Source: a virus
Taxonomy: Duplodnaviria > Heunggongvirae > Uroviricota > Caudoviricetes
IMG/VR virus record: IMGVR_UViG_2724679236_000005
Span: 1-19,843 of that record
Direction: 5' to 3' (one strand)
Length of the DNA: 19,843 bases
How positions within the stretch are numbered: the first letter of the stretch is position 1; each line of letters begins with the position of its first letter. Shown here one piece after another: positions 1 through 19,843 of this stretch. Under the pieces are notes generated by a model. The model worked only from the letters and a program-made list of their open reading frames with translations. It was not told the DNA's origin and made no database searches. The translations under genes were made by a program, and so were the position numbers.

Positions 1-58
1 CCGTGGAATATATTTTAAGAGAGAACAAAAATTGCAATATGTGGTGGACCCATACAAA
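1..58. repeat. Left arm of a perfect 58-bp terminal inverted repeat (partner 19784-19841)
   Basis: Bases 1-58 are the exact reverse complement of 19784-19841, checked base by base; identity ends at 59/19783. The right arm lies 2 nt inside the window end, so the repeat may extend beyond the left edge. Confidence 0.9.
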
Positions 59-1285
59 CTCTTGATATGCCCGATTATATTCGTCATTATAAGTTTTCTG
101 TTCTTCATCTGATTTTTCATCCGGAATAAGCCACTCCAGTTTCTTTACGACAGCCCATATAATCTTCCCGAATTTGACGCAACCTTCTCCAAAATTGACG
201 ATGCCATCCCACATTTTTTTCATACTTTCTGGTTTTACCCACTCAGTAATTGTGCTGACAAAACCACCCTGATTATCCTTAAACCAGGATGTAAATGTTT
301 CACGTACTGAGTCAAACGTCGGCGCGAGTTCCCCCCCGATTTTACCGAGTGTATCTGCAAGTCCCGACGTAATAGAGCCCCACAGATTTGTCACTGATAC
401 ATGCGCACGCGCCGCCCCTTCCGCACCCTCTTTTGTTAACAAATTCGACTTTTGCGCGTCAGACATTGTCTGTTCCCAGCTTTTACCCGTCGCCTTCATA
501 TACGTCATGATCTTATTAGCCTCGCCCCCCATGAGCTGGTCAGCGAGACTCGCCGCTTGCTTCTCATCTTTCATTTCAGAGATGCGACGCATAACCTCAT
601 TAAACTGTTTTTCCCGATCCCAGCCAGCCATTCGTTTTTTCGTCAGGCCAATTTGAAATAACATGGGATTCAGGCTTTTTTCGTTTCCGATTTCGCCGAT
701 TTTATTTGTAAGTTCTTCAGACAAATCCCCGATATTTTCGCCGTTCAGGCCCGCGGCTTTACCAATATTTTCCCACGCAGCATATTTTTCGACGCCAACG
801 CCGTAGGACTTCGCCAGACCGAGTTTTTCTGACGTCTCTGCATTCATTGCCAGCGCACCAGCTGCAGCACCGCCAATGAGCCCTGCCGCGCCAAGTGTCC
901 CCCATTTGATACCCCGCCCCGTAGCCCTCACCGCACCTGCGGCGGCTCGTCCGCCCCATTTTGCAGCTCCTTTTGCGCGACCCGTCCACTTCTCCAGCCG
1001 CTGTTTTTTAGCAAGTTGAGTATTCAGCGCCTCCTGGTCCTGCGTTGTCGCTTTTATTCGACGGTCCAGCTTTTGATACTGAGCAGATAAATCAGAAACG
1101 TCTTTACCTGCCAGTTTCATTGCTGCGATTTTGTCTTTTAATTTATCCTGACTTTTCGTTAATTTCCCGACAGTAGACGACGTCTGCCGAATCGCATCAT
1201 TGAGTTCTGTTGTACCGCGACGAAACGACGGGTCTATTCGCCCACCGAATACAACCTGCGTTTTAAAGTTTTGAGAAATAGCCAT
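1..1285 (-). CDS. Tail tape measure protein, N-terminal ~428 codons only (ORF open to the left window edge)
   Basis: ATG at 1285-1283, preceded by an in-frame stop. Hand translation of 1285 to 1010 and 301 to 2 shows no stop. Starts MAISQNFKTQVVFGGRIDPSFRRG, then coiled-coil-like and Gly/Ala-rich segments typical of tape measure proteins; sits directly after the E/E' chaperone gene as in P2 (E-E'-T). Absent from the ORF track presumably because it has no stop in the window. Confidence 0.75.
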   Translation of the reverse strand, partial: MAISQNFKTQVVFGGRIDPSFRRGTTELNDAIRQTSSTVGKLTKSQDKLKDKIAAMKLAGKDVSDLSAQYQKLDRRIKATTQDQEALNTQLAKKQRLEKWTGRAKGAAKWGGRAAAGAVRATGRGIKWGTLGAAGLIGGAAAGALAMNAETSEKLGLAKSYGVGVEKYAAWENIGKAAGLNGENIGDLSEELTNKIGEIGNEKSLNPMLFQIGLTKKRMAGWDREKQFNEVMRRISEMKDEKQAASLADQLMGGEANKIMTYMKATGKSWEQTMSDAQKSNLLTKEGAEGAARAHVSVTNLWGSITSGLADTLGKIGGELAPTFDSVRETFTSWFKDNQGGFVSTITEWVKPESMKKMWDGIVNFGEGCVKFGKIIWAVVKKLEWLIPDEKSDEEQKTYNDEYNRAYQEFVWVHHILQFLFSLKIYST

Positions 1286-1675
1286 CGATTTTCATGACCT
1301 CGTTTACATAGAAATTAAAAACCCGGTACGGCAGGTCCATTTGCGTATCGGGCGGGATGGCAAGTTTTTTCGCAATAAACGGAATCAGAATAACTATATC
1401 TGATGTCGGTCTTTCGGGGGCTTTACCAGTTCGTTAAACGCGGCCTCCATTTGATCGTAATCGCACGCAGGCAGTGCATATAAATCCTCACGCTCCAGAT
1501 TTGCCAGGCGCGCCAGCATTGTCGCTGTCCGCTCTTCAAGACCACTTTTATCGTTACTGAACATAATGCGGTCGCGTAATTTTGGTTCGCGAATAGTAAT
1601 TGTATCGCGGCTCTCCCCCTTAATAATAAACGGGCGAGAGAGCGTAATAGTCATACTGTCTAATAATGATTCCAT
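1263..1675 (-). CDS. Putative gpE+E' fusion product made by programmed -1 frameshifting (tail assembly chaperone)
   Basis: The -1 frame relative to gpE is open from 1433 to a TAA at 1265-1263 and crosses the tape measure start codon, the same arrangement as P2 E/E'/T and lambda G/GT. No canonical XXXYYYZ heptamer in the 1397-1433 overlap; candidate slip region is AAG CCC CCG AAA G. Confidence 0.45.
1394..1675 (-). CDS. Tail assembly chaperone (P2 gpE-like)
   Basis: 93-aa ORF between the tube gene and the tape measure gene, the conserved position of gpE in P2-type tail operons; followed by an open -1 frame. Confidence 0.7.
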   Translation of the reverse strand: MESLLDSMTITLSRPFIIKGESRDTITIREPKLRDRIMFSNDKSGLEERTATMLARLANLEREDLYALPACDYDQMEAAFNELVKPPKDRHQI

Positions 1676-1687
1676 TTTATTTGCCTT

Positions 1688-2200
1688 TTAATATACATGG
1701 AGAATACGAGCAACGCCCGCAAGAACGTCAACACCATTAATTACTCGTTTCATTTTTGCAGGATGAATCTCGTAAATAATTTTTCCATTTTGAACTCGTT
1801 TATAATAGCTCGGCGCAATCGTTACTGATTGCCCAACTGCTGATTTTGAATCAGTCCCCTGCGCGTCATCAGTAATCGCCGTAATAAGCCCCTCATATGT
1901 ATCAATACGTTCAAAATTGACACCGTAATTGTCAGTATATGCACTTCGAATTTCGAACCTTGTTTTAGCACCTGGTATTAATCCAAAATACCCCATCACA
2001 CCAGAATCGGAGCCAGAGACTTTAAAACTGGCTGACATTTTCTCCATTCCCCCGTCCAGAGTGATAGCTGTATCCATAGCGCCCGTCTTAAAATCATCTT
2101 CGATTATTTTCATATCGACGGGAGTGTATTCAGTGCAATTTAAAACTCGTTCTCCCTGGACGAACAACGCAAATGCACGATAGGTGTTACTATCTGCCAT
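1688..2200 (-). CDS. Contractile tail tube protein (P2 FII-like)
   Basis: 170 aa; C-terminal segment YYKRVQNGKIIYEIHPAKMKRVINGVDV resembles the P2 FII C-terminus as recalled; immediately downstream of the sheath gene. Confidence 0.85.
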   Translation of the reverse strand: MADSNTYRAFALFVQGERVLNCTEYTPVDMKIIEDDFKTGAMDTAITLDGGMEKMSASFKVSGSDSGVMGYFGLIPGAKTRFEIRSAYTDNYGVNFERIDTYEGLITAITDDAQGTDSKSAVGQSVTIAPSYYKRVQNGKIIYEIHPAKMKRVINGVDVLAGVARILHVY

Positions 2201-2217
2201 ATCAATTCTCCAGATTA

Positions 2218-3717
2218 TTAGACTGTTTCTTTAAAAAGAGGGGCCAGAGCTTCAACTGTGTAATCATTATTAATGCGGTACATTAACGTAATTGTTTGTG
2301 CCGGGGATTTCGGTCCAAAGTCAACATTAATATAAAGATTACCAGCGGCCAGACTTTCTTTTGTATTTAACTCTTCATCTAACCACGCCCGTCCTCCGTT
2401 AATCGCGCCCTGCTCCTCTAATTTATGCAGATACGCGTTTATCGACTCTACAACGTCTGTTCCGAGGTGCAGGTCTATCGGGCGATCAATAAAATCGGTC
2501 ATCATTGCCCGGGCTATTGAATCTTCAATTACGTCAGCTGTCCGACGAACGCACTCGAAAGACCATTGAGGGCTGAGGCTGCACAGATAGTTACCCCAGT
2601 GCCTAAACCCGTCATAGCGAATAATTGTGCTGACCTGGCTGGCGTTCAACAGGTTCGCTGTGCAGTTTGTCTCACCAATAATAAAATCGTCGACTTGTTC
2701 AAGCCCTGTAACTCCGTAGATATTCTGGTTCGATTTACTCCACCAGAATCCTTTTTCATTATCAATTCTGGCTCGCAAACCAGCAGCGATAGCTGAATAC
2801 GGACGAGATAACCCACTGACATCACTCGTAGAATAAACGCGAGGGCGTAAAATTTCCATCCTGGCGCCATATCTCTGACGACGATTAACAACGTCTGTGG
2901 GTGTAGCGCCTCGCGGTGAATCTATATACCCAACACCGCGTAATTTATTTGTCACGACCTCAAGTTGTTCGGCAATATAATCGTTGGCGCTATAATCAGG
3001 AGCGATTAAAATTCTCGGCGTTACTTGATTTATTTGCGCAGACGTCAATAATGCGTTAATTCCGGTAACGACATTTTTCCTCATTTTTGTTTCGTCGCTG
3101 TCTTCTTCAACGCGAACCACAACAATAATGGCGTCTTCCTGATTTAGTATTTCAGATACAGCAGGCGGGAGGGTACCGTACCACCCGAGCAACTCAGATT
3201 TTTTTTTGCTTCCTGCGATTACCGTCGGAATATTGCATGGGAAAGACTCATCTTTACCACCTGATAAATTTGTTGGAGGAAGGGCGAATACAGTACCCGT
3301 TCCTGCGTGATCACCACCGAAAGTGACATTAATAGATTCTCCCAGTGGAAGACCTTCTTTATATTGCTGATTTTGATCAGCCAGTTTTGACGGTGTAGTC
3401 GCGCCGTCTGTTGTCAATGTTAATTTTCTCGAACCATCGGGTAGCGTGCTATATCCTGGAGTGGCTACACTCCCGTTAATGCCGACATTGACGATTTCGA
3501 CAATCCAGTTGTTTCCGTCGGCCCCTGGCATCACTGTTGAAAACTCAACGAGATTATCTGCGAGTTCTGAACCCCATAATAGAAACGATCTGGCGGCGAT
3601 GCTGGCGTCGGGCGCTGTGCCAACAACACCGATTACTGACACGTCGACGGTGGAAATTTCTTTTGTGCCGTCGTCGTATTCAAGCGTGCGCGGACCGTGC
3701 AAAAAATTAGTGCTCAT
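2218..3717 (-). CDS. Contractile tail sheath protein (P2 FI-like)
   Basis: 499 aa; motifs AAGLRARIDNEKGFWW and IIRYDGFRHWGN match conserved P2 FI sheath segments as recalled; ATG at 3717 with weak SD. Confidence 0.9.
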   Translation of the reverse strand: MSTNFLHGPRTLEYDDGTKEISTVDVSVIGVVGTAPDASIAARSFLLWGSELADNLVEFSTVMPGADGNNWIVEIVNVGINGSVATPGYSTLPDGSRKLTLTTDGATTPSKLADQNQQYKEGLPLGESINVTFGGDHAGTGTVFALPPTNLSGGKDESFPCNIPTVIAGSKKKSELLGWYGTLPPAVSEILNQEDAIIVVVRVEEDSDETKMRKNVVTGINALLTSAQINQVTPRILIAPDYSANDYIAEQLEVVTNKLRGVGYIDSPRGATPTDVVNRRQRYGARMEILRPRVYSTSDVSGLSRPYSAIAAGLRARIDNEKGFWWSKSNQNIYGVTGLEQVDDFIIGETNCTANLLNASQVSTIIRYDGFRHWGNYLCSLSPQWSFECVRRTADVIEDSIARAMMTDFIDRPIDLHLGTDVVESINAYLHKLEEQGAINGGRAWLDEELNTKESLAAGNLYINVDFGPKSPAQTITLMYRINNDYTVEALAPLFKETV

Positions 3718-3728
3718 TTATTTTACTC

Positions 3729-4910
3729 TCAATTAGTTATGCGCCCGTCTGTAACGGTGCCGTAAATGCCACTTTTGGCGTTCTGGAAAACCTGCGCCCC
3801 GTATTTTTCAATGTCTTTCAGATTGGACGTAAATATAACGTCATTATCTATTCCGTCAATATTACACACAACGCAGATATAATCATGCTCATATGAGTTA
3901 AGGGTTCCGTGTTTTTTTGGATAATAAGGTTCCCTTATATTTAGCATTTTTGATATATCCCCGATTGGAATTCGCTGCGCCATCACCAGAGCATCTCCGC
4001 TCGTTGCCGCTAGTGTCATCCATGCGCCGCACAAATAGGTTTCAACATTGGCGTTGACACTGGTTGGGCTTATCGCGTAAGGGGACGCATCGTAACCCGT
4101 CACGATGGCCATCGCAGGAACAACACTGATGTTGTCACCACCATATAACACGACGAGATTAAACGCCCCGTCCCCGTTTGGTTTTGCAAAACCGGAACTA
4201 GTGTTTACATTTCCCGCCGCATCAGGTTGTATATTATTTACTGTGAGAACCGGTTTTGTGCCATTTATATTATTTATATCACCATCAATTTCTAAAAATT
4301 TATTATCCACCTCATCTTTTTTATAATAGTTATTTAAATCAACGCCGAGATTTTCCCGACTGGCCTGTTGCGCCGCCGCGCCTTTATTTTTAATTTCAGA
4401 TAAATTTTTGTTTATCTGCAAATAACGCTTATCGGCATCAGCCTGACTCATTCCACTACTGTTATCAATAACGACATTAACCGTAGACGTGCTGGACACC
4501 GCGAGAGTGTATTTATACGTGATTGATATCAGTGCACCGTTGCTATTCGTCGGTTTTAAAATATCCGGCGAACGCGCAACTGAATATAATTCGCCTTTAT
4601 CGGTTAATATCCCCACCTCGCGGATAGTATAACCGCCGGTTTCCGGCGGTACGTACAGTGTAAAAATGACCTGATTACCGCTATTTTCTGACGATTTAAT
4701 ATTTCCGCGATATGTCTCGTGAATTAATGCTGTTCGTGCCGGGTCCGGTGTTACGTCGTCGTTTCCGTTTGCGTCGCCAATAACGAATTTATTCAGCACC
4801 ACGGGTACACCCGATGCCAGCGCAGCGGCTTCAAGTTGCGCCCCCCGGTCTGTCAGTACCGCATAAACCTGGCTCGCGCTCGCTTTCAGATTTGATTTTA
4901 ATTTAGCCAT
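3729..4910 (-). CDS. Tail fibre protein with P2 gpH-like N-terminal baseplate-attachment domain
   Basis: 393 aa; N-terminal LIHETYRGN...VPPETGGYTIREVGILTDKGELYSVA resembles the P2 H N-terminus; Asn/Ser/Thr-rich middle; C-terminal region not recognisable. Overlaps gpI stop by 8 nt. Confidence 0.8.
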   Translation of the reverse strand: MAKLKSNLKASASQVYAVLTDRGAQLEAAALASGVPVVLNKFVIGDANGNDDVTPDPARTALIHETYRGNIKSSENSGNQVIFTLYVPPETGGYTIREVGILTDKGELYSVARSPDILKPTNSNGALISITYKYTLAVSSTSTVNVVIDNSSGMSQADADKRYLQINKNLSEIKNKGAAAQQASRENLGVDLNNYYKKDEVDNKFLEIDGDINNINGTKPVLTVNNIQPDAAGNVNTSSGFAKPNGDGAFNLVVLYGGDNISVVPAMAIVTGYDASPYAISPTSVNANVETYLCGAWMTLAATSGDALVMAQRIPIGDISKMLNIREPYYPKKHGTLNSYEHDYICVVCNIDGIDNDVIFTSNLKDIEKYGAQVFQNAKSGIYGTVTDGRITN

Positions 4911-5529
4911 TAGGTCCTATCTCCACTAACAAACTCACAATTGGCGAGCCTGATATATATAGCCCGCCGTTAATTTTTACACCGCCGTCGCCGTCTGCTG
5001 GGATATTTACGCCTATTTTTGCGTAAGCTGCACCAGCGATATAGAATTCACCGTCAACACTTGTTTCGAAATTTATTTCTTTTAATAAGGAACGACAGTT
5101 TTTTGCATCAAATATTTGTGCAATAAACGTGTTCAATAGTTCTAAATCTAATCCCATGTTTTTTAGCAAGTATATTTTAATTGCGAACGTATACGGGTCA
5201 TCCCTGGGCGTGGCCTCAAACCACTCCCGCATTTTGCTCTCAAACCCTACCGTTAATAACGCGCGTTCGACGGCACCACGCGTTCCACGGTGTTTGTTTT
5301 GCCACGCCGCTGCTTTGATAATTTCGCGTTTTTGCTGCTCGCTCCAGTCCGGGTTCCAGTACGTAACTGCATATTCCCATGCCAGCCACGGCAGCAGATT
5401 TGCAGGGCACAAATCGGGATTCTTAATAATTCGAATATCGCCAGGCAGATCGCCGACGTGAGATAAAACAACTTCCAGCGCTCTCTCGGGGGTTATTGCG
5501 TTCGGAGGCAGTACGCTTTGACTTGTCAT
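4903..5529 (-). CDS. Baseplate/tail protein (P2 gpI-like)
   Basis: 208 aa; motif NPDLCPANLLPWLAWEYAV matches the conserved gpI motif NPDTCPANLLPWLAWA as recalled. Confidence 0.85.
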   Translation of the reverse strand: MTSQSVLPPNAITPERALEVVLSHVGDLPGDIRIIKNPDLCPANLLPWLAWEYAVTYWNPDWSEQQKREIIKAAAWQNKHRGTRGAVERALLTVGFESKMREWFEATPRDDPYTFAIKIYLLKNMGLDLELLNTFIAQIFDAKNCRSLLKEINFETSVDGEFYIAGAAYAKIGVNIPADGDGGVKINGGLYISGSPIVSLLVEIGPNG

Positions 5530-5531
5530 GG

Positions 5532-6452
5532 CTACCCCATTTGCACGCTGAGTTTGATTCCTGTGCAGTGCGGAGCCTGTCCAACGCCAGCAATCACGTC
5601 CTCTGTTGGCGATATCAGAATCACACGCTCAGTGCCGTCACGGTGTATCGCGTCGTAAATTCCTGACAGAGCTGCTGTTGCTCCGATTTTATGCTGCGTG
5701 GCCACGTATATAGCTAAATCGCTCTGAGCACCGTTAAGCAAAACGTTCTGGTCGGGTCCAAGCCCAGCTACGATAACGGCCTCAACCCGGTAATTCAGGT
5801 TCGACGCGGGTTTTACAGTCACGAAATCAGTCAGCGGTCGAGTATCGTCAGGAGACAGGGCCGCATTCACTGTATTCAGTAGTGATTGCGGAGGTGCACC
5901 GTCGCCTGTTCGGGACAAAACGTACATATCGACGTACCCTGGTTGTGTCACCGGCGGTCCGTATGCCTGAGCTGACAGAACGTCGGGATCACTCGATAGC
6001 GCGAAATAGTTATACGCGTTTGTACTGCCAGCAGTATTCCGCGCGTACCACGATAGCTGTATGCGATGACGATACTCGTCGTCACTCTCGTAAACCGCCT
6101 CAGTCGGGGGAATCGCATCACGATTAGCTGGCGTTATCAACAGCCGCAGGCAGTCAAAATTAGCGCCAATCTGGTCGAGGTCCCCCTCTTTTGCAAACGC
6201 GAGTAATACCGCGAGCATCCCCTGATTTACCCGCGCTGTAATGATAATTTCTCTGTATGCAACTATTTCCAGCAGTTTAACGGCCGGGTCTGACTCCAGG
6301 AGTGCGTTAAATTGTGGATATAATATCTGCAGCTCTGACAGTAGATTAGATTTAACATCTGAAAATAGCGGGGTTTTAACAAACGTGGGCGGCGGCAGCA
6401 GACTCATATCAATAGTTTTCACTATCGAATTCTGAACTGTTGATGTTATCAA
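5532..6452 (-). CDS. Baseplate assembly protein (P2 gpJ-like)
   Basis: 306 aa; N-terminal region aligns with P2 J as recalled. The track start is TTG at 6452, overlapping the gpW stop (TTGA); first ATG is codon 16, so the start is uncertain. Confidence 0.85.
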   Translation of the reverse strand: MITSTVQNSIVKTIDMSLLPPPTFVKTPLFSDVKSNLLSELQILYPQFNALLESDPAVKLLEIVAYREIIITARVNQGMLAVLLAFAKEGDLDQIGANFDCLRLLITPANRDAIPPTEAVYESDDEYRHRIQLSWYARNTAGSTNAYNYFALSSDPDVLSAQAYGPPVTQPGYVDMYVLSRTGDGAPPQSLLNTVNAALSPDDTRPLTDFVTVKPASNLNYRVEAVIVAGLGPDQNVLLNGAQSDLAIYVATQHKIGATAALSGIYDAIHRDGTERVILISPTEDVIAGVGQAPHCTGIKLSVQMG

Positions 6453-6790
6453 AATATCAGCTCCATATTATTAAACTCTAATCGCTGTTGTGTTTCGATA
6501 TCTGTTGCGATAATTAATATTGTTATTTTCCCGACATCCACTGCTAACACATTTATTCTGTCAATTCTGACGCGTGGTTCCCAGCGAGCTATTGCGCCAG
6601 CGCTTTCCATGATTATTCGCATAGCAAGCGACGGATCTGTGGGATTATCAACAAGATCAAATAATTTGCTGCCATATTCTGGCAACATTACACGCGTCCC
6701 CAGCGGGGTCGTTAAAATATCAACGATAGACTGACGAATGTGATCAGTCCCCGATAAAGGCTTACCGGTGTTACGGTCCATTCCAAGCAT
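6449..6790 (-). CDS. Baseplate wedge protein (P2 gpW / T4 gp25-like)
   Basis: 113 aa; MLGMDRNTGKPLSGTDHIRQSIVDILTTPLGTRVMLPEYGS aligns closely with the P2 gpW N-terminus as recalled. Confidence 0.9.
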   Translation of the reverse strand: MLGMDRNTGKPLSGTDHIRQSIVDILTTPLGTRVMLPEYGSKLFDLVDNPTDPSLAMRIIMESAGAIARWEPRVRIDRINVLAVDVGKITILIIATDIETQQRLEFNNMELIF

Positions 6791-6792
6791 AT

Positions 6793-7695
6793 TTACGCCA
6801 TTGGTTGGTTCGGTTGTTGTGTTTCCCCATCAGGACATGTGTGAGTGTGTCCGTTGTACGTTGTGCGGACCTCAGTTATTGTGCCTTGTCGGTCCTGCAC
6901 CTCTTGCCCTGCTAACACACTACCGCGAGTTGTGATATTACCTGTTCCACCGTTATCTCCAGTGACAGAAATATCGTTGCGGAATGTCGCCAGTTTATCA
7001 ACAACCAGCGTTTCTGTTATATGCGTTGGACCTGCTAGCGTTATCCCGCCGGGCGCTAATGCTCTTATTGTTTCTGCCGTCAGCGATATACTATTCGCGG
7101 CGGTAACATTTACTGAACTTGTTGCTATTACGTTCACTAAATCAGCGTGCGCGTTAATTGTATCTGTCGCTGTCACGTTAATAACGTCAGCGTCTGCGTT
7201 AATTAATTTTCCGCCGTGAATATTGACAACGTTTTCACTTGTGACCGTAACGTCTGCGCGACCCAAAATTTCTATTTTGGATTCGCCGAGAATTTTTACA
7301 ATTCCTTCTGGTACTCCTTGCCAGATGAGAGTGTGGTTTTCTGTGTTATAGGTTAGCGTTGCGCCGTCACAATATGCGGTGACGTGGTCGTGAGGGTCAG
7401 TACTGGGCGGTGCTTTGTTGTCAATATGTAATCCGAGCATGACGACGCCATTTCGCGTATCTCCCCCCTCAGAAACAACAGTGACTGGGTCGCCAACAGA
7501 TGGGGCGCTCCAGTCCACGCGCTCCGATGTCGCGTGCGTGAACCATTGTAGCCAGCCCGATTGGTGTTCTCCACCAAACGACACGCGACATCTTGGAGGA
7601 TTCATCTGAACTGCAGCTATGGTGCCGCGTTTAACGGAGTCACGCAGCCGGCGAGCGTTCTCCGCGGAGGCGTATTCATCGTCCGATTGGGCCAT
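6793..7695 (-). CDS. Baseplate spike/hub protein (P2 gpV-like)
   Basis: 300 aa; N-terminal CRVSFGGEHQSGWLQWFTHATSERVDWSAPSVGDPV aligns with P2 V; long beta-helix-like repeat region; C-terminal GHTHTCPDG resembles the His-rich spike apex. Confidence 0.85.
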   Translation of the reverse strand: MAQSDDEYASAENARRLRDSVKRGTIAAVQMNPPRCRVSFGGEHQSGWLQWFTHATSERVDWSAPSVGDPVTVVSEGGDTRNGVVMLGLHIDNKAPPSTDPHDHVTAYCDGATLTYNTENHTLIWQGVPEGIVKILGESKIEILGRADVTVTSENVVNIHGGKLINADADVINVTATDTINAHADLVNVIATSSVNVTAANSISLTAETIRALAPGGITLAGPTHITETLVVDKLATFRNDISVTGDNGGTGNITTRGSVLAGQEVQDRQGTITEVRTTYNGHTHTCPDGETQQPNQPMA

Positions 7696-8212
7696 AGTAG
7701 TCGCTCTCGTGTTCTGCGCCGATATCTGGCGCTATTCCGACGTATATATTTTTCAGGGTTCCCTGTGAGGGATAATCGAAAATATCGGGACCAACGCCGA
7801 TAACTTGCGTGAACGACACGCACTGAACTGAATGCGAACCGACTGACTGCCCGTTTTTAATCCAGTCACACGGTTCCGCGTCGCTGAATTTTGCCGGTTT
7901 AGTTCCGGGACCGAACATTCGCCCATTAATCCAGCTCGTCATATAGAGCGCTGCATTTTGCGATTTCAGTCCGTACTGATCAGCTGCAAACTCTCGCAAC
8001 AAATACAAATTACACGACAGCTCGACTGACTGAATTGAGCTTGCAACCGCTTCGTCACTCTGTGACCAGTTGCTGATTTCCAGGAACAGAGCTGGCGTTT
8101 CAAATCCAGCCGGAATTTCTGGATAAATACCGAATGTTTTGATGAACGGTATTTGTAAAACCGCGCCTTTAACGCGATCAAGATATTCGTCAAATGCATC
8201 CAGTCCGCTCAT
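7676..8212 (-). CDS. Hypothetical tail-associated protein (position of a tail completion protein)
   Basis: 178-aa ORF, ATG at 8212 overlapping the upstream stop (ATGA), immediately upstream of gpV; no family recognised by eye. Confidence 0.3.
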   Translation of the reverse strand: MSGLDAFDEYLDRVKGAVLQIPFIKTFGIYPEIPAGFETPALFLEISNWSQSDEAVASSIQSVELSCNLYLLREFAADQYGLKSQNAALYMTSWINGRMFGPGTKPAKFSDAEPCDWIKNGQSVGSHSVQCVSFTQVIGVGPDIFDYPSQGTLKNIYVGIAPDIGAEHESDYYGPIGR

Positions 8213-8889
8213 AATCGTTTCCCTGTTTTTGGGTCTACGTGGACATTACCTTTCACGCGACCACGCAAGTCCTGTTCAAAAAAACCCATGAACACGGTGC
8301 CAATGTTTTCAAAAATATAATCATCGATAGCATCCTCCAGCGCTTCGTGCACCGGTACGCGAGCCTCTTCGATTCCTCCGCGAGCCAGTCGAATCCAGAC
8401 ACTTTTCGCACCGTAGTGTTTCGCTACGAATGAATCGGGCCAGCTCAGCATCGACAGCCCTGCACTTTTGGGTGTAAAAGTTGCCCCTCGAGCGCCTTTT
8501 TTTGTTTTCAAAAATTGACCGGTCTCTGGATTGCGAGGCTGCTTCTGCTTCCTGGGATTTTGTAATCGCCCCTTTAGCTCAGATACACGGAAATCGTTCA
8601 GGCCGTACCAGAGTTTTACGCTACTCAGATCTCCTGCCCCTTCTTTTGTAAAATCGCGGCGCTTAATGAACGGTTTGATTCGTTTATCTACGGCCTTATG
8701 ATTTTTAGCTGCCAGTGCAGTCAAAATCATTCCTGCTGAAATTCGGTGCATATGTTTTGCAGTTCGGTTCAGCGCCCTGTTGTATGCCATTAACATTTGA
8801 TGTTGCGTCGCGCTGATTTCGACTCTGAGCTGCTCCAGCGCCGAAACATCGATATCGAACATCTGCGCGTTACTACGTAAATCGGCCAC
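8209..8889 (-). CDS. Hypothetical virion morphogenesis / tail completion protein (weak resemblance to lambda gpZ)
   Basis: 226 aa; GTG start at 8889 with SD AAGGGGG 4-5 nt upstream (alternative ATG at codon 10); basic-rich, sits right after the FII-like gene where lambda carries Z. Confidence 0.35.
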   Translation of the reverse strand: MADLRSNAQMFDIDVSALEQLRVEISATQHQMLMAYNRALNRTAKHMHRISAGMILTALAAKNHKAVDKRIKPFIKRRDFTKEGAGDLSSVKLWYGLNDFRVSELKGRLQNPRKQKQPRNPETGQFLKTKKGARGATFTPKSAGLSMLSWPDSFVAKHYGAKSVWIRLARGGIEEARVPVHEALEDAIDDYIFENIGTVFMGFFEQDLRGRVKGNVHVDPKTGKRL

Positions 8890-8919
8890 GGTTCCCCCTT
8901 AGTAGGACCGCGGTCCCAC

Positions 8920-9300
8920 TTAGTATTTTGAATACTCGCTGTTTTCGCTGGACGTATGAGGCTCTAAAAAAATATTCGTGAGCCCGACACCGTCTGGCTG
9001 AGACTCTTTAACCACGTAATCGGTCCAGCCAGACCAGGTAACAGAGCCGTCAGGTTCGATGCTGCGCTGCTTTGGAACCCGGACGACGTCACGCGCAACA
9101 ATGCCGGCGACGTCGTCTGAGAGCGCTGTCAGGCTCGTTACTGTACCGGTAATAAAACCAGCGTGAGGAACGTCAACGCGCGCGTAAGGCTCGTTGAAAA
9201 TAGCGATAATGGGGTCGGTTTTACCGCGTAATTTAACGGGCCGTCCCCACTCCAGAATCATCTCCTCATCGCCGGCCCGGAGGTCATCGTAGTAGCTCAT
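8920..9300 (-). CDS. Head-tail joining protein (lambda gpFII-like)
   Basis: 126 aa; moderate similarity to lambda FII in the central and C-terminal segments as recalled; follows the FI-like gene with an ATGA overlap. Confidence 0.6.
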   Translation of the reverse strand: MSYYDDLRAGDEEMILEWGRPVKLRGKTDPIIAIFNEPYARVDVPHAGFITGTVTSLTALSDDVAGIVARDVVRVPKQRSIEPDGSVTWSGWTDYVVKESQPDGVGLTNIFLEPHTSSENSEYSKY

Positions 9301-9710
9301 AGAGCGTAAACGTGATCAGCTGCGATGAGGTCTGCAACCTCTGGTGAATCAACAACAATTTCACGGCCAGCGGCAACAATCTCGCGAACGCGACGCCCGT
9401 TCACGTAGTGATATACATCCAGCGTGTTACGCAGCTTAACGCGGCGCGTAGCGGGAGACAGTTCTGGTTGTGACGTCGTGCTCGCGATTGACGGTTGTTC
9501 TGCGCTGTCATCATCAGTTTCATCTGATGCGTTCGCATTAATGTTGGCATCACTCGCGTCACCGGATTGCTCGTTCAAAATATCGAGCTCTGACTCAGCG
9601 CCAGCGACGATTGATTCCAGTTCAGCAATAGTCCCGCTGCGCGGTAATTCGCGACCGAGCTGAGCGCTCAGATCGTCAATGCGCGCCAGCAATTCTGTTT
9701 TTGTGCTCAT
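9297..9710 (-). CDS. DNA packaging protein (lambda gpFI-like)
   Basis: 137 aa; N-terminus MSTKTELLARIDDLSAQLGRELPRSGTIAELESIV resembles lambda FI MTKDELIARLRSLGEQLNRDVSLTGTKEELALRV; acidic Ser/Asp-rich linker; SD AAGGAAG upstream. Confidence 0.7.
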   Translation of the reverse strand: MSTKTELLARIDDLSAQLGRELPRSGTIAELESIVAGAESELDILNEQSGDASDANINANASDETDDDSAEQPSIASTTSQPELSPATRRVKLRNTLDVYHYVNGRRVREIVAAGREIVVDSPEVADLIAADHVYAL

Positions 9711-9721
9711 GTTGCTTCCTT

Positions 9722-9746
9722 AACAAAAAAGAGCCTTTCGGCTCTT
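9722..9746 (-). terminator. Intrinsic terminator-like hairpin just after the major capsid gene
   Basis: Minus-strand RNA UAAGAGCC-GAAA-GGCUCUU followed by UUUUUUG: 7-bp stem, GNRA loop, U-tract; the stem includes the capsid stop codon. Confidence 0.6.
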
Positions 9747-10779
9747 ACGCGATTTTTACGACAACGAACGCGTCGGCATCCGTGAGGACCATTGCTGGCG
9801 CGGATTGCGTCATTGTTTGCGTCACTGCCGGATCGCCAGTAGTGGTCCAGACTTTTGGATAGCGCGTCGCTTCGCTGATACCCTCTTTCAGCGCGTCCTC
9901 GTCCTGGATCGCGCCGTAGGTGCGGAGTCCGCGATTTTTTGTGTTGCCCAGGATCATCGTGTTATCCGGCATATAACGCGTTTCAGTGCCTGTTACCGGG
10001 TCGATGTACTGCCCCTTATAGACGAACAGCGCCGTGTCGCCGTAATACCCTTTAAAGCTCACAACGTCGCCCAGGTTTTTCAGCGCGACTTCGAGCTGGC
10101 TGTTTGAGCCGCGGCGCGTATCCAGTGCCGTCCAGAATTTTTTAAAGCGTTTAAGCTGCTTCCAGGCTTTACCGTCCATGATGATCACGTTAACAGCACC
10201 GGAGGCGAGGTCTGCATAGGATTCGATATCGTCGCTCGGGTCATACGTTTCCGCGTCCTGCGTAGACCAGGCTGTCGAACCAGACTGAGTGACGTTATTC
10301 GTCGCGCTGCGGCTCATGTCGATCTCATAGGTCTCGATATTGCTGCCGGAAACTGTGTATTTACCGTACAGAACCGCCTGCACAGCCTGAAATTCTTCGA
10401 GCTGACTGATACTGAGCTCCTCATCAAGCAGGTTCTGCATGATGATTTTTGCACGACGTTCGACCGGTGTTTCCGGCTGGCCAATCTGCTCTCCGGCGGC
10501 GCGCTTGATGCTCATATTCGGATTGATCGTGTGTTTGGGTTTCGTGTAACCCGGCTTAAAATGGTTAGTTGAATAGCCGCGGGTGCGATCTACTTTGCCG
10601 GTGATCATCGGCGCGCAATACACCGCCATATTGACCTTACCCGGGATTTTATCCAGAAAAACCTCTTCGCTCGTAAACGTGTAGGTCTCACGGAAAAACA
10701 GTCTTAAAAACAACGGATTGAACTTAAATACCTGCTGTGTCGCGGTAATCAATTCTGACGTAGTAAACGAATCGCTCAT
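9745..10779 (-). CDS. Major capsid protein (lambda gpE-like)
   Basis: 344 aa; extensive similarity to lambda E as recalled (FKFNPLFLRLFFRETYTFT, PGYTKPKHTINP, RRAKIIMQNLLDEEL, TRYPKVWTTTGDPA). Confidence 0.95.
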   Translation of the reverse strand: MSDSFTTSELITATQQVFKFNPLFLRLFFRETYTFTSEEVFLDKIPGKVNMAVYCAPMITGKVDRTRGYSTNHFKPGYTKPKHTINPNMSIKRAAGEQIGQPETPVERRAKIIMQNLLDEELSISQLEEFQAVQAVLYGKYTVSGSNIETYEIDMSRSATNNVTQSGSTAWSTQDAETYDPSDDIESYADLASGAVNVIIMDGKAWKQLKRFKKFWTALDTRRGSNSQLEVALKNLGDVVSFKGYYGDTALFVYKGQYIDPVTGTETRYMPDNTMILGNTKNRGLRTYGAIQDEDALKEGISEATRYPKVWTTTGDPAVTQTMTQSAPAMVLTDADAFVVVKIA

Positions 10780-10795
10780 TTAGATATCCTGTATA

Positions 10796-10818
10796 AAAAA
10801 AACCGCCCGGAGGCGGCT
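10796..10818 (-). terminator. Hairpin plus U-tract between the decoration and capsid genes (putative attenuator)
   Basis: Minus-strand RNA CCGCC-UCCG-GGCGG followed by a run of 8-9 U, 20 nt upstream of the capsid start. Confidence 0.5.
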
Positions 10819-10837
10819 TGTTTTGAGTTTTTTGCTA

Positions 10838-11167
10838 TCAGCCGACGCTGACAGGCGTACCAGCAAACGCTGATTTGCGTTTAGCTACGTCGGTAACCGT
10901 ACCCCAGTTAATCGCCGTGTAACGGAACGAGCCTGATTTATAGTACGAGCAGTCTGCAGAACTGGAGCCAGTATTAACTGCGGTGGCAGTGAGGCCAATA
11001 GCTTTACCGACTGAGCCGTCCCAAACCTTAAACGTCCCGACAGTAGCGTCGAGCATAATCGGTGTCAGCCGGGGTACGTTGATCCCGCCCTGAAAATGAC
11101 CGACGGTCGTAACAACAAGATCGGGTCCCAGAATAAAATCATCCGGGCTATACGTTTCTGTGGTCAT
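10838..11167 (-). CDS. Head decoration protein (lambda gpD-like)
   Basis: 109 aa; LTPIMLDAT...FKVWDG...YYKSGSFRY...KRKSAFAGTPVSV mirrors lambda D motifs as recalled. Confidence 0.9.
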   Translation of the reverse strand: MTTETYSPDDFILGPDLVVTTVGHFQGGINVPRLTPIMLDATVGTFKVWDGSVGKAIGLTATAVNTGSSSADCSYYKSGSFRYTAINWGTVTDVAKRKSAFAGTPVSVG

Positions 11168-11574
11168 TATTCATCCCCTAAAATTGAACGCCCTGCAGCA
11201 ACCAGCATCGAGACGTTTGCGGCTGTTCCTGTTGCCGTGGTGCTGCCGGCATCCTGAATAGTTTCCGGTGATTCAGTGCTCATGAGTGTATCGAGCGCCG
11301 TTTCTGTCCGCGCCTGCGCTGTTTGCGGTGCTGCCGCGAGGACCACCTGCGCCTGCTCGAGCGTCATCCCGGGGACGCCAGCGAGCGCTTTTGCCTGCGC
11401 CTCGCGCCCAACAGCTTCGGGACAGTTGATGATGGCCATCACGCGTGCCAGTTCGCTCGATGCGGCGTCCGCGCGAATCTGCTCCGCTTTGGACTCAACC
11501 GGCGCGGCCGTAGTCGTAGCCGCGGTTTGTTCTGTGGTCGTGGTCTCCGCCGTGGTTTCTGTTGTACCTGGCAT
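11167..11574 (-). CDS. Putative nested in-frame scaffolding protein (lambda Nu3-like internal start within gpC)
   Basis: In-frame ATG at 11574-11572 (MPGTTETTAETTTT...) preceded by GGAG 7 nt upstream, at the position where lambda Nu3 starts inside C; sits at a Thr-rich linker. Confidence 0.45.
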   Translation of the reverse strand: MPGTTETTAETTTTEQTAATTTAAPVESKAEQIRADAASSELARVMAIINCPEAVGREAQAKALAGVPGMTLEQAQVVLAAAPQTAQARTETALDTLMSTESPETIQDAGSTTATGTAANVSMLVAAGRSILGDE

Positions 11575-12477
11575 AAATCGCTCCATTTTTGGTTTCAGTG
11601 CGTCGGCCATCACTGCGATAGCGTCCGCGTAATTAACGAGTTGATCAGCGAGACCAGATTTAATCGCGTCCGCGCCGATAAATACTGCGGCCTCTGTGGC
11701 CAGCACCCTGGATTTTTTCAGCCCGGTATAATCCGAGACTTTTTGCGCGAACTGCTCGCGTGTGCTGTTAATACTCAGCTGGAATTCGTCGCGAACGTCG
11801 TCGGGCAGCTGGGAATACGGGTTCCCGTCGACTTTGTGCGCGCCGGCGTAAATCAGCGTCACGTCAACGCCGGCAATCTCCAGCGCCTTTTCGACGCAGC
11901 GGTGAGCCATCAGGACACCGATTGAACCAACCGTGCCGGTCTGCGTTATCAGCCGGCGCGAACACGCTGACGCCAGCAAATAGGCGGCGCTGCAGGCCGT
12001 ATCGCTGGCCAGCGCCCACACCGGTTTTTGCTCTCGCGCCCGGGCGATTAAATCAGCGGTATCAAACGCGCCGGCGACCTCACCACCTGGGGAGTCAATA
12101 TCCAGCAAAATCCCCTTAACATCGGGATCAGAAATCGCCTGCTGCAGGCGTTTTACGATTCCGTCGTAACCGCTCATACCGCTAACCGGATTGATATAAC
12201 CCAATTTATGAACCAGTGTCCCGGTAACCGGCAGAACAGCTATACCACGCTCCACGCGGTACGATTTCTGACGTGTTCGCTCGCTGCTGTCCCACCCCAT
12301 CGCGAGGGCGTTCATTTCGTCGCTGTTCATTACCTCTCCAGACGCTGTATCAATCAGTCGCCCGGTACCGAACCGGTCGCTCAGCGCAGAAAAAAATACC
12401 CGCGCGTAGGCGGGCTCCAGCAAAAGCGGTTGATTGAACGCCCTGGCGGCGAGGTGCGGAAAATTGTTCCACGGCAT
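11167..12477 (-). CDS. Head maturation protease / scaffold fusion (lambda gpC-like, S49-type)
   Basis: 436 aa; aligns along its length with lambda C as recalled (NQPLLLEPAYARVFF, GIAVLPVTGTLV, KPVWALASD, GSIGVLMAH, YAGAHKVDGNPYSQLPDDVR, AIINCPEAVGREAQAKALAGVPGMT). Confidence 0.9.
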   Translation of the reverse strand: MPWNNFPHLAARAFNQPLLLEPAYARVFFSALSDRFGTGRLIDTASGEVMNSDEMNALAMGWDSSERTRQKSYRVERGIAVLPVTGTLVHKLGYINPVSGMSGYDGIVKRLQQAISDPDVKGILLDIDSPGGEVAGAFDTADLIARAREQKPVWALASDTACSAAYLLASACSRRLITQTGTVGSIGVLMAHRCVEKALEIAGVDVTLIYAGAHKVDGNPYSQLPDDVRDEFQLSINSTREQFAQKVSDYTGLKKSRVLATEAAVFIGADAIKSGLADQLVNYADAIAVMADALKPKMERFMPGTTETTAETTTTEQTAATTTAAPVESKAEQIRADAASSELARVMAIINCPEAVGREAQAKALAGVPGMTLEQAQVVLAAAPQTAQARTETALDTLMSTESPETIQDAGSTTATGTAANVSMLVAAGRSILGDE

Positions 12478-14051
12478 CAGTTACCTCCCCAGCCGTTATC
12501 GTTGGTATTTGAGGGGTGAGATACAGACCATGACGGTTCGCTCAGCCCCATTTCACGCCGGCGCTGAATTTCGTATTCCTGTTGCTCCATAACCTCCTCG
12601 TAATCCTGTCCCTGCAGCGCCAGTTCGTTCTGATACGTGCTGAGGCCAGTTGTGATACGCATTGCACTCTCCTGAACCTCTTTCAGTCCGTCGATGGCCA
12701 TGCGACCTGCACCGATCCAGAGCGCGTTCGTCCAGGAGTTCCGCGCTTCATAAAATGACCGGACAGCTGAGCGAGGCAGAGTGATAATCCCGCGCGCCAG
12801 CGCCTCCTCAAACCAGCAGCAGAACATCAGCGACGCCTGCCGCGCGGCGATAAAACGTCTGCGCCCCATAAAAAACCGCCAGCTCACGTTCGCGCTGGCC
12901 CGGGCGCTGGAGTAACTGACCTGGCTGTAGTCCCGGCTCAGTTCCTCGTATGACGCGCCGACGCCGGCGGCAACGTAACGCAGGAGTGATTTTTCCAGCG
13001 AACTGAAACCAGCGTCAGCGTTCTGAGCGGTCTGTAAACTGAGTTTGTCGCCGGGGTGCAGGTGAGGGACTTTCACGCCGCCTAATTTAATGTTTGCGCC
13101 GTTGTAGTACGTCACGTAACTCTGAATAAACGAATTCAGTGGGTTCGAGTCGATATCAGTACCCGCGCCGGCGATATATTCAAACGCCTGCTGACTGTCG
13201 AGCTCTGATTCGATTGTCGCGGCGTACATGGCCTTAACAATCGCGCTCTGCAGCTGTGTTTGCTGCAGTGTGTCGAGCATTTTCAGGCGCTCCATGACGC
13301 TGTAAAAAATATTGTCCCCGCGGGTCTGTCCGTCCTCGAGCGGCTCGAATATGTGGATGAATGCGTGTCTGCCGCTGCTGAGCTGTGCTGGGATACGCCG
13401 GCATTTACCGACTCCGCCGAGAGGGTAAGTATCCTCGGCTATCCAGTACCCGACCGCGGCCCCGTTTTTATCGATATCAACACCGGCGCGGCGAAATTGA
13501 GTGTCAGCTGCGTAACCCGGATTTCGAATCCGTTTCGGTGAGACCATTTTGAATCGCGTCCGAAAAACGCTGCCGGCACTACTCTCCCAGACTGGTTGTA
13601 CGCAGGTTTCACCGTTGAAAGCGTGAGTAGCCACGCCCTCGCGGATCATCATTGTGAACGTCCGTTTCCGCTCGATATCAATCGTGCAGTGAGGGTCCTC
13701 GGCGTATTCAGTCCACGCTACCTCGACGTCACGCGCCAGCGCCCTGGCGTCCTCGCGAGATATGCCGAGGTAACGCCAGTTAGGGCGATAACTCAACTTA
13801 AACAGATTGCCGACGATATGATCCTGGTGCAGTTGCACGGCGTTCGACGCGACGCCGTTATTGCGAACGAGATCGTCTGCTCGCGCGTTACCGCGATAAA
13901 AATTCGGCAACAGTGCTGCGTCGGCGCTCTGCTGTGGTGCGTTCCAGTCAATCAGCTGGCCACCGAAACCGGGACCGCCGCCGTTATACCCCGCGTAACG
14001 GCGTAGTGGCGTTTTACCGTCAGGCCCGAGCAGCTGCTGCGGAGCAGTCAT
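12477..14051 (-). CDS. Portal protein (lambda gpB-like)
   Basis: 524 aa; N-terminus LLGPDGKTPLRRYAGYNGGGPGFGGQL...AALLPNFYRGNARADDLVRNNG...QLHQDHIVG is near-colinear with lambda B as recalled. Confidence 0.95.
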   Translation of the reverse strand: MTAPQQLLGPDGKTPLRRYAGYNGGGPGFGGQLIDWNAPQQSADAALLPNFYRGNARADDLVRNNGVASNAVQLHQDHIVGNLFKLSYRPNWRYLGISREDARALARDVEVAWTEYAEDPHCTIDIERKRTFTMMIREGVATHAFNGETCVQPVWESSAGSVFRTRFKMVSPKRIRNPGYAADTQFRRAGVDIDKNGAAVGYWIAEDTYPLGGVGKCRRIPAQLSSGRHAFIHIFEPLEDGQTRGDNIFYSVMERLKMLDTLQQTQLQSAIVKAMYAATIESELDSQQAFEYIAGAGTDIDSNPLNSFIQSYVTYYNGANIKLGGVKVPHLHPGDKLSLQTAQNADAGFSSLEKSLLRYVAAGVGASYEELSRDYSQVSYSSARASANVSWRFFMGRRRFIAARQASLMFCCWFEEALARGIITLPRSAVRSFYEARNSWTNALWIGAGRMAIDGLKEVQESAMRITTGLSTYQNELALQGQDYEEVMEQQEYEIQRRREMGLSEPSWSVSHPSNTNDNGWGGN

Positions 14052-14281
14052 AATCGAACTCCCACGGGCCGACGGCGTCCCGTACTCAGACCGAGCTGTG
14101 ATTTCAGCTCGATAATGTACGTTCGGAGCTGCTCAATACTCGCCTGCGAGTATTGATAGCTCCGGTTATTTCCTGCTGAATCGCCGTGAGACAGCGACAC
14201 GGTCGATTTACCCGTTAATAATTTGTGCAGAGCGATTTCCGCTTCCAGCAGTCGTTCTGTTAAAACCTCGCGCGACGTCAT
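14048..14281 (-). CDS. Head-tail joining / head completion protein (lambda gpW-like)
   Basis: 77 aa; EAEIALHKLLTGK...LRTYIIELKSQLG...RRRPVG matches lambda W motifs (AAARAALHDLMTGK...KYIAELEVQTG...RRRGPAG) as recalled. Confidence 0.85.
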   Translation of the reverse strand: MTSREVLTERLLEAEIALHKLLTGKSTVSLSHGDSAGNNRSYQYSQASIEQLRTYIIELKSQLGLSTGRRRPVGVRL

Positions 14282-16242
14282 TAGCTCCCTCCGAGCATTC
14301 TGGCCATCTCCTCGAGAGACAGTTTGTTTTGTGATTTTTTCCGTTGCTCAGCGAGCGTCTCGAGATTGAGCTGAAAACGAATTTTACTGATACGCAGCGC
14401 CGCCAGTCCGTACACCCAGCAGTCGAGCGCTTCATTTCGCCGGCCCTGATTGTCCCAGCGATAAACGACGCGACCGTTAATGAGTTTTGGGATCAGAACT
14501 TCGGAGACGAGCTGTTTTGCCTCTGTCGTGCCGAATATTTCATCGTCATTGGGAAAATGAATTGCGCCCGGTGTCGCCGATTTAGGGTCGGGTTCCAGCG
14601 GCAGACGCATCGCGAGCAAATCTTTTGCCGTATCAGTACCGATTAACGATAAATAAACTTTATTCGCGTTACGGGTACGCGGCATATTTACGACCGGCTG
14701 GCCGTATGAGCTCGCGCCTTTGATCGGAATGACCCACAGCGGACCGAGTTTGAGCGAGCGGTTATAAACGACCTGCGCGTCTATACCACCGGTATCCCAC
14801 GCCCAACGACTGACGCCGATTGTGGTCCCGTCGCTGCGCTGGTATTGTTTACGAATCACTCCGTCGACGCGCTGCAGCGTGTCCTCCTCGTCGTAGCGAC
14901 CGAGGACGATTGTTTTATCAATCAGCCAACACTCCTCCTCAGATCCCCAGCCCCACACGTAACACTCGTAGCGCCCGGACGTCTGAGAGTCGATGCCGCC
15001 GGTTATATAAACAACACCGTCAGGAACCTGGCTGGCGTATTTTTCCCGGCGATTAACGAGAATATCGTGCTCCAGCTGCTCGCTGGCCACGTCGCTCCAG
15101 AGCTCGCCGAGCGTCGTGTTATGAAACGTTTTTTCTTTGAGTGGGTCGCCTTTCGCTTTCAGCCACTCGCTGACAATCTCGCCCCAGCCGTCGAGATTCA
15201 GTGAATACAGGGCGTTTATCACGATCGCCGCGTGTTTCGGCGCGCGAACGACACCACCGTCGTGATCAAAAAAATGAATACCGTCCCGCGTCCAGGTGCA
15301 GTCCTCTGCTATCCAGCGCCCCGCGAGCTCCATTTTTTCGAGATCGCGATAGTAAAAATGCTCCGGGCAGTGGCAGCACTGGTAATACGCGGACGACGAT
15401 CTCGCCTCATTTGTCTGCAGGCTGTTATCCCATTTGAGGCCATATTCGATGCCGTCGAAACCAAATACCAGGACCTGCTCCTCGCCACAATGCGGACACT
15501 TCAGGTAAAAACGAAACGTCAGATCGGCAGCGTCTTCGAGCATTTCTATATGGCTTTTACCGGTGACTGTCGGTGTCGAACCGAAAATTGCCTTCGGGTA
15601 CGCTGCCCCTTTAATTCGAACGAGCGCAAGCTCGATTGGCGAGCCCTCGCCTTTGCCTTTTTTGGCAACTTCCAGCGGCCAGCCGTCGACCTCGTCACCC
15701 TCGACAACCTGTTTCGTTAGTCGCCGGAAATTTCCTGGCGTACTCGCGCCGCGAAAATCAATAATCGCGCCGTTCATTTCTTTACGCTGGAGATTGTTAC
15801 GCTCGTTGCTTTTATCCCAGTCGGGGAAAATTTTCTGAATCACCGGCATTTCGGCGATAGCGGGGTCAACCTCGTCGGCGACAAATCCATCCGATTCGTC
15901 ATCGATAGGCTGATAGACCACGGCACTACGTTTTTTGTGCTCAGCGAAATAGAGCAGCGCCGCGACGAGTATTTTTGTATAACCGAGACGAGCTGATTTG
16001 CGAACAGACACTATTTTTATCGCGTCGTTTGTCATCATATTCAACATCACAATCTGGACCGGCTGAGTCGTCCAGTGACCCGCAATATGGCTGGAGCCTT
16101 CGGGGAGGTAAAAATATTTATCAGCCCACTCAACCCCCGTCATCGGTATCGTCACGCGCAAGGGATTCAACCCTGTCGAGATCGCGTTCGATATCGCTGA
16201 CATCGTAATCGCTGAAGTCGACTCGTATGTCTGCCAGTTCAT
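14281..16242 (-). CDS. Terminase large subunit (lambda gpA-like)
   Basis: 653 aa; VEWADKYFYLPEG, VRKSARLGYTK, EGSPIEL, GSTPTVTGKS, CPHCGEEQ are all colinear with lambda A motifs as recalled. Start uncertain: track start 16242 overlaps terS by 113 nt; in-frame Met codons also at 16203 and 16143. Confidence 0.95.
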   Translation of the reverse strand: MNWQTYESTSAITMSAISNAISTGLNPLRVTIPMTGVEWADKYFYLPEGSSHIAGHWTTQPVQIVMLNMMTNDAIKIVSVRKSARLGYTKILVAALLYFAEHKKRSAVVYQPIDDESDGFVADEVDPAIAEMPVIQKIFPDWDKSNERNNLQRKEMNGAIIDFRGASTPGNFRRLTKQVVEGDEVDGWPLEVAKKGKGEGSPIELALVRIKGAAYPKAIFGSTPTVTGKSHIEMLEDAADLTFRFYLKCPHCGEEQVLVFGFDGIEYGLKWDNSLQTNEARSSSAYYQCCHCPEHFYYRDLEKMELAGRWIAEDCTWTRDGIHFFDHDGGVVRAPKHAAIVINALYSLNLDGWGEIVSEWLKAKGDPLKEKTFHNTTLGELWSDVASEQLEHDILVNRREKYASQVPDGVVYITGGIDSQTSGRYECYVWGWGSEEECWLIDKTIVLGRYDEEDTLQRVDGVIRKQYQRSDGTTIGVSRWAWDTGGIDAQVVYNRSLKLGPLWVIPIKGASSYGQPVVNMPRTRNANKVYLSLIGTDTAKDLLAMRLPLEPDPKSATPGAIHFPNDDEIFGTTEAKQLVSEVLIPKLINGRVVYRWDNQGRRNEALDCWVYGLAALRISKIRFQLNLETLAEQRKKSQNKLSLEEMARMLGGS

Positions 16243-16696
16243 TCAGGGCTATCGCCAGCTCCTCTCGTAATACACTGCTCGCCTCCTGCGGCATTTCAGG
16301 CCACACCTTTTTCAATCGTGGTGGCCATGACTCGACGCGGGTACGTAATTCAACGGCGACGCGAGATACAGCGACGCTAATTAATTCAATTGGCGCGTAA
16401 CGTTTAGCGAGAATGCGGCGTTTTACTCGTGCCATCAGGATTCGCTCCTGTCGTTCCTCATTTTTCAGCCACTGCTCGCGATTTTTTTCGGGAGAATTGT
16501 CCCCCACTTCCGGTTCGTCTGTACCAATTGTGTCGCGTCTATTGCTCCGGAGATAACGAATATAAAAATGGCGCCATGCGTCAAGTTCCCAATCGCCACG
16601 TCCTTGGGGGACTGGAGCTCCCGGAAGTTTTGCGAGATCGCGCAGACGACGATCAGATAGCAGTAAATGTGCTGCGACCTCAGCCTGACTTGCCAT
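16130..16696 (-). CDS. Terminase small subunit (lambda Nu1-like, N-terminal HTH)
   Basis: 188 aa directly upstream of and overlapping terL; N-terminal LSDRRLRDLAKLPGAPVPQGRGDWELDAWRHFY resembles the Nu1 DNA-binding region; SD GAGGA 7 nt upstream of ATG 16696; cos-like sequence immediately upstream. Confidence 0.7.
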   Translation of the reverse strand: MASQAEVAAHLLLSDRRLRDLAKLPGAPVPQGRGDWELDAWRHFYIRYLRSNRRDTIGTDEPEVGDNSPEKNREQWLKNEERQERILMARVKRRILAKRYAPIELISVAVSRVAVELRTRVESWPPRLKKVWPEMPQEASSVLREELAIALNELADIRVDFSDYDVSDIERDLDRVESLARDDTDDGG

Positions 16697-16699
16697 TAA

Positions 16700-16810
16700 A
16701 AATCCTCACCGGAACCGGAAATACCCAAAATGAAAAAATACTAAAAATGAGTGAGTTTTTGCGCGTCTACCGACCCTCGGTGTTTTGGATTTCGGAAAGG
16801 ACCCGCGACC
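16700..16810 (-). other. Putative cohesive-end site (cosQ-like, cosN-like dyad, cosB-like region) upstream of terS
   Basis: Minus strand carries CGGGTCCTTTCCG (16805-16793), identical to the 13-mer in the lambda right-end cosQ region as recalled, then ~18 nt later the dyad ACCGAGGGTCGGT (plus 16769-16781), then an AT-rich stretch ending TATTTCCGGTTCCGG next to the terS start. Confidence 0.5.
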
Positions 16811-17050
16811 AGAGAGGCTATCTCCCTTTCAGGACAGGAATCGGGGGCTCGCATCAGGTTCATCAAACTCAACTGTAGCCTCGCGACGTACTTGTTTGCA
16901 TACCTCAGCTTTGTGTATCTGATTATCAGCGTAAGCTTTCACTTTGGCAGCGAGCCATCCTTTTGCGCTGTATCGATAGATTACCGAACAAGTTTTCGAT
17001 ATATGTATATATCTTGAACTTATTGATATCCTTACAGAAAAACAACAGCC

Positions 17051-17311
17051 ATGAGCACACAAAAAATGAACAGAGAAAAAATTGAAGCCTTAATGAGCGT
17101 AATATTAAAAGAAGCTGACCCAAAAAAGTTTCCTGAGAAGTTATCAGAGGACGCCGTCGTATCTTTTTATCGTGCGAACTCCTCTTATCTACATTGTCCA
17201 ACTTTAAGAGAATGGTTAAGCGGCGAAGCAGAGCCTTCAGATGAGATACTTGAGGAGATTATGGTTCAGAACAACTGGCGCGCAACTAAATGGTCAAATC
17301 GGTTACCTTAA
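17051..17311 (+). CDS. Hypothetical small acidic protein (accessory/moron gene)
   Basis: 86-aa ORF opposite in orientation to the flanking late genes, downstream of an AT-rich region (16880-17050); weak SD; no family recognised. Confidence 0.45.
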   Translation: MSTQKMNREKIEALMSVILKEADPKKFPEKLSEDAVVSFYRANSSYLHCPTLREWLSGEAEPSDEILEEIMVQNNWRATKWSNRLP

Positions 17312-17579
17312 CCTGTTGAATGTGTGCCGCCTTGAAACAAAAAGGCGACCTCTCATTTAAGTAAAACGTCTCTTACATCAGGTACCAGCTCTTTGGCACA
17401 TTGCGCAGTTGTTTTTTATACGTCGGCGAGCTGTTGCGAAGCTCAGTCCCTGCGCGTCACACCATTCTTTCGGTGATACACATGATTTGACGTACTCGGA
17501 CAGGAATCGCTTCTGAAGCTCAAGCCCAGTCCCGGTTTGCTCATGTAATTAAATCCTACTGTATTCTCATGGTGCCCAG

Positions 17580-17921
17580 ATGTCGTCTATGCTTTTAACT
17601 CGAACATTCAATGAAGAGAAATGCTCTATGGTTATTGGTATGCAGGAATCAAAAAATTGCCCTGTATGCGGCTCTGATGCCACATGGACAAATCACGATA
17701 CGTGCTGGAAAATTCATTGCAGTGGTTTTTGCGGTGATTTTTTAATCACAACCACTACGATAAATTATCTGAAGGGCGATGCACTAAGGCGTCTTGATGC
17801 CAACGATCTCTTAAGAGAGCCAACAACACTCAAGACACCTTTAACAAACAAAATCCTTGCTGAATATGCTCGTACAAAATATCCCGTGCACATCTTTGAA
17901 GGTCACTATCCGGGCTATTAG
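17580..17921 (+). CDS. Hypothetical Cys-rich (zinc-ribbon-like) protein
   Basis: ORF with CPVCG...C-x4-C-x3-C cluster; more likely start is ATG at 17628 (GAAGAG upstream) than 17580; stop overlaps the convergent minus-strand ORF by 3 nt. Confidence 0.45.
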   Translation: MSSMLLTRTFNEEKCSMVIGMQESKNCPVCGSDATWTNHDTCWKIHCSGFCGDFLITTTTINYLKGDALRRLDANDLLREPTTLKTPLTNKILAEYARTKYPVHIFEGHYPGY

Positions 17922-18196
17922 TCAGTGCTAGTAACTTTCGGAATAGGAGAAATTTTAGATGTGTGATAATTCATCTCGTCGATAGTCTGAGGAATTAACT
18001 CACTCGCGCCATTTGCAACTGCAACGCGATAATGCGGTCCATTCCATCGACTAAAATCGGAGCGTTCATAAATTACCACCTCATCCCCCACAGAAACCCT
18101 TAACTCCGTGCTACCTACGGGTTCAATAGCGGAATTAGAATAAATGTCTTCAACACGACCGTGAAAAGGCCCACCAACGAACAAAAACTGTGACAT
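17918..18196 (-). CDS. Hypothetical protein
   Basis: 92-aa ORF; ATG at 18196 with AGGA 8 nt upstream; no TMD, no recognised motif. Confidence 0.45.
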   Translation of the reverse strand: MSQFLFVGGPFHGRVEDIYSNSAIEPVGSTELRVSVGDEVVIYERSDFSRWNGPHYRVAVANGASELIPQTIDEMNYHTSKISPIPKVTSTD

Positions 18197-18334
18197 ATAA
18201 TTTCCTATTAAAAAATAACCAGTTAAATCGGCATTTAAAAATATGTCATATTTATGATTCTGTCTTTAGCACCTTTGTGTGGTCAGGTTGCCTGGGCCAA
18301 ATGATCAATCATCAATTCATTAAGATAAATTACC

Positions 18335-18529
18335 CTATTTTCCAACAGGGCATGAAGCCACTGCCCCAGTTGAATCAATACAACCACCGTCCGCAGTGGT
18401 AATTTTCGTACCCGGCGCGATCATCACGTGTTTAATACTGCTGCCGTCAGCGCGAGTCGCTTCGGTGTATGTCGAATGTGTGCAGCCTGCCAGCGTGAAG
18501 AACGCGACAGCTAAGAGAAGTTTTTTCAC
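18335..18529 (-). CDS. Small outer-membrane lipoprotein in the lysis cassette (possible o-spanin-like or Bor/Cor-like)
   Basis: 64 aa; GTG start 7 nt after the endolysin stop with AGGT upstream; signal peptide MKKLLLAVAFFTLAG-C with lipobox LAGC and Thr at +2; two further Cys in the mature part. Confidence 0.6.
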   Translation of the reverse strand: MKKLLLAVAFFTLAGCTHSTYTEATRADGSSIKHVMIAPGTKITTADGGCIDSTGAVASCPVGK

Positions 18530-18536
18530 GTTTTAC

Positions 18537-19016
18537 CTACGCTTCTGAGATAGATTTCTCAGCATTCACCAATGGAAGTGATTGTGGAACATCCGTTTGA
18601 CCTGCTGGCCAGCGATAGCCTGTTACGCGGGAACGAGGAAAAGCTTTGATATTTACTTCATCTGCCTGGTTACCACCCAAAATCATTAAATCCCCGGCGG
18701 CATTTTTCCCGACAACAAAGCCAACGTGACCACCGCCAGACCGAGACAGAATAGCAATGCATCCATAGGCGGGTTCCTTCAGTTCATTACCCCAATCGAG
18801 ATAAGAATTCGCAGACTCAAAACGCGTTGAGCGAATACCCGCACGTTCCAGCATTGCCCCGGTGAAAGCAGCGCACCACGGTGTTTCGTCATCCTTAATG
18901 CCGCCGCGTTTGATATCTTTCCAGTACTGCACAATTTCTGCAGCATGTTGCTTCCCTTTCATTTCCCGAATGCCGAGGTTTTTTCGAGCCTCAATTAGCC
19001 ATTTCGGATCGGTCAT
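18537..19016 (-). CDS. Putative endolysin, Cys/His peptidase type (CHAP/NlpC-P60-like, TIGR02594-like)
   Basis: 159 aa; candidate catalytic Cys in ETPWCAAFTG and His in GGGHVGFVVG; no signal peptide or TMD; sits after two membrane proteins. Confidence 0.6.
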   Translation of the reverse strand: MTDPKWLIEARKNLGIREMKGKQHAAEIVQYWKDIKRGGIKDDETPWCAAFTGAMLERAGIRSTRFESANSYLDWGNELKEPAYGCIAILSRSGGGHVGFVVGKNAAGDLMILGGNQADEVNIKAFPRSRVTGYRWPAGQTDVPQSLPLVNAEKSISEA

Positions 19017-19288
19017 TACCTGTCTCCTGTTATTTTTGAAATATTTCCTCGTGCCCGCCAGACAGCAATACAGATGGTGAGATTGAGAAAGAACTCTGCG
19101 GGATCAACCTGCGTATATTTTCCGTATAAAATTCGTAGGGCTATCCAAGCAGCAGACAGAATCGCCAGGTAAGCAGTTAGTGAGATAAAAAAACGATAGC
19201 GGCCTGTTTTTTGAAAAAACATCAACCGTAGTGCCAACATCAGACAGATAATTGCATTGGCATTGATGAGGACAGAGTGCAGGGTCAT
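19016..19288 (-). CDS. Small membrane protein with three predicted TMDs (holin or antiholin-like)
   Basis: 90 aa with three hydrophobic segments; ATG overlaps the upstream stop; directly upstream of the endolysin gene. Confidence 0.5.
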   Translation of the reverse strand: MTLHSVLINANAIICLMLALRLMFFQKTGRYRFFISLTAYLAILSAAWIALRILYGKYTQVDPAEFFLNLTICIAVWRARGNISKITGDR

Positions 19289-19671
19289 TATTTCATCCCC
19301 TTATCTGATTTCCATAAACGAGCTTGTGACATGATCCGCAACAGTGATGTAACGCTGATTACTGATGCAACCAGTGCACCAATGGCGGGAGATACTTTTA
19401 CTGTTATGGGTGGGTTCAGGTGACTCAGCGCCGCATTCAGAATACCGGTAATGATGGCTGATGCTGTTTCAGCGCAATACACACCACCAACAAACGAAAT
19501 GAGTGCGAAAATAACCTGCTTCCAGAATCGATGCTGCCCAGACGACAACACATAGAGAGCTGCGCCTGCCAGCGCACAGATCATCACTGCAGGTGTTGCC
19601 TCAGGAAATAACGCAGCAAACGTCACCCCCGCCGAGCCAGCAGCAACGCCAGCGGTTAGAGGTTCAGACAT
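19288..19671 (-). CDS. Holin-like membrane protein (first gene of the lysis cassette)
   Basis: 127 aa from ATG 19671 (SD AGGA 8 nt upstream), 3-4 hydrophobic helices, charged C-terminal tail. The track ORF to 19839 uses a GTG inside the terminal repeat and is judged an over-extension. Confidence 0.6.
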   Translation of the reverse strand: MSEPLTAGVAAGSAGVTFAALFPEATPAVMICALAGAALYVLSSGQHRFWKQVIFALISFVGGVYCAETASAIITGILNAALSHLNPPITVKVSPAIGALVASVISVTSLLRIMSQARLWKSDKGMK

Positions 19672-19685
19672 GATTTTTCCTGATT

Positions 19686-19715
19686 CAGAAACGACAAAAC
19701 CCCGCCGTGGCGAGG
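19686..19715 (-). terminator. Putative intrinsic terminator/attenuator in the leader upstream of the holin gene
   Basis: Minus-strand RNA CCUCGC-CACG-GCGGGG (6-bp stem with one G-U) followed by UUUUGUCGUUUCUG, ending 14 nt before the holin SD; position analogous to lambda tR' between pR' and S. Confidence 0.35.
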
Positions 19716-19783
19716 TTCTTAGGGATTTGGCAACATACCAAATTAGCGTTAAATATGGCCTATTTTGTTCGGTTTTGCAAGTA

Positions 19784-19841
19784 TTTGTATGGGTCCACCA
19801 CATATTGCAATTTTTGTTCTCTCTTAAAATATATTCCACGG
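19784..19841. repeat. Right arm of the perfect 58-bp terminal inverted repeat (partner 1-58)
   Basis: Exact reverse complement of 1-58; lies in the putative late leader/promoter region upstream of the holin gene. Confidence 0.9.
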
Positions 19842-19843
19842 GT

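Follow-up and report, generated by a model that had tools for sequence, protein, structure and literature searches.

Prophage late region and its terminal repeat

The window, i.e. the whole stretch of 19,843 nucleotides analysed here, is one complete draft contig (BBVS01000040.1, 19,843 bp), and the BBVS accession range belongs to Escherichia albertii CB9791, which was assembled from MiSeq reads with Platanus 1.1.4 (PMC4700944, supplementary table). The window carries a 19.7-kb prophage late region (57–19785, minus strand), the lysis, head and tail part of a defective prophage combining a lambdoid head with a contractile tail. On the basis of Pfam labels, the region encodes lysis and packaging functions (two holins, endolysin, small and large terminase), head proteins (gpW, portal, S49 protease, decoration and major capsid proteins), and tail proteins (head-tail and baseplate genes, tail fibre, sheath, tube, chaperone, and a truncated tape measure). 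E. coli prophages and phage vB_EcoM-705R4 are homologous to the window from 56/57 to 19785 only, and related prophages aligned to the window over the same interval. Neither Rfam nor a tRNA scan gave a match anywhere in the window.

The tail tape measure gene (59–1285, minus strand), flanked by the PF10109 tail assembly chaperone and by gpU, retains the N-terminal 409 of the 546 codons of its intact form, which was found as a 546-aa version in three relatives (loci L006–L008). The fragment matched positions 1–408 of 577 in phrog_3654, and weakly the tape measure phrog_8125. At the opposite end is located a 127-aa holin gene (19288–19671, minus strand; phrog_198 holin, PF16931), the reading frame of which remains open upstream to the window end (ORF 19288–19839). 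A terminator-like hairpin followed by a T run (19696–19719, minus strand) lies in the 112-bp intergenic region between the antiterminator gene Q and the holin gene, and the lambdoid gene order suggests that it may be a tR′-like element. A promoter scan of this spacer gave no consensus match, the hairpin being the only element recognised.

The two ends of the window are reverse complements of each other: bases 1–58 match 19784–19841 at 58/58 positions, in agreement with the original prediction of a perfect 58-bp inverted repeat at the termini, with the correction that the right arm stops 2 nt short of the window end (19843), the final GT also being sequence of the insertion sequence (IS) described below. 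Identity of the arms ends at base 59/19783, and a repeat scan of the window scored the same pair as 64 nt with 97% identity. The 27-nt arm core occurred exactly twice in the window versus zero expected occurrences (200 shuffles), a recurrence far above the chance level. The IS portion consists of positions 1–56 (plus strand, 56 nt) on the left and 19786–19843 (minus strand, 58 nt) on the right, and the repeat is completed to 58 nt by a chance match of prophage flank, bases 57–58 (AA) and 19784–19785 (TT). The retained IS lengths are asymmetric, 56 versus 58 nt, or 58 versus 60 nt when the common flank bases are included. No further copies of either IS end were found within the window.

The predicted placement of the arms was also confirmed, the left one after codon 409 of the truncated tape measure ORF, and the right one upstream of the holin gene. 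The last ca. 19 codons of the left ORF had been described as unlike tape measure sequence; this read-through (...EFVWVHHILQFLFSLKIYST) was reproduced, and the plus strand at 1–56 encodes transposase codons (...PVEYILRENKNCNMWWTHT).

An ISKpn28-like element of the IS481 family

Both arms represent the same end of one IS, namely the right inverted repeat (IRR) at the 3′-end of the transposase gene, the two ends of the element being distinguishable. The arm matched IS481-family elements in E. coli at 100%, and it was present in 1,392 of the 5,426 complete E. coli genomes, where the 1,729 matching places were under IS481-family or integrase-core transposase genes. The full element, as seen in four independent insertions, measures 1,096 bp from one target duplication to the other and contains a single open reading frame. 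Full copies have TGT...ACA ends and target duplications, which were 5 bp long in all four cases (GGAGA, TATTT, GAGTT and AATAC) with matching empty sites. The left (IRL, TGTGTAAGTTCACAGAGATATTGCAATT) and right (IRR, TGTATGGGTCCACCACATATTGCAATT) inverted repeats are imperfect, ca. 27 bp long, and begin with 5′-TGT; by manual count, they agree at 21 of 28 aligned columns, one gap included.

The 348-aa transposase ORF at the tape measure junction contained the Pfam domains HTH_32, rve and rve_3. Its top match by far was the NCBIfam model NF033577 (IS481) with 220–222 bits, just missing the curated cut-off of 224, and the RefSeq name of the E. coli copy is 'IS481 family transposase'. Elements of the IS481 family are ca. 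1–1.3 kb long with one ORF and no programmed frameshift, as described in ISfinder. On the basis of its size, its one transposase ORF encoding HTH and rve domains, its imperfect ca. 27-bp inverted repeats starting with TGT, and its short 5-bp target duplications, the element belongs to this family. Full copies aligned end to end with elements annotated as 'IS481-like element ISKpn28 family transposase', but with a nucleotide identity of only 75%, which indicates that this IS is a separate member of that group. The E. coli copies were ca. 92–97% identical to this IS, and a copy on an E. albertii plasmid 99.9%. A literature search for IS481 in E. albertii found nothing.

An IS had originally been considered unsupported, on the grounds that no transposase gene is present in the window. 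This rejection was wrong, because the transposase gene adjoins the window from outside, just past each end, and the arms are its last 18–19 codons, the only part of it within the window. Within the element, the transposase ORF lacks a stop codon; it terminates in flanking DNA. At the right end, the transposase frame is continuous with the open holin frame, and in the closed chromosome discussed below the two form a 511-aa transposase-linker-holin ORF.

Complete insertions in a closed chromosome and empty sites in relatives

Only one SNP separates the window from the closed E. albertii chromosome CP117678.1, in which complete IS copies are present at exactly both window junctions, each with its own 5-bp duplication. 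The two copies differ from each other by 1 nt and are mutually inverted, with the 19.7-kb late region between them in its native orientation. Both the full copies and the segment orientation were read directly from CP117678.1, which is near-identical to CB9791, and not from CB9791 itself. As a check of the species, the chromosomal flank had 88% identity to all E. coli, and a 27-mer of it matched, among species representatives, E. albertii NBRC 107761 only.

IS copy 1 (locus L005, 13662–14757) is inserted in codon 410 of the tape measure gene with the target duplication GAGTT, and the junction reads ...CAAGAGTT, IS, GAGTT TATGGATTCGGG. In the window, this duplication is seen as AACTC (57–61), the second duplicate and the remainder of the 1,096-bp element being located to the left, outside the window. 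In the same-species relatives L006, L007 and L008, the site is empty (...CAAGAGTT directly followed by TATGGATTCGGG) and the tape measure gene uninterrupted.

IS copy 2 (locus L030, 1597–2692) is identical to the window end down to its last two bases, and has the duplication AATAC in the junction ...GCGTATAATAC, IS, AATAC TTGCAAAACC. In the window, the duplication is GTATT (19781–19785), and the rest of the element lies to the right. The insertion point is inside the stop codon of Q, 112 bp upstream of the holin gene; the duplication keeps the Q stop, and the Q coding sequence of the E. coli locus L003 ends at this point. Empty sites (...GCGTATAATGCTTGCAAAA) were found in L029 and in the E. 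coli loci L003 and L004.

Had the left arm been an assembly product, an ordinary tape measure 3′ half followed by gpU and gpD would be expected to its left, with no copy of the arm. Instead, CP117678.1 has the full IS copy 1, and then the rest of the tape measure gene, gpU, X and D. Beyond copy 2 follows Q, which is frameshifted in CP117678.1. The comparison with related prophages, proposed together with the original prediction, demonstrated both sites empty and the tape measure intact in the relatives, and since both sites are empty there, two independent simple IS insertions are indicated. A rearrangement junction, which had also been suggested, was not observed, because the flanks are colinear with those of the empty-site relatives.

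The closed genome was reached through contigs encoding the lineage-specific sheath and a 436-aa protease, the endolysin and portal being too widespread; contigs encoding the 653-aa terminase ORF were not on record. Of the E. coli genomes with matches to the two flanks (432 and 22), none contained either junction, as searched by junction-spanning megablast against 5,426 complete genomes. The left-junction 30-mer had no exact match in viral, genome or metagenome contig collections, and the right-junction 30-mer none in the viral contig collection. The Q-holin junction was present in Logan contigs of other runs, which end 27–28 nt inside the IS.

Origin of the contig ends

Two independent IS481-family insertions in an E. 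albertii prophage, together with a contig broken at the repeats, very probably explain the ends of the window. The two 1,096-bp copies would have been inserted separately, one into the tape measure gene and the other at the end of Q, just upstream of the holin gene, in opposite orientation and with the IRR of each facing the intervening 19.7-kb segment; CB9791 probably shares this full structure with the near-identical closed genome. As the genome contains the IS more than once, a de Bruijn assembler would be unable to cross it, and the contig would stop ca. k−1 bases into each copy, the arm length presumably being k−1 for the k used. Given the asymmetric IS lengths, the exact relation suggested earlier (58 = k−1, k = 59) is tentative. 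The arms are confined to the termini and to ca. 58 nt because the assembler halted at the repeat, and the termini are reverse complements because both run into the same IS end in inverted orientation. The real genomic inverted repeat would be the full 1,096 bp, and the 58-nt length would reflect the assembler, not biology. As in other repeat-induced de Bruijn contig breaks, a whole contig stops at both ends inside a repeated IS, after 56–58 nt here and after 27–28 nt in related read sets, but in this case the flanking copies are inverted and mimic a terminal inverted repeat.

It is very unlikely that the inverted copies act as a recombination pair by which the 19.7-kb late region flips in a RecA-dependent manner, or that the arrangement is the product of an IS-mediated inversion. 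The copies in the closed genome are inverted, 1,096 bp long and 1 nt apart, and long inverted repeats of such kind are good substrates for homologous recombination; moreover, a draft contig cannot show its own orientation. However, CP117678.1 has the native order at both sites, i.e. Q, IS and holin at one and tape measure 5′ part, IS and tape measure 3′ part at the other. Each IS is also flanked by its own direct 5-bp duplication, with flanks colinear to the empty-site relatives, which therefore argues for two simple insertions and against inversion by intramolecular transposition. No invertase or recombinase gene is present in the window, and no evident regulatory effect would be expected from an inversion, because the Q-holin region sits inside the segment. 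As to the earlier proposal of a recombination site pair, homologous recombination between the 1.1-kb copies might conceivably turn the late region round, but no inversion was observed and the closed genome has the native orientation; a site-specific system plays no part. An invertible segment of the Gin/Cin/Hin type was likewise rejected, as the window has no recombinase ORF, the arms are IS ends, and only the native orientation was seen. The segment resembles the G segment of Mu and the C segment of P1 (Gin/Cin, 34-bp inverted repeats) in having inverted repeats around phage late genes, but differs in that it lacks an invertase gene, has IS ends as its repeats, was not seen in a flipped form, and comprises the whole 19.7-kb late region instead of a tail-fibre cassette. 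Equally improbable is the more speculative notion of the late module as a cassette that could be flipped by recombination or mobilised by the IS, with the stop-less transposase reading into the holin (the 511-aa ORF) to give a functional fusion or to couple IS expression to the late operon.

There is next to no likelihood that the 58-nt arm at one end, most plausibly the left one in the tape measure gene, arose as a spurious k−1 carry-over or a hairpin-type chimera and is absent from the genome at that place. The arms do lie at the contig termini, with a length within the k−1 range of a short-read assembler, but the arm is a real and widespread IS end, the independently assembled closed chromosome has the full IS with a 5-bp duplication at both the tape measure and the Q-holin site, and the Q-holin junction recurs in Logan contigs assembled independently from other runs. 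The arms are thus genuine DNA, of which the assembler accounts for the terminal position and length only; to this extent the earlier suggestion of a contig-end artefact was correct.

A composite transposon, in which both IS copies and the late region move as one ca. 21.9-kb unit, is extremely improbable. Its architecture of two inverted copies of one IS bracketing a segment is that of Tn5 and Tn10, but no sign was found here of the unit ever having moved. The DNA outside both IS copies is the same prophage continuing and each IS has its own duplication, and therefore the unit was not inserted as a whole; neither a single flanking duplication nor a second location was found. Complete E. coli genomes contained no segment with these junctions, and the left junction was absent from GTDB species representatives, metagenome contigs and viral contigs.

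Two further identities were rejected. A terminal inverted repeat of a linear phage does not agree with a window devoid of early, regulatory, integration and distal tail genes, nor with CP117678.1 and relatives, in which the prophage continues past the two IS sites. The end of a Mu-like transposable phage had been suggested by a match to Klebsiella phage KpF5.

The finding is an ordinary one which implies no new mechanism. It calls for caution, as phage-like contigs with perfect inverted repeats at their ends invite interpretation as genome termini, recombination sites or chimeras, when here such a repeat is two opposed copies of a common IS at which the short-read assembly broke. For the biology of the prophage, it represents ordinary decay in one E. 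albertii lineage, with a disrupted tape measure gene, an IS beside the control region of the late operon, and, in the closed relative, a frameshifted Q.

Terminal inverted repeat and origin of the contig

Bases 19784–19841 of the window are the exact reverse complement of bases 1–58, with the right arm stopping 2 nt short of the window end, and a repeat search scored the pair of arms as 64 nt at 97%. The 27-nt core of the arm was present in exactly two copies, one on each strand, and in none of 200 shuffles; the terminal repeat is real and cannot be due to chance.

An exact protein sequence match led to contig BBVS01000040.1 of assembly GCA_001514845.1, which has a length of exactly 19,843 bp and was identical over the 13.7 kb compared, and the window therefore represents the entire contig rather than an excerpt. 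Records BBVS01000001-100 belong to Escherichia albertii CB9791 (human, 2003), one of 26 draft genomes assembled from MiSeq reads with Platanus 1.1.4 (PMC4700944). The closed chromosome CP117678.1 (4.78 Mb, GCA_028622435.1) contains the same prophage with a single SNP relative to the window at position 3918, which falls in the tail fibre gene. Chromosomal DNA beside this prophage has 88% identity to every E. coli genome, and, out of 185,579 species representatives, a 27-mer of the flank matched E. albertii NBRC 107761 alone; both results support E. albertii as the species.

The window comprises a phage late region with every long ORF on the minus strand, in the order of lysis genes (two holins and endolysin), packaging and portal genes (small and large terminase, gpW, portal), S49 protease, decoration protein and major capsid protein, head-completion genes, baseplate V/W/J/I and tail fibre, sheath, tube and tail assembly chaperone, and finally the 5′ part of the tape measure gene. 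The coordinates of the repeat and the gene context of its arms had been described correctly in the original prediction. The tail-fibre module (3729–4910 and 3717–3729) was unlike that of the E. coli relatives: the 393-aa fibre gene is directly followed by the sheath gene, whereas E. coli prophages have a 394–403-aa fibre and a 129-aa ORF ahead of the sheath. Two small convergent ORFs, 17580–17921 (plus strand) and 17918–18196 (minus strand), are situated between the lysis and terminase genes. The plus-strand ORF, whose counterpart in CP117678.1 is a 97-aa product with a weak Lar restriction-alleviation Pfam match, resembles a moron-type insertion, and relatives vary in this region.

Identity of the repeat arms

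Alignment of related prophages, among them those of 442 complete E. coli genomes (each with 80% or more of the window aligned) and phage vB_EcoM-705R4, was confined to positions 56/57–19785, and therefore neither arm is prophage DNA. The arm alone returned 1,729 matches, chromosomal as well as plasmid-borne, in 1,392 of 5,426 E. coli genomes, always under genes annotated as “IS481 family transposase” or “integrase core domain-containing protein”. Two full E. coli copies reveal an IS of 1,096 bp that has TGT...ACA ends, carries imperfect terminal inverted repeats (IRL TGTGTAAGTTCACAGAGATATTGCAATT, IRR TGTATGGGTCCACCACATATTGCAATT), and generates 5-bp target duplications (GGAGA and TATTT). HTH and rve domains were identified in the transposase, for which IS481 was the top NCBIfam model (220–222 bits; cut-off 224), and plasmid copies annotated as “IS481-like element ISKpn28 family transposase” align end to end at 75% identity.

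The arm corresponds to IRR, the end at which the transposase gene terminates, and the IRL sequence was not found in the window; both arms are therefore the same IS end and belong to two IS copies in opposite orientation. Rejection of an IS in the original prediction was mistaken, as each arm consists of the final codons of a transposase gene that is located directly beyond that end of the window. The IS-derived portions are 1–56 and 19786–19843, and the exact repeat is 58 nt instead of 56 because the prophage flanks at 57–58 (AA) and 19784–19785 (TT) match by chance.

A full IS copy with 99.9% identity was located at 40794–41889 of the 100-kb E. albertii plasmid NZ_CP030784.2, a record that contains a further match as well, and the chromosomal copies could plausibly have come from this plasmid. 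In Klebsiella phage KpF5 (OR327748.1), the IS end is matched at 89.5% by positions 85–141, near the record start and under a transposase feature, where a related ISKpn28-like element seems to have been inserted in, or assembled into, the genome.

Two insertions and the ends of the contig

In CP117678.1, the left junction reads ...CAAGAGTT, the 1,096-bp IS, and GAGTT TATGGATTCGGG..., followed by the other 136 tape measure codons and by gpU, X and D. The right junction reads ...GCGTATAATAC, the 1,096-bp IS, and AATAC TTGCAAAACC...; here the IS is situated at the stop codon of Q, the antiterminator gene, with 112 bp between this site and the downstream holin start, and the target duplication AATAC leaves the stop intact. 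A single base distinguishes the two copies, which are mutually inverted with both IRR ends facing the 19.7-kb segment, and the actual inverted repeat extends over 1,096 bp.

In a de Bruijn graph, short reads are unable to bridge a repeated element of 1.1 kb, and a unique contig stops about k-1 bases into it. The same Q–holin junction was found in Logan contigs (k = 31) from other sequencing runs (SRR12535032, DRR017166), which retain 27–28 nt of the IS versus 56–58 nt in the window, and the retained length is therefore set by the assembler; it also differs slightly between the two window ends, so that the value proposed in the original prediction, 58 = k-1 with k = 59, is tentative. The earlier suggestion of a contig-end artefact thus accounts for why the repeat is terminal and short, since IS copies break the assembly, but fails if the sequence was meant to be spurious, as the full IS is present at both junctions in CP117678.1.

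The tape measure site is empty (...CAAGAGTT joined directly to TATGGATTCGGG...) and the 546-codon gene intact in three same-species relatives with 99.6–99.9% identity in the prophage and at least 99.6% in the chromosomal flank. The Q–holin site is empty (...GCGTATAATGCTTGCAAAA...) in locus L029 and in E. coli relatives, and neither insertion was found among complete E. coli genomes. With an own direct duplication for each IS and flanks colinear with the empty sites, the two events are independent simple IS insertions in the prophage. Homologous recombination between the copies could in principle invert the late region, but in CP117678.1 the segment keeps its native orientation relative to Q and, at its opposite end, to the 3′ portion of the tape measure gene, an inverted form was not observed, and inversion would have no obvious regulatory consequence. 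Inversion via intramolecular transposition and insertion as a composite unit are both ruled out by the separate duplications and colinear flanks.

Transposase reading frame and state of the prophage

The transposase ORF has no stop codon within the IS and ends in flanking DNA, giving a product of 348 aa for the tape measure insertion and, for the two E. coli insertions, products of 348 and 357 aa. At the Q–holin site the frame continues across the 112-bp spacer into the holin gene, forming a 511-aa transposase-linker-holin ORF in CP117678.1 (1655–3190 of the Q–holin locus L030; window part 19288–19843, minus strand), and for this reason the holin frame is open up to the window end. A terminator-like hairpin (19696–19719) lies in the Q–holin intergenic region within the span of this ORF.

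Adjoining the IS, to the right of the window end, Q of CP117678.1 (L030 927–1597) is frameshifted near codon 57 in comparison to the intact 223-aa Q of L029, and no gene is called there; this frameshift and the interruption of the tape measure gene suggest a defective prophage. Downstream of the window, the late control/tail gene gpD is called as 290 aa in CP117678.1 (16054–16926 of the tape measure locus L005) versus 347 aa in a same-species relative (L007 14953–15996), which may reflect further decay or a start-site difference. The Q frameshift and the shorter gpD fit a decaying prophage.

The terminal repeat is ordinary and fully explained as that of an IS-bounded contig from a draft assembly, and the IS family, insertion mechanism and assembly behaviour behind it are all already known.

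Follow-up and report, generated by a model that had tools for sequence, protein, structure and literature searches.

To our knowledge, tail completion proteins and tail terminators are components of all long-tailed phages. Phage lambda, with its genes W, FII, Z and U, has the order FII-Z-U, and a beta-hairpin of lambda gpFII inserts into the gpU ring, where gpFII and gpU are in contact (PMC10721106). In P2, the adaptor gpL joins gpR directly, without an FII-type ring, and gpR is a hexameric terminator homologous to the collar of tailocins (bioRxiv 10.64898/2026.09.14.750843). The headless R2 pyocin of Pseudomonas aeruginosa (PA0615-PA0628) has the order collar-V-W-J-I-fibre-sheath-tube. We know of no FII-type or gpZ-type gene in R2 pyocin. 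Phages combining the lambda and P2 plans have already been published: the WO phages of Wolbachia and XfP1/XfP2 of Xylella are chimeras with lambda-like packaging and head and a P2-like baseplate and tail (PMC3235987). Another comparison is offered by the Iiscvirinae/Jilinvirus myophages, of which the jilinviruses behave as virulent phages (PMC11990801).

The window analysed here is a stretch of 19,843 nucleotides from a virus of the Caudoviricetes (positions 1 to 19,843 of IMG/VR record IMGVR_UViG_2724679236_000005). Its region 7676-9300 very probably represents the ordinary neck genes of a common E. coli prophage, a lambdoid myophage which joins a lambda-type head and connector to a contractile tail of the P2/R-pyocin type and belongs to an old and widespread lineage. 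Our analysis established the families and folds of the proteins, the order and conservation of the genes, and the linkage of head and tail. The hybrid type is already known and old, and the junction is not a new one; the only new element is the functional annotation of two 'hypothetical' neck proteins of 226 and 178 amino acids. According to the ORF listing of the window, all genes of the module, from head to tail, lie on the minus strand. The head and packaging genes are as follows.

16130..16696, minus strand: putative terS, assigned by position (705R4 ortholog annotated as small terminase subunit)
14281..16242, minus strand: terL of lambda gpA type (Pfam GpA_ATPase 1e-46, GpA_nuclease 3e-63; 43% identity to lambda A)
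14048..14281, minus strand: gpW-like head-tail adaptor, Ad1 (Pfam gpW 6e-16; 35% identity to lambda W)
12477..14051, minus strand: portal of the lambda family (Pfam Phage_portal_2 8e-91; 64% identity to lambda B)
11167..12477, minus strand: head protease/scaffold of lambda C type (Pfam Peptidase_S49 3e-38; 55% identity to lambda C)
10838..11167, minus strand: head decoration protein of D type (Pfam HDPD 3.6e-7; 38% identity to lambda D)
9745..10779, minus strand: major capsid protein of E type (Pfam Phage_cap_E 3e-60; 57% identity to lambda E)
9297..9710, minus strand: FI-like DNA packaging chaperone (Pfam Packaging_FI 2.6e-10; phrog_92 9e-31; 35% identity to lambda FI)
8920..9300, minus strand: FII-like head closure/stopper protein, Hc1 (Pfam Phage_attach 6e-9, 36.8 bits with a cut-off of 26; phrog_82 'head closure Hc1' 1.4e-22)

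The identities were obtained by BLASTP, with each window protein searched against the full protein sets of lambda and P2. All eight of the gpA, gpW, gpB, gpC, gpD, gpE, gpFI and gpFII families scored above the Pfam cut-offs, in lambda order. This bears out the initial annotation, which had described the head products as lambda-type and colinear with lambda from terS onward, although terS itself is assigned by position only; its product matched no Pfam model and, by BLASTP, lambda Nu1 only marginally (E = 0.012). Given the 113-nt overlap of its ORF with terS, the true start of terL is probably internal. The FII-like protein had no BLASTP match among the lambda and P2 proteins and was recognised by profiles only. 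At the DNA level, blastn matches to lambdoid phages cover approximately 9745-15027 of the window and stop at the 3' end of the capsid gene. In contrast to P2, the head, portal, terminase and adaptor are of lambda type: BLASTP revealed no match of a window protein to P2 Q, P, O, N, M or L. Peduoviridae are delimited by the P2 orthologs that they have in common, those of the subunits of the terminase, of portal gpQ, the scaffold, capsid gpN and completion protein gpL (bioRxiv 10.64898/2026.09.14.750843), and these orthologs were not found among the window proteins. To the left of the neck, the tail genes are as follows.

6793..7695, minus strand: baseplate spike of P2 V type (Pfam Phage_base_V 3e-12; TIGR01644 phage_P2_V 2e-28; 34% identity to P2 V)
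6449..6790, minus strand: baseplate wedge of W/gp25 type (Pfam GPW_gp25 1.4e-16; 37% identity to P2 W)
5532..6452, minus strand: baseplate protein J (Pfam Baseplate_J 9e-21; 40% identity to P2 J; PDB PA0618 2.4e-58)
4903..5529, minus strand: baseplate/tail protein I (Pfam Tail_P2_I 2e-37; 34% identity to P2 I)
3729..4910, minus strand: tail fibre with H-type N-terminus (Pfam Phage_tail_fib 4e-32; 34% identity to P2 H in the N-terminus)
2218..3717, minus strand: tail sheath (Pfam Phage_sheath_1 and Phage_sheath_1C; 36% identity to P2 FI; PDB pyocin sheath PA0622 1.8e-47)
1688..2200, minus strand: tail tube (Pfam Phage_tube 6e-22; 31% identity to P2 tube)
1394..1675, minus strand: tail assembly chaperone of P2 E type (Pfam Phage_TAC_7 1.7e-15)
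2..1285, minus strand: N-terminal part of the tape measure, ~430 aa (430-aa open frame continuing beyond the left window end)

The families V, W, J, I, H, sheath, tube and E and their order are common to the window and P2, with 31-40% identity, and the tail order of P2 type that had been proposed is thus supported by both Pfam and NCBIfam. The order collar-V-W-J-I-fibre-sheath-tube is likewise common to the window and the R2 pyocin, in which the sheath and J also have their best PDB sequence matches (PA0622 and PA0618, respectively). In contrast to lambda, the neck is followed by a baseplate and sheath rather than by a gpV tube. The initial annotation had named homology searches as the means by which its mosaic might turn out to be an artefact. 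These searches returned a lambda-type head and a P2-type tail and bear the observation out. The switch does lie between 9300 and 7695 as suggested, with lambda-type genes on one side, P2-type genes on the other and the ORF positions confirmed. Here the following features are found.

8890..8919, no strand: 30-nt gap separating the FII-like gene from the gpZ-like gene, the compositional boundary of the head and tail modules
8209..8889, minus strand: putative 226-aa tail completion protein (TCP/Neck1), a divergent candidate member of the lambda gpZ family, with a GTG start
7676..8212, minus strand: 178-aa tail terminator/collar of the R2 pyocin PA0615 family, with overlaps of 4 nt (upstream gene) and 20 nt (V)

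On sequence grounds, the 226-aa protein can be placed in the lambda gpZ/Neck1 tail-completion family, by an assignment that is transitive. The protein matched phrog_27 'tail completion or Neck1' over its full length (E = 1e-41), and its tblastn homologs are annotated as 'minor tail protein Z'. One homolog (P0050; 37% identity, E = 1e-27) has a precomputed PF06763 domain. Furthermore, PF06763 was matched by 2 of 18 close members of the family (best 2e-12), by gp23 of ECO1230-10 (2.5e-5, 24.6 bits with a cut-off of 23.9) and by gp59 of Valp1. The window protein itself gave no match to PF06763 (Minor_tail_Z), even at E <= 1, nor to any other Pfam or any NCBIfam model, and BLASTP found no lambda or P2 protein. 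Compared to lambda gpZ it is longer (226 vs 192 aa), and pairwise comparison of the two detects nothing. Alignment of the 226-aa family with the lambda Z family by hhalign yielded E = 0.006 over 137 colinear columns, at a low probability of ~6%, and was not significant against the single lambda Z sequence. Similarly, of 34 proteins of lambda and P2 scored with the family HMM, lambda Z came out on top, at a non-significant E = 0.046. Searches of PDB sequences with the protein (phmmer) and with its family profile (hmmsearch) returned noise only.

The AF2 model of the 226-aa protein (pLDDT 79) consists of a helix at 29-59, beta strands at 71-175 and a helix at 182-214. The gpZ-type TCP fold has a long N-terminal helix, an apical loop/beta domain and a long C-terminal helix (bioRxiv 10.1101/2024.12.10.627806), and the predicted model agrees with it. 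Foldseek found two matches to the model in BFVD (probability 1.0, E = 1.5e-6 and 4.6e-5) plus weak matches to the HK97 gp10 family, and no significant match to a solved structure in PDB. The gene lies between those of the FII-like protein (8920-9300) and the terminator (7676-8212), in the same FII-Z-U order as in lambda. As a member of the gpZ family, the protein would extend the colinearity with lambda one gene further, through Z. PGAP labels the protein hypothetical.

With its 178 aa, the second neck protein belongs to the family of the R2 pyocin collar PA0615 and is a tail terminator. The similarity to PA0615 emerged as the query was widened from the single sequence (E = 0.088) to a profile of 11 sequences (E = 5.5e-4) and to a profile of 71 sequences (E = 1.3e-32, with positions 1-171 aligned to 1-166 of 171). 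The protein has the tail terminator fold, a gpU-like alpha/beta sandwich common to lambda gpU and the Mu terminator, and PA0615 is its closest structure. With the fold of gpU, this terminator therefore occupies the position of lambda U. It matched no Pfam model (PF06141 Phage_tail_U included), no NCBIfam model and, by BLASTP, no lambda or P2 protein, while its family HMM gave a marginal 8.7 bits with lambda gpU. In contrast to lambda gpU, the window terminator is ~45 residues longer, does not belong to Phage_tail_U and has a contractile sheath to cap as well. By analogy with PA0615 and P2 gpR, the 178-aa protein would form a hexameric ring capping both tube and sheath. In the initial annotation neither neck protein could be clearly assigned; this still holds for Pfam, NCBIfam and BLASTP, whereas family searches now place one with gpZ/Neck1 and the other with the PA0615 terminator. 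As a separate observation, the 178-aa protein is hypothetical according to PGAP, and its family is listed under 'unknown function' in PHROGs.

Directly downstream of the 178-aa gene, with which the tail block of the window begins, lies the V spike gene, and the same collar-then-V order was found in L004-L011 and L014, wherever a downstream gene was present and annotated by Pfam. What lies upstream varies. Members of the collar family are preceded by a gpZ-like gene in phages but not in tailocin-like loci, and two collar-family loci (L014 and L012) have no gpZ-like or head gene directly upstream. Since the family also includes PA0615 of the headless pyocin, it is therefore not specific to lambda-type heads. 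In contrast to its pyocin relative, the window collar follows a gpZ-like gene and must dock a DNA-filled head.

Base composition changes at the gap between the FII-like and gpZ-like genes: GC3 is 0.49-0.65 from terL to FII and 0.33-0.50 from the 226-aa gene onward. Both neck genes are tail-assembly genes with the composition of the tail module, and the module boundary is therefore the gap at 8890-8919. This head/tail boundary is the same as in lambda itself. The gap separates the sole non-overlapping neighbour pair among the genes from FI to V. It contains a conserved inverted repeat with the palindrome GGACCGCGGTCC at 8905-8916, which is kept in 705R4 and L007, as well as the ribosome-binding site for the GTG start of the 226-aa gene. 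A promoter/terminator scan of the gap detected no promoter-like or terminator-like signal.

Several other readings of the two neck genes can be weighed against this one. The initial annotation presumed that the two proteins adapt the lambda-type head to the tail, and one might indeed regard them as novel, lineage-specific adaptors that fit a lambda-type connector to a myovirus tail at a mosaic junction. The missing matches to Pfam, NCBIfam, lambda and P2, and the labels given by PGAP (hypothetical) and PHROGs (unknown function, for the 178-aa family), would suit such adaptors. Yet this seems very improbable, as the 178-aa protein has a terminator fold and a sequence relative in PA0615, the 226-aa protein appears Neck1/gpZ-like, and the collar family also occurs without a lambda-type head in L014, L012 and the headless pyocin. 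Both products fall in universal neck classes (gpZ-like and terminator) and are standard neck parts, without a special adaptor role. Alternatively, the pair might represent P2 R and S, in which case everything from 8889 leftward is simply P2-type. In P2, R (the terminator) and S are located immediately ahead of the V operon; both window genes have the lower GC3 of the tail module; and the homology of gpR with the tailocin collar makes the 178-aa protein a functional counterpart of gpR. However, the families P2_Phage_GpR (PF06891) and Phage_tail_S (PF05069) recognise P2 R and S at ~1e-45 but match neither the window proteins nor their orthologs, and neither family HMMs nor hhalign gave a signal to P2 R or S. 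The order is also reversed: in the window the completion protein precedes the terminator, as in lambda Z-U, whereas in P2 the terminator R precedes S. Moreover, the lambda Z family includes relatives of the 226-aa protein. We consider identity with P2 R and S improbable, and rejected it on family membership and gene order.

The junction might also have arisen in E. coli by recent recombination of a lambdoid with a P2-like phage. In line with this, the head and tail halves differ in composition (GC/GC3 ~0.55/0.6 and ~0.45, respectively), and in the relative 705R4 the module is flanked by lambdoid early and late control genes. In contrast, the DNA of the head is only ~65% identical to that of lambdoid phages, no phage, P2 included, matches the tail at the DNA level, and protein identity to lambda or P2 is only 31-64%. 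The comparison of similarity breakpoints suggested in the initial annotation yielded no DNA breakpoint at 7676-9300: the junction is contiguous with 705R4 at 93% identity and with L007 at 67%, and the recent breakpoints, at 3720-4391 and 17366-18316, lie outside the neck. At least 80% of the window is carried by 442 E. coli genomes and the junction by 446, such that head and tail are linked in 442/446. The order Hc1-Z-terminator-V also occurs in ECO1230-10, Chris1, Valp1, L007 and L008, down to 22% identity in the latter, and the same architecture is found in Jilinvirus and in phages of Citrobacter, Vibrio, Pseudomonas and Burkholderia, as well as in metagenomic relatives. With lambda/P2 chimeras already in the literature (PMC3235987), the view of a recent mosaic junction has to be abandoned. 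Recent recombination at this site is extremely improbable, and was rejected on the DNA matches, the linkage and the positions of the breakpoints.

If the region is the neck of an old lineage of lambdoid myophages, its assembly might proceed as follows. The lambda-family portal, followed by a ring of the gpW-like adaptor and a ring of the gpFII-like stopper, would complete the head, while the P2-type baseplate tail would be topped by a ring of the 178-aa terminator. By analogy with gp51 of phage 80alpha, the 226-aa gpZ-type protein may reside inside the upper tail lumen, where it would touch the N-termini of the tape measure and later the DNA end. Head and tail would then join by docking of the FII-like ring, the predicted last head-side ring, onto its partner, the terminator ring. 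The contacts, the stoichiometry of the rings and the location of each protein in the virion, including the FII-terminator contact and the luminal site of the gpZ-like protein, are thus predictions for this phage, which we infer from the relatives described above. On a more novel reading, which we consider unlikely, an FII-type stopper docking on a PA0615-type collar, with a gpZ-type protein and a P2-type tape measure in a contractile tail, would be a joint shown by no solved structure so far. A comparison of collars that are preceded by a gpZ-like gene with those that are not could then pinpoint the residues for head acceptance and head type.

Among the closest counterparts are the Iiscvirinae/Jilinvirus myophages ECO1230-10, ep3 and HeidiAbel, together with Chris1, Valp1 and yong2, which have the same block of Hc1 (FII), Neck1 (Z-like), collar-family and V genes downstream of a lambda-family portal and terminase. 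Their collar-family proteins are 176-189 aa long. Yet identity to the window is only 28-37% for the Z-like and collar-family proteins, some of these phages have a fused protease-capsid gene where the window has separate C, D and E genes, and in Chris1, unlike the window, the sheath and tube lie ahead of the baseplate genes W, J and I. Wolbachia WO and Xylella XfP1/XfP2, from other hosts, resemble the window by their description (PMC3235987).

These results have little significance beyond annotation. Two proteins that are present in ~8% of complete E. coli genomes, and are 'hypothetical' in RefSeq/PGAP, can now be named, one as a putative tail completion protein of gpZ-like type and the other as a tail terminator/collar resembling PA0615. 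The collar family deserves a curated model, because PHROGs lists it as of unknown function and no Pfam or NCBIfam model matches. As a further illustration, FII, Z and the terminator move as one unit when a lambda-type head meets a contractile tail.

This prophage copy is probably defective, because its tape measure gene runs into IS-associated sequence, which is matched by window positions 1-56. The gene at the tape measure position in 705R4 encodes 546 aa and is annotated as a hypothetical protein. The C-terminal part of the tail fibre has been exchanged relative to 705R4, with the identity of the two fibres breaking at 3720-4391.

All long ORFs of the window lie on the minus strand (ORF listing), and Pfam recovered a complete lambda-type packaging and head gene set in lambda order, followed by two ORFs of 226 and 178 aa:

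14281-16242, minus strand: large terminase gpA (Pfam; BLASTP 43% identity to lambda)
14048-14281, minus strand: gpW (Pfam; BLASTP 35% identity to lambda)
12477-14051, minus strand: portal, lambda family (Pfam; BLASTP 64% identity to lambda)
11167-12477, minus strand: S49 protease C (Pfam; BLASTP 55% identity to lambda)
10838-11167, minus strand: decoration protein D (Pfam; BLASTP 38% identity to lambda)
9745-10779, minus strand: capsid E (Pfam; BLASTP 57% identity to lambda)
9297-9710, minus strand: FI (Pfam; BLASTP 35% identity to lambda)
8920-9300, minus strand: FII / Phage_attach (Pfam)
8209-8889, minus strand: 226-aa ORF, downstream of FII
7676-8212, minus strand: 178-aa ORF, downstream of the 226-aa ORF and before V

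The 178-aa ORF is followed by a P2-type tail set (Pfam, NCBIfam) of V, W/gp25, J, I, a fibre with an H-type N-terminus, sheath, tube and an E-type chaperone. BLASTP identities to P2 were 34% (V), 37% (W), 40% (J), 34% (I), 34% (H), 36% (sheath) and 31% (tube). The tape measure ORF continues past the left end of the window, and the putative small terminase (terS) is assigned by position only. The initial annotation was correct in the coordinates, sizes and order of the genes (ORF listing, Pfam, NCBIfam, BLASTP), and its lambda-type head (35-64% identity) and P2-type tail (31-40% identity) both stand.

The longest ORF of the large terminase gene terL (14281-16242) overlaps terS (16130-16696) by 113 nt. 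Since terL is annotated as 620 aa in vB_EcoM-705R4 (705R4), the closest phage record, its real start is probably an internal ATG. The sheath (2218-3717, 499 aa) can be aligned to P2 FI and pyocin PA0622 only at residues 3-38 and ~154-491, which points to an extra insertion of ~115 residues near the N-terminus. The lysis cassette (18537-19839) contains two holin-family genes, Phage_holin_8 (19288-19839) and Phage_holin_3_7 (19016-19288), and an endolysin whose sole Pfam match, a CHAP domain, is right at the cut-off.

The 178-aa protein was not identified by Pfam, NCBIfam or BLASTP against lambda and P2 proteins, and falls in phrog_1072, listed in PHROGs with function unknown. As a single sequence against PDB sequences, it gave one weak full-length match (E = 0.088) to PA0615, the collar of the R2 pyocin; a profile of 11 close homologs matched PA0615 at E = 5.5e-4. 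An exhaustive profile search yielded 123 cluster representatives of the family, nearly all 170-190 aa long. The 71-sequence profile made from these matched PA0615 end to end at E = 1.3e-32, a figure probably inflated by PA0615-like sequences inside the profile. On this evidence, we identify the 178-aa protein as the tail terminator, or collar, of the contractile tail. The neck of P2 is reported to consist of the portal gpQ (12 copies), the adaptor gpL (12) and the terminator gpR (6), with the tailocin collar homologous to gpR (bioRxiv 10.64898/2026.09.14.750843, 2026 preprint). In function, then, the 178-aa protein corresponds to gpR, but by sequence it belongs with the PA0615 family.

The 226-aa protein was likewise not identified by Pfam, NCBIfam or BLASTP against lambda and P2 proteins. 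In PHROGs it matched phrog_27, 'tail completion or Neck1 protein', at E = 1e-41. Homologs with 25-37% identity were found by tblastn in ECO1230-10, ep3, Arya, PPpW-3, Mica, phiRSP and Valp1, annotated as minor tail protein Z or Neck1. The Pfam family Minor_tail_Z (PF06763) does not reach the 226-aa protein itself; it matches two of 18 close family members (best 2e-12), Valp1 gp59 and, with a score that exceeds the gathering score, ECO1230-10 gp23. Compared profile to profile, the 226-aa family was colinear over 137 columns with an alignment of 24 lambda Z family sequences (E = 0.006, with low hhalign probability), and comparisons of the single lambda Z sequence with the family profile were not significant. 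In the AlphaFold model (pLDDT 79), a beta domain lies between long helices at the N- and C-termini. This architecture agrees with the one that the 80alpha neck study gives for tail completion proteins of the gpZ type; there, the protein is monomeric and lies within the neck lumen, touching the DNA end and the N-termini of the tape measure (bioRxiv 10.1101/2024.12.10.627806). Foldseek matched the model to no solved structure, and among predicted viral structures gave two probability-1.0 matches and several weak HK97 gp10-family matches. This transitive evidence leads us to assign the 226-aa protein to the gpZ family, as a divergent tail completion protein.

The two proteins had been called not clearly assignable, which holds for simple searches (Pfam, NCBIfam, BLASTP) but not for profiles. 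Their presumed role as special adaptors is not borne out, as both are standard neck components. What is new here is only that two proteins carrying the annotation 'hypothetical' can be given a functional name.

The gene order FII, Z-like, terminator is that of lambda, FII-Z-U, and differs from P2, where R (terminator) precedes S. Thus, by gene family, the lambda-like series extends through Z and the contractile-tail series begins at the collar. The compositional step lies one gene earlier, between FII and the 226-aa gene: GC3 is 0.49-0.65 from terL to FII, versus 0.33-0.50 from the 226-aa gene onward. Both gpZ and the terminator serve in tail assembly, which puts the functional head-tail boundary at the gap between FII and Z, exactly as in lambda. 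This 30-nt gap (8890-8919) is the sole non-overlap between neighbours among the genes FI to V; the 178-aa gene shares 4 nt with the 226-aa gene and 20 nt with V. A promoter/terminator scan found no such signal in the gap, and hence late transcription should pass straight through.

The gap contains a perfect palindrome, GGACCGCGGTCC (8905-8916), directly past the FII stop codon; 705R4 (GTGGGACCtcGGTCCCAC) and a 67%-identical locus retain the inverted repeat. Strong terminator-like hairpins with T runs occur on the minus strand just past D (10800-10819) and E (9729-9746). They may attenuate transcription or stabilise mRNA, and in this way adjust how much is made of these two head proteins, the most abundant ones.

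The neck assembly that we propose builds on the family membership, fold, gene order and conservation shown here; its stoichiometries and contacts are what we infer. The DNA-filled head would be completed on the lambda-family portal by a gpW-like 12-mer and an FII-like hexamer, while the tail would grow from a P2/pyocin-type baseplate. A hexamer of the 178-aa terminator would cap the tail and hold the sheath top, with the gpZ-like protein placed on the tape measure N-termini inside the lumen. Head and tail would then join by docking of the FII ring on the terminator ring. In lambda, gpFII docks on gpU by beta-hairpin insertion (PMC10721106).

The initial annotation placed a mosaic junction in this region. 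There is indeed a mosaic, but it is old and common and has been described before. Chimeric lambda/P2 phages have long been known, for example the Wolbachia WO phages and Xylella XfP1/XfP2 (PMC3235987). The block of FII-like head closure gene (Hc1), Z, collar and V follows lambda-family head genes in ECO1230-10 (Jilinvirus), Citrobacter Chris1, Vibrio Valp1 and two metagenomic relatives (62% and 22% identical). The head half shares ~65% identical DNA with many lambdoid phages, only at ~9745 to ~15027, and DNA matches of the tail half are limited to four near-identical records. The junction region is present in 446 of 5,426 complete E. coli genomes; in 442 of these 446 at least 80% of the whole window is present, and head and tail are linked. 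A comparison of similarity breakpoints with 705R4 showed unbroken 93% identity at 4392-17365, with breaks at 3720-4391 and 17366-18316 and none at the junction.

In two sampled loci with a collar-family gene (L012 and L014), the upstream genes are regulator-like or membrane/lysis-like. In L014 (1-12754), the collar-family gene directly follows a cI/LexA-type repressor, a lambda P-like gene and small membrane or lysis-like genes, with V, PAAR, W, J, I, fibre and a chaperone gene downstream. Head genes are absent within 4.5 kb upstream of its collar gene, and the layout is tailocin-like. The locus could encode an R-type tailocin, or belong to a phage whose genes are arranged differently.

The tail half has a single break relative to 705R4, at 3720-4391, where the tail fibre diverges over its C-terminal ~220 aa and a ~130-aa gene carried by relatives between fibre and sheath is absent. 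This looks like a typical receptor-binding cassette exchange. The low-GC (0.41-0.45) segment at 17366-18316, between the lysis genes and terS, is not shared with 705R4 and is possibly a moron; its plus-strand ORF 17580-17921 has a weak match to the Lar restriction alleviation protein that does not reach the Pfam cut-off (E = 1.4e-5).

The window ends (1-57 and 19787-19843) are exact inverted copies of each other, and match sequence beside transposase or 'integrase core domain' genes in many E. coli plasmids and chromosomes. The prophage fragment thus appears to have the same IS end at its left and right borders. With its tape measure gene truncated at the left end, this copy is probably defective; alternatively, the contig merely breaks at IS repeats. 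Lastly, ~40 nt of the head protease gene (11793-11832) match at 97.5% inside an annotated CRISPR array beside queE in E. coli Tig207 (NZ_CM196106.1), which suggests a spacer against this phage group.

Follow-up and report, generated by a model that had tools for sequence, protein, structure and literature searches.

A probable lambda-type cos site with an N15-like cosB layout in a common Escherichia coli prophage

Introduction

Among the closest described counterparts of the site considered here are the cos sites of phages lambda and N15. In lambda, cosQ is the signal for packaging termination, cosN is a partly symmetric site nicked with a 12-bp stagger, and the cohesive end's left half is under selection. 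The lambda cosB is complex and consists of three R repeats and a site for IHF, in the order R3-I1-R2-R1. The lambda R3 repeat occupies bp 50-65, TerS contacts bp 55-63 within it, and the nick lies 47 ± 2 bp from R3 (PMC9026076). Both the 7-bp cosQ sequence GGGTCCT and the CG dinucleotides at the nick flanks have been described as highly conserved (Feiss et al., 2015, PMC4669245). N15 has a simple cosB, with R3 at bp 48-59 upstream of terS and an inverted copy, termed rR2, at bp 249-260 (Feiss et al., 2015, PMC4669245); these coordinates were checked on NC_001901.

Here we describe a site of this kind in a stretch of 19,843 nucleotides of viral DNA, which was analysed as a whole and is referred to as the window (positions 1 to 19,843 of IMG/VR record IMGVR_UViG_2724679236_000005). 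The segment from about 16805 to 16709, together with a remote element at 16519..16504, is very likely the cos of a temperate phage that combines a lambda-type head and packaging module with a contractile tail. Judged by its sequence, it is very probably a lambda-type cos of a common E. coli prophage, laid out like that of N15 rather than like that of lambda, and an element of an ordinary kind. The coordinates of its parts are collected in Table 1, where bp are counted from the first base of the predicted cohesive end towards terS. A slash within a sequence marks a nick, here and in the text.

Table 1. Features of the predicted cos site and the adjoining terminase genes in the window.
Feature	Window coordinates	Strand	bp from predicted nick	Remarks
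13-mer CGGGTCCTTTCCG	16805..16793	-		same as lambda J02459 48472..48484; includes cosQ
cosQ core GGGTCCT, 7 bp	16804..16798	-		inside CGGGTCCTTTCCG
Predicted cosN, AG/GGTCGGTAGACG/CG	16777..16762	-		homology, symmetry, R3 distance
Predicted 12-nt 5′ cohesive end, 5′-GGTCGGTAGACG-3′	16775..16764	-	1-12
cosN-R3 spacer	16763..16726	-	13-50	conserved CGCAAAAA, then phased T-tracts at bp 29, 38 and 46
R3-like presumptive TerS site ATTTCCGGTTCCGG	16722..16709	-	54-67	likeness to lambda R3, conservation
terS, 188 aa, phrog_57	16696..16130	-		ATG at 16696
Inverted R3-core copy GACGAACCGGAAGTGG	16519..16504	-	257-272	within terS; cf. N15 rR2
Inverted core GAACCGGAA	16516..16508	-	260-268	within terS
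terL, gpA-type (ATPase and endonuclease)	16242..14281	-		longest ORF 653 aa

Terminase genes and their surroundings

The large terminase subunit encoded next to the site belongs to the gpA family. It matches the Pfam families GpA_ATPase (E = 1e-46) and GpA_nuclease (E = 3e-63), and its identity is 43% to lambda gpA along the whole protein (645 aligned residues, E = 3e-170) and 53% to the TerL of phage phiARM81ld. The start of the terL open reading frame at 16242 is probably over-extended, with the true start at Met34 (16143): the first residues that align with gpA and with phiARM81ld TerL are 14 and 34, and record ON470624 annotates a start equivalent to Met34, which leaves a 14-nt overlap with terS.

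The terS product was recognised by neither Pfam nor NCBIfam and found nothing in a sequence search of the PDB, and BLASTP comparison with Nu1 gave a weak similarity in the C-terminal half (E = 2e-4). A single-sequence AF2 model of TerS was unusable (pLDDT 42.6); a model built with an alignment of 18 homologues, of moderate confidence overall, reached a pLDDT of 83-86 in the N-terminal domain. A Foldseek search of the PDB with the TerS model returned no significant match, the matches being consistently MerR-type winged helices, and the modelled N-terminal domain superimposes on the DNA-binding domains of lambda-type TerS proteins. As modelled, TerS would carry a winged helix-turn-helix domain of the Nu1 type.

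The head module continues downstream on the minus strand, where TerS and TerL are followed by gpW, a lambda-family portal, an S49 protease and the major capsid protein. After it come contractile-tail genes, including those for the sheath (phrog_23), the baseplate and the tail fibre (window 1394-10779, minus strand), and a holin and an endolysin are encoded upstream of cos. The combination of a lambda-type head and packaging module with contractile-tail genes points to a mosaic myovirus. Between the lysis cassette and cos lies a pair of genes on the opposite strand (17051-17921, plus strand), encoding an 86-aa protein of phrog_5191, a family of unknown function, and a 113-aa protein with a sub-threshold match to Lar restriction alleviation; the pair resembles an insertion of the moron type.

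The region is 96% identical to Escherichia phage vB_EcoM-705R4 (ON470624), and the element occurs in 444 of 5,426 complete E. coli genomes (~8%), always in the chromosome. The cos site is unannotated in the records inspected.

cosQ and the left edge of the site

The minus strand of the region reads GCGGGTCCTTTCCGAAATCCAAAACACCGAGGGTCGGTAGACGCGCAAAAACTCACTCATTTTTAGTATTTTTTCATTTTGGGTATTTCCGGTTCCGGTGAGGATTTTTAATG. It includes the 13-mer CGGGTCCTTTCCG, which a sequence-only reading of this DNA had equated with a 13-mer of the right-end cosQ region of lambda. The identification was correct: lambda (J02459) contains the identical 13-mer 18 nt short of its right end. The agreement is well beyond chance: allowing even one mismatch, the 13-mer has a single match in the whole window, with 0.02 expected. 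Similarity to the lambda cos region ends there. When 16900..16690 was aligned locally to the circularised lambda cos junction, the 13-mer alone came back, with a score of 26 that equals the best shuffle, so the site in the window is not a close copy of lambda cos.

The cosQ core within the 13-mer is unchanged in all seven of the relatives aligned. Taken on its own, the 7-bp sequence is not significant, because it occurs twice in the window (13693, plus strand; 16804, minus strand). The second occurrence, at 13693-13699, is within the portal gene, where the surroundings are not cos-like, and this number of occurrences is about that expected by chance for a 7-mer. From cosQ to the predicted nick the window has 22 nt, compared with 23 nt from cosQ to the top-strand nick in lambda, phiARM81ld, Vibrio phage Valp1 and two further loci (L036 and L085). 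The homology between relatives begins exactly at cosQ, and the DNA directly upstream is unrelated between lineages (window 16806-16850 compared with L019-L023 and L028), which marks the left edge of cos as a mosaic junction.

Physical ends of related phages

Searching by tblastn with TerS as the query retrieved Aeromonas and Vibrio phages that have terS right at one extremity of a linear record, and the record ends of phiARM81ld, PhAER-1, PhAER-5 and Valp1 served as the reference for the 12-nt ends of the window. From about 16777 to terS, the window aligns with phiARM81ld from base 1 onward, with a score of 78 compared with 16.5 ± 2.3 for shuffled sequences. The phiARM81ld record ends in ...ATGGGTCCT(23 nt)GCG and starts with GGGCGTTAGACC/CGCATG, and PhAER-1 and PhAER-5 have the 12-mer GGGCGTTAGACC at both record ends. 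In Valp1 (OR500391), the 12-mer GGGGCATGACCT is present at both termini, joined to sequences that we take to be Illumina adapters: on the left ...CTCTTCCGATCT is fused to GGGGCATGACCT, and on the right GGGGCATGACCT is fused to AGATCGGAAGAGCACACGTCTGAA. When 12-nt 5′ overhangs are filled in, the 12-mer becomes doubled at adapter-ligated ends, while end repair removes a 3′ overhang. The doubled and adapter-fused 12-mer of Valp1 is thus as expected for filled-in 5′ overhangs. In PhAER-1, PhAER-5 and Valp1, the 12-mer doubled at the two record ends occupies the position homologous to 16775..16764 in the window.

Some of these records merit a comment of their own. The deposited 'complete genome' of Vibrio phage Vb_VaM_Valp1 (L082 42000-42988 and L083 1-400) retains its adapters, a contamination that maps the physical termini. 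Aeromonas phage PCAh2 (L033, PQ314494 39500-41000), a partial genome in which cos is internal, reads TTGCG-CGTTAGACC at the junction, without the GGG of phiARM81ld and PhAER-1; the difference may stem from misassembly or from a genuine loss of 3 nt. The phage record ON470624, which is near-identical, covers an arbitrary stretch of 27 kb whose ends do not fall at cos. Of the 45 IMG/VR contigs with the cosN core, none starts or ends at the nick, and two (L054 and L059) end 23-27 nt upstream; many of the 45 bear identifiers in the style of isolate genomes and may therefore be prophage-derived and uninformative on ends. A literature search found no paper on the PhAER phages, and phiARM81ld is said to be the subject of a paper by Dziewit and Radlinska from 2016.

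The predicted cosN and its cohesive ends

Towards terS, the predicted terminus reads 5′-GGTCGGTAGACGCGC from 16775, and on the opposite strand it reads 5′-CGTCTACCGACCCTC from 16764. The centre of symmetry of cosN falls between 16770 and 16769. In this register, 8 of the 16 bp of cosN obey rotational symmetry, compared with 6 of 16 in either register displaced by one base, by a count that reproduces the published value of 10/16 for lambda. The symmetry element in the window is G.GGTC-N4-GAC.C. Its pairs G(-1)/C(+1) and G2/C11 are common to the window, lambda, N15, phiARM81ld and Valp1, as is the CGC directly after the 12-mer. A MAFFT alignment places CCGAG/GGTC of the window against TTGCG/GGGC of phiARM81ld and CCACG/GGGG of Valp1, with a gap of 1 nt between cosQ and cosN.

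Compared with the lambda 12-mer, GGTCGGTAGACG matches at 6 of 12 positions, five of the six in the left half and one of the six in the right half. The two 12-mers are bridged by a locus with a 73% identical TerS (L084), whose GGGCGGTAGACG joins the lambda left half to the window right half. A second locus (L085, TerS 64% identical) has cosQ followed after 23 nt by GAG/GGTGCGCGCACG/CGC, a near-palindrome with the same centre, and a third (L036) has CACG/GGTCTGGGGACG/CG, with the GGTC...GACG core and a 23-nt cosQ spacing. SerU-LTIIb has the same cosN core, and its I2 segment aligns to phi80 free of gaps, placing bp 1 at the G of GGTC.

The cosN of the window is flanked by CG on the right and by AG on the left, and in many loci that have the same core the left flank is GG. 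Going by these loci, AG or GG at the left flank is natural variation that recurs consistently, and not damage peculiar to the window.

The cohesive end is given here as a prediction, in a register that could be 1 nt off. A real cos nicked one base to the right, with the cohesive end 5′-GTCGGTAGACGC (16774..16763), would restore the 23-nt distance from cosQ that is seen in lambda, phiARM81ld, Valp1, L036 and L085. We consider this register improbable, however, because it lowers the symmetry to 6/16 bp and does away with both the CGC that is conserved behind the 12-mer and the G(-1)/C(+1) pair. In L036 and L085, which share the GGT...ACG core, a nick directly ahead of GGT gives the 23 nt, and the single-nucleotide gap in the MAFFT alignment falls between cosQ and cosN, where it argues against the shifted register. 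Moreover, the position of the lambda nick is set by the distance from R3, at 47 ± 2 bp, and not by cosQ (Higgins and Becker, 1994, cited in PMC9026076). The register starting at 16775 is the one used below.

A dyad had also been noted some 18 nt beyond the 13-mer. The sequence, ACCGAGGGTCGGT (16781..16769, minus strand; 5-bp arms with a 3-nt spacer), is present, but it starts 11 nt past the 13-mer, with its centre 17 nt past it, and it is neither a conserved element nor the centre of cosN. When 5-bp arms and loops no longer than 10 nt are considered, the 111-bp stretch has two dyads, compared with 0.99 expected (P = 0.25), and relatives retain just one to four of the five arm pairs. The left arm belongs to the flank that is conserved on the left side of cosN, and the right arm corresponds to bp 3-7 of the cohesive end, overlapping the variable tetranucleotide at bp 5-8; the dyad is centred on 16775, at the predicted nick, and off the centre of cosN. 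At chance frequency, unconserved and centred on the nick, it was rejected as a symmetry element of cosN or a protein-binding site.

cosB: the spacer, R3 and an inverted copy within terS

The spacer between cosN and R3 stands at the position of lambda I2, and its phased T-tracts may have a role in DNA bending. No IHF consensus was found in the spacer or upstream of terS within one mismatch. The sequence TATTTCCGG at 16723..16715 lies ahead of the terS ATG, and together with the T-tracts it bears out the AT-rich segment that had been reported beside terS.

The R3-like site is presumptively bound by TerS. Its bp 55-60 read TTTCCG, as in lambda R3 in sequence and register alike, and its distance from the predicted nick is the canonical one. 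The sequence ATTTCCGGTTCCGG is kept in relatives from Escherichia, Enterobacter, Aeromonas, Vibrio and Microbulbifer. Between the cohesive end and the terS ATG there are just 67 bp, with a single R-like site among them. The start of terS is at bp 80 in the window, at bp 79 in phiARM81ld, bp 70 in Valp1 and bp 89 in N15, compared with bp 191 in lambda. The arrangement is therefore not the complex lambda cosB with three R repeats and an IHF site, and agrees with the simple N15-type cosB, in which one R3 lies upstream, terS starts less than about 90 bp from the end and an IHF site is lacking.

A second R3-like element is found about 200 bp downstream, where terS contains an inverted copy of the R3 core. 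It recurs at bp 250-272 in the Enterobacter, Aeromonas, Vibrio and Microbulbifer relatives and in IMG/VR loci, while the flanking codons diverge, and only one other 12-nt window of terS is better conserved between lineages (0.815 for the copy, compared with a mean of 0.53 over the gene and 0.37 over third positions). Codon shuffles reached the observed match length in 3.5% of cases for the window and in 0.14% for phiARM81ld. The copy falls in a linker of TerS that is disordered in the AF2 model and rich in indels, and it encodes Glu-Pro-Glu, a peptide whose conservation is not fully separable from that of the DNA.

Two relatives depart from this arrangement. In a locus of the Klebsiella aerogenes type (L085, 1320-1500), R3 (CCATTTCCGCTTCCGC) and an inverted element (AAGCGGAAATGGG) are both upstream of terS, with ~45 bp of AT-rich DNA between them, and terS is without the intragenic inverted copy; the locus has the look of a naturally occurring intermediate between the simple cosB layout and the complex one. 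In Enterobacter mori (L028), terS (from 3001) is cut to 86 aa by a frameshift, with cosQ, cosN and R3 intact, and this is probably a decaying prophage.

Functional interpretation

By analogy with these systems, TerS would bind R3 and probably also the inverted copy inside its own gene, at bp ~260. Its binding would position a symmetric pair of nuclease centres of the gpA-type TerL on cosN, and TerL would nick the two strands 12 bp apart to generate the 5′ extension GGTCGGTAGACG. Packaging would then proceed in the direction of terS, towards lower window coordinates, until at the next cos on the concatemer cosQ and cosN signal termination.

The sequence-only reading had predicted cos packaging with 5′ cohesive ends and had placed the end of the virion chromosome inside the window, and both predictions gain support from the gpA-family TerL, the invariant cosQ, the ends of the relatives (with the alignment to base 1 of phiARM81ld and the doubled 12-mers) and the R3 distance. 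It is highly improbable that the block is instead a relic cos-like sequence in a packaging-defective prophage, or serves mainly to regulate late or terS expression; the prophage is chromosomal in its 444 E. coli carriers and may be inactive, and the Enterobacter mori locus (NZ_GL890776) keeps its cos sequence beside a truncated terS, but terS, terL, gpW and the portal, protease, capsid and tail genes are all intact open reading frames in the window, a 96%-identical sequence was deposited as phage vB_EcoM-705R4, and an invariant cosQ, symmetric cosN arms with a free centre and an R3 at fixed distance fit a terminase substrate, not a promoter.

As a cos, the site fixes the probable virion ends, and hence which way the genome is oriented and in which direction it is packaged, for a prophage of ~8% of complete E. 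coli genomes. Its coordinates can be used in cos-plasmid transduction tests and for spotting cos-dependent satellites that borrow the cosN of the window, and the natural variants described here offer material for testing how the small terminase subunit positions the nuclease.

A wider generalisation seems plausible, if still tentative. The simple cosB of the N15 type, so far known from N15 and a few prophages, may be the standard form for a separately diverged TerS family of Escherichia, Enterobacter, Aeromonas, Vibrio and Microbulbifer, comprising one R3 and an inverted copy in the codons of the disordered TerS linker; the inverted site may be under selection at the DNA level and movable, as it lies upstream of terS in the Klebsiella aerogenes relative; and the GGTC-N4-GACG cosQ-cosN with its free central tetranucleotide may be a cassette exchangeable among unrelated cosB/TerS modules. 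Modestly new in this are the cassette with its variable centre, the AG or GG left flank, and the occurrence of R3 with an intragenic inverted site in a second TerS lineage, to which the simple cosB of N15 is extended. Part of this novelty may already be catalogued; Vahanian et al. are said to have treated the natural history of cosN in 2017.

Comparison with known systems

With lambda, the window shares the 13-mer that includes cosQ, a gpA-type TerL, a partly symmetric cosN with a 12-bp stagger followed by CGC, the TTTCCG at bp 55-60, and the order of lysis genes, cos, terS, terL, W and portal. It differs from lambda in the left flank of cosN, which is AG and not CG, in a cosQ spacing of 22 and not 23 nt, in a terS that starts more than 100 bp closer to the end, in having neither an R2/R1 pair nor an IHF site upstream of terS, and in a TerS too diverged for Pfam and NCBIfam.

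The likeness to N15 is one of layout. Both sites have one upstream R3 (~bp 48-67), no IHF site and a terS within 90 bp of the end (N15 89, window 80), and in both an inverted R3 copy lies ~200 bp downstream in terS (N15 bp 249-260, window bp 260-268); position 12 of the cohesive end is G in both, followed by CGCA. The R3 sequences themselves are unrelated, however, with GAGGTTGTTGTT in N15 and ATTTCCGGTTCC in the window, so that a packaging specificity different from that of N15 is expected. Furthermore, the C-terminal half of N15 TerS is close to Nu1, whereas the window TerS is not, and N15 is a siphovirus with a lambda-like tail and a linear-plasmid prophage, whereas the phage in the window has a contractile tail and is chromosomally integrated.

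The phages with mapped ends, phiARM81ld, PhAER-1, PhAER-5 and Valp1, belong to the same TerS family (46-57% identical to the window TerS), and share with the window a collinear series of cosQ, 12-mer, CGCA, T-tracts, TTTCCGGTT(C or T)CCG and an ATG at bp 70-80, as well as the intragenic inverted copy. They differ in their 12-mers (GGGCGTTAGACC in phiARM81ld and the PhAER phages, GGGGCATGACCT in Valp1), in having CG at both nicks, and in the 23-nt cosQ spacing. In addition, phiARM81ld has reportedly been studied as a plasmid-like prophage, whereas the element of the window is chromosomal in all 444 of its E. coli carriers.

A different kind of resemblance is seen in SerU-LTIIb, a classical lambdoid, and ~25 IMG/VR prophages. 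Their cosQ-cosN segment, CGGGTCCTTTC..AAACACCG(A or G)G/GGTC NNNN GACG/CGCAAAAA, is nearly identical to that of the window, but it stands beside a lambda-like I2 (CGCTATTTATGAAAATTTTCAGG), multi-repeat cosB of several types and a close homologue of Nu1. The central bp 5-8 vary between cos cores that are otherwise near-identical (L035-L079), with GGTA, GGGA, CCAG, TGCA, TGGG and AGAG among more than ten variants; in the IMG/VR search the pattern itself imposed the GGTC and GACG arms, whose conservation is borne out independently by the loci that were retrieved with TerS. In one lambdoid locus (L079) the 12-mer is exactly that of the window, yet cosB and TerS are different. The presence of the same cosQ-cosN beside different cosB and TerS, in the SerU-LTIIb group and in L079, indicates that the cosQ-cosN module has been exchanged as a unit, as a cassette passed between different TerS/cosB modules.

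Follow-up and report, generated by a model that had tools for sequence, protein, structure and literature searches.

A mosaic accessory-gene slot at the junction of the lysis cassette and the packaging genes of a lambda-type Escherichia prophage

What occupies the space between the lysis genes and cos in this prophage, and do the small genes found there belong together? The stretch of DNA that we analyzed (the window, 19,843 nucleotides) carries a lambda-type Escherichia prophage of the cos-packaging kind (gpA/Nu1-like), whose proteins are identical to E. albertii entries. The initial annotation placed three small genes in an accessory island at this position, and the three ORFs are indeed present at 17051-17311 (+), 17580-17921 (+) and 17918-18196 (-). 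They are called A, B and C below. Accessory slots of temperate phages are the source of many genes for lysogenic conversion, exclusion, defence and anti-defence. The block is a mosaic accessory-gene (moron-type) slot where the lysis cassette meets the packaging genes, real and fairly ordinary. B and C are two small proteins under purifying selection, each independent of the other, and no obligate pair. For the explanation as a whole, which comprises the assembly of the slot, its expression logic and the roles of its proteins, we estimate a probability of roughly 60%.

Layout of the slot

The last gene of the lysis cassette encodes a 64-residue lipoprotein, and in the common form of the slot the antisense gene A is found between the lipoprotein gene and cos. 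A and B are antisense to the late operon, and C is on the late strand. The following features were located in the window.

16998..17013, no strand: perfect 7-bp inverted repeat GATATAT-GT-ATATATC, read from the sequence, about 40 bp upstream of A, GC content 35-37%
17051..17311, plus strand: gene A, an ORF of 86 residues; the RefSeq homologue starts at the second ATG (17066), giving 81 residues
17326..17349, plus strand: hairpin GCCGCCTT-GAAACAAA-AAGGCGAC directly 3' of the A stop codon, read from the sequence
17354..17365, no strand: left cassette junction CATTTAAGTAAA, from the alignment with the minimal variant vB_EcoM-705R4; an imperfect direct repeat of the right junction
17378..17544, minus strand: terS' remnant, the inactive 5' piece of a small-terminase gene (Terminase_2 type) of foreign origin, from translations and tblastn
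17628..17921, plus strand: gene B, 97 residues (the ORF is open from 17580, giving 113 residues), with an N-terminal Cys4 zinc ribbon
17918..18196, minus strand: gene C, 92 residues with a conserved core of 80; RefSeq 'DUF8847'
17978..18009, minus strand: protospacer inside C, 32/32 identical to spacer 10 of a type I-E array of E. coli G3/10, with an ATG PAM
18197..18329, minus strand: intergenic stretch upstream of C, GC content 38%, ending in the right junction repeat
18318-18329, no strand: right junction repeat CATTAAGATAAA, from the alignment of slot variants; the direct repeat D2 touches 18318-18332

B and C converge, as had been described, but the overlap of their ORFs is 4 nt (17918-17921) and not 3 nt, with the two stop codons sharing 2 nt. 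The base composition of the island is also as expected of an insert: the GC content is 35-41% at 16900-17300 and 38-47% over the remainder of the island (to 18400), compared with 50-54% in the terminase and endolysin flanks. The region 16880-17050 is thus AT-rich, as the initial annotation had it, but the promoter-like character it was given could not be recovered, as a scan with the sigma-70 consensus found no promoter-like site on its plus strand. Overall, the scan returned 3 sigma-70 sites against 3.4 expected from shuffled sequence, and none of them is upstream of A, B or C. The inverted repeat at 16998..17013 may serve as an operator or as part of a promoter. A promoter of C's own, if there is one, would be expected in 18197..18329, where no consensus promoter was called.

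The hairpin at 17326..17349 is present in all three aligned slot variants (the window, the E24377A type and the minimal type), and its 8-bp stem is perfect in E24377A. It is a candidate for a weak terminator, although a clear T-run is lacking and the terminator scan did not call it. A search of 16400-18700 with Rfam found no RNA family.

Slot alleles and the origin of the B-C cassette

Among prophages that are 95-97% identical elsewhere, the slot occurs in three allelic forms: A only, A with the B-C cassette, and A with a two-gene cassette of the E24377A type, which is unrelated to B-C. A was found in about 458 of the 5,426 complete E. coli genomes, and the minimal slot with A only accounts for about 437 of these, as well as for phage vB_EcoM-705R4. 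The cassettes are rare, B-C being carried by 14 of the 5,426 genomes and the E24377A type by 9, and a terS' remnant is present in 21. The three genes are no single unit (about 458 genomes with A versus 14 with B-C). Gene A is core to the prophage lineage, whereas B and C were imported together with a terminase scar and are separable elsewhere. In contrast, the interpretation of the island as an accessory slot of moron type at the lysis/cos junction is borne out by its variability among colinear prophages, by its lower GC content and by the antisense orientation of A and B.

The imported segment spans 17366-18329 (about 964 bp) and lies between the two imperfect 12-bp repeats. Matches to the minimal type end at window position 17365. 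The 268-bp gap between A and B, previously taken to be non-coding, holds terS' on the minus strand, which fills most of it. The remnant begins with MSKPGLGL, is shifted by 1 nt after codon 8, continues with ELQKRFLSEYVKSCVSPKEWCDAQGLSFATARR... and then runs into a tail without homology; its stop comes after about 55 codons, in a gene that has about 330 when intact. It is 60% identical to residues 1-49 of the intact 332-residue TerS in another prophage context, L014 (E 1e-18), and tblastn matched it to the N-termini of annotated terminase small subunits (E 1e-9). The homology covers the N-terminal helix-turn-helix segment. The L014 protein is a member of Pfam Terminase_2, and the domain itself lies at residues 76-275, beyond the part that is homologous to terS'. 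Judged by its reading frame, terS' is a pseudogene.

Three comparisons bear on where the cassette came from. In L014, the intact terS homologue is in the expected position after a homologue of C. In a further context, L025, the region from the start of B to the start of terS is nearly identical to that in the window, and terS is intact. Finally, the E24377A cassette carries the same terS' remnant. The slot was built as follows. Its ancestral and still common form has a single antisense orphan, A, between the lipoprotein gene and cos. A cassette of about 964 bp was then recombined in between the imperfect 12-bp repeats in a small minority of the copies. The donor phage had the gene order lysis genes, C, B (antisense) and a Terminase_2-type terS, and the recombination cut the donor terS so that a dead 5' stub remained. 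We consider this history, together with the moron reading, very likely. The slot is bordered by the terS' stub on one side and by the 3' end of the lipoprotein gene on the other. The alternative cassettes have both borders in common, and these may act as homology arms for cassette swapping. With its terminase scar, its imperfect junction repeats and its alternative cassettes between common flanking sequences, this locus documents cleanly how a slot of this kind is assembled.

Genes A, B and C

Gene A was found in every examined copy of the prophage slot, in all variants. It belongs to phrog_5191, a PHROGs family of unknown function (E 6e-58), and one automatic UniRef name for it is 'bacteriocin immunity protein'. 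Its homologues are restricted to Escherichia, and no distant homologue was found. One candidate for the latter, P0073, was rejected, as a deletion there has fused the C-terminal half of A to sequence from upstream of terS. There was no Pfam and no PDB match to A, even at E values up to 10. The possibility that A is an immunity protein of the colicin type was also rejected, as a BLASTP comparison with Im7 resulted in an E value of 1.8 and there was no Pfam or PDB match. No allele examined interrupts the ORF. In a comparison of four alleles, non-synonymous variation affects 8 codons and synonymous variation 5, with no clear sign of purifying selection, and no Shine-Dalgarno sequence was seen by eye. 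A may be untranslated. The concern that the ORFs might be spurious is settled for B and C, which are real genes by the measures given below, and stands for A.

The start of B that is conserved in its relatives is at 17628, where the protein begins with MVIG. The CPVCG...C-x4-C-x3-C cluster reported for B is present, and four of its five cysteines (C11, C14, C31 and C35 in the 97-residue form) are invariant in five sequences with identities down to 44%. The remaining one, C26, is not conserved. The second cysteine pair is CxxxC in the window and CxxC in context L028. Relatives with 44-55% identity keep the full length and the four cysteines. The C-terminal half (...LADYAR...F.E.YPG) is conserved as well and was found in the B family only.

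The best Pfam match of every member of the B family is Lar_restr_allev (PF14354). B itself matches it with an E value of 1.1e-5 and 26.0 bits, which is below the cut-off of 28.6, and its relatives score 17.7-25.7 bits. The match covers profile positions 2-33 or 2-34 of 58, which is the zinc-knuckle half only, whereas RalR scores 53.5 bits over positions 2-58. An hhalign comparison of B with RalR gave a probability of 22-34% over 27-30 columns, and the most distant B relative matches other zinc-ribbon families about equally well. Matches of B in PHROGs are weak. Unfortunately, the AF2 model of B is unusable (pLDDT 50), with an alignment of four near-identical sequences behind it. B is disrupted by a frameshift or stop loss in the alleles P0006, P0007, P0009 and P0010.

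C is preceded by an AGGA Shine-Dalgarno sequence 7 nt before its ATG and carries the N-terminal motif LFVGGPxHG. Its predicted structure is a confident beta-sheet-plus-helix model, for which the fold searches returned no structural neighbour and no match to any lysis or virion protein. RefSeq names WP_071791986.1, which is 99% identical to C, a 'DUF8847 domain-containing protein'. Our Pfam search gave no match for C, and the Pfam copy that was used apparently predates the DUF8847 model. A C profile did match giant proteins of 1,000-3,000 residues, but these are Ig, FN3 and FG-GAP repeat proteins, and we treated the matches as beta-strand noise. In summary, C is without a recognizable fold and without a predicted function. 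A search of 50,697 GenBank phage records found no homologue of either B or C at E values up to 1. Among plasmid records, there was a single match, to B, in a record of 1.3 Mb, and it proved to be another prophage.

The original assessment that the three proteins are essentially uncharacterized was thus upheld. PADLOC-DB 2.0 showed no match at E values up to 0.1 for A, B, C, the lipoprotein or the proteins of the E24377A cassette, and none at up to 0.01 for the slot neighbours in L014 and context L026. NCBIfam and PDB sequence searches were negative for all three proteins, and Pfam returned the weak Lar match alone. B and C are nevertheless maintained as proteins, as their dN/dS values between the window and context L005 are 0.13 and 0.14, respectively, at a dS of about 0.55-0.6. 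They represent two very rare families under purifying selection that are absent from every catalogue. At present, the content of the slot is that of ordinary hypothetical accessory genes.

In the window-type prophages as well as in L025, L026, L028 and L005, B is found in antisense orientation, with the lysis genes ending on one side of it and the packaging genes beginning on the other. Flanking sequence is common to the window, L025 and L005, so that these are not independent of one another and about three independent backbones are left for B. C comes directly after the lysis genes, on the late strand, in the window and after Rz/Rz1 in L014. A strict co-occurrence of the two genes fails in four places: in L025, B is intact and C is truncated to residues 24-92 with its upstream region lost; L026 and L028 contain B without C; and L014 contains C without B. 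In L026, B abuts a module of ParB_N and a TET-associated glycosyltransferase, and in L028 the late region contains a known immune domain, a TIR protein inserted between Q and the holin.

We also considered the group L004-L007 as an independent B-C context and rejected it. It is a degraded Rac-like prophage, its integrase being a truncated homologue of Rac IntR (71% identity) at the ttcA site. The module has a lipoprotein remnant on one side and late-strand genes, one of them for a DUF6246 protein, on the other. This is the same late-operon slot, and hence the co-inheritance of B and C in L005, where the lipoprotein gene remnant travels with C, reflects linkage.

Expression, competing explanations and known systems

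The orientation of the genes suggests an expression logic, to which we give even odds. Late transcription antiterminated by Q would run through C in the sense direction, then in antisense over B and A, and then on to cos and terS. C would thus be made with the late proteins, as this transcription traverses it in the sense direction. B and A would accumulate only from weak promoters of their own, and only as long as the late operon is not transcribed (in the lysogen or at early times of infection); the converging late transcription would then silence both. Weak promoter candidates upstream of B have 8/12 consensus matches in the window and 9/12 in L025. The bor gene of lambda has the same arrangement, antisense to late transcription.

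Could B and C instead form a two-gene conflict module, a toxin-antitoxin or abortive-infection system in which B is a RalR-like toxin and is restrained by the C protein or by an antisense RNA, as RalR is by RalA? The two genes were inherited together from end to end in two prophage lineages at a dS of about 0.6, both under purifying selection, and their convergent 4-nt overlap means that each transcript must enter the other gene. RalR (Lar) is itself toxic, and the gene of its sRNA antitoxin converges on it. Every context of B has some convergent transcription unit that ends no more than about 80 nt from the B stop codon, and the disrupted B alleles would fit an occasional inactivation of a toxin. 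We consider such a module unlikely, however. B stays intact in L025, where C is missing its upstream region along with the first 23 codons, the convergent neighbours of B in L026 and L028 are unrelated to C, and C persists without B in L014. The co-inheritance seen in L005 is one of linkage and no independent association. Neither gene matches a PADLOC or toxin-antitoxin family, and no convincing complementary repeat of the RalA kind stands out at B/C, where we found only short AT-rich repeats (D2 and I2) at chance level.

In the window and in L014, whose backbones are unrelated, C comes right after the last lysis gene and lies on the late strand. Could C be an accessory factor for lysis or late morphogenesis, with the slot functionally a part of the lysis cassette and not a moron slot? 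The good Shine-Dalgarno sequence of C without an obvious promoter of its own, and the lipoprotein remnant that accompanies it in L005, would agree with such a role. Yet C is missing from about 437 of the 458 near-identical prophages and from the sequenced phage vB_EcoM-705R4, and hence it is not needed for lysis or assembly. As no signal peptide or membrane segment was seen by eye and C has neither a homologue in GenBank phages nor a structural match to lysis or virion proteins, we find this role very improbable. It is similarly improbable that the island is partly debris, with A a chance or decaying ORF next to cos and with B and C as hitch-hiking remnants of recombination without a current role. 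For A, this reading draws on the missing Shine-Dalgarno sequence, the absence of homologues outside the prophage lineage and a variation that looks near neutral. The cassette demonstrably holds one dead gene, terS', B-C is rare (14 of 5,426 genomes) and disrupted B alleles exist. The dN/dS values of 0.13-0.14 at a dS of about 0.6 speak against it for both B and C, as do the full-length B relatives with their four cysteines and the confident model of C, and the ORF of A is intact in all alleles examined.

The moron-type slot thus remains our preferred reading. Examples of morons are lambda bor at the lysis/cos end and the 'ant moron' of P22-like phages. The concept is that of Hendrix and co-workers (definition in PMC2629481). 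Like lambdoid morons, the slot is an insert in the late operon, found in some colinear relatives and missing from others, with a GC content below that of its flanks; it carries genes that are dispensable for lytic growth and was apparently remodelled repeatedly at one permissive site. Like bor, A and B are antisense to late transcription. Unlike lambdoid morons, the slot has no identifiable promoter/terminator pair, its content is unrelated to bor, lom or known conversion genes, and it holds a terminase pseudogene that records its origin. To assign it lysogenic conversion, exclusion or anti-defence as a role would be to guess.

Lar, which is RalR of the Rac prophage, was described as a restriction alleviation protein and later as the DNase toxin of a type I toxin-antitoxin system, in which it is faced by the convergent gene of the sRNA antitoxin RalA (PMC4041452). 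B resembles it as a small prophage protein with an N-terminal K-x-C-P-x-C-G...C-x(2-3)-C zinc ribbon and in that a convergent transcription unit faces its 3' end. The differences are considerable: about 55 residues of B, its conserved C-terminal half, have no counterpart in Lar, B is located in the late region and not, as Lar is, in the early recET region, and its convergent neighbour is a protein gene, whereas that of RalR is an sRNA with a 16-nt match. We propose only tentatively, from sequence resemblance and from the module next to B in L026, that B may have a Lar/RalR-like role in DNA-level conflict, either modulating restriction-modification or binding or cutting DNA. Should B prove to act on restriction systems or on DNA, the Lar/RalR group, itself poorly understood, would be widened by it.

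A bolder proposal, which we regard as doubtful, is that B represents a new position-tied family of prophage zinc-ribbon effectors of about 100 residues. They would always lie antisense between lysis and packaging genes, be made only with the late operon silent, be shut off by converging late transcription and act in restriction evasion or inter-phage defence. C would then be a late protein with a new fold and a host- or phage-directed activity of its own, and either protein might be a component of defence or anti-defence that is missing from the catalogues. The slot resembles the hotspots of variable accessory genes known from prophages and satellites, such as the P2/P4 defence hotspots, in that alternative, unrelated small cassettes occupy one site with conserved flanks in closely related prophages. 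Unlike those of the hotspots, its cassette proteins, including those of the alternative alleles, match no PADLOC model.

Lastly, three consecutive CRISPR spacers of one E. coli strain match the terminase, gene C and the endolysin. As spacer matches, they are evidence that phages carrying the B-C cassette have attacked E. coli.

Position of the block in the late region

The minus strand of the window is the late region of a lambda-type prophage, and about 8% of complete E. coli genomes hold near-identical prophages.

Late genes around the block, in late gene order, and elements within it
19839-19016, minus: two holin-like genes, the start of the late gene order within the window
18537-19016, minus: endolysin of the CHAP/TIGR02594 type, after the holin-like genes
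18335-18529, minus: gene for a 64-aa lipoprotein, between the endolysin and the block
17918-18196, minus: gene C
17628-17921, plus: gene B
17378-17544, minus: terS', remnant of a foreign small-terminase gene
17051/17066-17311, plus: gene A
between the block and the small terminase: non-coding stretch, expected site of cos
16130-16696, minus: small terminase, past the presumed cos stretch
14281-16242, minus: gpA-type large terminase, followed by head and tail genes

The three open reading frames of the initial annotation were confirmed at their coordinates, as was the cysteine cluster of gene B. Genes B and C do converge; their overlap is 4 nt by coordinates rather than the 3 nt given earlier, and the two stop codons have 2 nt in common. 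The consecutive Escherichia albertii entries EHX2143636-39 are identical to the four proteins from the lipoprotein through gene A. No inner-membrane spanin was recognisable in the lysis cassette (18335-19839), where two holin-like genes and the endolysin are present. The endolysin is followed only by the 64-aa lipoprotein, which has no C-terminal membrane segment and whose best PHROG matches are weak.

Mosaic structure of the slot and its origin

For comparison, two further forms of this prophage were aligned with the window. In phage vB_EcoM-705R4 and most E. coli copies, gene A stands alone between the lipoprotein gene and cos. Compared with these A-only versions, the window carries a further 964 bp (17366-18329), flanked by CATTTAAGTAAA at the left junction and CATTAAGATAAA at the right. 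At the same site, E. coli E24377A and SE11 carry a different insert, a 156-aa plus-strand ORF and an 82-aa minus-strand ORF. All that this insert has in common with the window is the left ~180 bp and, on the right, the end of the lipoprotein gene. Among 5,426 complete E. coli genomes, gene A is found in about 458, the shared left arm with terS' in 21, the B-C cassette in 14 and the E24377A-type cassette in 9.

The 268 bp between A and B, previously taken for a non-coding gap, are not empty, as they hold the remnant of a dead terminase gene. Minus-strand positions 17544-17521 translate to MSKPGLGL and, after a 1-nt shift, positions 17521-17381 translate to ELQKRFLSEYVKSCVSPKEWCDAQGLSFATARRRIKNNCAMCQRAGT, followed by a stop codon. 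This peptide matches annotated terminase small subunits from phages of Klebsiella, Yersinia and E. coli at their N-termini (E 1e-9) and is 60% identical (residues 1-49) to the intact 332-aa small terminase of viral contig L014, a Pfam Terminase_2 protein. The window's resident small terminase is unlike it, so the donor of the cassette was a phage with another packaging system, and the recombination that brought the cassette cut through the donor terS. L014 has the donor-type order intact: holin, endolysin, Rz/Rz1, a C homologue (54% identity, on the same strand as the lysis genes), two unrelated small genes and terS. In L025, another of the compared sequences, B sits immediately upstream of a further intact terS, in divergent orientation, and its own upstream sequence differs little from that in the window.

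These comparisons establish the mosaic structure of the slot and its origin. The moron reading of the initial annotation is thus broadly right; its grouping of the three genes into one trio is not borne out, since the block is composite, A occurs alone and B and C are separable. The region adds a new instance of a familiar kind of phage feature, with three hypothetical proteins.

Genes B and C

Both B and C are real as proteins. Between the window and L005, from a degraded Rac-like prophage, dN/dS of B is 0.13 at a dS of 0.6, which identifies it as a real protein; that of C is 0.14, and a good Shine-Dalgarno sequence precedes it. The conserved start of B is the methionine of MVIG at 17628, giving 97 aa. 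Its family is tiny: a search of 5.8 billion proteins gave only near-identical Escherichia sequences, GenBank phages yielded no homologue at E up to 1, and the more distant members come from just three prophage or viral contigs (86%, 55% and 44% identity). Four cysteines (CxxC, then CxxxC or CxxC) are invariant in the family, as is the SDATW-N motif between the two pairs, and the conserved C-terminal half (...LADYAR...F-E-YPG) is found in this family alone. Of the natural B alleles P0006, P0007, P0009 and P0010, two are frameshifted and two have lost the stop codon (TAG to CAG), which lengthens B by 15 aa into the 3' end of C. The B frame of L005 likewise continues beyond the usual stop.

For every B-family member the top Pfam match is Lar_restr_allev, with scores of 17.7-26.0 bits that all lie below the gathering cut-off of 28.6 and cover only the first half of the model. 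Because membership fails this threshold, we call B "Lar-like" only as a lead. An hhalign comparison of B with RalR gave a probability of 22-34%, and the AF2 model of B was too poor for use. King and Murray reportedly gave the first description of Lar, as a protein that alleviates EcoKI restriction. Lar is the RalR protein of the Rac prophage, a non-specific DNase toxin whose sRNA antitoxin, RalA, is encoded by a convergent gene just downstream (PMC4041452). That B acts in a similar way, on restriction-modification or directly on DNA, is a tentative guess to which we give a probability of about 0.3. In viral contig L026 (2234-3923), a ParB_N protein and a TET-associated glycosyltransferase, a pair typical of DNA hypermodification, separate the B homologue from the small terminase; such neighbours fit a restriction-related role of B only loosely.

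Gene C has a conserved 80-aa core whose N-terminal motif is LFVGGPxHG. When 1.84 billion representative proteins were searched exhaustively with HMMER, only four small homologues emerged, the other matches being giant proteins with Ig-type repeats, which we regard as noise. RefSeq labels C as DUF8847, a model absent from the local Pfam copy used. The AF2 model is confident (pLDDT 80, pTM 0.69) and predicts six strands and a C-terminal helix in an arrangement without a known fold.

B and C adjoin each other end to end both in the window type and in L004-L007, which belong to a degraded Rac-like prophage at ttcA with an N-terminally truncated IntR homologue (71% identity). The latter were considered as a new context and ruled out: a lipoprotein remnant on one side and late-strand genes, one encoding a DUF6246 protein, on the other mark the same late-operon slot. 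In L004-L006 (Enterobacteriaceae FGI 57 and Logan contigs), the truncated IntR is joined directly to the lipoprotein-gene remnant, which is followed by C, B and late-strand genes of unknown function, the intervening DNA having been deleted.

The two genes are nevertheless separable. B is intact in L025, where C lacks its first 23 codons; its convergent neighbours in L026 and L028 are unrelated to C; and L014 has C without B. These separations argue against an obligate toxin-antitoxin or two-component system. As for the proposed defence function, no PADLOC model matches any slot protein. Placement is conserved across the backbones: B, antisense to the late operon, is found between the final lysis gene and the first packaging gene in all of them, and C follows directly on the lysis genes, on the late strand. 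The independent backbones number roughly three for B and two for C, so this is suggestive and not statistically secure. Two parts merit follow-up: the B family because its placement and orientation are conserved, and C because its confident model has no known fold. The 44% B homologue of L028, an HK97-like prophage (CP099174.1), is unannotated in the record (4995-5300); the same prophage has a TIR-domain protein gene, probably a defence moron, inserted on the opposite strand between the Q antiterminator and the holin (6962-7777).

Expression, gene A and CRISPR targeting

Gene geometry and the precedent of lambda bor for antisense genes in a late operon suggest the following as the most likely model. 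Q-antiterminated late transcription would pass through C in sense, so that C would be a late protein, and would next run antisense across B and A before reaching cos and terS. B (and A, if expressed) would depend on weak promoters of its own and be made only in the lysogen or at an early stage of infection, being shut off once late transcription starts.

The block as a whole is AT-rich (35-47% GC against 50-54% in the flanks). The promoter-like character of the region upstream of A is not backed by a consensus scan, which found no sigma-70-like plus-strand site there and site numbers not above those of shuffled sequence. About 40 bp upstream of A, in the AT-rich stretch that separates it from cos, two 7-bp arms form a perfect inverted repeat around a 2-bp spacer (GATATAT-GT-ATATATC, 16998-17013), which could be an operator or protein-binding site.

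Gene A matches phrog_5191, annotated as of unknown function, is restricted to Escherichia and has no Pfam, NCBIfam or PDB match. No Shine-Dalgarno sequence was seen for it, its polymorphisms are few, and clear purifying selection is not evident. A could be a small gene for regulation or conversion, or may not be translated. One database names it automatically a bacteriocin immunity protein, which comparison with Im7 does not support. The sole candidate for a distant homologue, P0073 of E. coli, was ruled out as a deletion fusion of the region upstream of the small terminase (window ~16690-16870) to the C-terminal half of A (~17170-17311). The deletion takes out the presumed cos region, and the prophage can no longer package.

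CRISPR spacers target the variable slot repeatedly. In the type I-E array of E. coli G3/10 (L015, NZ_CP060075.1), the consecutive spacers 9, 10 and 11 match the prophage on the same strand.

Matches of the G3/10 spacers in the window
14590-14621: large terminase, 30/32
17978-18009: gene C, 32/32, ATG PAM
18669-18700: endolysin, 30/32, ATG PAM

The pattern resembles a burst of primed adaptation directed at a phage with the B-C cassette. The gene C spacer is also present in strain TUM1881, the 3' end of A (17292-17324) is matched by spacers of other E. coli arrays (NZ_CM188746.1), and spacers in several strains match the 82-aa gene of the E24377A-type cassette (4501-4533 of L002, a sequence holding it).

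Follow-up and report, generated by a model that had tools for sequence, protein, structure and literature searches.

A conserved lone lipoprotein in the spanin position of a coliphage lysis cassette, a candidate outer-membrane disruptor

Phages of Gram-negative hosts carry spanins in about 87% of cases and about 13% are spanin-less (PMC6139136). Thus about one in eight has no recognisable spanin, and one alternative outer-membrane disruptor, phiKT gp28, has been characterised. The lysis cassette described here raises the question of how such a phage opens the outer membrane. The window, a 19,843-nucleotide stretch of the IMG/VR virus record IMGVR_UViG_2724679236_000005, holds a cassette of four genes, the last of which encodes a 64-aa lipoprotein in the place usually taken by spanins.

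The phage is a temperate E. coli myophage whose head genes are lambda-like and whose tail genes are P2-like, and the region is its late lysis cassette, which depends on Q. An earlier note, made from the sequence of the window, had listed four open reading frames in this order, and all four minus-strand genes proved real, with exactly the coordinates it gave. The features of the cassette, in the direction of transcription, are:

19696..19719, minus strand: GC-rich hairpin and T run resembling a terminator (10-bp stem, 5 GC pairs, TTTT)
19288..19671, minus strand: predicted holin/antiholin 1, 127 aa; ATG start with AGGA Shine-Dalgarno sequence; PF16931, phrog_198
19016..19288, minus strand: predicted holin/antiholin 2, 90 aa; PF05449, phrog_217; 1-nt overlap with both neighbours
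18537..19016, minus strand: predicted endolysin, 159 aa; TIGR02594/CHAP cysteine peptidase
18335..18529, minus strand: predicted prolipoprotein, 64 aa; GTG start; lipobox LAGC with Thr at +2

The first three genes are joined by 1-nt overlaps (TAATG junctions) and a 7-nt gap separates the endolysin stop from the lipoprotein start. No sigma-70-like site was found between these last two genes in a consensus scan, which could miss an internal promoter. The GC content of the lipoprotein gene (0.48) equals that of the cassette and an AT-rich island (0.38) starts directly after it. Relatives have the end of the Q antiterminator gene just upstream of the cassette. The hairpin lies in the leader between the former end of Q (about 19786) and the first holin gene, and is probably a tR'-type terminator read through by Q-modified RNA polymerase. 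In the window an IS481-family element abuts the cassette at the expected position of Q, and the window copy may therefore no longer be inducible. The AT-rich island that adjoins the lipoprotein gene is about 1 kb long, contains a Lar-like gene and is absent from phage vB_EcoM-705R4, for which literature searches yielded nothing relevant.

Both small multi-TMD holin-family genes are placed directly upstream of the endolysin gene. The 127-aa protein matched PF16931 (Phage_holin_8; 44.4 bits, cutoff 26.4, E = 2.3e-11) and the holin family phrog_198 (2.6e-34), and its homologues in relatives are labelled 'putative holin' by PGAP. The 90-aa protein matched PF05449 (Phage_holin_3_7; 69.8 bits, cutoff 25.4, E = 2.1e-19) and the holin family phrog_217 (2.1e-31). 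Hydropathy analysis gave three to four hydrophobic segments in the former and three in the latter, in agreement with the two multi-TMD proteins of the earlier note, and from their families the two are a predicted holin/antiholin pair. The same note had counted this pair among the features of an atypical cassette, which has to be corrected, since the two genes form a standard module. A PF16931-like and PF05449-like pair in the curated phage Pollock precedes an endolysin gene and an embedded i-/o-spanin, the homologue of the 90-aa protein being annotated as holin/antiholin and its partner measuring about 124 aa, and the pair is present in a Klebsiella phage too. Pollock and its relatives thus share with the window a two-gene holin module (about 125 aa and 95 aa, the second of PF05449 type) with the endolysin directly after it. 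However, the endolysin of Pollock is a GH24 lysozyme and its spanins are an embedded i-/o-pair, where the window encodes a CHAP/TIGR02594 peptidase and a lone lipoprotein.

The 159-aa protein had been read as a soluble protein with Cys/His peptidase motifs, and a profile check placed it in a lytic family. It scored well above cutoff against TIGR02594 (138.5 bits, cutoff 70.55, E = 1.6e-40) and just above it against CHAP (26.2 bits, cutoff 26, E = 1.2e-5). Cys48, His97, N116 and Q117 are invariant across 26 homologues, and Cys48 and His97 are the predicted catalytic residues. An AlphaFold2 model (pLDDT 83.5) was matched by Foldseek to the PDB structures of MepS, LytE, a T. thermophilus NlpC/P60 protein, CHAPK and Tse1, with probabilities of about 1.0 for the best matches and 0.9-1.0 for Tse1. 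By phmmer, no solved or characterised close relative was found among PDB sequences, and literature searches on TIGR02594 endolysins returned nothing relevant. The protein is thus a soluble cytoplasmic murein peptidase of the NlpC/P60 fold, its activity being predicted from profiles and the model. It has no hydrophobic segment by hydropathy and neither a signal peptide nor a SAR domain, so that its export would depend on the holins.

The fourth gene encodes a protein whose only hydrophobic segment is its signal peptide (residues 1-20, by hydropathy), and whose mature part consists of the predicted lipidated Cys16 and 48 further residues. The Thr at +2 of its LAGC lipobox predicts Lol sorting to the outer membrane. 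All of 25 members retain the lipobox Cys, and position +2 is occupied by T, S, A or M, never by Asp. The earlier note's description of the protein as a lipoprotein that is not Pro-rich was borne out, with 2 Pro in the 48 mature residues against about 22-26% Pro in the o-spanins encoded beside homologous endolysins. The mature part contains 4 K/R and 4 D/E, giving a net charge of about 0, and is not amphipathic. The AlphaFold2 model (pLDDT 61, pTM 0.29) was too poor for a fold search; at this low confidence the mature part is predicted to be beta-rich. Two cysteines near the C-terminus, C50 and C60, show a conservation of 90% or more, and divergent members retain the motif ADG..(I/V)APGT.VT...G.C(I/V)DS.G..C.

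Homologues fell into 68 clusters with a highly conserved mature part, and dN/dS was 0.05-0.16 (pN 0.07-0.25, with synonymous sites saturated at pS 0.55-0.94). Given these values and the invariant lipobox Cys, this is a real gene and not a chance reading frame, and the family is under strong purifying selection as judged from its sequences. It is also tiny, unnamed and rare. Among 1.84 billion representatives searched with its profile only 16 matched, a one-genome-per-species scan found the family in 3 of 185,579 genomes, and a single phage record in 50,697 carried the gene. Its hosts are Escherichia, Salmonella, Citrobacter and Superficieibacter, together with a few divergent metagenomic members. 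PGAP calls no gene at the locus in the RefSeq E. coli genomes examined, and the family is therefore largely invisible in databases. No family in Pfam, NCBIfam, PHROG or PADLOC was matched above threshold; the sole Pfam match was the lipid-attachment site, and the PHROG matches (E around 1e-3) were to families of unknown function alone, none of them a spanin PHROG. No known exclusion or virulence lipoprotein was matched above threshold in Pfam, NCBIfam or PADLOC. YgdI/YgdR, EexN and LPAM_1 were ruled out as identities, their matches being sub-threshold and confined to, or driven by, the signal peptide.

The earlier note had also reported that no inner-membrane spanin partner is present, while allowing that a spanin pair nearby would alter the picture. 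All frames and all starts were scanned for lipobox reading frames and for those with a single N-terminal TMD. The window contained no lipobox reading frame beyond the 64-aa gene and no credible frame with a single N-terminal TMD, and the same scan of a 49-kb stretch spanning the complete prophage (about 40 kb) of a relative in E. coli E62 revealed neither an i-spanin nor a u-spanin. Nor was a frame with a single N-terminal TMD found near the lipoprotein gene in any of the more than 13 contexts scanned. These scans, which took in the window, the E62 prophage and over 13 related loci, ruled out a hidden or nested i-spanin. As controls we used 17 IMG/VR loci that encode a 53-66% identical TIGR02594 endolysin without the lipoprotein; the SP6 and Myduc loci were dropped as comparators for the M15_3 cassettes, their annotations being uninformative on spanins. 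The scanner found an Rz- and/or Rz1-type gene in all 17 controls, flagging both components in 15 and one component in L046 and L060, and these genes occupy the same slot as the lipoprotein gene. Locus L011, described below, shares its synteny with Aeromonas phage phiARM81ld, which has Rz/Rz1 in the lipoprotein slot. The absence of a partner, and of a spanin pair at other places in the window or anywhere in the related prophage, therefore stands on a scan validated at these 17 loci.

The lipoprotein family terminates about 13 lysis-cassette architectures, a count that overstates their independence because contexts share ancestry, and none of them has a spanin. Between them they include five holin types and endolysins of the TIGR02594, M15_3, M15_4 or GH24 type, among them:

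PF16931 + PF05449 + TIGR02594 + lipoprotein: the window, L061
S-like holin + TIGR02594 + lipoprotein: L011, L012, L078, L081, L085
Phage_holin_3_1 + TIGR02594 + lipoprotein: L013, L084
S-like holin + M15_4 + lipoprotein: L003, L062
Phage_holin_3_3 + M15_3 + lipoprotein: L006, inside podophage structural genes
Phage_holin_3_1 + M15_3 + lipoprotein: L023
Holin, then lipoprotein: L019, L020 (11-nt overlap), L024
Phage_holin_3_1 + GH24 lysozyme + KilA-N/ANT insertion, then lipoprotein: L079, L082

The lipoprotein gene usually starts 2-21 nt from the upstream gene or overlaps it, and it travels with the lysis genes across unrelated virion modules (a myophage, a BPP-1-like podophage, and lambdoids with different terminases). 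A peptidase-type endolysin (TIGR02594, M15_3 or M15_4) is present in about 10 of the 11 contexts with an identifiable endolysin. An exclusive pairing with peptidases was rejected in favour of a tendency, given the GH24 lysozyme in L079 and L082. In L013 and L084 a second, unrelated lipoprotein (phrog_902) follows the first. The gene is fixed in a prophage remnant in Citrobacter (L003), L024 is likewise a remnant, and in Superficieibacter (L063) it survives alone beside host genes.

Our preferred reading, which we put at a probability of about 0.45 on the basis of genomic position and co-occurrence, is that the lipoprotein would be a single-component outer-membrane disruptor replacing Rz/Rz1. 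A little more tentatively, the family may constitute a third class of outer-membrane disruptor after spanins and disruptin, interchangeable with Rz/Rz1 in enterobacterial phages. The form that we envisage for that class, held with similar reserve, is a lipid-anchored, beta-rich mini-protein of about 48 residues that would breach the outer membrane or destabilise it and have no contact with the inner membrane. The earlier note had proposed either a non-canonical outer-membrane disruption or a conversion/exclusion factor. As the lipoprotein ends lysis cassettes and never co-occurs with spanins, a role in lysis is favoured and conversion or exclusion less so. Literature searches found no relevant description of a lone lipoprotein acting as an outer-membrane disruptor.

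In the sequence of events that we propose, the holin/antiholin pair would, as its families suggest, time the lethal permeabilisation of the inner membrane and so release the cysteine peptidase, which by its own family assignment would cut murein peptide stems or cross-links. From the comparative context, the outer-membrane step would here proceed without a spanin. The lipoprotein, made from the same late transcript, would receive its lipid at Cys16 and be delivered to the inner leaflet of the outer membrane, where it would act in place of Rz/Rz1 without spanning the periplasm. Our preferred guess is that its beta-rich domain, stabilised or oligomerised via one or more C50/C60 disulfides, would accumulate harmlessly as long as the murein is intact. 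Once the peptidoglycan is gone it would destabilise the outer membrane, either by acting on it directly or by way of a conserved host component of that membrane, the latter route being suggested by analogy with colicin lysis lipoproteins and OmpLA. Against the disruptor reading, no homology between the lipoprotein and any lysis protein could be detected, and its mature domain of about 48 residues, uncharged overall and non-amphipathic, has no obvious membrane-active feature. The KilA-N/ANT gene that stands between it and the lysozyme in L079 and L082 also speaks against this reading, as do the lone gene in Superficieibacter and the fixed copy in the Citrobacter remnant, which hint at a possible host benefit.

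These last observations also count in favour of an account that we consider rather unlikely overall, in which the lipoprotein would be an accessory moron carried distally in the late lysis operon, serving as an exclusion, receptor-masking or host-fitness factor with a role comparable to that of lambda Bor, Cor or T5 Llp. The carrier phages would then have no dedicated outer-membrane disruptor, and lysis would follow from shear or a weak outer membrane once the peptidase had cut the murein, Lpp attachment sites included. It also weighs against the disruptor reading that phages can do without spanins in some laboratory conditions, which means that a cassette lacking them does not strictly require a substitute, and that the junction of lysis genes and terminase is a classic site of moron insertion. 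An insertion hot spot at this boundary is consistent with the Lar-like-gene island next to the lipoprotein and its absence from vB_EcoM-705R4, and the moron account also draws on the phrog_902 lipoprotein, on the KilA-N/ANT gene that parts the lipoprotein from the endolysin, on the persistence of the gene in decayed prophages (L003, L024 and, alone, L063) and on its dissimilarity to known lysis proteins. However, no promoter-like site precedes the gene, its spacing or overlap is tight in most contexts, and its GC content fits the cassette and not the adjacent island. It matches no PADLOC model, and it follows the lysis genes across unrelated virion modules, whereas a receptor-specific exclusion factor should follow the tail genes. 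Furthermore, there is no reason to expect an unrelated moron to shun cassettes with spanins, yet all of the architectures are spanin-free against a background of about 87% spanin carriage (PMC6139136).

A genuine o-spanin, retaining periplasm spanning and membrane fusion, whose inner-membrane partner is unconventional or encoded elsewhere, is in our view improbable, as is each of the partners that might be envisaged (a type I membrane protein, an inner-membrane lipoprotein, a holin-family protein or a host protein). In favour of an o-spanin, the gene sits in the spanin slot and its product is a small predicted outer-membrane lipoprotein whose conserved periplasmic Cys lie close to the C-terminus. 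Nor is T4 PseT.2 rich in Pro, and its two C-terminal Cys are essential (PMC6139136). Partners of other topology would escape current searches according to Kongari et al. (PMC6139136), and the heavily nested spanin genes of LambdaSo were missed at first (bioRxiv 10.1101/2024.01.23.576932). However, no conserved second reading frame was found beside the lipoprotein gene in any context or in the complete E62 prophage by all-frame, all-start scans, and since the neighbouring holins and endolysins vary among contexts there is no constant phage-encoded partner. The mature lipoprotein is, moreover, far more conserved than is typical of the fast-evolving Rz1 family and has no homology to T4 PseT.2 or any spanin PHROG. 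More doubtful still is a regulator or helper of lysis that might, for example, adjust when lysis occurs, shield the endolysin, or anchor or stimulate murein breakdown close to the outer membrane; by analogy, such a factor would have a status like that of Mu releasin, LambdaSo Lcc6 or phiKZ gp143, with much the same low likelihood. Extra small factors are increasingly found in lysis cassettes, and the strong, non-exclusive association with peptidase-type endolysins would suit a helper. Nevertheless, the partner endolysins belong to four structurally unrelated families, including GH24, and some of the holins have no adjacent endolysin, which makes a specific protein-protein regulatory role unlikely. 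For the same reason of four unrelated folds, specific immunity to, or inhibition of, the endolysin is unlikely. A helper would also leave the consistent absence of spanins unexplained.

The lipoprotein offers a concrete and conserved candidate in tractable hosts, E. coli and Salmonella. Its position in the spanin slot and its non-co-occurrence with spanins make the question of how spanin-less phages open the outer membrane testable by standard λ Rz/Rz1 complementation. Should it act alone on the outer membrane, it would represent a new membrane-destabilising principle, a possible probe of outer-membrane integrity factors and a component for engineered lysis or enzybiotic systems.

Among known outer-membrane lysis systems, the two-component spanins (lambda Rz/Rz1; T4 PseT.3/PseT.2) occupy the same post-endolysin slot in homologous cassettes, and their o-spanins, like the window protein, are small outer-membrane lipoproteins with conserved periplasmic Cys. 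In contrast, the window and the E62 prophage have no i-spanin, whether embedded, overlapped, separated or distant, and the lipoprotein, which has no homology to the Rz1 or PseT.2 families, is neither Pro-rich nor as variable as o-spanins usually are. When it was aligned by hhalign with the T4 o-spanin PseT.2, the probability was 1.7% and the lipobox alone aligned. The unimolecular spanin T1 gp11 resembles it in that one gene of the lysis cassette encodes both an N-terminal lipobox and a periplasmic domain predicted to be rich in beta structure. A unimolecular spanin of this type was nevertheless ruled out, as the window lipoprotein and all aligned members have no C-terminal TMD, and with about 48 mature residues the lipoprotein is too short for anchoring in both membranes.

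The sole characterised non-spanin alternative, the disruptin phiKT gp28, is a cationic amphipathic peptide of antimicrobial type (bioRxiv 10.1101/515445). The likeness is that a single small protein would replace the spanins in a spanin-less coliphage; the window protein, with a net charge of about 0, predicted beta strands and a lipobox, is not of the disruptin type. To our knowledge, phiKT gp28 has no lipid anchor. Colicin lysis proteins, or bacteriocin release proteins, are small lipoproteins that are encoded distally in their operon and permeabilise the Gram-negative envelope alone, acting through the phospholipase OmpLA. We know of no other case in which a lipoprotein on its own has lytic activity at the outer membrane. 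The window protein shares with them and with entericidin B the form of a small lipoprotein at the distal end of an operon. However, in 25 family members neither Lysis_col nor Entericidin was matched in Pfam at E<=10, and 3 of the 25 gave a weak NCBIfam match to entericidin A at the level of the signal peptide (E=0.05). The colicin proteins differ, furthermore, in belonging to a colicin operon and not to a phage lysis cassette, and in having a mature part of about 28-33 residues against 48.

The closest link to earlier work is the report by Kongari et al. (2018) of a lipoprotein without a linked i-spanin, left unexplained, in 31 genomes, with BPP-1-like and Vi01-like phages among those listed as spanin-less (PMC6139136). 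The window lipoprotein comes within this orphan class, for which neither a family nor a function was proposed (PMC6139136), whereas here a conserved family recurs in the spanin slot.

The cassette, read from the minus strand of the window, packs four ORFs closely together between 18335 and 19671:

19288-19671, minus strand: ORF 1, 127 aa, holin (PF16931, Phage_holin_8; phrog_198)
19016-19288, minus strand: ORF 2, 90 aa, holin (PF05449, Phage_holin_3_7; phrog_217)
18537-19016, minus strand: ORF 3, 159 aa, endolysin (TIGR02594, CHAP)
18335-18529, minus strand: ORF 4, 64 aa, lipoprotein, GTG start, 7 nt past the endolysin stop

Each junction among ORFs 1-3 is a one-base overlap (TAATG). Hydropathy analysis placed three to four hydrophobic segments in the 127-aa protein, three in the 90-aa protein and none in the 159-aa protein, and the only hydrophobic part of the 64-aa protein was its signal peptide, which ends in LAGC followed by Thr. 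The gene order, sizes, transmembrane segment counts and lipobox described in the earlier note were thus correct in every detail. Its reading of the 159-aa protein as a Cys/His peptidase endolysin was confirmed by the profile search that it had proposed, since the protein scored 138.5 bits against TIGR02594 (cutoff 70.6) and narrowly exceeded the CHAP cutoff, which places it in a lytic family. Cys48 and His97 were invariant in the 26 homologues compared, and Foldseek matched the AlphaFold2 model (pLDDT 83.5) to NlpC/P60 and CHAP peptidoglycan peptidases, including MepS, LytE, a T. thermophilus D,L-endopeptidase, CHAPK of phage K and Tse1. The endolysin carries neither a signal peptide nor a SAR segment and therefore requires a hole-forming holin. 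The double holin, which had been considered atypical, turned out to be ordinary. In the curated phage Pollock, a "holin/antiholin" pair of 124 and 96 aa, the second homologous to the 90-aa protein, precedes a GH24 endolysin, after which comes an embedded i-/o-spanin. The same holin pair occurs in a Klebsiella phage, where the next genes encode a lysozyme and a protein of DUF2514, which we take to be an Rz-type family. Taken as a whole, the cassette is of a known kind.

The window derives from an E. coli prophage whose head genes (Nu1/A/W/B/C/D/E) are lambda-like and whose contractile tail is P2-like. DNA more than 96% identical over most of the region was found in 14 complete E. coli genomes, and phage vB_EcoM-705R4 carries the same cassette. 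In these relatives about 110 nt separate the end of the Q antiterminator gene from the first holin gene downstream, and a terminator-like hairpin (19719-19696) lies within the leader between the two; Q, leader terminator and lysis genes form a classic lambdoid late-operon layout. Past ~19775-19786 of the window, the end of an IS481-family element stands in place of Q. The last ~70 bases (19775-19843) match an IS481-family end known from thousands of enterobacterial plasmids, which occupies the site of the 3' end of Q in relatives, so that in this prophage copy the late operon, as far as the window reaches, may have been deprived of its activator.

Homologues of the 64-aa lipoprotein formed 68 clusters in a search of 5.8 billion proteins, all of 55-84 aa, the source-named clusters coming from Escherichia, Salmonella and Citrobacter. 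In the family alignment the signal peptide is variable, the lipobox Cys invariant and the mature part highly conserved (THTTYTEATRADGSTVKHIAIAPGTKITTAxGGCIDSTGAxxxCP), with two further Cys. Between members synonymous sites are saturated, with pN of 0.07-0.25 and dN/dS of 0.05-0.16, pointing to a real, constrained gene. The family is rare: a profile search of 1.84 billion representatives gave only 16 matches, among them five divergent lipoproteins of 67-71 aa that keep the core ADG...APGT.VT...G.C(I/V)DS.G..C, and members occur in 3 of 185,579 species-representative genomes and 1 of 50,697 phage records. In the RefSeq E. coli records that were examined, the gene is not called by PGAP (e.g. loci L001, NZ_CP022393.1, 7199-7540, and L015, 31397-31591), and the family is thus largely absent from RefSeq-derived protein databases; GenBank phage record ON470624 is the only one to call it, as 'hypothetical'. 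No family in Pfam, NCBIfam, PHROG or PADLOC exceeded threshold for the lipoprotein, hhalign against the T4 o-spanin PseT.2 aligned the lipobox alone, and the AlphaFold2 model, of low confidence (pLDDT 61), has four short beta strands.

The key result of the analysis is the placement of the gene across cassettes. The lipoprotein gene comes last in lysis cassettes of many kinds, usually starting 2-21 nt past the upstream gene or overlapping it.

Genes preceding the lipoprotein gene, and where found (L, comparison locus)
PF16931, PF05449 and TIGR02594: window, E. whittamii L061, 12 IMG/VR contigs
S-like holin and TIGR02594: L011, L012, L078, L081, L085
Phage_holin_3_1 and TIGR02594: L013, L084
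S-like holin and Peptidase_M15_4: Citrobacter L003, Superficieibacter L062
Phage_holin_3_3 and Peptidase_M15_3, flanked by the scaffold and capsid genes in a BPP-1-like podophage prophage: Salmonella L006
Phage_holin_3_1 and M15_3: L023
Holin only: L019, L020 (11-nt overlap), L024
Phage_holin_3_1, 53-aa membrane protein, GH24 lysozyme and an inserted KilA-N/ANT gene: L079, L082

L081 and L003 agree in the holin, the lipoprotein and two flanking genes (282 aa and ~144 aa), and their endolysins are of TIGR02594 and Peptidase_M15_4 type respectively, a clean single-gene endolysin swap, with modules exchanged around a kept lipoprotein. The tie to peptidase endolysins is strong, not absolute. In L013 (4199-4447) and L084, both with an E. 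albertii-type cassette, a second, unrelated lipoprotein of 82 aa follows 3 nt after the first and matches phrog_902 (E=1e-23), which assigns no function. In L020 (5426-8204), the contig of the divergent homologue P0074, tail and holin genes of tailed-phage type are followed a few kb on by Microviridae-type genes (REP_ORF2-G2P, Chlamy_scaf and Phage_F capsid); this locus is either an integrated microvirus beside a tailed prophage or an assembly chimera.

Spanins were sought from every start codon in six frames (three per strand), the targets being lipobox ORFs and 60-250-aa proteins with a single N-terminal TMD. Given that "missing" spanins can be nested ORFs, as in LambdaSo (bioRxiv 10.1101/2024.01.23.576932), nested ORFs were specifically checked. 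In the window the 64-aa protein was the only lipoprotein and no credible i-spanin was found, in agreement with the earlier note, which had reported no inner-membrane partner. A 49-kb stretch of E. coli E62 that holds a whole relative prophage likewise yielded no i-spanin and no spanin pair, its one other lipoprotein, of 307 aa and the LprI family, being encoded in the early region. The scanner was validated on 17 IMG/VR loci with a TIGR02594 endolysin 53-66% identical, all of which had Rz- and/or Rz1-type genes directly after the endolysin (embedded or overlapped pairs in 15 of the 17). The scan found no spanin in the ~13 lipoprotein-bearing architectures. Aeromonas phage phiARM81ld shares with L011 the synteny of RdgC, methylase, holin and a 65% identical endolysin, and has Rz/Rz1 at the site of the L011 lipoprotein. 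In the loci compared, lipoprotein and spanins appear mutually exclusive, the architectures being of common ancestry and exclusivity statistics indicative only. About 87% of genomes in the phage population have spanins (PMC6139136).

Between the lipoprotein gene and a phrog_5191 gene lies a ~1-kb AT-rich island (~17312-18334, GC about 0.38-0.41), which is absent from vB_EcoM-705R4 and looks like a moron insertion:

17580-17921, plus strand: Zn-ribbon protein of 113 aa, matching Lar (restriction alleviation) below threshold
17918-18196, minus strand: 92-aa ORF, convergent to the Zn-ribbon gene, no function assigned

Recombination has a hot spot just past the endolysin gene. Breakpoints fall at or inside the lipoprotein gene in two IMG/VR relatives: in L035 (~3480-3560) the whole gene is gone right after the endolysin stop, the sequence being joined into the 92-aa ORF, and in L032 (~3650) the last codons are replaced, giving a 55-aa product.

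The lipoprotein gene is predicted to be co-transcribed with the late lysis genes, because a sigma-70 consensus scan found no promoter-like site before it and its GC (0.48) matches that of the cassette, against 0.38 in the adjacent island. It also tracks lysis genes, not virion modules. Given co-transcription, linkage to lysis genes and exclusivity with spanins, all read from sequence, the most economical explanation would be that the lipoprotein performs the third lysis function, OM disruption, as a single component. Under the E. coli +2 rule, lipoproteins with Thr, Ser, Ala or Met at that position are expected to reach the OM by Lol sorting, as would this one. Being of ~48 residues when mature and lacking a second anchor, the protein could not be a spanning fusogen, and its mechanism would thus differ from that of spanins; the steps beyond localisation are what we infer. 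This uncharacterised family is a good candidate for a new type of OM disruptor, and the non-canonical OM disruption that the earlier note had thought possible is supported by the spanin-slot position and spanin exclusivity, with the double holin corrected.

A serious alternative, if an unlikely one, is that the lipoprotein is a late-expressed accessory (moron). The lysis-terminase boundary is a moron hot spot, and it is there that the window has its island with the Lar-like gene; in addition, an antirepressor-type gene intervenes in L079/L082, a lone lipoprotein gene lies beside host frmR/adh in L063, and the lipoprotein is fixed in a Citrobacter prophage remnant. Set against this are the placement behind so many kinds of lysis cassette and the matching GC. 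That the lipoprotein, standing in the spanin slot, is an o-spanin with an unconventional partner is improbable, the scan having covered the whole E62 prophage, and a role as lysis helper or regulator is quite improbable.

The lone gene in L063 (Superficieibacter, 3501-3701) is diverged and lies between a transporter gene and frmR/adh, in the chromosomal neighbourhood that contains the Citrobacter remnant in L003 (6727-8153; holin, M15_4 endolysin and lipoprotein). This copy may be a relic or a domesticated gene.

For a lone lipoprotein as OM disruptor, the colicin lysis (BRP) lipoproteins come closest in function, since they can permeabilise the envelope alone, via OmpLA. No homology to them emerged: Lysis_col and Entericidin were absent from the Pfam results for the family, and NCBIfam gave no more than a weak entericidin A match at signal-peptide level, in 3 of the 25 members. 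In the literature searched, a lone-lipoprotein OM disruptor was nowhere described, the only characterised alternative disruptor being phiKT gp28 (bioRxiv 10.1101/515445). Kongari et al. reported about 13% of phages to be spanin-less, BPP-1-like and Vi01-like phages among them, and listed 31 genomes with a lipoprotein and no linked i-spanin, with no family or function defined (PMC6139136). The conserved Cys pair of the lipoprotein recalls T4 PseT.2, whose two C-terminal Cys are essential (PMC6139136), and suggests that DsbA-dependent disulfides may be formed.

Follow-up and report, generated by a model that had tools for sequence, protein, structure and literature searches.

A probable Q82-type late-gene switch beside an IS481-family insertion in a cryptic prophage

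What controls the late genes of a prophage whose first lysis gene begins only 172 bp from the end of its assembled sequence? The window, as the whole stretch of DNA analysed here is called (19,843 nt; IMG/VR virus record IMGVR_UViG_2724679236_000005), carries all of its late genes on the minus strand, with the holins and endolysin followed by the terminase, portal, lambda-like head and contractile-tail genes. A preliminary description of this DNA had likened the 172 bp ahead of the holin to the lambda pR'-tR' region, that is, a leader under the control of a Q antiterminator. The core of that proposal stands, as the region adjoins Q in related prophages and forms a conserved module; its family and anatomy, however, are those of Q82 and phage 82 and not of lambda. 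Of the flagged 172 bp, 58 bp (19843-19786) belong to an insertion sequence (IS) and 114 bp (19785-19672) are phage DNA. The latter, read on the minus strand, very probably constitute a cis-acting late-gene switch of a lambdoid-regulated prophage with a Q82-family antiterminator. This reading is based on the adjacency of Q, the conservation of every element, the conserved pairing of the terminator and the published geometry of the phage 82 promoter. The features concerned are listed below with their window positions.

1-56, plus strand: inverted second copy of the IS end found at 19843-19786
1285 to about 57, minus strand: N-terminal part of the tape-measure gene, cut by the second IS copy
10779-9745, minus strand: major capsid gene, inside the late operon
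19016-18537, minus strand: CHAP-domain endolysin gene
19288-19016, minus strand: second holin gene (Phage_holin_3_7)
19671-19288, minus strand: holin-like gene (Phage_holin_8, 127 aa), the first lysis gene, with its ATG at 19671
19681-19678, minus strand: Shine-Dalgarno sequence AGGA of the Phage_holin_8 gene (with the ATG, 19681-19669)
19715-19700, minus strand: stem of a tR'-like intrinsic terminator, with an A/U extension (19719-19696) and a tail to 19687
19721, minus strand: U at +25, the predicted pause (or at +26)
19740-19729, minus strand: predicted sigma70-dependent pause element TGgTATGTT-GCC (TGgTATGTT at +6 to +14, GCC at +15 to +17)
19745 (T) or 19744 (A), minus strand: predicted transcription start, with GCC set to +15 to +17
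19757-19752, minus strand: pR'-like -10 hexamer CATATT, predicted at -12 to -7 and nearly invariant over 18 loci
19774-19758, minus strand: 17-bp promoter spacer AACCGAACAAAATAGGC, a putative Q-binding element (QBE), conserved across genera
19780-19775, minus strand: pR'-like -35 hexamer TTGCAA, predicted at -35 to -30, with TTG and the following A-run invariant over 18 loci
19785-19781, minus strand: AATAC, a 5-bp target-site duplication, whose AA completes the Q stop codon TAA in the uninterrupted phage
19843-19786, minus strand: inner (3') end of the IS481-family element, comprising the C-terminal transposase codons and the right inverted repeat ...AATTGCAATATGTGGTGGACCCATACA

The insertion sequences and the state of the prophage

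The terminal inverted repeat of the preliminary description, whose right arm was thought to overlap the leader, does exist (1-64 and 19778-19841; 58 nt exact, 64 nt at 97%). It consists, however, of the 3' ends of two inverted copies of an IS481-family element and is not a phage feature; it is unrelated to late-gene control and stops at 19786, before the elements of the leader. The extension of the repeat to 64 nt merely reflects similarity between the phage flanks, which read AATACTTG on the right and AACTCTTG on the left. The IS sequence was found in 2,727 plasmid records, where it is annotated as an IS481 family transposase, and in 1,407 E. coli genomes. Its ends were taken from a copy on a Salmonella plasmid (L003), in which the left end reads TGTGTAAGTTCAC...ATATTGCAATT and the right end AATTGCAATAT...GGACCCATACA.

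The best NCBIfam model for the transposase was transpos_IS481 (NF033577), whose 220 bits fall 4 short of the curated threshold, 224. Two traits characteristic of this family, inverted repeats at the termini and a short target duplication, were found for the copy next to the holin (AATAC) and for the Salmonella plasmid copy (AAACT). The element resembles IS481-family members in its length of about 1.1 kb, its single DDE transposase ORF, its TGT...ACA inverted repeats and its short target duplications. Unlike them, it has no stop codon for the transposase within its own boundaries, so that the C-terminus of the protein depends on the flanking DNA. The transposase of the Salmonella plasmid copy stops 8 nt outside the element (...WWTHTKL-stop). 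In the window, the transposase reading frame was seen to stay open across the promoter, pause site and terminator and to continue without a shift into the holin (19839-19288, minus strand).

Given a 58-nt perfect inverted repeat located exactly at both window ends, the leader might be thought to overlap a true terminal repeat, marking either genome ends or a composite transposon that carries the late genes, with features that serve replication or transposition. Two inverted IS copies around 19.7 kb are indeed formally composite-transposon-like. Such an explanation can hardly be correct, as the repeat is formed by the 3' ends of a common element of 1.1 kb, and the right copy was acquired by simple insertion, with duplication of 5 bp, into an otherwise colinear prophage. 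Phage homology extends up to both IS ends, with the colinear homology to E. coli prophages ending at position 57, and the repeat stops 5 bp ahead of the promoter without overlapping any leader element. Furthermore, the segment of 19.7 kb was found nowhere else among complete genomes of E. coli, viral contigs and metagenome contigs. The tape-measure gene is cut short by the second IS copy to about 409 codons, compared with 546 aa in an intact homologue. Both ends of the window lie inside IS copies, which would be the case for a contig of short reads whose assembly breaks at repeats.

The sequence beyond the right end was recovered from chromosome CP117678.1 (locus L031), which was found by an exact-protein look-up of the holin. 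The IS/phage junction is present there, and no difference from the window occurs in the 4,556 bases that can be compared; the junction was absent from the E. coli complete genomes, viral contigs and metagenome contigs. At this locus the IS is a 1,096-bp simple insertion (2791-3886), preceded by ...GTATAATAC and followed by AATACTTGCAA.... Counted from the predicted start it occupies position -41, separating Q from the promoter, and the Q stop codon is preserved on its far side. A Q-like gene had been expected immediately to the right of the window; what adjoins the window is the IS481-family element, and a Q gene is indeed found beyond it, although in a frameshifted form.

The Q gene of CP117678.1 (Q82 family; 2121-2789 of L031) carries a 5-nt deletion in the tandem repeat GGACCGGACC, stops after codon 56 and is a pseudogene. 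A functional cognate Q in cis, one of the features that define a Q82-type module, is thus lacking at this locus, which leaves the late switch without its activator in cis. The cis elements from -40 to the holin are intact, but the switch is orphaned and the prophage is cryptic. With Q frameshifted and an IS at -41, the late operon would be responsive only to a compatible Q supplied in trans. It was also observed that the module persists in this genome although its Q is dead.

The position of the element raises the possibility that the IS itself supplies the promoter of the lysis genes, as an outward or hybrid promoter using the TTGCAA at 19810-19805, which faces the holin, or by read-through from the transposase. 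The complete copy does contain a continuous transposase-leader-holin ORF of 511 aa (2849-4384 of L031), and ribosomes translating it could mask the terminator. Both of the minus-strand TTGCAA hexamers taken for possible promoter elements in the preliminary description were found, but only that at 19780-19775 is phage DNA and part of the promoter, whereas the other lies inside the IS inverted repeat. No acceptable -10 hexamer is located 16-18 bp from the IS-borne hexamer, since CAAATA, ACAAAT and AAATAC all miss the combination A2/T6 when judged by eye and the promoter scan called none. Because the same hexamer occurs in both terminal inverted repeats, it is regarded as a transposase-binding sequence. 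IS transposases are generally expressed at a very low level, and the phage promoter module is complete without any IS in 444 E. coli genomes, all of which makes a promoter supplied by the IS very unlikely. The IS-borne hybrid promoter was dismissed as it has no -10 hexamer.

The Q82-family gene and the conservation of the module

From 19785 onwards the window is 97% identical to Escherichia phage vB_EcoM-705R4 (hereafter 705R4), in which the gene of protein URC10633.1, annotated as "putative Q antiterminator", stops exactly at the 19785 border and the holin starts 112 nt further on. The sequence of 705R4 across the Q stop, which represents the uninterrupted target, reads ...GTATAATGCTTGCAA. 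The same arrangement of Q stop, 112 nt and holin was found in about 8% of complete E. coli chromosomes (444 of 5,426), ST131 strains included, and in 442 of these the prophage is colinear with the whole phage part of the window (about 92%). Among the contigs encoding an identical holin, seven of eight have this arrangement.

The Q proteins of these relatives matched only Pfam PF06323. This is the Q82 family, one of three unrelated families of Q and the sole one without a solved structure (PMC9388147). A sequence search of the PDB with the Q protein returned no solved relative, and a search of 5.8 billion proteins returned only generically named PF06323 proteins, none of them labelled as phage 82. 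As is characteristic of a Q82-type module, the sequence under discussion adjoins a PF06323 gene upstream and late genes downstream in the relatives.

The module was also found directly after the Q stop in 19 of 21 other loci, covering about a dozen enterobacterial genera. These loci comprised 16 genome loci obtained by a Q-alignment scan with one genome per species, the phages 705R4, yong2 and phiNP, and two further E. coli prophages. Fourteen of the 16 genome loci carry the module, the scan spanning Kluyvera, Citrobacter, Serratia, Buttiauxella, Mixta, Erwinia, Klebsiella and Enterobacter. The order of the elements after Q is CTTGCAAAA, a spacer of the form ..[C/G]AACAAAAT.AG., CATATT, about 14 nt, TTTG.TAT.TTG[C/T]CAAA, 8-12 nt, a GC hairpin and a T-run. 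In the two additional E. coli prophages, the same module accompanies a Q of 50% identity.

Two of the genome loci deviate. In that of Izhakiella australiensis (L016) promoter and spacer are retained, but the pause element has diverged and no hairpin occurs within 60 nt; in that of Enterobacter quasihormaechei (L018) no module is recognisable after Q. On another E. coli chromosome (L023), an ISL3-family transposase gene (2578-3693) is located approximately 385 nt downstream of the Q82-family gene, at the place taken by a methyltransferase gene in the related loci L021 and L022. It represents a further case of an IS inserted close to a late promoter.

Hafnia phage yong2 is of particular value for comparison. 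When the regions 1839-2560 of yong2 (L002) and 3301-4031 of 705R4 (L001) are compared, the Q proteins show only 34% identity, yet over the 59 nt that follow its Q stop yong2 matches the window at 93%. Further downstream yong2 has a different hairpin, CCCGC-CTAGT-GCGGG followed by T6, and then unrelated genes before the holin. In phage phiNP, Q is 51% identical, yet the module is less similar to that of the window than is the module of yong2. The contrast between yong2 and phiNP points either to recombination with its joint at the Q stop or to a binding element that divergent Q82-family proteins have in common.

Promoter, pause element and terminator

A sigma70-type promoter is predicted from TTGCAA-17 bp-CATATT, which is conserved over the 18 aligned loci. 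The numbering used here follows that published for the phage 82 promoter, in which GCC occupies +15 to +17. On this scale, CATATT falls exactly at -12 to -7 and TTGCAA at -35 to -30, and +1 corresponds to 19745. This start is uncertain by 1-2 nt, because the predicted +1 to +3 are TAA and the wild-type 82 transcript starts with AAA (PMC5001585, PMC4914094). It should be noted that a simple promoter scan left TTGCAA-17-CATATT uncalled, the pair agreeing with the consensus at 8 of 12 positions (counted by eye) against a threshold of 9. No alternative promoter-like site was called by the scan between the hairpin and the holin.

The spacer between the two hexamers has the cross-genus consensus AAAA..[C/G]AACAAAAT.AG. 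in the 18-locus alignment, and this degree of conservation is unusual for a promoter spacer. By analogy with phage 82, in which the QBE is located between -35 and -10 and the region from -31 to +30 is sufficient for Q engagement (PMC5001585, PMC4914094), the conserved spacer is a putative QBE that would be bound by the cognate Q. Its invariant positions are candidate QBE bases.

Downstream of the predicted start, the window reads TGG-TATGTT-GCC-AAAT-CCC-T, and TTTG.TA..TG.CA is invariant over the 18 loci. In the above numbering an extended TG would lie at +6/+7, the -10-like TATGTT at +9 to +14 and a U at +25 (19721), about 11 nt downstream of the element. An extended -10-like pause element with its GCC discriminator is thus recognisable from the sequence, and a pause is predicted at this U.

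A conserved dyad, ATTTGgTA-TGT-TGcCAAAT (19743-19725, minus strand; alignment columns 46-64), was observed to overlap the pause element; a fold of the early transcript predicted here gives it a hairpin of 8 bp (+3 to +21). An RNA-helix test showed most of its positions to be invariant and a single pair to covary weakly (G-C, A-U or A.C), which does not allow constraint at the RNA level to be distinguished from constraint at the DNA level.

The GC-rich 6-bp hairpin with a U-rich tail, previously noted about 28 nt before the holin start, is borne out. The core stem CCTCGC/GCGGGG with the loop CACG (19715-19700) has a free energy of -9.0 kcal/mol. Flanking A/U pairs extend it to a 10-bp stem, AGAACCTCGC-CACG-GCGGGGTTTT (19719-19696), at -13.6 kcal/mol. 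The tail after the stem is TTTTGTCGTTTCT (19699-19687, minus strand), its U-tract being interrupted (UUUUGUCGUUUCU), and 28 nt separate the end of the stem from the holin ATG (19671). The hairpin ranked first among 36 terminator-like sites in the whole window, and the region 17000-19843 contains nine such sites compared with 2.6 +/- 1.9 expected.

Folding of the minus-strand leader RNA, which had been proposed as a check, supports the hairpin at the local scale. A local fold of 61 nt around it gave z = -3.1, and no global structure signal was found for the entire 184-nt leader (z = 0.14), so it is the local hairpins alone that stand out. Under both gathering and permissive thresholds the leader matched no Rfam family, with chance-level matches only.

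In the predicted numbering the stem occupies +31 to +46 and the U-tract starts at +47, which places an intrinsic terminator downstream of the predicted pause site, as in other Q82-type modules. The predicted terminated leader RNA would be about 54 nt long, with its 3' end at approximately +53 to +55 (19693-19691).

A hairpin and a T-run are located at the same position in the 18 aligned homologous loci. The sequence of the terminator varies between the loci and its pairing is retained: 88% of the cells in the helix are paired, compared with 37-62% when the 3' partner is slid. Two pairs swap from C-G to G-C, in seven sequences each, and the observed level of covariation was reached by none of 500 shuffles. 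As there are essentially two hairpin types, these compensatory swaps represent few independent events. The terminator hairpins also form the minimum-free-energy structure in six diverse loci. The position of the hairpin and T-run has nevertheless clearly been kept despite sequence turnover between loci.

An intrinsic terminator halts any unmodified polymerase, whichever promoter it comes from. The hairpin could accordingly be a mere terminator of the upstream unit, either the Q/early-right operon or the IS transposase, in which case the late promoter would be elsewhere and the conserved stretch from Q to the hairpin would represent a 3' UTR. In the relatives the hairpin is only about 85 nt past the Q stop, and here no other terminator comes before it once the transposase frame has been passed. 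As a sole role this is unlikely, because the 57 nt from the Q stop to the hairpin are better conserved than Q itself (93% DNA identity vs 34% protein identity in yong2) and resolve into a -35 hexamer, a 17-bp spacer, a -10 hexamer and an extended -10-like repeat with the geometry of the phage 82 pR'. The stretch from the hairpin to the holin, moreover, offers no other promoter-like site. The two roles are not mutually exclusive, and termination of upstream transcripts could accompany the late-leader function.

Proposed mechanism and comparison with known late switches

For the window leader we infer, by analogy with phage 82, a start site, a pause, Q binding and read-through that would operate in the following manner. 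A constitutive sigma70 promoter, TTGCAA-17-CATATT, would start transcription near 19745. The sigma70 retained on the polymerase would re-bind TGgTATGTT at +6 to +14, so that the complex stalls at about +25, and Q bound at the spacer would then load onto the stalled polymerase. Without Q, the polymerase would stop at the hairpin and U-tract (+31 to about +55), giving the short leader RNA. With Q, neither this terminator nor those further inside the operon would stop the polymerase, which would continue into the holin, endolysin, terminase, head and tail genes.

Later terminators of this kind may be those around the major capsid gene. The hairpins that the preliminary description placed on either side of this gene are present, each with a T-run, at 10819-10800 just upstream and 9746-9729 just downstream (minus strand). 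As both are inside the late operon, they fit the need for processive antitermination. They are also consistent with differential expression of the capsid gene.

It is conceivable that the short leader RNA, with a 5' hairpin from the dyad TTTGnTA...TGnCAAA followed by the terminator hairpin and U tail, has a function of its own, either as a trans-acting sRNA similar to StxS or as a nascent-RNA aid to Q82-type loading. Such a role is put forward as an outside chance.

The present analysis provides a base-resolved map of a Q82-family late switch, comprising the -35 hexamer, putative QBE, -10 hexamer, pause element and terminator, which is widespread in Enterobacterales prophages. Q82 is the one Q family of which both the mechanism and the structure are unsolved. 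For annotation purposes, the "terminal inverted repeat" of the window should be treated as an IS artefact and the prophage as cryptic.

Short terminated RNAs from late promoters have been documented in phages lambda, 21, phi80, 82 and P22 (PMC7547250). In Stx phages the leader is 258 nt and is processed to StxS, a 74-nt Hfq-binding sRNA, and the 144-aa Q belongs to another clade (PMC7547250). The leader predicted here resembles that of the Stx pR'-tR' region in being a short RNA, constitutive in lysogens, terminated near the late promoter and located directly after Q. Unlike the Stx leader, it would be only about 54 nt long, and neither sequence similarity nor an Rfam match was found.

The window leader would follow the same logic as the pR'-qut-tR' region of lambda, which yields the 6S RNA: the late promoter is constitutive and comes immediately after Q, a promoter-proximal pause that depends on sigma serves to load Q, an intrinsic terminator precedes the lysis genes, and the late genes form one long operon. 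The dimensions are different. In lambda the pause element occupies +1 to +6 and pausing occurs at +16/17 (PMC5001585), and termination at +193 gives a leader of 194 nt (PMC4914094), whereas the positions predicted here are +9 to +14 for the pause element and +31 to +55 for the terminator, with a leader of about 54 nt. The Q families are also unrelated: none of the Q proteins of the relatives matched PF03589 (Q-lambda), the family that characterises a lambda-type module, and all matched PF06323 only.

Phage 82 offers the closest parallel, as judged from the published description of its pR'. The 82 pR' has a near-consensus -10-like pause-inducing element with an extended -10, GCC at +15 to +17 and an AT-rich stretch, and pausing occurs at +25 (a U) and +26 (PMC5001585). 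The window differs from it in the predicted initial bases (TAA vs AAA), and the Q of its relatives is a diverged member of the family. Two further differences are that the Q stop codon lies only 5 bp from the -35 hexamer and that in this genome an IS stands between the promoter and a frameshifted Q. As in phage 82, on the other hand, the cognate Q of the relatives is a PF06323 protein, an extended -10-like pause element follows the promoter, and the position of GCC, the AT-rich stretch, the U at +25 and a conserved spacer where the QBE of 82 is located are all reproduced; a short terminated leader would also be expected. The leader is thus of the textbook pR'-tR' type, an uncharacterised member of a well-known class of switch, and its biology is ordinary.
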